Part shown: positions 1 to 35,769 of the stretch, in pieces | How positions within the stretch are numbered: the stretch's first letter is position 1 | How the letters are laid out: each line of letters opens with the position of its first letter | DNA from: a virus | Taxonomy: Duplodnaviria; Caudoviricetes | IMG/VR virus record: IMGVR_UViG_3300030095_000366 | Span: 1-35,769 of that record | Length of the DNA: 35,769 bases | Reading direction: 5' to 3' (one strand) | Notes under the pieces: model-generated | Seen by the model: the letters and a program-made list of their open reading frames with translations, nothing else | Told to the model about the DNA's origin: nothing | The model's database searches: none | Program-made: the position numbers and the translations under genes

Positions 1-25
1 CAAAACTAGCAAAGGAGAATACACC

Positions 26-145
26 ATGACTAAGCAAATCTCAAAAACACCTTATGAAGACACAATAGAAGAAAACCTATTAGCTTTACTTGAAAAGCTT
101 TGGAAAGAATACCATATCAACAAAACATCTAAGAAGGATCAATAA
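26..145 (+). CDS. Small hypothetical early protein (39 aa, MTKQISKTPYED...)
   Basis: Read by hand: AAGGAG RBS upstream, ATG 26, TAA 143-145, abuts next ATG at 147; not in ORF track. Confidence 0.65.
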   Translation: MTKQISKTPYEDTIEENLLALLEKLWKEYHINKTSKKDQ

Positions 146-146
146 A

Positions 147-965
147 ATGAACGTCAACGGTTTTACATCAAAAGCACAAGCGATACGTTATCTTAAAAGC
201 AAAGGCCACAATGTTTGCACGTTACTGGCACAACCAGAAGCGAACCCAAAAGTAGCAAAGAACGGCAAAGAAGTAGACGTGAATACTTATCCATTACACT
301 TAGCACCTTATAACCTATCCGGCTTTAATGTTTGCGCTATGGCTAGCAAAGGTTGCATTATGGCTTGTTTACATACTGCTGGCAATCCGGCTTACATGGA
401 CCAGAAAAACACCAGTCGTATTACTAAAACGCAAGCCTATTTCAAAGAGCGTAAGGCTTTCCTTGCCGTTCTATTCTTTGAGATGCTTTCCAAGTATAAC
501 AAGGCAAAGCGTAACGGCGAAGAAATAGCTTTCCGTTTAAATGCTACAAGTGACCTACCAGTAGAACGGTTAAAAGTTACAATAGGGAAACATACCATTA
601 CGCTTATGGACTACTTTAGTGACGTGCAATTCTATGACTACACTGCTATAACTAAACGTGCTATTGCTTGGGCAAGTGGTAAAATGCCAAGTAATTACCA
701 TTTAACCTTTAGTCGTAAAGAAGACAACGACGAGGCTGTCTTTGAAGTGTTAAAGAATGGCGGCAACGTTGCGGCTGTAGCTAGTAAAGTCGTATACGAC
801 ACTGCATTAGCTATGCAATATATCCCACTATTTAAAACGACTTGGAAAGTAACGGACGGCGACAAGCACGACTACAGGCCAGTTGATCCAGTAGGGTGCA
901 TTGTATTGCTTAAAGAAAAAGGCGATGCAAAGTATGATAATACTGGTTTTGTTATCCGTAAGTGA
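147..965 (+). CDS. Gp88-like phage protein (Cys-motif, radical-SAM-like fold suspected)
   Basis: Motifs LHLAP..NVC-x6-C-x3-CL, RLNATSD, FYDYT, NYHLTFS, DGDKHDYR; start moved to ATG 147 (AAGGA upstream). Confidence 0.7.
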   Translation: MNVNGFTSKAQAIRYLKSKGHNVCTLLAQPEANPKVAKNGKEVDVNTYPLHLAPYNLSGFNVCAMASKGCIMACLHTAGNPAYMDQKNTSRITKTQAYFKERKAFLAVLFFEMLSKYNKAKRNGEEIAFRLNATSDLPVERLKVTIGKHTITLMDYFSDVQFYDYTAITKRAIAWASGKMPSNYHLTFSRKEDNDEAVFEVLKNGGNVAAVASKVVYDTALAMQYIPLFKTTWKVTDGDKHDYRPVDPVGCIVLLKEKGDAKYDNTGFVIRK

Positions 966-966
966 G

Positions 967-1022
967 AATATTTTTAGGGTGGCATTACTTGTTAATCTTT
1001 GTAGTGCCACCATATGAATATT
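967..1022 (+). promoter_or_regulatory. Intergenic stem-loop 1 (RNase III-site-like)
   Basis: GGTGGCATTAC (978-988) pairs with GTAGTGCCACC (1001-1011); outer AATATT/AATATT; 5x5 internal loop. Confidence 0.6.
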
Positions 1023-1055
1023 AACTTTAACACTAAACAAAAAAGGACAAATAAA

Positions 1056-1400
1056 ATGTATACACTAGATAAATGGACTAGACCAGAATATTACGCTGGC
1101 GACAATCACTTTAACTCTTACGCCTTTTTAGGCAGAAATAGAGACAGTGATGTCCTTGATGAAAGCAATTTTCATGTTGCGCTTGCTAGGCTAGGCGGTG
1201 AAAGCGAAACCGTGCAAGTGATCCGTGAGAGAAACTGGGCCTGCGGATGGATTGAGTGGATAAAAATTTATGCAAGTGATACCGTATCAATTAACAAAGC
1301 TAAAATAATGATTGATGAATTGAACGCTTACCCCTGCTTATGTGAGGATGATTTATCAGAGCGTGAATATTTTTTAGAATGTGACGCAAACAAAACATAA
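1056..1400 (+). CDS. Hypothetical early phage protein (WACGWIE motif)
   Basis: AAGGA RBS before ATG 1056; upstream ATG 1014 lies inside hairpin 1. Confidence 0.75.
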   Translation: MYTLDKWTRPEYYAGDNHFNSYAFLGRNRDSDVLDESNFHVALARLGGESETVQVIRERNWACGWIEWIKIYASDTVSINKAKIMIDELNAYPCLCEDDLSEREYFLECDANKT

Positions 1401-1413
1401 CTTGTCGCAAATG

Positions 1414-1453
1414 GTGGTTCAAGTATAGTTTTAATTTGCTATACTTGGACTAT
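1414..1453 (+). promoter_or_regulatory. Intergenic stem-loop 2
   Basis: GTGGTTCAAGTATAG pairs with CTATACTTGGACTAT (15 bp incl. G-U), 10-nt loop. Confidence 0.6.
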
Positions 1454-1490
1454 AGAGAGAAACCAAACATGTATATAAGGAGACACAATC

Positions 1491-1730
1491 ATGTTTATAT
1501 TATTCGCAACTAAGCCCCTCAATGATGGTACTAATGGCTTTCGTTTTAACTTTGCAGGGATCAAAGGGTTGACCCGTAAGCGTAAGCCTAACCGCAAAGA
1601 TAGTAGTCGTGGCTATAAGGTAGTTACTGGTGATTGTATGACACAACTACACTTAGGCAGACGTAGCGTCTACATTGAACGCAAGCCTAACCGTCAAACC
1701 AAGCGTAAGCTTTGCCACTTTGCAGGGTAA
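1491..1730 (+). CDS. Basic hypothetical early protein
   Basis: TAAGGAG RBS, 79 aa, K/R rich. Confidence 0.8.
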   Translation: MFILFATKPLNDGTNGFRFNFAGIKGLTRKRKPNRKDSSRGYKVVTGDCMTQLHLGRRSVYIERKPNRQTKRKLCHFAG

Positions 1731-1738
1731 GCGTTAAG

Positions 1739-1791
1739 ACTTACTTTTACCCTAGCATTGTTTGAGGTGCAATGCTAGGATGATGGTAAGT
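1739..1791 (+). promoter_or_regulatory. Intergenic stem-loop 3 (RNase III-site-like)
   Basis: CCTAGCATTG (1751-1760)/CAATGCTAGG (1770-1779) perfect 10 bp; outer ACTTAC/GTAAGT; 6x6 internal loop. Confidence 0.6.
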
Positions 1792-1826
1792 AATAAATGC
1801 AACACACAAAACAGGAGACTAATCCA

Positions 1827-2042
1827 ATGCAAATAACTAATGAACAATTCCTAGAACTATCAGCAGATATTACAGGTGCATGGCTAGAAGATGCATACGC
1901 CAGAGGTGATGCTGACTTTGACGATATTTGGCTAAAAGACGAAAACGGTGATGAGTGTTACACTGAGGTTGCACAAAATAGATTTAATGATATACTTGAT
2001 ACTGTACAAGATATGATGCTTGATTATGTGGAGGTACTATAA
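1827..2042 (+). CDS. Small highly acidic early protein
   Basis: AGGAG RBS at 1813-1817, ATG 1827; 71 aa with about 19 D/E versus 3 K/R. Confidence 0.75.
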   Translation: MQITNEQFLELSADITGAWLEDAYARGDADFDDIWLKDENGDECYTEVAQNRFNDILDTVQDMMLDYVEVL

Positions 2043-2213
2043 ATGGTACTTGATGAACAGCAAAAATTAGACATAATACGTGAAGCAATGCAACGCATTG
2101 AGGATGCACTACGCAAGTCAGTAGAAAAAGGTAACGACATGGACTTGCCTATTGCTTTGGCTATGTGTGAATTAATTAACCCTAACAAGATGAAAACTGA
2201 GGAGGTAGCGTAA
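2043..2213 (+). CDS. Hypothetical protein (56 aa, MVLDEQQKLD...)
   Basis: Read by hand; GGAGGT RBS; fills gap exactly; not in ORF track. Confidence 0.75.
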   Translation: MVLDEQQKLDIIREAMQRIEDALRKSVEKGNDMDLPIALAMCELINPNKMKTEEVA

Positions 2214-2214
2214 C

Positions 2215-2559
2215 ATGACAAAACTACAGCTAAACAATAAAGAATACGCAGACATTCCTGATAGGCAATTGATTGAAGCGCTAGGTATTCTACCGATATG
2301 GGTTAAAGAGTGGGTTATATTTGGCAAGGGTATGGACATTATAAAGTATATGACTGACGCCTACGGCTTTGGTAGCTTGTACAGGTTTGGAGGTGAGGTA
2401 TTAGATGATGGCTCCTATCGTGGCAGCTATGATGAAGACCCTGACATGCCTTATGTAGGCAAGATGGATACACCCAATGGCACAGCTTATTTCTATAAGG
2501 CAGCTATACTTGCCTTACCTATGCCTGACGGTAAGCACTACATAACAAGGATGGACTGA
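2215..2559 (+). CDS. Hypothetical phage protein
   Basis: GGAGGT RBS, 114 aa ORF in operon. Confidence 0.8.
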   Translation: MTKLQLNNKEYADIPDRQLIEALGILPIWVKEWVIFGKGMDIIKYMTDAYGFGSLYRFGGEVLDDGSYRGSYDEDPDMPYVGKMDTPNGTAYFYKAAILALPMPDGKHYITRMD

Positions 2560-2708
2560 TGAGTGTATGCGGTGAGATTGAGATTGCAGAGCACGAGATA
2601 CGCCAAGCACAAGAAAAGATACGTGCTCTGCAGGATGAACTAGACAAACAAGCAGAGATTATTCGCTTGGCTTATGAGCGAAAGACAATGCTAGAGGAGG
2701 TTAAATAG
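2559..2708 (+). CDS. Small coiled-coil protein (49 aa, MSVCGEIEIAE...)
   Basis: Read by hand; TGATG overlap with previous stop; TAG 2706-2708. Confidence 0.7.
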   Translation: MSVCGEIEIAEHEIRQAQEKIRALQDELDKQAEIIRLAYERKTMLEEVK

Positions 2709-2709
2709 T

Positions 2710-2880
2710 ATGGCATTTCTAATGTTGATCCCGGCGATAGCTTATTTACTGCTACTATTTAGTGTAGCATTTATGGCTACCATCGGGATAGACATTAGAG
2801 AGATAGACACAATAGGTATCTGGATAATCTGGATACAAATAATACTTTTTATTTATGTAATGAGGAGACTAAAAAAATGA
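2710..2880 (+). CDS. Small membrane protein, two hydrophobic segments (56 aa)
   Basis: Read by hand; GGAGGT RBS; MAFLMLIPAIAYLLLLFSVAF...IWIIWIQIILFIYVMRRLKK; ATGA overlap with next gene. Confidence 0.7.
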   Translation: MAFLMLIPAIAYLLLLFSVAFMATIGIDIREIDTIGIWIIWIQIILFIYVMRRLKK

Positions 2881-3131
2881 CCAAAGAAACAAAAGCAATA
2901 TCAGATTGGCAGAAAGAACGTGATGAAGCTAACCGTATTAAGAATGAGAACGCTAAGGCATTATCTGAAGAGCAGCGTTGTGCAATAAAATTTGCGTGGA
3001 AAACTATACAGAACACTGAGTTTAGTATGCGTGAGATGTTCGATATAACTATAGAAGACTGTAGGGCTATTGATAAAGCTGAGTGGAAGATGCGCTCTGC
3101 TTTTCCTGACCTGACAGCAGGGGATGAATAA
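2877..3131 (+). CDS. Hypothetical protein
   Basis: AGGAG RBS, 84 aa. Confidence 0.8.
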   Translation: MTKETKAISDWQKERDEANRIKNENAKALSEEQRCAIKFAWKTIQNTEFSMREMFDITIEDCRAIDKAEWKMRSAFPDLTAGDE

Positions 3132-3254
3132 GTGCAACCGGGAACACAGGTAATCATACCGTTCTTATTAGCCTACGTGCTAGGCTTCATATACTACATA
3201 GTAAAAGGCTTTCGTGATGCAAAGGTACGCAATAAAGATACTGATAGCAATTAG
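3132..3254 (+). CDS. Small single-TM protein (40 aa)
   Basis: Read by hand; GTG directly after previous stop; VIIPFLLAYVLGFIYYIV hydrophobic stretch. Confidence 0.5.
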   Translation: MQPGTQVIIPFLLAYVLGFIYYIVKGFRDAKVRNKDTDSN

Positions 3255-3426
3255 CGTACTGATAAACGTAGTACTGGGTGGCAGCAATAATCAAACGCTG
3301 TCAGCTAGGAACTACGAGTGGAAGCGCAAAGGTAAACTTAACATAGTGTTTCTGATTGATGCACTGATAGGTAAGGAGCACTGCAGAATATGTTGGACTG
3401 CATGGAAAAGAAGAAGAAGTTGGTAA
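3214..3426 (+). CDS. Hypothetical protein with N-terminal hydrophobic segment
   Basis: ORF track; NVVLGG..QTLSAR..HC pattern seen in small phage proteins. Confidence 0.65.
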   Translation: MMQRYAIKILIAISVLINVVLGGSNNQTLSARNYEWKRKGKLNIVFLIDALIGKEHCRICWTAWKRRRSW

Positions 3427-4310
3427 AGCCTAAGAACGTCAGGGAGCTAGTCGTAGAGTATTTGGGATCAAATGCTTTCCGCAAACTAGGCTTTGCTTCA
3501 CAGCGTGACTACCACGATTGTCTAATGGTTATCAATGATGATGTAGGCTCTATCAGTCTCAAAAGATTGAGTGTGCCTATGATGCAGCGTTGCTATGATG
3601 TGTGGCTCAAGCGTGGCGTATCTAGAGCTAACAAGATAGCTGCGATTATGTCTATACTTTTAAACTGGGGTATCAAGAATGAGATACCAGTGTTTAACCC
3701 TATGCGATACCTAGACAAGACACCCAACCCAAAGCGTAAGATTACATGGGAGCCAGAGCAAGTAAGCCATTTCTTAACTACAGCATACAGCCATTGGAAG
3801 TGGCGTAGCATTGGCTTGATAGTACAGATGGCTTACGAGTGGGGCCAACGTGTAGGTGATATGCGTATGCTTACTTGGGCAGCTATAGACTTTGACAAGA
3901 AGCGGTGTGACCTAACACAAAGCAAGAGAGGTGAAGCGGTACATCTACCTATCAGTGATGCATTGCTGCATGTGCTCAAGCAACAGCACGACACCTTTGA
4001 CTTTCAAGTATTAGTGGCTCCACAGATGCAGCCCAGTGATGGTGCATACAAGCCCTACAGTAAAGAGATACTACACGTATACGTCAATACTATACTAGAT
4101 GCAGCAGGACTACCCGGCTACCTGACAGCTATGGATATGCGCCGTACTGCTATCACTGAGATGGTTGAGGCTGGTGTAGATATAACACAGATCAAGCAGG
4201 TGTCTGGTCACACTAACATCAACAGCCTGACACCATACATCAAGCATACCTACACTGGTGCATCAGAAGCACTAGCCCAGCGCAGTGCATTTAAACAGGA
4301 TAAAGAGTGA
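3390..4310 (+). CDS. int: Tyrosine recombinase / integrase
   Basis: GQRVGDM (Arg I), QSK (Lys), MDMRRT (HxxR box, His replaced), SGH and C-terminal Tyr (LTPY). Confidence 0.88.
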   Translation: MLDCMEKKKKLVKPKNVRELVVEYLGSNAFRKLGFASQRDYHDCLMVINDDVGSISLKRLSVPMMQRCYDVWLKRGVSRANKIAAIMSILLNWGIKNEIPVFNPMRYLDKTPNPKRKITWEPEQVSHFLTTAYSHWKWRSIGLIVQMAYEWGQRVGDMRMLTWAAIDFDKKRCDLTQSKRGEAVHLPISDALLHVLKQQHDTFDFQVLVAPQMQPSDGAYKPYSKEILHVYVNTILDAAGLPGYLTAMDMRRTAITEMVEAGVDITQIKQVSGHTNINSLTPYIKHTYTGASEALAQRSAFKQDKE

Positions 4311-4750
4311 TGCAGTATCAGTTATTTAATGACCTATACAGTATTGACAAAACTAAAGGTACAAGAGTTTGTGTGAAATGTAATATAGAAAAACCATTAA
4401 GGTCTTTTTCTTTCAGAGAGCCAAAGGTGGGTAAATCCTATAGAAGTGAATGTAAAAAATGCAGTGGCCTTAAAAACACATTAAGGGATAATTTATCTAA
4501 AGAACATCCAAGACCAAAGGGGCTGAACTATTCTTGCCCTATCTGCAAAAAATATGAGGTGGAGTTAAAGTCAAATGATAGGTGGAGTGATAGGTCTGTT
4601 TGGGTTTTAGATCACCATCACGATACGAAAGCCTTTAGAGGTTGGTTATGTAATAATTGCAACATAGGACTGGGAAAATTTTATGACAATATTGAACATC
4701 TTGAAAGTGCCATAGACTACCTAAGAAAAGTTACACAAGCAAAAGGATAA
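4307..4750 (+). CDS. Recombination endonuclease VII-type HNH nuclease
   Basis: N-terminal CxxC..CxxC, CPIC, LDHHHDT..RGWLCNNCNIGLG. Confidence 0.85.
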   Translation: MMQYQLFNDLYSIDKTKGTRVCVKCNIEKPLRSFSFREPKVGKSYRSECKKCSGLKNTLRDNLSKEHPRPKGLNYSCPICKKYEVELKSNDRWSDRSVWVLDHHHDTKAFRGWLCNNCNIGLGKFYDNIEHLESAIDYLRKVTQAKG

Positions 4751-4756
4751 AGAATA

Positions 4757-5668
4757 ATGCTTATTGATATGGACAAGCTAGACATAGCTGAAGGTGCTAA
4801 CATCAGGAGCGACTGCCCTAGATGTGGCGGTAAGAATACCTTCACTGCTACCAAGCGTGACGGTAAGATAATCTACAACTGCTACAAGCTATCGTGTGAT
4901 GCTAAAGGTAAAGTCAACTACGGCATGACTGCAGAAGAGATGAGCAGCTACTTCATTAAGCCTCTTATAGAAACTGGTAATCTTAACAAGAGGATGGAAC
5001 CTTTTGTTTATCCAGAACATATAGTAGTACCCGGAAATACATGGTACAACAAGAGGTACACCAGATATATAAACAGATTTCGTATGAGGTGGCAGGGTAT
5101 CTATGCAGAAACTTTACAAAACATAGAATTACTGTGCGATGTTAAAGATAAACGTGCAGTCTTTCCTATCTATCAGGATGGGGTGCTCGTAGATGCAATA
5201 GGCCGGGAACTAGATGGCGCTACACCTAAATGGCTGCGCTATGGTAAGGCTGCTGAGTACGCTAGGTATTGTTACGGTCAGCCTAATGGTGTGTTCATAC
5301 TGGTGGAGGATGTTATTAGCGCTATCACTGTAGCTAAAGTGTGGCCCGGTGTTACTGGTTTTGCACTATTAGGCACTAACTTAACTGATGCACACAAAGA
5401 GTGCTTGAGTGATGATGCTAGGTATGTTATCGTTGCGCTTGACCCTGATGCTATGCGTAAGACTTTGGTTATGCGTAAAGAGATAGAGGCTTGGTGTGAC
5501 ATACCTACTAGAGCTATCAGGTTACGTGATGATATTAAGTATCAGGATGATGAGGATATAAACTTCTTGGGGAGGTGGATCAATGAAGCAAAGAGACACG
5601 GCAAACAAGAGCAACCCAATGGCGAAGGATTTACGACAACCCAAGTACAAACCACAGGTGATACCTGA
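4757..5668 (+). CDS. DNA primase (Zn finger + TOPRIM)
   Basis: CPRC..NCYKLSC zinc finger; LVEDVISA and LDPDA TOPRIM motifs. Confidence 0.88.
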   Translation: MLIDMDKLDIAEGANIRSDCPRCGGKNTFTATKRDGKIIYNCYKLSCDAKGKVNYGMTAEEMSSYFIKPLIETGNLNKRMEPFVYPEHIVVPGNTWYNKRYTRYINRFRMRWQGIYAETLQNIELLCDVKDKRAVFPIYQDGVLVDAIGRELDGATPKWLRYGKAAEYARYCYGQPNGVFILVEDVISAITVAKVWPGVTGFALLGTNLTDAHKECLSDDARYVIVALDPDAMRKTLVMRKEIEAWCDIPTRAIRLRDDIKYQDDEDINFLGRWINEAKRHGKQEQPNGEGFTTTQVQTTGDT

Positions 5669-5729
5669 TAAGAAGAAACCTAAACCAGTACGCAAAGAGA
5701 AACATAAAGGAGATAGATATGTTAGTTAG
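5583..5729 (+). CDS. Small basic protein, ArfA-like pattern (48 aa)
   Basis: Read by hand: GGAGGT RBS, ATG 5583, MKQRDTANKSNPMAKDLRQPKYKPQVIPDKKKPKPVRKEKHKGDRYVS, TAG 5727-5729; not in ORF track. Confidence 0.6.
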   Translation: MKQRDTANKSNPMAKDLRQPKYKPQVIPDKKKPKPVRKEKHKGDRYVS

Positions 5730-6285
5730 CCCTAGTATAATAGCTTATTTTGGTGAAGATGTTTGTACTAAGTGCGGTGTAGAGTTAAATGATAACAACT
5801 GGCAGAAATCTTGGAGGGATGTAGATAGAAAGGAGTGTTCTTCATGTAAGCAAATACACAATACATCAAGTAATCGAAACAGGATGTTTGTAGATGGAAA
5901 GTACGTCCCTCCAAACCATCCTTTACACAAGCCCGGAAGATATACATCATTTGGTGAGGCTGCTTTTACTGCATTACAAAAAGATGAGCGTGTGAAAGAA
6001 GGGTATGTATACGCAATCAGCAACCCAGCTTGGCCTGAGTGGATCAAGATTGGCATGGCTATCGATGCAGAAGACAGGTGTAACGACTATCAAACTAGTT
6101 CACCTATGCGTGACTACAAGCTAATACACTCTATCTCTACACAGAACAGAGGTAGGTTAGAACGGATAGCTCACAAGGCTGCTGCCAAGTGTGGCGAGAG
6201 GCAAAACGAGTGGTTTAAAATAACAGGCGAACAAGCTATAGTAATCCTAGAAAGTATAAAGGAGGGTACAGATGGACATTCGTGA
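5719..6285 (+). CDS. T5orf172/MUG113 GIY-YIG-family nuclease with N-terminal Zn ribbon
   Basis: GYVYAISNPAWPEWIKIG..R...YQTSSP..E...H...EWF. Confidence 0.82.
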   Translation: MLVSPSIIAYFGEDVCTKCGVELNDNNWQKSWRDVDRKECSSCKQIHNTSSNRNRMFVDGKYVPPNHPLHKPGRYTSFGEAAFTALQKDERVKEGYVYAISNPAWPEWIKIGMAIDAEDRCNDYQTSSPMRDYKLIHSISTQNRGRLERIAHKAAAKCGERQNEWFKITGEQAIVILESIKEGTDGHS

Positions 6286-6523
6286 GAAGCAACTCACTAA
6301 AGAAATATATCGCATGATAGGCTCACTGAAGAAGGTGTTCAGTGATAAGGGTAAGCGTAAGCAGCTAGAAGAGGAGGTTGCTTACAAGCAAAAGGAACTA
6401 CAAGATCACATGGGTGTGAAGACCTTTATCAGACCCATGAATAATATGGAACGTAAAGCAGCTAAAGAGAGGCGCAAGAAGAACAGTAAGTGGGACGGTG
6501 ATGGAGGTGAGATGTATGAGTAG
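6272..6523 (+). CDS. Hypothetical basic protein
   Basis: GGAGG RBS, 83 aa. Confidence 0.75.
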   Translation: MDIREKQLTKEIYRMIGSLKKVFSDKGKRKQLEEEVAYKQKELQDHMGVKTFIRPMNNMERKAAKERRKKNSKWDGDGGEMYE

Positions 6524-6653
6524 TGAAGAACAGTATCATATTAAAGGGTGGTTCCCTGCTTTCCTAGTCTGTACGTTTATGATACTGGGAGTACCCGTAT
6601 TAATAAATCTTTTCTTCTGGCCTGACATTGGAGTATGGAGTATGTTAAGATGA
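6516..6653 (+). CDS. Small single-TM protein (45 aa)
   Basis: Read by hand; GGAGGT RBS; WFPAFLVCTFMILGVPVLINLFFW. Confidence 0.65.
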   Translation: MSSEEQYHIKGWFPAFLVCTFMILGVPVLINLFFWPDIGVWSMLR

Positions 6654-6751
6654 ATAATAACTTTTACATAAACGAACTAACAAAGAGAGTAGAGAGCCTT
6701 GAGAAAATACTTAAAGTATTAGAGAAAATCTTATTAGGAGATGGTAAGTGA
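6650..6751 (+). CDS. Very small coiled-coil protein (33 aa)
   Basis: Read by hand; ATGA and GTGA overlaps on both sides; GGAG RBS. Confidence 0.55.
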   Translation: MNNNFYINELTKRVESLEKILKVLEKILLGDGK

Positions 6752-7221
6752 TTGAAGTAATAGTTACATCAGATATGTTACAATCTGCTAAAGTAAAAGC
6801 AGAAGAAATGGGAACCCTCAACAATTCTATAACTAAAGGAAAGGGGAATCTTGCAGGTTTTTTAGGAGAACAAATAGCTTTAAATGTTATGGGTGGTGCT
6901 TGGAAAAATACGTATGAGTATGACTTGATTACAGACAAAGGCATAAGAGTAGATGTTAAAACAAAACAAACAACTGTTCAGCCACGCCACTATTATGAAT
7001 GTTCTGTTGCAGATTATAATACAGGACAACAGTGTGATGTGTATGCATTTGTTCGTGTAAAAAATAGTTTTGATTGTGGTTGGTTCTTAGGTTATATGCC
7101 AAAAGATGAATACTATGAACGTGCTACACACTTTAATAAAGGAGACTTTGATCCGTCAAATAACTATACATTCAAAGCGTCCTGTTATAATTTACCTATC
7201 AATGAATTGAAGGAGTGGTGA
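6748..7221 (+). CDS. PD-(D/E)XK restriction-endonuclease-like protein
   Basis: GFLGEQ..YD-L..VDVKT catalytic pattern; AGGAG RBS before GTG. Confidence 0.65.
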   Translation: MIEVIVTSDMLQSAKVKAEEMGTLNNSITKGKGNLAGFLGEQIALNVMGGAWKNTYEYDLITDKGIRVDVKTKQTTVQPRHYYECSVADYNTGQQCDVYAFVRVKNSFDCGWFLGYMPKDEYYERATHFNKGDFDPSNNYTFKASCYNLPINELKEW

Positions 7222-8450
7222 TGGAACATGGAGAGTTGTCCCTCATACGGACACTAATGAACAAAGACTTTTATGATAACAACAAAGGAATACATACACC
7301 AGATAAACTATTTACGAAAGACATACGCAAGATCAAGCAGACTGTAGACTACGCTATGGGTCAGTTCGACAAGGACTTATCCTTTGCAGAGCTAGAGGGT
7401 TTGTTCTTTACTAGAGAGACAATGACAACAGCTAACAAGGATGCATACAAAACTGTATTCGATAAGCTAAGAACAGAGGAACCCATGTGCTCAGAGGTAG
7501 CACAGGAAGTTATGTCTAGCTTGTTCAGGAATGTAGTAGGTGAAGAGGTAGCGAACTTAGGTTTCGACTACGTGAACGGTGAGAAGAACACACTGGAACC
7601 CCTGCGTAACATACTGACTGACTATCAAGATAACTTCATGCCTAACTTAAAGGTAGAGTGGGGTGACATATCTATAGACAACCTACTCGTAGCTAACGAA
7701 ATACAATCTAAGTGGCAGTTCAACATACCATCCCTGCAGAGAAAGGTAGAGGGCGTATCAGGTGGGCATCTGGTTCTGGTAGGTGCAAGACCTAACACAG
7801 GCAAGACTAGCTTCCACGCCTCTCTGATAGCCTCTGAGGGTGGCTTTGCTAGTCAGGGTGCTAGATGCATCGTACTGTGTAATGAGGAGAGCTACACTCG
7901 TGTGGGTGCTAGGTATCTTAGTGCTGCATCAAACATGCCTATGGAAGAGATCAAGGACAACTACGCCCTAGCATCTACTAGGTACAAGCCAGTGTACGAC
8001 AACATCAAGATAGTTGATAGCACAGGTAAAGACATGAACTGGGTTGAGGCTGTAGTAAAGAACTACAAGCCTGACATAGTGGTGCTCGACATGGGAGACA
8101 AGTTTGCCAACAAGACAGGTGCTGACTCTCATGTGTACCTCAAGGATGCAGCTATCCATGCCCGGAACATAGCGAAACAGTACGAGTGTGCTGTGATCTG
8201 GATGTCTCAGCTATCAGCAGAGGCAGAGGGAAAGATATATGTTGATCAGTCTATGCTAGAAGGAAGCAAGACAGGCAAAGCATCAGAGTGTGACTTGATG
8301 GTTTTAATATCTAAGAACCCCAGTACGGAAGGAGAGTATGAAGGAGATACAGAAAGACATTTAGTAATAGCTAAGAACAAACTGAAAGGTGGCTGGCATG
8401 GTAGGATTACGTGCAAGCTAGATGGAGAGAGGGCTAGGTATTCAGCATGA
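7215..8450 (+). CDS. DnaB-like (SF4) replicative helicase
   Basis: Walker A GARPNTGKT, IVVLD, MSQLS, IAKNKL motifs. Confidence 0.92.
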   Translation: MVMEHGELSLIRTLMNKDFYDNNKGIHTPDKLFTKDIRKIKQTVDYAMGQFDKDLSFAELEGLFFTRETMTTANKDAYKTVFDKLRTEEPMCSEVAQEVMSSLFRNVVGEEVANLGFDYVNGEKNTLEPLRNILTDYQDNFMPNLKVEWGDISIDNLLVANEIQSKWQFNIPSLQRKVEGVSGGHLVLVGARPNTGKTSFHASLIASEGGFASQGARCIVLCNEESYTRVGARYLSAASNMPMEEIKDNYALASTRYKPVYDNIKIVDSTGKDMNWVEAVVKNYKPDIVVLDMGDKFANKTGADSHVYLKDAAIHARNIAKQYECAVIWMSQLSAEAEGKIYVDQSMLEGSKTGKASECDLMVLISKNPSTEGEYEGDTERHLVIAKNKLKGGWHGRITCKLDGERARYSA

Positions 8451-10489
8451 GGAGGGTGCTTGATGTAGAGAACTCCATAACACTACGTGATGGAAAGATA
8501 TACAACGATCCTTATGAAGAGGCTAACACTCTGACTGAGGTAGGTGTCTTGTGCTTAGACAGTGGCATGAAGAGACTGCTACCGTTTGACCACAATGAAG
8601 CTACAGAAAAAGATAAGATGAACTCTTGTATCTTACAAAGATTACTTGGTAGCACTACGCTGCTGATAGGTCACAACTTGCAGTATGATCTACAGTGGCT
8701 GTGGGCTAACGGCTTTGAGTATGACGGTGAGATATACGATACCATGCTGGCAGAGTATCTGCTTATGCGTGGACAGAAGCAACCCCTAAGCTTAGAGCAG
8801 TGTGCTATACGCCGGGGCTTGAAGTATCAGAAGGATGATACACTTAAAACTTATTACAAGAAAGGATATAACACAAATGAGATACCGTTGGATGAACTCA
8901 GCCATTATCTTGAGCACGACTTGCTTACTACTGGCGAACTGTACTACGCCACAGATAGGGATTTCAAAACCCCTGCTTCAGCATCCCTACAATCCGTTCA
9001 AGGAGTCACCTTTAGAACCTGCAAAGCCCTCGCAAGAATGTCTAGATCAGGGATCAGGGTGGATACAGATGCCCTCGAACACGTCAGACATGACTACGAG
9101 CGAGAGCGAAACGAAATCCTTGAGCGATTGCACAGTAGAACTAGAGCACTCATGGGAGGAACACCCATAAATCTAAACTCACCAGAGCAGTTGTCTTGGG
9201 TTATCTTTAGCCGTAAGCCAAACGATAAGAAGGAGTGGGCAGAGCTATTTGATTTTGTAGACCCACCTGACTTTAAAGATGCAGTGAAAAAGAATAGTAC
9301 ACTTATGCTAAAGACAAACGTAAAGACTTGTCCTCAGTGTGATGGTACAGGCAAAGTGTACAAGATAAGAAAGGATGGTACTAGATACGCCAGACCTAAC
9401 AAGTGTCCTAAGTGTGGTGGTAGAGGCTACCTTCTCATCAATACAAATGAGATGGCTGGGCTTGGCTTCTTCCCACCAAGTAAGAAATGGATAAGTGCAA
9501 ACGGCTTTGGTGTAGGTAAGAAGAACTTAGATACACTTATAGCTACAGCTAAGAACAATTACATGGAGAAAGCGATTGGATTTTTACAGGATGTTAAGCG
9601 GCTTAGTGCTATTAGTAGCTACCTCAGTAGCTTTGTTGATGGCATTTACTCCAACACTAAACGAGACAGAGTTTTACATATCAACCTTACCCAAACAAAC
9701 ACCAATACAGGTAGATTTTCTGGACGAAAACCTAACATGCAAAACATGCCAAGAGGAGGAACCTTCCCCATAAAACGTGTATTCATCTCAAGGTGGGAGG
9801 GTGGCAAAATAATTGAGGCCGACTTTGCCCAGCTTGAGTTCAGAACGGCTGCGTTCCTAGCACAGGACAGCACAGCCATGAGGGAGATAGATACAGGGTT
9901 TGATGTACACTCCTATACCGCAAAGGTTATCAGTGATGCAGGACAGCCTACAACTCGTCAGCAAGCAAAGGAACATACATTCGCTCCTCTCTTTGGAGCT
10001 ACCGGGTATGGCAGAAGCAAGGCAGAAGCTGCATACTACAAGCAGTTTGTAGAGAAGTACAAGGGCATAGCTAAGTGGCACAAGAAGCTAGGTGATGAGG
10101 CTGTGAATGAAGGTAAGATAACTAACGTCAGTGGTAGGCAGTACGCTTTCCCTGATGTGGTACGCAGGGAGAACGGCTCAGTCAGTCACTTCACTATGAT
10201 CAAGAACTATCCAGTGCAGGGCTTTGCTACTGGTGATGTTGTGCCTGTAGTTTTACTAGAGCTTGACCGCCTGTTACAACCTATGCAGTCGTGCTTGGTA
10301 AACAGTGTGCATGATAGTGTGGTAATTGACACACACCCTGATGAGATAAATGACGTGTTAAGCATTATAGATTTGCTTAACGATAACTTGAATGATATTC
10401 TTCAAAAAGAATATGATATAGAAATGAATGTACCACTACTATTAGAGTCTAAGATTGGTGACAACTGGCTTGACATAAAAGACGTTTAG
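8447..10489 (+). CDS. polA: Family A DNA polymerase with 3'-5' exonuclease and DnaJ-like Zn-finger insertion
   Basis: DVE, GHNLQYD, YLEHD exo motifs; TGRFS, ADFAQLEFR, AKEHTFAPLFG, NYPVQG, VHDS; CPQCDGTG and CPKCGGRG insert. Confidence 0.95.
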   Translation: MRRVLDVENSITLRDGKIYNDPYEEANTLTEVGVLCLDSGMKRLLPFDHNEATEKDKMNSCILQRLLGSTTLLIGHNLQYDLQWLWANGFEYDGEIYDTMLAEYLLMRGQKQPLSLEQCAIRRGLKYQKDDTLKTYYKKGYNTNEIPLDELSHYLEHDLLTTGELYYATDRDFKTPASASLQSVQGVTFRTCKALARMSRSGIRVDTDALEHVRHDYERERNEILERLHSRTRALMGGTPINLNSPEQLSWVIFSRKPNDKKEWAELFDFVDPPDFKDAVKKNSTLMLKTNVKTCPQCDGTGKVYKIRKDGTRYARPNKCPKCGGRGYLLINTNEMAGLGFFPPSKKWISANGFGVGKKNLDTLIATAKNNYMEKAIGFLQDVKRLSAISSYLSSFVDGIYSNTKRDRVLHINLTQTNTNTGRFSGRKPNMQNMPRGGTFPIKRVFISRWEGGKIIEADFAQLEFRTAAFLAQDSTAMREIDTGFDVHSYTAKVISDAGQPTTRQQAKEHTFAPLFGATGYGRSKAEAAYYKQFVEKYKGIAKWHKKLGDEAVNEGKITNVSGRQYAFPDVVRRENGSVSHFTMIKNYPVQGFATGDVVPVVLLELDRLLQPMQSCLVNSVHDSVVIDTHPDEINDVLSIIDLLNDNLNDILQKEYDIEMNVPLLLESKIGDNWLDIKDV

Positions 10490-10498
10490 TGGTATAAC
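10470..10498 (+). promoter_or_regulatory. Sigma70-type promoter upstream of SSB gene
   Basis: TTGACA (10470-10475), 17-nt spacer, TG-N-TATAAC (10493-10498). Confidence 0.8.
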
Positions 10499-10535
10499 TT
10501 GAGTCTTAACTTAGTATGCATAGAAAGGATAAAAT

Positions 10536-11375
10536 ATGCAAGAGAACGCAGTAGCATTAAAGGTAGATAACATGAACTTGGCTGACGCAATGGGCTTCTC
10601 TGCCCCTGCAGGACAGGCACAGTCTAGCCTAGCTAGGATTACAGGAACAGTTATACAGGAGGTTATAGATGGTAAGGTAGCATCTTCCCCTGTGTTTAAG
10701 ATTGTGACTGAGGAAGACACAGTGTTCGCAAGAAAGGTAGAGGTACGCCTGTTTGCTGAACGCCAGAAGTGGCAGCGCTGGGATAGTGAGAACAATACTA
10801 TGCAAAAATCTGTTATGTCAACTAACTTAAATCACGACATGAAAGATACGATTGGTACGTTTAATCTTGGTAGACCATCAGGTTACATCAAAGACTTTGC
10901 TGCACTACCCAAAGATCAACAAGACCTGATCCGTAGTGTTAGCCGTGTTAAGGTTGTCATGGGTATGGCTACACTAACAGATGCTTTCTATGAGGGTGGT
11001 GCTCCTGCTGAGGGACATGATCAGGAGTTTGCCTTTGTCATGGATGTTAAGAACCGTGACAGCTTAAAGTCTATTGACACTACAGTAGGCAAGCTAATCA
11101 AGAAGCGTATCAACCCTGCAGAGCAAAGCGTAGCTTTGTTAGGAGAGACACGCAGTCTACCAAACGGTAATCCTTACATGGTGATAGCTGCTTCACTCAG
11201 TGACTTTGTTGGTTTGCAAGAAGGTGATAACGATACTCTGCAAGATTTTCTAGACTACGTTGGCGCTAGCAATGACTACGTTACTACCAAGTGGGCAGAG
11301 AATAATGTAGAAACTATATCTGCCAGTGAGCAAAACATTGTAGCTAACATAGTAGATGTGGAGGACTTTGAATAG
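10536..11375 (+). CDS. Putative single-stranded DNA-binding protein
   Basis: Position after polymerase, acidic aromatic C-terminal tail (VDVEDFE); function inferred from synteny. Confidence 0.6.
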   Translation: MQENAVALKVDNMNLADAMGFSAPAGQAQSSLARITGTVIQEVIDGKVASSPVFKIVTEEDTVFARKVEVRLFAERQKWQRWDSENNTMQKSVMSTNLNHDMKDTIGTFNLGRPSGYIKDFAALPKDQQDLIRSVSRVKVVMGMATLTDAFYEGGAPAEGHDQEFAFVMDVKNRDSLKSIDTTVGKLIKKRINPAEQSVALLGETRSLPNGNPYMVIAASLSDFVGLQEGDNDTLQDFLDYVGASNDYVTTKWAENNVETISASEQNIVANIVDVEDFE

Positions 11376-12238
11376 TGAATCATCCTGCTGAAATAGCATT
11401 GCACCAGTATCTAAGAAACTCTATTGATGGTAAGTCTAAGATGTCAAAGGCTATCATTAAAAAAGTAAAAGATGATATTGGTGCGGCTCTTGAGAAACAG
11501 TTCAATGAGCCTGAAGGTAAGCGAGAGTTTAAGCTAAGGATGTCTAATGTCGGGCGTCCTAAGTGCCAGCTTTGGTTTGAAAAGAATGATCCAGTACATC
11601 AAGATGTATTCCCTACGTCATTTAAGATTAACATGATCTTTGGAGATATGATAGAAGCACTACTGAAAGGTTTGTTACGAGCTTCCGGGGTAGAGTTTGG
11701 TGATAACAAGAAGGTATCACTGCCTTTGTCTGACACTGAGGAAATTGCTGGTGAGTATGACATGCTACTGGATGGTAAGATAGATGATGTTAAGTCAGCT
11801 AGCAACTGGTCATACGAGAATAAGTTTCTAGACTTTTATACACTTGAGAAGGGTGATGGGTTTGGCTACGTGCCACAGCTTGTCGGCTACTCTGAGGCAG
11901 CTAACAAGAGTGTAGGTGGCTGGTGGGTTGTCAATAAGAACAATGGTAGCTTTAAGTATGTATCAGCAGCAGAGGTAGACAAGGACAAAGTTATACAAAA
12001 GATAAAGGATGTCCATGAGTACCTCAAGAGTGATGCACCATTTGAGAGGTGCTTTACAGATGAACCAGAGTCTTACAGAGGTGTGAACAGTGGTAACTAC
12101 AAGCTACCTATGGACTGTAACTTCTGCTCACACAAAGCTAAGTGCTGGCCTACGCTGAAGAGCTTACCATCTAAGGTGTACAAAGGTAAAAGAGAAGCAC
12201 CTGTCGTACACTACACTAGACTGAAAGGCGAATACTAA
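11375..12238 (+). CDS. PD-(D/E)XK (Cas4/RecB-like) exonuclease
   Basis: LRMSNVG..C, GEYD, DDVKS, QLVGY, C-terminal CNFC..C. Confidence 0.85.
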   Translation: MNHPAEIALHQYLRNSIDGKSKMSKAIIKKVKDDIGAALEKQFNEPEGKREFKLRMSNVGRPKCQLWFEKNDPVHQDVFPTSFKINMIFGDMIEALLKGLLRASGVEFGDNKKVSLPLSDTEEIAGEYDMLLDGKIDDVKSASNWSYENKFLDFYTLEKGDGFGYVPQLVGYSEAANKSVGGWWVVNKNNGSFKYVSAAEVDKDKVIQKIKDVHEYLKSDAPFERCFTDEPESYRGVNSGNYKLPMDCNFCSHKAKCWPTLKSLPSKVYKGKREAPVVHYTRLKGEY

Positions 12239-12438
12239 TGACAGAAGTAAAGATAAACGACAGACAATACGACACCGACAGCATGACAGAGGAACAGCTA
12301 GACTTGTTGAATGTCTTACAACAAAACACTGTCATAGCTAATCAGCTAGACCATCAGATACAATGTGTTCGTGCTATCGGCAAGGTAAAGCTAGAAGAAC
12401 TTGTTAAGTCACTAGATGCCCCCAAGAAAAAGACATAG
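12238..12438 (+). CDS. Small protein, DUF6447-like
   Basis: VKINDRQYDTDSMTEEQ N-terminus followed by coiled coil. Confidence 0.6.
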   Translation: MTEVKINDRQYDTDSMTEEQLDLLNVLQQNTVIANQLDHQIQCVRAIGKVKLEELVKSLDAPKKKT

Positions 12439-12862
12439 TACTAGGAGGTATCGCAGTGGCTTAGAAGACAATGTTGCTGCGTATCTTAAAAAACATCAGA
12501 AGAAAGTCAGGTATGAGCGTTTAAAAATAGAGTGGGAAGACCTACGATACAGAACGTACACACCTGACTTTATGTTAGACAATGGTATCATAATAGAAAC
12601 CAAAGGCATCTTTGACGTGGAGGATAGACGCAAACACTTAGCTGTCAGGAGACAACATCCAGAGCTAGACATTCGTTTCGTCTTTAGTAACTGCAAAGCA
12701 AAGCTGTACAAGGGATCAAAGACAAGGTACTGTGATTGGTGTGACAAGCATGAGTTCAAGTGGGAACACAGGGTTATACCTGAAGCTTGGCTAAAAGAGA
12801 AAGGTAAACTTATAACAGTGAAGACAATACTGTTCAAAGGTAAAAAGAAGGTGACAACATGA
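12416..12862 (+). CDS. T7 endonuclease I-like Holliday junction resolvase
   Basis: YRSGLE, YTPDF, IIETKG, DRRKH, LDIRFVF. Confidence 0.92.
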   Translation: MPPRKRHSTRRYRSGLEDNVAAYLKKHQKKVRYERLKIEWEDLRYRTYTPDFMLDNGIIIETKGIFDVEDRRKHLAVRRQHPELDIRFVFSNCKAKLYKGSKTRYCDWCDKHEFKWEHRVIPEAWLKEKGKLITVKTILFKGKKKVTT

Positions 12863-13206
12863 AGTATGTAATAGGAGATGATGAGGTAGCTTTAGTTTTA
12901 AAACCGTGTTCCTTTGACAATAAAGGTAAGTGGACAGGTGAGATGAACACTGGGCTTGTGGTAGGAGAAATAAAACTACTTAACTCAGAGGATGTATCTT
13001 ACGTTGTACATTTAGCTACACTTATGGGTGCTTTTTTAGAGCTTGCACAACATGACGATGAGTTGTATAATGCAGTAGAAGAACACAGAAATGATCTAAT
13101 AGGCTTTGAACAACAAGAAGAACAGCCCTTGTACGAAAAGGTAGAGGGTACAGACGGTAAGGTTCTAAAGCTAACCAGATTTACTAAGACACAAGGAAAC
13201 GCATAA
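12859..13206 (+). CDS. Conserved hypothetical phage protein
   Basis: 115 aa, coupled start/stop overlaps on both sides. Confidence 0.75.
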   Translation: MKYVIGDDEVALVLKPCSFDNKGKWTGEMNTGLVVGEIKLLNSEDVSYVVHLATLMGAFLELAQHDDELYNAVEEHRNDLIGFEQQEEQPLYEKVEGTDGKVLKLTRFTKTQGNA

Positions 13207-13508
13207 TGAGTGTAATAACTATGGCAGATCAAACTATTGACGTATCTGATATAATAAATGCTGACACTACGTTTAACTATGACAATGTGAATAAACCAGC
13301 ACACTACAACCTGACTGATGGTATAGAATGTATAGACTACATTAAGCAGGTGTTAGGGCCACACGGTTTTGTAGCTTACTGTAGAGGTAATGTAATAAAA
13401 TACAACCACAGGGCAGCGTACAAGAACCCTACACCTGTAGAGGACTTAAAGAAAGCACAACAGTATTTAACGTGGGCAAACGAAACACTAAAGGAGATAC
13501 ACAAGTGA
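13206..13508 (+). CDS. DUF3310 protein (T7 gp1.7-like nucleotide kinase family)
   Basis: DNVNKPAHY, IECID, GNVIKY..R, EDLKKA..YL. Confidence 0.85.
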   Translation: MSVITMADQTIDVSDIINADTTFNYDNVNKPAHYNLTDGIECIDYIKQVLGPHGFVAYCRGNVIKYNHRAAYKNPTPVEDLKKAQQYLTWANETLKEIHK

Positions 13509-13684
13509 ACGGCATGAACAAAAAGTTTAGCGTTACATTTCTATTGGAGGTAGATGAAGCGTGTAACGTACTATCAACTGTACAAGATGCACATGAGGAG
13601 GATGTGCGTGACCTGATACACAATACGTTTCACGACATAGACGATGTTAAAATAGACAACTTAAATATTAAGGAGAGGACATGA
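13505..13684 (+). CDS. Small hypothetical protein
   Basis: AAGGAG RBS before GTG 13505 (or ATG 13514); ATGA overlap with RNR. Confidence 0.65.
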   Translation: MNGMNKKFSVTFLLEVDEACNVLSTVQDAHEEDVRDLIHNTFHDIDDVKIDNLNIKERT

Positions 13685-15630
13685 TCAACGCAAGCGACAT
13701 AGAAGCGTTTGAATACTACAACAGAGTAGACAACGGTGAAGAACTACCTACAGACTACCAGACCTTTATACATCAGTCTAGGTATTCTAAGTGGATGCCA
13801 GAAGAAAAGAAAAGAGAGAACTGGAGTGAGACAGTACAACGCTACATAAGCAATATGGTTGACGGTAAAGTATCCCCGGCAGAACAGCTAATGATAGAGG
13901 ATGCTATACTAAAGCTAGAAGTAATGCCATCCATGAGAGCCATGATGACTGCAGGTCCAGCAGCAGACAGAGATAACACATGCATATATAACTGTAGTTA
14001 CTTACCCGTAGATGACCCTAAGTCCTTTGATGAGGCTATGTTCATCTTGCTCTGTGGTACTGGTGTCGGATTCAGTGTCGAGAGGCAGTACATCAACAAG
14101 CTCCCTGAAATTCCTATTCTCTATCATTCCGATACTACTATTATTGTTAAGGACAGTAAGGAGGGTTGGGCTAAGGCGTTTAGACAAGTGTTGGCACTCC
14201 TGTGGGCTGGTGAAATCCCTAAGTGGGACATGTCTCTTGTACGTCCAGCAGGTGCTAGGCTAAAGACATTTGGCGGTAGGGCTTCTGGCCCAGCGCCTTT
14301 AGTTGATCTATTTAGATTTACTACACAGACGTTTAAAAATGCTGAAGGGCGTAAGCTTAGTGCTCTAGAGTGCCACGATATTATGTGCTTTGTAGGACAG
14401 ATAGTTGTGTCTGGTGGTGTAAGACGCAGTGCTATGATCTCTTTGTCTAACCTTAGTGATGATCGTATGCGCCACGCTAAGTCAGGCCAGTGGTGGGAGA
14501 CAGCAGGACATCGTGCTCTAGCTAATAACTCTGTGTGCTACACGGAGAAGCCAGATATGGAATCATTCTTACGTGAGTGGACATCTCTGGTAGAAAGTAA
14601 GTCAGGGGAAAGAGGGATATTTAATCGTGAAGCATCTAAGAAACAAGCTGCAAAAAACGGTAGGCGTGACAGTGAGTGGGACTTTGGGACTAATCCATGC
14701 AGTGAAATCATATTGCGTCCAAACCAGTTCTGCAATCTTACTGAGGTTGTGGTTAGGGCTACGGACTCTATTGACGATCTTGAAAGGAAAGTCAGAGTTG
14801 CAACTATTCTGGGAACAATACAGTCCACCTACACAAAGTTTCCATACTTGCGAAAGGTGTGGCAGCGTAATACAGAAGAAGAACGTCTGCTTGGTGTGTC
14901 ACTCACAGGGATAATGGACAACCCATTAATGACTACAAAGAACAAAGGTCTAGAAAAAACATTGGAGTACTTAAAGGATGTCGCTGTTTCTACTAATGCT
15001 GAACTTGCTAGCAATCTCAATATACCCCCGGCTACTGCAATTAGCTGCGTTAAACCATCGGGAACGATCTCCCAATTGGTTGACAGTGCGTCTGGTATTC
15101 ACCCTCGCCACAGTTCATTTTATATCCGTACTGTACGTGCTGATACCCACGACCCTCTAACTAAGTTCATGGCTGATCAAGGTATACCTAACGAGCCATG
15201 TGTTATGAAGCCTGACAGTACAGTAGTGTTCAGCTTCCCTATCAAGTCACCAGATAAAGCAGTCCTGAGAGATGATCTAACAGCCATAGAGCAGCTAGAA
15301 ACTTGGCTCATGTATCAGAGACACTGGTGTGAGCACAAGCCCTCAGTGACGATTACAGTGCGTGACGATGAGTGGCTTGACGTAGGTGCATTTGTGTACA
15401 ATCACTTTGATGAGATGAGTGGTATATCTTTCTTACCTCACTCAGATCACACGTACCAACAAGCGCCCTATCAAGAAGTAGGCAGGTCAGACTACAATAT
15501 GTTAGCATCACTTATGCCAACTAGTATTGATTGGTCTAGACTATCTGACTATGAAGAAGACGATAACACAGCAGCTATGCAAACACTGGCGTGTAGTGGT
15601 GATAGCTGTGAAATAGTAGACTTAACATAA
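13681..15630 (+). CDS. nrdJ: Class II adenosylcobalamin-dependent ribonucleotide reductase (monomeric RTPR type)
   Basis: YNCSY, GTGVGFSVE, GGVRRSA, TNPCSEI, QFCNL, KPSGT, C-terminal ACSGDSCE; no beta subunit nearby. Confidence 0.93.
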   Translation: MINASDIEAFEYYNRVDNGEELPTDYQTFIHQSRYSKWMPEEKKRENWSETVQRYISNMVDGKVSPAEQLMIEDAILKLEVMPSMRAMMTAGPAADRDNTCIYNCSYLPVDDPKSFDEAMFILLCGTGVGFSVERQYINKLPEIPILYHSDTTIIVKDSKEGWAKAFRQVLALLWAGEIPKWDMSLVRPAGARLKTFGGRASGPAPLVDLFRFTTQTFKNAEGRKLSALECHDIMCFVGQIVVSGGVRRSAMISLSNLSDDRMRHAKSGQWWETAGHRALANNSVCYTEKPDMESFLREWTSLVESKSGERGIFNREASKKQAAKNGRRDSEWDFGTNPCSEIILRPNQFCNLTEVVVRATDSIDDLERKVRVATILGTIQSTYTKFPYLRKVWQRNTEEERLLGVSLTGIMDNPLMTTKNKGLEKTLEYLKDVAVSTNAELASNLNIPPATAISCVKPSGTISQLVDSASGIHPRHSSFYIRTVRADTHDPLTKFMADQGIPNEPCVMKPDSTVVFSFPIKSPDKAVLRDDLTAIEQLETWLMYQRHWCEHKPSVTITVRDDEWLDVGAFVYNHFDEMSGISFLPHSDHTYQQAPYQEVGRSDYNMLASLMPTSIDWSRLSDYEEDDNTAAMQTLACSGDSCEIVDLT

Positions 15631-15642
15631 AGGAGAAATAAA

Positions 15643-15783
15643 ATGGTTGAGTTTTTTGTAGTATCTATAATTGCTGTTGGAGTAGTAACAGAGGCAGTCT
15701 ATCCTGCCATTAGTAGTGGCATTGATATGGCTACACCCTATGTTAATCAAGGCATAGATGCAGTAAAAAGTATCATTAAATGA
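15643..15783 (+). CDS. Small hydrophobic protein (46 aa, MVEFFVVSIIAVG...)
   Basis: Read by hand; AAGGAG RBS; ATGA overlap with next gene. Confidence 0.7.
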   Translation: MVEFFVVSIIAVGVVTEAVYPAISSGIDMATPYVNQGIDAVKSIIK

Positions 15784-15971
15784 AGTGGATACTAGTCCTT
15801 ATCTTTTTTAATGATGGACTACACTACGCACAAACACAGCCTTACTTATATGAGAACTACGATATATGTCAGGTTGCAGCAGATGAGGTAAAAGAAGTGT
15901 ACGTAAAAAATATGCCCCATGAAGATGCAGAAGTTATGGCTTTTTGTGCCGCACTACCCCGGCGTCCATGA
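15780..15971 (+). CDS. Small secreted/membrane protein with two Cys
   Basis: MKWILVLIFF N-terminus, C..C pair. Confidence 0.7.
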   Translation: MKWILVLIFFNDGLHYAQTQPYLYENYDICQVAADEVKEVYVKNMPHEDAEVMAFCAALPRRP

Positions 15972-16171
15972 CCATAGAGAGTGAAGCAAAAGAACACATG
16001 GAAAGAAAGCAAAGACTTTTTTATGAGGGACTATTGAGAAAACTAGAGCCTGTCAAGCAACACATAAATGAGTACTTGCCTAACAGCAAGAACAAAGATA
16101 GGGCTTTAGAAAGGGTAGATGATGTAAGTATGATAGCTAAGTATACTGCAGAACTACATGGATTAAAGTAA
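15968..16171 (+). CDS. Small helical hypothetical protein (last gene of + arm)
   Basis: ATGA overlap at 15968; MTIESEAKEH... Confidence 0.7.
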   Translation: MTIESEAKEHMERKQRLFYEGLLRKLEPVKQHINEYLPNSKNKDRALERVDDVSMIAKYTAELHGLK

Positions 16172-16173
16172 GA

Positions 16174-16347
16174 CTAATCTACTTTAGCACTAGGTGGACA
16201 CTGCTGGTTATAATCCCACAAGACTATGTGGTAAGGCCAGTAGTAATACCTAGTGCTAATTTCTTGTGGGCATCTGTACTCACACACTTTGTACATTGTG
16301 GCTATCGGAGCTACTCCAAAGAATATACCAGTTAGAGCACATATCAC
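16174..16347 (-). CDS. Small Cys-containing protein (57 aa, last gene of - arm)
   Basis: Read by hand: GTG overlapping stop of 1232-aa gene, VICALTGIFFG..VCEYRCP..QCPPSAKVD, TAG 16176-16174. Confidence 0.5.
   Translation of the reverse strand: MICALTGIFFGVAPIATMYKVCEYRCPQEISTRYYYWPYHIVLWDYNQQCPPSAKVD
16184..16265 (+). terminator. Long hairpin at convergence of the two arms, followed by TTTCTT
   Basis: TTAGCACTAGGT/ACCTAGTGCTAA perfect 12 bp plus 10 bp and 5 bp inner stems. Confidence 0.5.
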
Positions 16348-19300
16348 AGGCCAGTTTTGATTTTAAGATTCAAGTGATCAATGTAGGACTCATATGTTTT
16401 AAGTTCTCTAAAGTTAAAATCTTTCAGGTCTGCATTTACGCCTAAGCTTTTCATATACTTCATAGCTTTAGATTGTTGTAGCTTAGTTCCTTTAGTAGAT
16501 GCTCTGTACCTTTGCTGATCCATGTAACCAGTAGTACCTACTATATCAAAGTGTTTTCTAATTTCATCCCTAGCTTTTTTTAGTTCATATTTTACACGGC
16601 CTCGCCTGTATTCAAGATCACCCTCTTTAAAATTCTTACTTTTAAGCAATCTTTGCATACGCTTTTCTAATACAGGCGCTAGTGTGCCGTTGAATATCTT
16701 GTCATACGCAGGTATGTTTGATCGTTGATCCTGCTTCCAAGACTGTAGCTCTGTCAGTGTATAAGCCTGTTCTGTAGCAGTTTTACCTCTTTTAATATTC
16801 AACCCCAGTATACGGGCCAGAGGATTAGCGTCATAGATATCACCCTCTCTGCTGGACACACGTAGGTTCTCACCTGTTAAGGTGTCTGTCTCACCTATCA
16901 ATGCCTCTATTATATTGTCAAAGTACTTAGTGGATGACTGTGTGAATTTATCAAACCCCTCAGCTTGTCTAACATCTTTAGCTATGTCATTGTCTGCGAG
17001 AAAGCCTACTGCTCTATTGACTGCATCTAATGGACGTGTAGCTCCTGCAGCTATGTTACCTAAAGATTTATACAAACCATCTAGCTCTGCTCTTCTGTCA
17101 CCACTACCAGTAAAGAAATCAAATACATTAAATAGATCGTTACCAAACTGTGCATCTCTTGCTACCTGTCCTATAGCTAGCTGATTAAGTATCTCTTCTC
17201 TTAGCTCTGGTGGAATAGCTTCTCCTTTTTTAAGAGATAGGTTAGCCCCACGTCCCACAGCTAAGAATAAAGAAAAGGGAAATACGTTTCTAACATCTAT
17301 AACAGTACCGCTAACCTCTACTTCATTTACACTTAATCCTTTTTTCTGTCTCTCATCATCCATCTGCATAGCCATTACTAATGCAGAACTACCCACAAGA
17401 GAACGAGCAAATGCTTCATTAGTTTTTATACCGGGTTCTTTTTTAACTATGCGACTAGCAACCCCAACAAAACTTAATGGACTCCACTGATACGCAGTAG
17501 CTACTACGTTATTCATAAATCTGCCAAACGGTATGACAGTACCAAGCAAAGGTGTGTTGGATGCTTGCTCTACAAACTTAGCAGCAAAGCCTAGATACTG
17601 ATCGTCACCTGTGTAGTCTTTAGAGAACACTGATCGTAATGTAGTATCTACTGCACCACCTATTACATCATCATCTAGCTTAGTAAGATCACCAGACTTT
17701 AGCACATCAATCAAAGTTGTATCCTCATGCTTTAACCTAACGTACTTGTCTAGCTCAGTCATAAACATTTGTGACTTAGTGAATACATCCTGTACACGTA
17801 CACCTGTTATGGTCATAGCAGCATCAGCAAATACCTCTGACTTTTGAAGTATACCACTGTCCATACTCATGCCATATCTCTCTGCCGTTCTTTCTACACC
17901 GCCACCTATTGTTTCAAACAGTAAACCTTTAACTTGTTTATTATCGCCTAGCTCATCCATCAATCCCATGAACGACTCATAGGTTGACATAGGGTCAAGA
18001 AAGTTTTTCATCTTCTGTGTTTGTACATCTCTGTACACACGAGACTGTCTGAATAGTTCTTTACTTAACTTAGTATTTCCTACACCTGCTGCTGCAACAC
18101 CAGCTATACCTAACTGTCCAGAGGCAAACAAATCAGCTACACCTTGTCCTGCAAAGAACTGGGCGTAACCAGCTACGTTAGCTGCAGTTGTAGCCGGGGA
18201 TGAAACTAATAGACGCTTCCATATGTTCTGTGCGTATGCACCCACCTTAACCTTTTTAGTTACACCAAGTATGCCCTCTTCTTCTAAGGTATCTCTTACC
18301 TCTTTAGAGGCTAATGTCTTTGCTAATATCTCATTACCTGACACAACTCCTGCGTCTGTGGCTCTACGCACACTAGCCATAACACTAAGAGCACTACCAG
18401 CCTCACTTGTAGTAGCAGCTATAATATCTCCTAAATCTATGGCAAGAGATGTAGTCTCTCCTAGTTTTATTGACCCTCCTGTGGCTGTTAAAAATTCCTC
18501 TTTTATTTCTTCTAATTCTTTCTCAGGCATATACTGTAATAAGTTAGTCATTACATCAGATACTTTTGTCTTCTTAGAAAACTTAATACCGTTCTCTAAA
18601 AATATCTTTGATAATCCACCTATGGGCATCTTAACCTTTGACTCTGCTTTTTGTTCCTTTGTGTAACCTAACATTATTTTACTTAACAGGCTCTCTGGTA
18701 GGTGCTGATTACCCACGCCTTTAGTTAATAATTTTTTACCTGCACCAACCTTCTCAGACCACGATCTAATGTCATCTTTTAATTGTTTAGCTGCTTTATC
18801 TACTGATTCTTTTTTAAGTAACGGCTTACCTATTGACTCTCTTTCTAGTTTAGCCACTAATCTTTTTTGTTCTTTTATCTGCGCTTCAGGTGCTTTATCT
18901 TTATTCATCTTTTTAAGTTGTTCTTTAGCTGCCTTAAACCTTTTAAGAGGAAACTCTTCCCCTCTAGCTGATGATCTAGCACTGTCCATAGCTTCTGCTA
19001 GTCCAGAGATACCATCGAACTTACCAAAGGCAAAGTGTAACCCACCACCTACACCACCTAAAGTTAAAGATAGCCCTGTTTGCATTGCACTGTACTTGTC
19101 TTGAGCACCAACATCTAAATAGATATCTTGTATTGCTACATCCTGATACCCAGCAAGCAATGAGTCAATAGCGGTAGTTTGTAACACAGCTTTTTTAGCT
19201 GCCCGTTTAGTGCCAAACTTAACGACATTAGGTTTCATTAAACCTTTCTCAAGCACAACTTCACCACCCTCAACAACAGTTTTCTTAGCTGCCTTTTGTG

Positions 19301-20042
19301 CTGCTTCAAATCTTATCTTAGCCCTTGCAACTTTAGCTGCACTATCTGCTGCTTTGTTCATAGATGCTTGTGTGTATCCACTACCTGCCAGCTTTGCAGT
19401 CATGGCCTCTGCTGCATCTAGGCCAGCTTTCTCTGCAGCTTCCTTAGTTGCACCAGACTGTGCAGCTTTCCTAGCTGCTGCTGCTACAGCGTTCTTGATA
19501 GCTGACTTACTGGCTGTACTAACACCCAACGCACCTGCCTTACCTAAGCCGCCTGTAGCTAGCCCTACGTAGTTTGTAGGGTCACTTGCTATGGATAGTA
19601 TATAATCTTTCACGCCATCTACTGCACCAAACACACCATCATTTACAAACACGTTACCTAAGCTGTCGTACAGATCGTATGCTTCTTTTGCTATAACTTT
19701 AGTATCCTCATCTGCCTTACCTATGAATCTAGCTTCACCTGCAGTAGCAACTATATTACTATTAAACCTACGCATACTGTCAACAAAGTCCTCCACCACA
19801 GTCTCCCTGTCTGCATCCCTGTAGGTAGCACCCTTTTTGCTAATCATATACTGTCGTATTTTGTTTAACCTGTCTCTTCTGTACAGATCATCTTTCTTTA
19901 GCTTCTCACCTTTACGATTGTCAGGCTCAAACATCTCATCAAACTCAGTGTTATCTCTTTGCACTGGTGAACCAGAGCCTAGCTCTTTAGACTCAATAGG
20001 CTGTATGCCAAGTTCTTTATTTAATTCCTCTAGTGTTCTCAT
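16344..20042 (-). CDS. Large internal virion (ejection) protein
   Basis: 1232 aa, Ala/Gly-rich helical segments, end of virion module; function from synteny. Confidence 0.65.
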   Translation of the reverse strand: MRTLEELNKELGIQPIESKELGSGSPVQRDNTEFDEMFEPDNRKGEKLKKDDLYRRDRLNKIRQYMISKKGATYRDADRETVVEDFVDSMRRFNSNIVATAGEARFIGKADEDTKVIAKEAYDLYDSLGNVFVNDGVFGAVDGVKDYILSIASDPTNYVGLATGGLGKAGALGVSTASKSAIKNAVAAAARKAAQSGATKEAAEKAGLDAAEAMTAKLAGSGYTQASMNKAADSAAKVARAKIRFEAAQKAAKKTVVEGGEVVLEKGLMKPNVVKFGTKRAAKKAVLQTTAIDSLLAGYQDVAIQDIYLDVGAQDKYSAMQTGLSLTLGGVGGGLHFAFGKFDGISGLAEAMDSARSSARGEEFPLKRFKAAKEQLKKMNKDKAPEAQIKEQKRLVAKLERESIGKPLLKKESVDKAAKQLKDDIRSWSEKVGAGKKLLTKGVGNQHLPESLLSKIMLGYTKEQKAESKVKMPIGGLSKIFLENGIKFSKKTKVSDVMTNLLQYMPEKELEEIKEEFLTATGGSIKLGETTSLAIDLGDIIAATTSEAGSALSVMASVRRATDAGVVSGNEILAKTLASKEVRDTLEEEGILGVTKKVKVGAYAQNIWKRLLVSSPATTAANVAGYAQFFAGQGVADLFASGQLGIAGVAAAGVGNTKLSKELFRQSRVYRDVQTQKMKNFLDPMSTYESFMGLMDELGDNKQVKGLLFETIGGGVERTAERYGMSMDSGILQKSEVFADAAMTITGVRVQDVFTKSQMFMTELDKYVRLKHEDTTLIDVLKSGDLTKLDDDVIGGAVDTTLRSVFSKDYTGDDQYLGFAAKFVEQASNTPLLGTVIPFGRFMNNVVATAYQWSPLSFVGVASRIVKKEPGIKTNEAFARSLVGSSALVMAMQMDDERQKKGLSVNEVEVSGTVIDVRNVFPFSLFLAVGRGANLSLKKGEAIPPELREEILNQLAIGQVARDAQFGNDLFNVFDFFTGSGDRRAELDGLYKSLGNIAAGATRPLDAVNRAVGFLADNDIAKDVRQAEGFDKFTQSSTKYFDNIIEALIGETDTLTGENLRVSSREGDIYDANPLARILGLNIKRGKTATEQAYTLTELQSWKQDQRSNIPAYDKIFNGTLAPVLEKRMQRLLKSKNFKEGDLEYRRGRVKYELKKARDEIRKHFDIVGTTGYMDQQRYRASTKGTKLQQSKAMKYMKSLGVNADLKDFNFRELKTYESYIDHLNLKIKTGL

Positions 20043-20644
20043 TGTAGTGCATCCTTCAGGGCGTTAGAGAACTTAGTGCCTTTAGTTCCAAAAGCATCTG
20101 TACCAACTACGCCTGTCTTTAGCCAAGCCTTTGCTCCACCATGCCCTTGATTGTGAGCATACGCAAGAGCAGCTAGCTTTTCTTTTTTTGATAGCTTTTT
20201 GTATAGTGGGGAGCGCATCATATAAGAGTGATTCTTAGCTGTGTATGCAGCCAGCGCTTTCTCCTGTAAGTCTATGTCTGATCTAAAAGATACTCTAGAC
20301 CTTGTGTCATGTTTAAGTGGTGTACCCAGTAGCGATGCTGCATCTATCTTAGCGACCTTACCTAGCTGATACCTACCGTCATAGTGATTATTCTTACCAC
20401 CTTTAGCAGAGTAATCACCTGCTGATTCTATCTTAGCTAGCTCTTCTCTGTAGGTATCCCATGAGCTTTTGTCTACTCCTATCTTGTCAGATACTAAACC
20501 ATACGACACGTCTTCCCAATCAGCTTTAGGCTTAGTCATTAGTCCTTGCTTATCCTTTGTAGGTTCCTCTACAAGCTTACTGTATTGAACATACCCACCG
20601 CCCGTTGCTGGTGAAGGTTCTGCATATTGAGAATAAGAACCCAT
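20039..20644 (-). CDS. Lysozyme/lytic-transglycosylase-fold protein
   Basis: KIESAGDY (catalytic Glu), GRYQLG, ALAYAHNQG motifs; start moved to ATG 20644 just after upstream stop. Confidence 0.72.
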   Translation of the reverse strand: MGSYSQYAEPSPATGGGYVQYSKLVEEPTKDKQGLMTKPKADWEDVSYGLVSDKIGVDKSSWDTYREELAKIESAGDYSAKGGKNNHYDGRYQLGKVAKIDAASLLGTPLKHDTRSRVSFRSDIDLQEKALAAYTAKNHSYMMRSPLYKKLSKKEKLAALAYAHNQGHGGAKAWLKTGVVGTDAFGTKGTKFSNALKDALQ

Positions 20645-20648
20645 ATCT

Positions 20649-22235
20649 TCAAGACCCACGTTCACGTTGCTTGGGGTAAGGCCCAGTACCATCATCGTCG
20701 TAGAACTTACCACCAATGGGAATAGCATCAAACGCCTTATCCTTTTCTTCCTGTGTATCATAGCTGTCTAACCTTACTATACTGGATTCTTCATCGGATG
20801 TCAAACTTTCTACATCTAACTTCTTACCTGTCTCAGGATCATGGGTATCTCCAAACAACTCATCCCATTGATTTGGTCTAAGATTTTTTGGTATTCTCAT
20901 GCGTCCTGCTAGTATGTCATCTCTGTCTTCTCCACTCATACCTCCACCAAGTACAGTAGTAGAGAAGCTACGCTCTGGTCTAGGAGGTACACCACTAGCT
21001 ATATTACCTCTATCATCCTTATAGTAAGTTGCTTCTTCTACTTCTGGCTCCTCCGCTTTTTTTTCTTCTTCTACTTCTGGCAATGTAGAGTCACTAACTA
21101 TTTTTGCACTTGGTATTAATCCTTTAATAGCTAGATCAGCAAGAGCTTCATCAATCATATCCTCTTTTATTGGTGTTCCATTAGATATTACACTTTTTAC
21201 TGTTCCATCTGCGCCTACAACTATTTCATATTTATAACCACCTGTATTTGGTATAGTAAATATATTTTCAATATCTTTCTTTGCAGAAGTATTAGTCAAT
21301 AAATCTCTTACTATCGTTCTTTGTAGATTATCTCCTTTTAGATTACCATAGGTTAGTTCACCCATTTGTTCTTTTGAAATATCATTTCCTATTACATCTC
21401 GCATAGTCTCTAGATAACTAGGATTACCTTTAGTTAATATTTTTATTTGGTTAAATAATTCTTTTTGTCTATCTATCCTCTGTAAATTTTTAGCTTTTGT
21501 TCCGTCATCACCGTCAACTATATACTGACCTGCTTCTTTTCTTTCTTGAATTACACTGTCTACTCTTCGTGCTATTTGTAAGTAAGACTCTGCTGCTCTA
21601 GAGGGGCTGAAATCCTCTGTAGGTAAGAACGAAAAGTATGTACCCGGTGCAACACTATCGTAAGCCTCTTGTTTAGACATTTCGTTTATGTCCATCACAG
21701 AGTATCCATCATAGTACGCATCTTTATCTAGTTGTGCTCTGACTGATTCATCTAAGTCAATACCAAACAAGGTTTTAAGTACACCACGTTTAGGGTCTGT
21801 TGTACTGCCCAGTGATGGCTTGCTTAGTGCCGTGTTCATTTGATAGAACTCTTCTGATGCTACATCACCGTACTCAAAGTTATCATTGTAATCTATTAAA
21901 GATTCAACTTCATACTCATCAAACTTTTGTCCGGGTGTAAAGTCACGCCTCTTTGCCTCTGCTTGTGCAGCAGTTGATAAGTCAAACAAACCTTTAGGAC
22001 CAGATGCAATAGCTGCATTAATATACTTATCATCAAAGCCCAGCGCTCTTAGCCTAGATATTTCAGACTTAGCTAAGTTACCTAGCTGTGCAAGTTTATC
22101 TATCTTACCTTTAGATGCTTCAGCATTTTCTTTTAGTTCTCTTTTGTAGTCTCGTGCTTCAGCAACTCTTGTATTAATCTGCTTTGCTGAACCTTCCAGA
22201 AACGCTGTAGCAAAAGCTTGTGCATTAAATCCCAT
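20649..22235 (-). CDS. Putative internal virion protein
   Basis: 528 aa, MGFNAQAFATAFL N-terminus, GAGGA RBS, position in module. Confidence 0.6.
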   Translation of the reverse strand: MGFNAQAFATAFLEGSAKQINTRVAEARDYKRELKENAEASKGKIDKLAQLGNLAKSEISRLRALGFDDKYINAAIASGPKGLFDLSTAAQAEAKRRDFTPGQKFDEYEVESLIDYNDNFEYGDVASEEFYQMNTALSKPSLGSTTDPKRGVLKTLFGIDLDESVRAQLDKDAYYDGYSVMDINEMSKQEAYDSVAPGTYFSFLPTEDFSPSRAAESYLQIARRVDSVIQERKEAGQYIVDGDDGTKAKNLQRIDRQKELFNQIKILTKGNPSYLETMRDVIGNDISKEQMGELTYGNLKGDNLQRTIVRDLLTNTSAKKDIENIFTIPNTGGYKYEIVVGADGTVKSVISNGTPIKEDMIDEALADLAIKGLIPSAKIVSDSTLPEVEEEKKAEEPEVEEATYYKDDRGNIASGVPPRPERSFSTTVLGGGMSGEDRDDILAGRMRIPKNLRPNQWDELFGDTHDPETGKKLDVESLTSDEESSIVRLDSYDTQEEKDKAFDAIPIGGKFYDDDGTGPYPKQRERGS

Positions 22236-22241
22236 AGTTAT

Positions 22242-22892
22242 TTATCCTCTAGCCATTAGGCCCATCTCTGGTGTAGCCTGTTCTTGTGGTTCTTCTTGTA
22301 GCTCTTCTGGTTCTGCGCCCTCTTTAGGAGGTTCAGACACCTGTTCTAACTCTTCTGCTTCAGGTGGCGGCATGTCTTGTGCAACTTCAGTTACCCCCTC
22401 ACGGCCTACATCTTGAGCTAAAAAGTCTGATATCTCTCCTAGCAGTTCTGTGCCAGCATCCTCTGTACCTTCTTCTTGTGCCTTACTTAATGCGCCTATC
22501 AACACTACCTGCATACGATCTCTTTCTTTTTGATCTATTTCAGCTTGTGCATCTTTATTTGTAAACTTATAATCTATCTCGTTGGCATCAGCCACAGCAG
22601 CTAAGAACTCCATGATTACAGGCTTTACCAGTATGGCTACATCTAACGTGTGTGTACCTCTCATAACTTGTGATAGCGTTAAGGCTTCTGCTATAGGGTT
22701 TATAGCTATACCAGCTACTAAAGCAGTCATCATATCATCCAGAATTTCTTCTCTAGCTAACTTAGTTATGTAGAACTGTGTTGCTTCTTCCACTGTGTTT
22801 AACCGTGATGGGCGCTCCCACGGCCTCTCACCGGGTGCGTGTGTGAATAGTGAGTTACCCGGTATGGGTGCTCCAAACTGTGTTACTGCCAT
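22242..22892 (-). CDS. Conserved virion-module protein (APIPG..PWE.P motif, acidic tail)
   Basis: AGGA RBS before ATG 22892; motif typical of marine podoviruses. Confidence 0.65.
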   Translation of the reverse strand: MAVTQFGAPIPGNSLFTHAPGERPWERPSRLNTVEEATQFYITKLAREEILDDMMTALVAGIAINPIAEALTLSQVMRGTHTLDVAILVKPVIMEFLAAVADANEIDYKFTNKDAQAEIDQKERDRMQVVLIGALSKAQEEGTEDAGTELLGEISDFLAQDVGREGVTEVAQDMPPPEAEELEQVSEPPKEGAEPEELQEEPQEQATPEMGLMARG

Positions 22893-22902
22893 CTTATTTT
22901 TC

Positions 22903-23346
22903 CTACTTAGTAAACCCAGCGCCAAAGTACAGACCTACTATGGCTGATACAATGTGTGTATCTAGGGGAGTGATTACAAATCCTTTTGCCATCTTCCATT
23001 GGATAGCTTCTTCAGGTCCAAACAGCCAGTTTAGAAAACCGCCCTGTACCTCTGTGTATCCTACATATACACTGATATCAGGATACCACACTGCGACTAG
23101 CTTTGGCAAGACAATAATGCTAAATACTGCAGATAAAGCTATAAGTCTACGTGTCCAAGCAAAGTGTTTGTCATTCTTACCTGCATCTCTAGCTCTGTTG
23201 ACTTGCTTGGCATTGAAGTTAGCACGTTCCATAAGCATCTCATTCTGAGCTTGCTTACCTTTTATGCTCTGCCCCCATATAGACATAACGCCACCCAGTA
23301 TGGTAGAGAACAGCATGGTAATTAATTCTAAGGGTAATCCAAACAT
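22903..23346 (-). CDS. Holin-like membrane protein (3 TM)
   Basis: Three hydrophobic segments, WTRR and GLYFG motifs, resembling GTA-type 3TM holins. Confidence 0.55.
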   Translation of the reverse strand: MFGLPLELITMLFSTILGGVMSIWGQSIKGKQAQNEMLMERANFNAKQVNRARDAGKNDKHFAWTRRLIALSAVFSIIVLPKLVAVWYPDISVYVGYTEVQGGFLNWLFGPEEAIQWKMAKGFVITPLDTHIVSAIVGLYFGAGFTK

Positions 23347-25293
23347 TTAGTTAGCTGGTCCTAAGTTTATTTTAAAGCGTCTGCCTTGATCTTTAGGATT
23401 GTCTTTACCCTCATAGTCTTTAGAACCTAAAACAAATCCTACCGCCCTTATTGTTTTATAATTTAAATCACCTTTAAAAATAGATTTTAAAACTTCTGCT
23501 TCTGTAAATTTTCCATCTTTTATGGCTTTATCATATTGTTCTGGCGTGTACTTTTTATTATCAATAGGATTAATAAAAGCATTGTAATTAAATCTATCAG
23601 TAACAATAATGTCATTATTTTTATCTATGTTAGCACTAAACTGACCTAGCATTAATTTAAGTTCATTAATCGGATCACCCTCTGCTAAAGCCTCTATAAT
23701 TTCTTTTGCAGAAGAACCGCCTCTTTGACTTACGCTTATGTTTCCTGCTTTCTTATATATCTCATCACCAATAGTAACAGAACCTTTCTTAACAATTCCT
23801 GCATCAAGAACAATGTCTCGCATAAGGTCTATAGCTTCCTGTGAAAAAACTTCTGCACCTGCTGGTGTTTGTTTATTTAAAAAAGGTATCGCTTTTAATG
23901 GATTAGCATAAGACAGTTTTCCTCCATACAACATATCAGTTATAAAATTTCGTCCTACAGGAGAAAGAACTGCTTTAAGTACGGTATTAATATTTCCCAA
24001 AGATTTCTTAACTCCTTCAGGAAGAGGAATATTTTTAATAATTGAATCTGTTTTAACATCGTCAGATACAGAACTTTGATTTGCTTTATTTAATGCTGCT
24101 GCTGTAGCATTACCAACCACAGCATCAGGCGATAATTTATTATCTTTTTGAAACTGTTTTATTGCAGCTTTTGTTGTATCTCCACTTATACCATCTTCTG
24201 TACCTGCATTGTATCCTAGTACATTTAAGACTCCTTGTATTTTTTTAATACCTTCTTTTGTATTTCTATCATCTTTAGTTATATTTATAGTGGGTGCTTC
24301 AGAAGCCATAGCTGCCATAAAGGGAGTTTCTATATTAGCTGCTTCTTTTGCATCCTCTTCATACTCTTCAAACAAAGGCAGGTTTTGTTTACGTAGACGT
24401 TCCTGTTGTCTCATTAAGCCGGGACCAGTGTATCTTCTACCCGTAGTTGGATCAACTATATCAGGGTCTTGAAAGCCTACCCCCATTTGATCTAGTCCCG
24501 GTACAGGAGATGTCATAACCTCTGTTGTAACATCTGAACTAGAGGACTCAAAGCCCAACGCTTTTGAAGTGTTTGGTCCTACAATACCATCTACTTTTAA
24601 TCCTGATTTCTTTTGAAAGTCTTTAATAGCTTTTTTTGTTTGTGGACCTATTATACCATCAACAGCTATGTCGTAACCTTTATCTACTAAGTTTTGTTGT
24701 ATTGATCTAGTATCATACTCTACATCAAAAGGCTCACCCAACGCTCCTACGGATGCGGTTCCTGCTACATAGCCGGGATCACCAACCTGTGCAGGTGGTA
24801 GTTTCTCTGTTCTAGCAAGAGTAAGCATAGTATCTTGTGCTAATTTTTCTGCGTAGTCAATAGTTTCAGTTATTGCATCAGACTTAGGTTTTTGCTTTGC
24901 TACTGTAAAGTTAGCACCTGCTTTTGCCATGCGTGAATTGTATACTGAGTGTAAGGTACTGGGGTCAAACAAGACATTTTGAGCATCTATACTATTTAAT
25001 GTTACACCAGCAGGTGTAGCTGCAGTAGCGTCCTCATCATCGTTATAAGCAGGGTCATTAAAACTATTAATAACAGAAGCTGAAAAGTTAGCTACATTAT
25101 TGTTATCGTCTGTTTCTGTATCAGTTGGCCTAGCTCTAGGTCTAAGGCTACTAGACACACCCTCTGGTCTAGCTCTAGGTCTAAGGCTACTAGACATTAA
25201 ACCACCAGATTTCTGCTCCTCTTCTGGTGGCGGTTGATCTTGTCCTCCACTAAATATATTCTGCAAACTATTGAATAAATTTTCTAAACTCAT
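23347..25293 (-). CDS. Protein with two PG_binding_1 domains and SLRPRARP repeats
   Basis: IQQNL..GY..VDGIIGPQTKKAIKDFQ..L.VDGIVGPNT and a second equivalent domain; C-terminal domain not identified. Confidence 0.8.
   Translation of the reverse strand: MSLENLFNSLQNIFSGGQDQPPPEEEQKSGGLMSSSLRPRARPEGVSSSLRPRARPTDTETDDNNNVANFSASVINSFNDPAYNDDEDATAATPAGVTLNSIDAQNVLFDPSTLHSVYNSRMAKAGANFTVAKQKPKSDAITETIDYAEKLAQDTMLTLARTEKLPPAQVGDPGYVAGTASVGALGEPFDVEYDTRSIQQNLVDKGYDIAVDGIIGPQTKKAIKDFQKKSGLKVDGIVGPNTSKALGFESSSSDVTTEVMTSPVPGLDQMGVGFQDPDIVDPTTGRRYTGPGLMRQQERLRKQNLPLFEEYEEDAKEAANIETPFMAAMASEAPTINITKDDRNTKEGIKKIQGVLNVLGYNAGTEDGISGDTTKAAIKQFQKDNKLSPDAVVGNATAAALNKANQSSVSDDVKTDSIIKNIPLPEGVKKSLGNINTVLKAVLSPVGRNFITDMLYGGKLSYANPLKAIPFLNKQTPAGAEVFSQEAIDLMRDIVLDAGIVKKGSVTIGDEIYKKAGNISVSQRGGSSAKEIIEALAEGDPINELKLMLGQFSANIDKNNDIIVTDRFNYNAFINPIDNKKYTPEQYDKAIKDGKFTEAEVLKSIFKGDLNYKTIRAVGFVLGSKDYEGKDNPKDQGRRFKINLGPAN
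25130..25196. repeat. Tandem duplication, 28 bp identical, period 39 bp (SSSLRPRARP x2)
   Basis: CTAGCTCTAGGTCTAAGGCTACTAGACA at 25130-25157 and 25169-25196. Confidence 0.9.
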
Positions 25294-25304
25294 CTTATCA
25301 TACC

Positions 25305-28300
25305 TTAACTAAAGAAGCCGCCTATACCACCAGCTTCGCCAATAGCACCTATTGTTGCAGACAAGAATGACCCTGCTGCCATAGAGAAAGCATTGTCTGC
25401 TCCTGCATCTACTTGTATTTTATTCTTAACTAACTCGTGATCCCTGTCAGCTTGTTTCTCTGCAGTAGTCCAAGCGTAGTTCATCAAGTCACGTTCCTGT
25501 TGCCATACCTCTGCTATCCCTTGTGCAGTAAGATTATTAGCTGCTGCAGCCTCACGCATGTTAGCTTCATTGATAGCAGCATTATCTATTGTAGCTATAT
25601 CTTTACGCCACTGAGTATTAGCTTGTGCAACAACCATTTCATTTGATGCATTAAACATATCTCTTTGGTTAGTCATCTCCTGATTAAACTTAGATACACT
25701 ATTCTCTTCACCTACATTAAACTGTTCCATAGCGTTAGCTTGTGCATTGTTAAACATCTCAACTTGTGCGTCTAAGTTCATTGAAAACTGTGTCATTTGA
25801 TTTTGACTTTCAGCATTGAACTGTTTAGCTGCATTGTCTGCTGCTTGATCACTAAAGATACTTTGTGTAGTTTGCTGTGCTTTAAATATCTCCATCTGCT
25901 GTTCATTATCTAGGTTCTTCATGTCCATACCTAAAAATGCTTGTGCCTTTTGTTGTGCAGTCTGTTGATTATTAGATAAGTTAGTTAAGTCTACTTGTGT
26001 TAGTGCAGCAGCATCAGCCATTAGTTTAGCTTGCTTATTGTTTAAGTTAGCCAAGTCAACTGTTTGTGCTAATTGTGAGTTCTGCATACGTCTAGATGTC
26101 TCAGCAGTAAAGTTCATGTTAGCTATCTCAGCTATACGCTCTGCCTTTATTACATTTGCTTGCTGTTTGTTGGTAAGCTCTTGGCCCTTCATGGCTGCTT
26201 CTATCTGTGCATTAGCTAAGGCAGTCTGTTGACGGTTAGACAAATTCTCTACATCAATGTTTAACGCATTGGTCATATTAAACATTCTGATCTGCTGTTC
26301 GTTGTTTAAATCTATCTCACGTTCTTGAAGTTGGCTTGATATGTTAAACAAAGAGGTCTGCTGTCTATTGTCTAGTACTCTACCTTCCATAGCAGCCATA
26401 GCATTAGCGTCCTGTATAAATGCTTGCTGCCTGTTGTTAGTATTCTCCATCTCTCTTTCAAAAGCCTGTGTACTAGTCAGTACTGCAACCTGTTGTTCAT
26501 TAGTAAGAACCTGACCCATCATAGATGCTTTAACTTGTAAATTAGATAGAGCAGTCTGTTGTCTGTTTGATAGGTTTGTTAAGTCCACCTCTAACTTTTG
26601 ATTAGCTTCTAGTATTTGAGCTTGCTGTCTGTTTGTTAAGTTTATATTATTTACTTCCGCATATCTAGCTGCGTTAGCCATAGCTACGTTTTGAGATACA
26701 CTAAGCTCTTGATTACGCAAACCTGCATTAAGCTGTGCCTGTGATAGGACTGCCTCTTGTTGATTGCTAAGATTTGTTAGTTGTAAGTTAGAGTTGTTCA
26801 TACTGTTTTGTATTTTAACAGCCTGTCTGTTATCTAAGTTCTGTAGTTCAAACCTTTGTGCTGCAGCAGCATTAGCTAGAGCTACAGCTTGTTTGTTACG
26901 TACATTCTCCATATCCATAGCTTGAAAGATAGATGCTTCAGCTTGTGCAATAGGCAGGGTTGTCTCCATAGCAGCTTGTATAAGCGCAGCAGCAGCCATA
27001 GAGCTACCACCCATACCCCTAGCGTTCATAGCTTCGTTTACGTTACGTATGGCCCCTGCAGCCCACGCTGGTGTACCATCATTAAAGGAGTCCATAAGTT
27101 GTTCTAGTTGGAATGTTATAGTAGCCTGTGGGCTAACATCACCTTTAGCAAACTTAGCTTCTAGTGTCTGTGTAAACGTAGCTGAAGCAGCCTTTGCAAC
27201 TGCATCTCCATTTAAAGCTTCTAGTGTCTTACCTGTTACGACAATTCTTTCATCGTTCAGTATCTCATTTATTTCAACTATTTCACCTTCACCTACAACA
27301 GTCTGTGCTCCCGGTAAAATATCAGGTACAAACTCTGTCTGCTTTTCTGGTGCGCTTGCGTCAGTTGCGAAACGTGCAGCCTCTTCTACTTTAGTAATCT
27401 CAGCTAAGGCTGCTTGTGCAGGAGGTAGGTTATAATCTACCTGTGCTTCAGCTTTAGGTGTATCTCCTACAAACTTAGCAGCATCAACATCTGGTCTTCT
27501 ATCTGTAATTTGTTGATCATCTGCTTTTGTGTAGTCTCCTTCAAAGGTAGCTGCTTCTGGAAACTCACCGTTTGTATAGCCTAAAGTTAATTCTTTTATT
27601 TGCCTAAGCTCTGACTCTGTTTCAGCATCCAAGTTTAACTGTGCTAGCTCCTGTGGGTCCATCGTAGCCACCTTCATAATGGCATCATCTGATGGTGTAC
27701 CTGTCTTAGCGGAGAACTCAGCTAGTGCTGATTTAACTTTATCTTGAGACATACTCGCTTCATAAGTAACAGCTAAGTCTTTCCTTGCATCAGCCTCTAT
27801 TCGAGCTTGATATCCAGCTAGTGCTTCTGGATCAGTAGGCACAGGTCCATACTTCTCTTGTACCTCTGCATCACTAAACTTAGCTAAGTATCCTCTAGCA
27901 GTCTTAACTGATGGTGAGTCTACCGCATCAGCAAGTTCTGCTTGTTTAGCTATGATGTCATCTATTTTAGCTAACTGTCCTGTGCTTGCATCTATAAACT
28001 GATTGTTTTCTACTTTGATGCCGTACACATCTGGGCGTGTTACTAGGTCTGTAGGTGAACTAATAGTCTTAGCTAGTGTCTCTGTTACACTGGGAACACC
28101 TGTAACTTTAGCTCTAGACTCTGTAGAATCCAGAGTCATTTTAGTTTTTTCTATTTCTTCATTTGCTGTGTCTAAAGCATCTACTGCATTTGTGTATTCT
28201 GTTTCGCTTTCACTTTTAGGTTTATCTTTAAATGTATCTGTATCTTTAAAGTCTCCTAACATTTCAGAAAGTTTGTTAAATCTAAATATAGCATCTTCTT

Positions 28301-29642
28301 TACTATTAGTACGTATAACTACAGTTTGACCATTATCATATTTAAAAGTCCAGTTATCAGGAGAGCCTTTGTCAAGCTCTTCTTCATCATACTTAGTAGG
28401 GTCAGTAGGCAGTTTTCCACTTTCAAGTATAGTCTTAACGTCAGCACTCATTATACCTGAGTTGCCTACACCATCCCTATGATATGTGTCAAAGTCAACA
28501 TCGTATTTACTGTTTGCTTCTGTGCTTAAAAAATCATCTTGTATTGTTTTTAAAGCATCAGGATATTTTGGTAAACCTGTATCATCTACAGCATCAAATG
28601 ATTCAAACTCTACAGCGTCAATATCAATATCATTTAAAGCTATCTGTGCATCTGTAAGTGTCTTCTGTGCATCAGCATATGCTTTCTGTGCAGTATCTAG
28701 TTCTGCTATTTCTTTTGGTGCATCTTTTAGATCAGGATCACCCGGTTGTATGATAGGCCGTTCTACATCTTCGTCTACAGGTGGTTTTACATTCTTAGCT
28801 ATCCAATCTACTACCGCTTGGTAGGACATACTACTAAAGGCTGCACCTTCTGGAACTTGTGAGGGTGTGTTAGCAGCCTGTATGTTAGTAGAATTAGGCA
28901 TTACAAAGTGGACTATTACTTGAGGTTCAATAACATAATCATCTTTGTCCTTGTCAATGTAAAGGTCTTGCAAACTTCCCTCACCATCCTTATCAATGTA
29001 AAGGTCTTGCAAACTTCCGTCACCTTGCAACTCTTGTAGCCTAGCAGTAAGTGATCCAATCTCTGCTTGTTTAGCTCTTTCAGCATCTGCTTTTGTTTTT
29101 GCATCCTTAGCAAACATTAAAGCATCCTGTGATGTAATCTTACCATCCTTGTTAAAGTCAAACTCTAAGTTAGGATTAGCTAAACCTGTAGCCATTTTAA
29201 GAATGTTTTGTGTTTGGGATTCTATCTCTGGGCTTAACTCTGTCTTTCCTGCTTCTTTTGCTTTCTCTACTTCAATGTTTTTAACTTCGCCCTGATCCCC
29301 AAAGTAAGTTGAGTAGTCAGGCTCTTGTTGCACACCAGTGCCACCTGTGCCGGAAGCTACCTGTGTATTAATACCTGTTACTCCTGATAAGAATCCCCCT
29401 GCAGTATTAGCAAGTTTTTTATCTGGGGTAGCACCACCAGCTTGCATACCTGTAGGGGCTATAGGCTGTCCCTCTATGCGCTGTCTAGCCATCTCAGTGT
29501 AACGACCAAGCATAGATGCAGCAGACGGTGTAGCAGCTAAGAAGTTATCCATCTCATCTTGTTGCGCTGGGCCTGTGTAACCTAGCTCAGAAAGCAACTG
29601 GTGCGTCTGCTGATTGTTAAAACCTTTAAATTTATTTGCCAT
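25305..29642 (-). CDS. Large virion protein with Q/N/A-rich NLxNxQQ repeats
   Basis: 1445 aa; C-terminal third has many NL(S/D)N(R/E/Q)Q repeats; acidic variable N-terminal part; hydrophobic Gly-rich C-terminus. Confidence 0.7.
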   Translation of the reverse strand: MANKFKGFNNQQTHQLLSELGYTGPAQQDEMDNFLAATPSAASMLGRYTEMARQRIEGQPIAPTGMQAGGATPDKKLANTAGGFLSGVTGINTQVASGTGGTGVQQEPDYSTYFGDQGEVKNIEVEKAKEAGKTELSPEIESQTQNILKMATGLANPNLEFDFNKDGKITSQDALMFAKDAKTKADAERAKQAEIGSLTARLQELQGDGSLQDLYIDKDGEGSLQDLYIDKDKDDYVIEPQVIVHFVMPNSTNIQAANTPSQVPEGAAFSSMSYQAVVDWIAKNVKPPVDEDVERPIIQPGDPDLKDAPKEIAELDTAQKAYADAQKTLTDAQIALNDIDIDAVEFESFDAVDDTGLPKYPDALKTIQDDFLSTEANSKYDVDFDTYHRDGVGNSGIMSADVKTILESGKLPTDPTKYDEEELDKGSPDNWTFKYDNGQTVVIRTNSKEDAIFRFNKLSEMLGDFKDTDTFKDKPKSESETEYTNAVDALDTANEEIEKTKMTLDSTESRAKVTGVPSVTETLAKTISSPTDLVTRPDVYGIKVENNQFIDASTGQLAKIDDIIAKQAELADAVDSPSVKTARGYLAKFSDAEVQEKYGPVPTDPEALAGYQARIEADARKDLAVTYEASMSQDKVKSALAEFSAKTGTPSDDAIMKVATMDPQELAQLNLDAETESELRQIKELTLGYTNGEFPEAATFEGDYTKADDQQITDRRPDVDAAKFVGDTPKAEAQVDYNLPPAQAALAEITKVEEAARFATDASAPEKQTEFVPDILPGAQTVVGEGEIVEINEILNDERIVVTGKTLEALNGDAVAKAASATFTQTLEAKFAKGDVSPQATITFQLEQLMDSFNDGTPAWAAGAIRNVNEAMNARGMGGSSMAAAALIQAAMETTLPIAQAEASIFQAMDMENVRNKQAVALANAAAAQRFELQNLDNRQAVKIQNSMNNSNLQLTNLSNQQEAVLSQAQLNAGLRNQELSVSQNVAMANAARYAEVNNINLTNRQQAQILEANQKLEVDLTNLSNRQQTALSNLQVKASMMGQVLTNEQQVAVLTSTQAFEREMENTNNRQQAFIQDANAMAAMEGRVLDNRQQTSLFNISSQLQEREIDLNNEQQIRMFNMTNALNIDVENLSNRQQTALANAQIEAAMKGQELTNKQQANVIKAERIAEIANMNFTAETSRRMQNSQLAQTVDLANLNNKQAKLMADAAALTQVDLTNLSNNQQTAQQKAQAFLGMDMKNLDNEQQMEIFKAQQTTQSIFSDQAADNAAKQFNAESQNQMTQFSMNLDAQVEMFNNAQANAMEQFNVGEENSVSKFNQEMTNQRDMFNASNEMVVAQANTQWRKDIATIDNAAINEANMREAAAANNLTAQGIAEVWQQERDLMNYAWTTAEKQADRDHELVKNKIQVDAGADNAFSMAAGSFLSATIGAIGEAGGIGGFFS
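28948..29024. repeat. Tandem duplication, period 39 bp (G[D/E]GSLQDLYIDKD x2)
   Basis: 38-bp copies at 28948-28985 and 28987-29024 with 2 mismatches. Confidence 0.9.
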
Positions 29643-29655
29643 AGTATTTTACCTA

Positions 29656-30123
29656 TTATCCATTTACAGCTTCGTTCAGTCCGTATATCATAGCAACACA
29701 GCCACCTACAAATATCAGTACACCTAGTACTACAGATATACCCCAAAACATTTGATCTCTTTGTTTAGCTTGTAGTTCTAGTGCTTCCTTGTGTCTTTGC
29801 CTAGCTGCAGCTTGTTCTTTAACTACTAAATCCCACATACCCGGTGGGCCAAATAGCTGACACGTTTCTCGCAACATGTCCATAGCTTCTTTGTGTTTCA
29901 TCTTAGCTGAAGCTATAGCAAAACCCTCTTCTTCGCTACTCGTAAGTCTACCTAGTGGGCCTTTGTGTTTACCGCTTTCAGCAAGTTGTATCTCTGTGTC
30001 TAACTTAGCTAACTTCCCAAAGTGAGGTAATAAATCACTAACATCACGTCCTGCCTTTATAGCTGAACTAATACCACCCGATATTGTACTTACAGCAGAT
30101 GCAAGTGCAAGAACCTCTATCAT
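29656..30123 (-). CDS. Hypothetical membrane-anchored protein
   Basis: 155 aa with C-terminal TM helix; GAGGGA RBS. Confidence 0.75.
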   Translation of the reverse strand: MIEVLALASAVSTISGGISSAIKAGRDVSDLLPHFGKLAKLDTEIQLAESGKHKGPLGRLTSSEEEGFAIASAKMKHKEAMDMLRETCQLFGPPGMWDLVVKEQAAARQRHKEALELQAKQRDQMFWGISVVLGVLIFVGGCVAMIYGLNEAVNG

Positions 30124-30141
30124 TGTGACAAATCCCTCTCA

Positions 30142-30402
30142 TTATTTGTCTGCCATCTTTTCTACAGACATACGAATAGCTTTAATGTTTTCATCTATTC
30201 TAGCCATAGATACAGCCTGTCCATGTACTGCATCCTCCATACGGCCTAACCTTTGTTGTACCTCTACAATCTTAGAAGCATTAACTTCTATGTCAGAGGT
30301 CATTGTACTTACAGTCCAAACGATAGCAGCACCCTGCACAAACAATCCAAATATTAATGTTAATGGTACAGATTTACTCAAGTGCCAGTTATCGTTAGCC
30401 AT
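30142..30402 (-). CDS. Small TM + coiled-coil protein
   Basis: VPLTLIFGLFVQGAAIVW then heptad pattern; GAGGA RBS. Confidence 0.75.
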   Translation of the reverse strand: MANDNWHLSKSVPLTLIFGLFVQGAAIVWTVSTMTSDIEVNASKIVEVQQRLGRMEDAVHGQAVSMARIDENIKAIRMSVEKMADK

Positions 30403-31240
30403 TACTTTTGTCCTCTATCTGTGGTGTATTAGCTAGTGACGTAGGATCAAATACATCAAACCCTCTACTGTTAGCAAACGCTGCAGGACACCCTGCCCAT
30501 TTATCTGCACAACCCTCAAGCCACTGTACTGTATGATGATGCTCTGGGGCTTTACCTTTTGTAACTAATTCATTCTCCCAGTTAAGATAAGAGAATACTT
30601 CTGCTTGAGCTTGGGCTGCATTAATACCTAAGTCAAACAAATAGATCATGTTACCTTCGTCAATCACACCTTGCCGTGGTCTTGCACTATTTAGTGCTTG
30701 TTTCATGCAAGTCATAATGTGGTAACGTGCTTCCTCTAGTTCGTAGTCTTCTTCTGTTAGTTCTTCTTTACCTATCTTCTTCATCAGGTTGTCGTACTGA
30801 TTAGTAAAGAAGTTCATCTTTCTTACAGCACCCTGTACTGCATTACGTGTACCTTCTAAGTGACCTTGTATCTCTAATATTTCTATCTCTAATAACTCAC
30901 GTCCAAGAGGGTCACTGCAGTCTAGTAGTTTAGCTTGCTTCTTCTTTAGCTTTACTTCTTTCTTACGTAAGTTTATGTAAGCTTCTTGTAGAGCACTTCT
31001 TGTTTTATCTATCTCAGCCAGTGTGTGCTTGATGCTACGTATGGGTGTGATAGCTGTTACGTCTAGTGTAACTCCCATAAACTGACTGTGTGACTTGTGG
31101 AAGTTGCTGGTAGCCTGTGTGACTGCTGGCATCTTCTCAGCTATGTTAGTAAGCATAGATTTGTATTCTGGTGCTGCTGTAGGTAGTGCTTCGTTTAGTG
31201 TAGTTGTTATAGCTAGTTCTGTTGACAAGTTAAACTCCAT
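30395..31240 (-). CDS. Conserved coiled-coil protein of marine phage tail regions
   Basis: 281 aa ORF, SNFHKSHSQFM..TPIR pattern; own promoter upstream. Confidence 0.7.
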   Translation of the reverse strand: MEFNLSTELAITTTLNEALPTAAPEYKSMLTNIAEKMPAVTQATSNFHKSHSQFMGVTLDVTAITPIRSIKHTLAEIDKTRSALQEAYINLRKKEVKLKKKQAKLLDCSDPLGRELLEIEILEIQGHLEGTRNAVQGAVRKMNFFTNQYDNLMKKIGKEELTEEDYELEEARYHIMTCMKQALNSARPRQGVIDEGNMIYLFDLGINAAQAQAEVFSYLNWENELVTKGKAPEHHHTVQWLEGCADKWAGCPAAFANSRGFDVFDPTSLANTPQIEDKSNG

Positions 31241-31264
31241 TGTTTTTATTGTTCTTAGAGGAGA

Positions 31265-31293
31265 GTTATATCATAAAATGTAATAAAATGCAA
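31265..31293 (-). promoter_or_regulatory. Sigma70-type promoter on - strand
   Basis: TTGCAT (31293-31288), 17-nt spacer, TG-N-TATAAC (31270-31265) in an intergenic gap. Confidence 0.7.
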
Positions 31294-31296
31294 GCA

Positions 31297-31530
31297 TTAT
31301 CCGTTAGACCATTGAGTGTACCATCTACCGTCAGAGTGCTTAAATGCACCGTCATACACTGAGCCTGACTTTGGCCCTTCAAACACAGGGTCTACACCTT
31401 CACCGTCTAACCATGCTTCTGTTAGCTCACCCATAGGTGGTACATTATGTGGCCTACGTTTTCTATTTCTAAAACGAAACTCTGTCTCTGTAATCACTTC
31501 ACCTGTTTCTCTGTATCTAAGTAATCCCAT
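31297..31530 (-). CDS. Small tail-associated protein (possible fibre assembly factor)
   Basis: GAGGA RBS; directly downstream of the tail fibre gene. Confidence 0.6.
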   Translation of the reverse strand: MGLLRYRETGEVITETEFRFRNRKRRPHNVPPMGELTEAWLDGEGVDPVFEGPKSGSVYDGAFKHSDGRWYTQWSNG

Positions 31531-31538
31531 TAGTTCCT

Positions 31539-33566
31539 CTAAGCTATTGCATAAAATATATAGTCACCATCAGTAAAGTCACCTGAGATTTGAAAGCCTG
31601 ATGCTAATGGGTCTATATAATCTGTGTTAGTGACCTGTGCTGCAGTATCATTAAGCAGTAAATAAGGATCATTCCCAGCAATTATTCCGTTAGTGCTATC
31701 CCACCAATACCAATCTCCTGTAGCATCAGTACGTTTAAGCATTACTAGTCTTGCACCTGCTGTGAATCCACAGTCTACATCTGTTGAACTTCCTGAGTGT
31801 GTTACTGATCCTACTTTAGATACTCCTGCTAGTGTGGCGAAAAGAAAGGCTATATAAGTATAATTATTATTATTTACACTATTATCTGCACCGACTGTAA
31901 ACACACTAGAAGTAGGTGCAGTGTCATTCCAAATAGTATCATCGTCTTCTTTAGCATCGTTATCATCTATGCTGAGTGAGTGTGTCTCAGCTATACCTGT
32001 ATGATAAACTCTCCAAACACGAGCATGGCTCCTAGATTTAACCCAAATCATTTCTGGTGCAACACCAAGACCATGCGCTTCTGTTTTTGCACTACCTGTA
32101 CCAGTATAAGCAACTACATCAAAATAACCTTTTGCACGTTTCCACATCCATGCAATAAAACCACTACCTTCATCTTTTTTACCTTGATAGCTGACATTAT
32201 CTAAATTAAACTTAGCAAGATTGGTTCCAGTATCAGTTCCCTCTGCGGCAGTACTGTTAAAATTTAAAGATTTTCCATTTCCTTGCAATCTTGAGTGTAC
32301 TTCCCAATCATCACTTGATGTAAGCTCTTTATAAAAAGCAAAGTCTACAACAAAACCAGCAGTGTATTCTGGTATTGCACCGTTTCCAGCATCCACAGCA
32401 AACACCTTAGTAGCATCTGTTATGGTAGCCATGTTAGGTCTTCTGATTGCTACGTAAATTACTGTATTTCCACCACTAGCAATATTGTTACCTGTAGAAT
32501 TAAAACCTGTTGGTTTAACATCCACACCCCAAGTGTTTACGTTTTCTGCATTAGAAAGATTTGAAAATAAAGCAGCATCTCCATCTCCACTCAAACCTCC
32601 TTCAACTATTCCACGCATTGTATCAAAAATGTACCAATTTGTAGATGCCTGATTTGCTTTAAATAATATCCACTGAGGTTCCCAACCTAAATCTACAGAT
32701 ACTGTACTAGTGTCATTAGGGTGAGTATAACTACCACACTGAATCATAGAGTCAGACCCTGTTTCATGTGCAAAGACGTAGGCTACATATGATTTGTTAT
32801 CTCCATTAACAGTACTATGATTACTTACAGAAAAAACACTGGACGTAGGTGCAGTACCATTTGTAAATGTAGTGTCATTAACTTCAGCATTAGTTAGGTT
32901 TAATCGTGTGTAATAATTTTCTGGACTAGTACCTCCGTTTAAACCACGATGATAAACCATCCAGTTGTCAGCATCAGTTAAATTTTTAATTAGAATCATG
33001 CCCGGCACTGAACCAAGACTATGAGCTATTGTTCTACCTGCTGTATCATTGCCTGTGTAAGTAACTACATCAAAAAACTTAGGGGCTTTTTTAAATGTCC
33101 ATGAGACATATGTTGTAGGGCTATCGTTGGTGAATCCTCCCCCAGAATTTAGTGTATATCCATTTGAATTAAACGCAGTAATTTCATTTGTATCAGTAGT
33201 ATTTCCATCAGCATCGTTTGTACTTATTCTAACTGATGTGCCTCGTTCAGTGTCATACAAAACATGGGCATCAGAGCCACTCCTTGCTTTTGTCCAAACT
33301 AAACCACCTTTACCAGATAAATTTATATTATTTGTTATTGTTCTTGTAGTAGCATTTGCTGTATATAAAAACGTACTAAAGTTATTCTCAACAAGTGAAT
33401 CTGGATTAGCTACACTAGCATCAGGCCATGCACCACCACGTTTAGCTTCTAGTTGATCTTGGGCAGACCACACACCAGATGCTGTACCTGCTATGTGTGC
33501 ATCACTAGTAGTAGGCTCTACCTTTGTAGGTGTAATCATGCTTTTAAGGTATCGTGTTTGTGACAT
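31539..33566 (-). CDS. Tail fibre / adhesin with internal duplication
   Basis: T/S/G/N-rich; two copies of FDVVxYTG..AHxLGxxPxMIxxK..WxVYH; ends YIFYAIA. Confidence 0.75.
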   Translation of the reverse strand: MSQTRYLKSMITPTKVEPTTSDAHIAGTASGVWSAQDQLEAKRGGAWPDASVANPDSLVENNFSTFLYTANATTRTITNNINLSGKGGLVWTKARSGSDAHVLYDTERGTSVRISTNDADGNTTDTNEITAFNSNGYTLNSGGGFTNDSPTTYVSWTFKKAPKFFDVVTYTGNDTAGRTIAHSLGSVPGMILIKNLTDADNWMVYHRGLNGGTSPENYYTRLNLTNAEVNDTTFTNGTAPTSSVFSVSNHSTVNGDNKSYVAYVFAHETGSDSMIQCGSYTHPNDTSTVSVDLGWEPQWILFKANQASTNWYIFDTMRGIVEGGLSGDGDAALFSNLSNAENVNTWGVDVKPTGFNSTGNNIASGGNTVIYVAIRRPNMATITDATKVFAVDAGNGAIPEYTAGFVVDFAFYKELTSSDDWEVHSRLQGNGKSLNFNSTAAEGTDTGTNLAKFNLDNVSYQGKKDEGSGFIAWMWKRAKGYFDVVAYTGTGSAKTEAHGLGVAPEMIWVKSRSHARVWRVYHTGIAETHSLSIDDNDAKEDDDTIWNDTAPTSSVFTVGADNSVNNNNYTYIAFLFATLAGVSKVGSVTHSGSSTDVDCGFTAGARLVMLKRTDATGDWYWWDSTNGIIAGNDPYLLLNDTAAQVTNTDYIDPLASGFQISGDFTDGDYIFYAIA

Positions 33567-34516
33567 TATAAACCACCGTGTCCATTAGAACATCCAGTAC
33601 CATCATTAAATACTGTTGCTAAATCTCCAAAGTCTGCAGAGTTTCCTGTAGTAGCTATTGTAACAAACTCAATAATTTCTGAGTAAGCCCCTGCTCTAGT
33701 ATGTATTGCTCTTAGTGAACTAGATGTTGCATTTGGGCTGGCATTAGTACCACCTGTGTCACCAAAATCTGTAGCATTACCTGTACTAGCTATGGTAATA
33801 TAATCAATAACATTACTACTAGTACCACCAATAAATAAACCTCTTGTTGGACTTGATGCTGCTGTTGCAAATCTTCTAGCTGCAGTTAAATCTCCAAAGT
33901 CTTGAGAGTTACCAGTAGAAGATATTGTTACATACTCCATAACATTAGTGGGGTTTGCGGCAGCAGTACCACTACCAACAACTGCACGAGTTGAAGAGGC
34001 CAAACCTGCTAAACGATACCAACCAGCAGTAGTATCTCCGAAATCTGTAGCATCACCTGTAGAAGCTATAGTTATGTAGTCTATTACATTTTGAATAGCA
34101 TCTGCTTGAGAGTTCCAACCTGCAAAAAATATACCTCTTGTGTTATTACCTGCACCACCAAGATTAAATCTTTGCAATGTTAAATCACCAAAATCAGTTA
34201 CATTGCCTGAAGTAAGTATTGTAACGTATTCCATAACATTAAAAGAAACACTGTTCCCATTATTCCCACCTCCAAAAACAGCCCTTGTTTTAGAGGCTAC
34301 AGATGCAAGGGCATTATTTGCTGCACTAAGATCACCAAAGTCTGAAGCATTACCTAATGAATTTACTCCTATTGTTTGGATTACATTATGAGGTGAATTA
34401 CCTGTTGTTACACCACCAGCAAATAAAGCTGTAACAGGTGGTAGATTATCTACTTGCCACGTAGCTGCATACTGATACTGTGTTGAGAGGCTCCATACGC
34501 CATTATAGTTGGGCAT
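33566..34516 (-). CDS. Six-repeat Kelch-like beta-propeller virion protein
   Basis: Six YxTIxxTG(N/D)xxDFGD repeats; GGAGG RBS before ATG 34516. Confidence 0.75.
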   Translation of the reverse strand: MPNYNGVWSLSTQYQYAATWQVDNLPPVTALFAGGVTTGNSPHNVIQTIGVNSLGNASDFGDLSAANNALASVASKTRAVFGGGNNGNSVSFNVMEYVTILTSGNVTDFGDLTLQRFNLGGAGNNTRGIFFAGWNSQADAIQNVIDYITIASTGDATDFGDTTAGWYRLAGLASSTRAVVGSGTAAANPTNVMEYVTISSTGNSQDFGDLTAARRFATAASSPTRGLFIGGTSSNVIDYITIASTGNATDFGDTGGTNASPNATSSSLRAIHTRAGAYSEIIEFVTIATTGNSADFGDLATVFNDGTGCSNGHGGL

Positions 34517-34518
34517 AG

Positions 34519-35706
34519 TTAAAGTCCTCCGTGGGAATTGCATGTTCCAGTAGTAACATAGTTTGCAGCTAACAAATCCCCAAAATCTGTTGTGTTACCT
34601 GTTGTTGCAATAGTTACATACTCAATTATATTAGTCCGTCCATCCTGATTACCCCCACCTACAACACCTCGTACAGAATTTGAAAGTGCTGCAGTATAAT
34701 ACCTATTTCCACTTAAATCTCCAAAATCAGTAGTATTACCTGTAGAAGCTATCGTTATATACTGTATTTTATTAGTTAAACTACTTTCATCCCCTCCAAA
34801 AAAAAGACCTCTTGTACTAGAGGATGCACCAGATGGCCCACGATTAGCAGCAGCAAGATTACCAAAGTCTGTAGCATTACCTGTAGAAGCTATGGTTACA
34901 TAATCTATGGTATCATACCTTGTAGAACCAGAAAAGCCTCCTCCAACAACACCTCTTGTAGTAGAGCTACAACCAGCTAGATGTTGTCTTGCTACAGTTA
35001 AATCACCAAAATCCGTAGAGTTACCTGTAGAAGCTATAGTAATATAAGCTATTGTATTTTGAGAACCAGAAGAGTTACCCCCTGAAAAAATACCTCTTGT
35101 ATTACTACCGTGACCACAATGTGCATATACAGAACCATACATGTCACCAAAGTCAGTAGCATTACCTGTAGTGGCTGTAGTAACATAATCCATTACAGTG
35201 CTATCAACACCATCTCCACCATCACCTGATCCTCTAACTGCTCTTGTAGAAGAAGAAACTGCTGCAGAATCAGTAATTACTGTTGTTAAATCACCAAAGT
35301 CTTGAGCATTACCTGTAGTAGCTACTGAAATATATTGAATAACATTTATTCTTGATCCACTTACTTCTCCACCCATAAATAAACCCCTAGATGCAGCAGG
35401 AGTAATACTACTAGTTGGGTCACTAGGAGATGAAGAACCATAAATACTTTGTGCTATTACACTAAACGTAACAGCAGTGCCTAAAGTAAGACTACTAATA
35501 CTAATAGGAGAAGAACTACCTGTAGCACCTACACCATTACTAGCTGTAGCAACAAAACCTGTAATAGCAGATGTGCCTGTATCTGTAGGAGCAGTAAAAC
35601 TAATACTAGCTACACCATCAGCACCACCACTAACAGTAACACCTGTGGGTGGATCAGGTGCATCTAATCCATCAGTACCAATAAAGCCACCATTACGTCT
35701 TACCAT
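34519..35706 (-). CDS. FN3-like domain + six-repeat Kelch-like beta-propeller virion protein
   Basis: APDPPTGV..SFTAP..ITGF FN3 pattern followed by six TGNxxDFG(D/N) repeats; paralog of downstream gene. Confidence 0.78.
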   Translation of the reverse strand: MVRRNGGFIGTDGLDAPDPPTGVTVSGGADGVASISFTAPTDTGTSAITGFVATASNGVGATGSSSPISISSLTLGTAVTFSVIAQSIYGSSSPSDPTSSITPAASRGLFMGGEVSGSRINVIQYISVATTGNAQDFGDLTTVITDSAAVSSSTRAVRGSGDGGDGVDSTVMDYVTTATTGNATDFGDMYGSVYAHCGHGSNTRGIFSGGNSSGSQNTIAYITIASTGNSTDFGDLTVARQHLAGCSSTTRGVVGGGFSGSTRYDTIDYVTIASTGNATDFGNLAAANRGPSGASSSTRGLFFGGDESSLTNKIQYITIASTGNTTDFGDLSGNRYYTAALSNSVRGVVGGGNQDGRTNIIEYVTIATTGNTTDFGDLLAANYVTTGTCNSHGGL

Positions 35707-35708
35707 TG

Positions 35709-35769
35709 TTATGCATCATCCATAAGTTCAAAGCTACACAAGTAAGTTAAGTCACTATTTGCAGAAGCT
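35709..35769 (-). CDS. 3' end of a gene running off the window (..ASANSDLTYLCSFELMDDA)
   Basis: Open frame from window end to TAA 35711-35709, 2 nt before next ATG. Confidence 0.6.
   Translation of the reverse strand, partial: ASANSDLTYLCSFELMDDA

Follow-up and report, generated by a model that had tools for sequence, protein, structure and literature searches.

Restriction endonucleases EcoRII, PspGI and BstNI/MvaI, as well as Dcm, target the sequence CCWGG. Viral nucleases acting on host DNA are represented by the Chlorovirus restriction endonucleases and by endonucleases II and IV of T4, the virus itself being immune by base modification. Free-standing homing endonucleases and marker exclusion between co-infecting phages rely on one long allele-specific site. 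It is established that lytic dsDNA phages avoid Type II sites, and Rusinov et al. 2018 (PMC6286503) describe phages in which a short palindrome has been wholly lost by synonymous recoding, together with other palindromes. Their account pairs the avoided sites with host enzymes, and CCWGG is not mentioned in its main text. The stretch of DNA analyzed here (35,769 b, referred to as the window) originates from a marine HMO-2011-type podovirus and resembles those phages in the pattern of loss; however, the enzyme best linked to its missing word is encoded by the phage.

The fragment spans the early and replication regions and part of the tail region:

1..35769, both strands (strand not applicable): CCWGG-free HMO-2011-type podovirus fragment (sequence counts, gene annotation)
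8447..10489, + strand: family A DNA polymerase with a DnaJ-like CXXCXGXG insert (66% identity to Roseobacter phages CRP-603 and CRP-2, 55% to HMO-2011)

The gene order is that of HMO-2011-type phages (integrase, primase, helicase, polymerase, exonuclease, endonuclease, RNR and then a reversed structural module), with the capsid, portal and terminase lying outside the sequenced fragment. Over its full length the polymerase shows 55-67% identity to the enzymes of HMO-2011 and CRP phages. It contains PF00476 and, between the exonuclease and polymerase domains, the DnaJ-like cysteine insert that is an HMO-2011-type trait (PF00684 at 289-329, E 1e-5, below the curated cut-off).

Neither CCAGG nor CCTGG occurs in the window (0 copies of each in 35,769 b), despite 103 occurrences of CCAG and 174 of CCTG. 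The maximal-order Markov model predicts 40.1 CCWGG sites (z -7.7), which makes this word the most depleted 5-mer of the window, and 300 synonymous-codon shuffles within genes gave 27.8 ± 4.1 sites with a minimum of 15. The whole-window absence that the first-pass annotation had noticed by eye is therefore borne out against an expectation of 28-40. Its second claim, recoding of Pro-Gly dipeptides, was equally sound and its 16 coordinates were correct to 1-2 b: all 16 dipeptides use CCC (9) or CCG (7), which serve only 58 of the 369 other Pro codons (Fisher p 8e-13), so that a general preference for CCS is ruled out. With the count far from null and no such preference, the absence stands. CCSGG is over-represented (27 vs 9.5 expected), and a dozen further words with 5-15 expected copies each are missing from the window: CGCG, RGATCY, CAGCTG, GTTAAC, TCATGA and CTTAAG, and also AGGCCT, GAATGC, GAAGTC, GGCACC, CAGCTC and GAAGGC.

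Alignment to close relatives (G002, G004 and G005) revealed six Pro-Gly positions at which the window has CCSGG and a relative has CCWGG:

5932..5936, + strand: CCCGG in the window; CCWGG in G004 and G005
17431..17435, - strand: CCSGG in the window; CCWGG in G004 and G005
21643..21647, - strand: CCSGG in the window, G002 and G004; CCWGG in G005
22831..22835, - strand: CCSGG in the window and G002; CCWGG in G004 and G005
22858..22862, - strand: CCSGG in the window, G002 and G004; CCWGG in G005
28741..28745, - strand: CCSGG in the window; CCWGG in G004

Deamination cannot make such W/S differences, which supports the proposed selection against CCWGG. The first-pass annotation had also allowed for a contribution of 5mC deamination. 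That methylation of the inner C followed by deamination wore the word away without selection appears extremely improbable. CTAG is indeed frequent (186 in the window), as this process would produce, and at three of eight aligned sites of G004 the inner C shows a C/T or G/A difference from the window; but the Pro-Gly sites change at the central base (A/C, T/G, A/G, T/C) toward otherwise rare codons, CTAGG shows no excess (0.97 of expectation in loci carrying the gene described below), and erosion is not expected to end in an exact zero. The W-to-S recoding and the level of CTAGG contradict deamination as the cause.

A phage-encoded nuclease had been listed among the possible sources of selection, and we found a candidate:

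6736..6740, + strand: AGGAG, resembling a ribosome binding site, 7 b upstream of the GTG start of the next feature
6748..7221, + strand: 157-aa PD-(D/E)xK protein without a family name, predicted CCWGG-specific endonuclease (motif, model, word link)

Its catalytic motif is intact (E41, D59 and D69-V70-K71) and follows the PD-(D/E)xK layout, with an acidic-residue helix preceding three strands that bear D and (D/E)xK. Among 245 carriers of the gene family E41 is kept in 243, D59 and D/E at position 69 in all 245, and there are no internal stops; the conservation of K71, V70 and K73 is partly built in, since these residues were in the search patterns defining carriers. The predicted structure (pLDDT 89.9) gave the restriction endonucleases NhoI, Eco15I and DpnI as best matches, scoring moderately (TM about 0.47, Z 9.0), and the homing endonuclease I-Ssp6803I (PDB 2ost) as a PD-(D/E)xK fold match with Z 7.5. 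Searches of PHROGs, NCBIfam, PADLOC and PDB sequences (the last up to E 10) gave the protein no name, and Pfam DUF6998 was matched only below its cut-off. The family comprises 1,908 clusters at 50% identity and occurs in some 2,000 IMG/VR stretches or more, the members checked for CCWGG being those of about 40% identity or above.

With NhoI and Eco15I (PDB 8q5n, 8rpx, 8q5m; PMC11347163) the protein shares a size of about 160 aa, two N-terminal helices followed by the PD-(D/E)xK core, the lack of a separate sensor domain and a 5-bp pseudo-palindromic site (predicted here). It differs from them in being phage-borne, in the linked word (CCWGG instead of GCNGC) and in sequence (15-18% identity, no sequence match). 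The BisI family has QVK/QIK where the window family has D-V-K, and position 69 is D/E in all 245 sequences, departing from PD-QxK. The protein is much smaller than EcoRII, PspGI and BstNI/MvaI, has no partner methyltransferase in sight, and no homology to EcoRII, PspGI or MvaI was detected in PDB (to E 10), NCBIfam or PADLOC. In contrast to the Chlorovirus and T4 nucleases, immunity of its own genome would come from deletion of every site and not from base modification. The T4 Endo IV family was recorded as a 0.91 look-alike. As with free-standing homing endonucleases, the ORF appears to have been swapped precisely between distant phages: from start to stop it is 95-97% nucleotide-identical to copies carried by a distant clade of phages, with unrelated flanks. 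Unlike theirs, its predicted target is a 5-bp word with many copies per genome.

Among the possible sources of selection this candidate has the strongest evidence. The ORF family shows a near-perfect link with CCWGG-free DNA. Of 245 viral or metagenomic carrier loci (2.45 Mb, 200 distinct protein sequences, GC 28-52%), 244 lack CCWGG, with one site seen against 2346 expected; the baseline from random viral DNA is 9 CCWGG-zero loci among 46 informative ones. The successive carrier sets, which include duplicates of the same contigs, gave 86/86 (0 vs 866), 79/79 and 79/80 zeros. Carriers form 17 groups at 40% protein link and 33 at 70%, counting only groups that hold a locus with an expectation of 8 or more; 202 loci fall in one linked group. 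The word is also absent from six whole carrier contigs of 53-100 kb (50-81 expected in each), from MW202701 (57 expected in 50 kb), from RpAliso (61.5% GC, 311 expected in 140 kb) and from all three carrier loci found in prokaryote assemblies. The loss is limited to CCWGG, 13 one-mismatch words standing at 0.96-1.33 of expectation. Checked blind, random contigs contained the gene in 1 of 9 cases where CCWGG was zero and in 0 of 14 where it was present. Because relatives of the ORF are almost confined to CCWGG-free viral DNA, it likely encodes a CCWGG-cutting nuclease, its activity and specificity being predictions. A literature search, mostly of open-access work, returned nothing relevant on a phage-borne CCWGG nuclease.

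A second small family dissociates from the first. Loci of the HMO-2011 gp19 family hold 7 GATC against 2559 expected (75 of 80 at zero) and are CCWGG-zero in only 16 of 33 informative cases; carriers of the 6748-7221 family are GATC-zero in 6 of 233, compared with 26 of 79 random loci. The ORF family thus tracks CCWGG, and HMO-2011 gp19 tracks GATC. In related siphoviruses a PvuII-family gene (Pfam E 5e-37) is present and CAGCTG is absent.

We somewhat favour a reading in which the protein is an orphan restriction endonuclease whose self-protection is loss of sites and not methylation, locking in a purge that began under outside pressure. The protein likely cuts unmodified CCWGG, so that any new site in the phage's own DNA would be lethal, and a methyltransferase would be unnecessary as no site is left to protect. 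It would cut host DNA and the DNA of co-infecting rivals; the host chromosome would be a target for nucleotides and shut-off, with rival phages as the alternative. We infer dimer formation, indifference to or blocking by methylation, and the target itself (host chromosome or rival phages). No cognate methyltransferase was found among 39 scanned proteins of the window, a partial genome, and the C5 methyltransferase family PF00145 had no match in 10 of 10 carrier records; three carrier loci have a long C5-methylase match.

It is rather unlikely, though worth weighing, that the protein cuts only methylated C5mCWGG, destroying the DNA of hosts with Dcm- or EcoRII-type enzymes, in which case the phage would shed the site to avoid host marking and self-cutting, and restriction by those hosts would explain the purge in non-carriers. 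The top fold matches are methylation-dependent (NhoI and Eco15I on 5mC, DpnI on 6mA), and the two tracked words are the Dcm (CCWGG) and Dam (GATC) sites. NhoI has its inner methyl on the second base of a 5-bp site, which is also the Dcm arrangement, and does not read the central base (PMC11347163); W-selectivity could therefore come from the methylase, CCSGG being untouched in carriers. However, the catalytic motif is D-V-K and not Q-x-K, the BisI methyl-pocket motif (H/R)(V/I/T/M) is not evident (K/R-A at positions 143-144, placed by spacing only), and PvuII, a cutter of unmethylated DNA, is named as the closest canonical relative (PMC11347163). One site against 2346 expected, in phages of 28-61% GC, is also stricter than patchy host methylation should require. 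Methylation in marine bins has been reported by a method that detects 5mC poorly. Methylated CCWGG was found there only in viral, not host, bins (PMC9516812), which again speaks against this alternative.

Carrying the gene is enough for the purge, but the purge does not require it. Among 143 polymerase neighbours of two carriers, 137 have no CCWGG (18 sites vs 1359 expected) with no detectable copy in the DNA retrieved for them, and the gene is absent from 13 of 13 of their whole contigs. It is likewise absent from HMO-2011 (0 CCWGG vs 70 expected), four of four CCWGG-zero relatives of RpAliso (86-117 expected), CRP-3 (1 vs 77), DSS3phi2 (1 vs 69) and the window's sisters G002 and G003 (1 and 2 sites). 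These matched non-carriers rule out the gene as the only cause and make the gene-word link uninformative within such clades, so an outside pressure is needed. No single replacement nuclease common to the gene-less clades emerged among plus-strand ORF clusters of 80-420 aa, mostly outside late regions.

Site avoidance alone, driven by a host CCWGG restriction or DISARM-type defence that is widespread, with the ORF having another target and co-occurring through shared clades and hosts, would account for those clades, for CCWGG being the 5-mer most often wholly missing from random viral DNA (20%, the next 5%), and for the dozen other restriction-like words missing from the window; it has the precedent of Type II site avoidance (PMC6286503), and the gene copy postdates the divergence of the window from its CCWGG-poor sisters. 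We nevertheless judge it unlikely, as it leaves unexplained why no carrier group keeps CCWGG while 80% of random loci do, and why the two families dissociate by word. DSS3-P1, which shares its isolation host with RpAliso, retains 218 CCWGG in 40 kb, though it encodes an N6/N4 methylase. The R. pomeroyi megaplasmid has 107 vs 189 expected in 40 kb.

The selection had been called strong and long-standing. Selection is upheld by the W/S recoding, but its age only in part: in a FastTree tree of 127 polymerases the nearest clade mostly retains CCWGG, its level being 35% of expectation, which makes the full purge a recent event in the window's lineage. The window's copy of the gene was probably acquired after the purge. 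On the favoured reading, the lineage would first have been purged under pressure from host restriction or from the enzyme as carried by other phages, and would then have gained the present copy as a clean ORF swap, which now keeps the count at zero. Positional protection of late-entering DNA was hinted at by G001 (14 of 15 sites in the first 13 kb) and by CRP-1 and CRP-345 (sites only past 25 kb). It was rejected because G001 falls to 77% identity with G002/G003 at the join, indicating mosaicism or mis-assembly, and because complete carrier records are CCWGG-free throughout.

More speculatively, aquatic lytic phages may draw on a common pool of small orphan restriction endonucleases (the ORF family for CCWGG, HMO-2011 gp19 for GATC, CRP-1 gp28 for CGCG and the PvuII homologue for CAGCTG), mobile as single ORFs and fired at hosts and co-infecting phages. 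Phage-on-phage pressure, and not host restriction, would then be what removed CCWGG from roughly one viral contig in five and made others methylate it.

By itself, the loss of CCWGG is common (9 of 46 random viral stretches lack it), and the new part is the ORF at 6748-7221. Genome composition alone gives a large unnamed phage protein family a predicted target word, and the gp19 family with GATC emerges by the same route. If the favoured reading is true, missing palindromes of phages would not be readable solely as footprints of host defence, some phages would operate a restriction enzyme without a methylase, and these families would supply compact nucleases that are sequence-specific or methylation-sensing. 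RpAliso gp107 and Ruegeria pomeroyi DSS-3 form a cultured pair, with relatives lacking the gene, in which the idea is directly testable.

Neither CCAGG nor CCTGG occurs in the window, where a maximal-order Markov model predicts 40.1 CCWGG sites and ranks the word as the most depleted 5-mer; 300 synonymous shuffles within genes gave 27.8 ± 4.1 sites and never fewer than 15. The first-pass annotation had reported this absence and a recoding of Pro-Gly to CCS-GG, and both have been borne out, with CCC or CCG used in 16 of 16 Pro-Gly pairs versus 58 of the 369 other proline codons (p = 8e-13). The purge is real and by itself ordinary. About a dozen other words are missing from the window, including CGCG, RGATCY and CAGCTG, and among random IMG/VR loci picked by an arbitrary 15-mer (L527-L638; 66 of 112 omitted for an expectation below 8) CCWGG is zero in 9 of the 46 with an expectation of at least 8, while GATC is zero in 26 of 79. 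These random loci are all-or-none for CCWGG, those that are not empty holding at least 28% of expectation. Codon shuffles also set apart AATT (86 versus 188 expected) and AGCTA (270 versus 151) in the window.

The record is a single virus contig of 35.8 kb whose gene order agrees with HMO-2011-type podoviruses and whose polymerase, with a DnaJ-like insert, is 66% identical to those of the Roseobacter phages CRP-603 and CRP-2. In these two phages CGCG, RGATCY and CAGCTG are missing as well, which makes a host from the Roseobacter group likely. The 1445-aa virion protein (ORF 25305-29642) carries tandem repeats of the peptide GDGSLQDLYIDKD in region 28893-28967.

Three ORFs of the window have been considered as nucleases:
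6748-7221 (+): 157-aa PD-(D/E)xK protein, predicted CCWGG endonuclease
5719-6285: T5orf172/GIY-YIG-like ORF, nuclease-like
4307-4750: endonuclease VII ORF, nuclease-like

The last two were checked for tracking of CCWGG and neither does. Loci carrying a member of the ORF 6748-7221 family (carriers) lack CCWGG in 86 of 86 cases in the first set (866 sites expected) and in 79 of 79 and 79 of 80 in the second, picked by a distant family member. Pooled, they hold 1 site versus 2346 expected, each search contributing the best 80 of about 570-590 stretches that were confirmed, with some contigs present twice. Counting groups that contain an informative locus, carriers fall into 17 to 33 linked groups, of which one comprises 202 loci. 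The 13 one-mismatch words of CCWGG stand at 0.96-1.33 of expectation in carriers. The word is also absent from six whole carrier contigs (53-100 kb), 50 of the 55 kb of MW202701 and 140 of the 149 kb of phage RpAliso, whose family member is gp107. As a correlation, the putative assignment of CCWGG to this family is strong.

No name for the protein was found in PHROG, NCBIfam or PADLOC, DUF6998 matching below threshold only. The family alignment contains E41, D59 and D69-V70-K71. The AlphaFold2 model (pLDDT 89.9) best matches NhoI and Eco15I (Foldseek E 1.5e-6, TM ~0.47; VIA Z 9.0, rmsd 4.4 over 124 residues), followed by I-Ssp6803I, Hjc, DpnI and PvuII, and two closely matching viral models bear the automatic label 'Restriction endonuclease'. 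The family comprises 1,908 clusters, is viral in Atlas and occurs at 3 loci among 185,579 prokaryotic genomes. A remote look-alike (E 8e-4) lies in the helicase/polymerase interval of one viral locus (L500:4601-5185), with no second copy among the compared loci.

The phage-encoded nuclease, one of the options listed in the first-pass annotation, has gained a candidate and a near-empty carrier count, but the ORF fails as a simple cause of the purge, as clades without the gene are CCWGG-free too: 137 of 143 gene-less polymerase neighbours of two carriers (18 sites versus 1359), HMO-2011 (0 versus 70) and four RpAliso relatives (0 versus 86-117 in 42 kb each). CRP-3 (1 versus 77) and DSS3phi2 (1 versus 69) also lack the gene. 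The word is kept in DSS3-P1 (218 versus 214) and HTVC033P (54 versus 66), and CRP-2, CRP-603 and CRP-207 hold 28-33 sites versus 63-85; these three and DSS3-P1 have annotated methylases of unspecified target. The sisters of the window, G002 and G003, retain 1 and 2 sites; the gene is absent from their ~70% complete genomes, and ThyX occupies its slot. The window's ORF is 95-97% identical in DNA, exactly from start to stop, to copies in another clade whose polymerase is 55% identical to the window's. Since the window differs from its sisters by ~12%, the purge was probably well advanced when this copy was acquired.

A recount among relatives, also proposed earlier, found the absence repeated in 4 of the window's 80 IMG/VR polymerase neighbours, with 286 sites versus 820 pooled: the nearest clade mostly keeps CCWGG. 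Most of these neighbours instead avoid CCGG. In the window CCGG occurs 30 times, 27 of them within CCSGG, and six Pro-Gly sites are CCSGG where the relatives G004 or G005 have CCWGG; the ban on CCWGG therefore overrode the clade's avoidance of CCGG. Deamination, named earlier as a possible contributor, is compatible with the change at 3 of 8 aligned G004 sites, but it cannot produce central-base changes, and no CTAGG excess was found in carriers. In phages with neither CCWGG nor CCGG the Pro-Gly dipeptide is almost eliminated, at 0.03 of expectation (7 versus 204 by composition) in 28 such loci drawn from L004-L083 and L368-L514, versus 0.16-0.28 in the remaining 81 loci of at least 8 kb. Relative G001 (1-15000) and phages CRP-1 and CRP-345 (after 25 kb) are apparently mosaics of a CCWGG-free replication half and a site-keeping packaging/structural part, joined at shared portal positions.

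Other words are linked with further gene families:
L483:8228-8677, L515:15679-16182 (HMO-2011 gp19), L641-L720: gp19 family, PD-(D/E)xK-like
L467:6632-7066, L516:17955-18401 (CRP-1 gp28): third family, slot after RNR
L518-L521: PvuII-family gene, directly upstream of polymerase

Loci of the gp19 family, more than 4,300 proteins without a name, hold 7 GATC sites versus 2559 (zero in 75 of 80), whereas no more than 16 of their 33 informative loci lack CCWGG; conversely, just 6 of 233 loci with the window's ORF family lack GATC, below the random fraction. Three loci have both genes. Each family thus goes with its own word, a pairing not expected from general exposure to hosts that restrict DNA. 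Given this contrast, the association continues to implicate the protein of ORF 6748-7221. The third family, small and nuclease-like, lacks CGCG in 25 of 26 loci, mostly of one clade. The PvuII-family gene is present in the four RpAliso relatives (Rhodobacterales siphoviruses), where CAGCTG is zero; RpAliso has neither gene nor word.

Known systems for comparison are the chlorovirus enzymes, T4 endonucleases II and IV, DISARM, EcoRII-type enzymes and marker exclusion. The literature searched, mostly open-access, yielded no description of the ORF family or its link to CCWGG (supplements of PMC6286503 may list CCWGG cases), and within the reach of that search the pairing of gene and word is new.

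The fold match to NhoI/Eco15I, and the identity of CCWGG and GATC with the Dcm and Dam words, would suit an enzyme that cuts methylated CCWGG only, which we regard as unlikely; host restriction alone is rated slightly lower still. We lean slightly towards a predicted endonuclease for unmodified CCWGG because of the canonical DxK motif, the strict zero, the PvuII precedent and the reported occurrence of methylated CCWGG in viral marine bins only (PMC9516812). Such an orphan CCWGG endonuclease would be viable solely in a genome already purged, would thereafter maintain the purge, and may serve to cut host or rival DNA.
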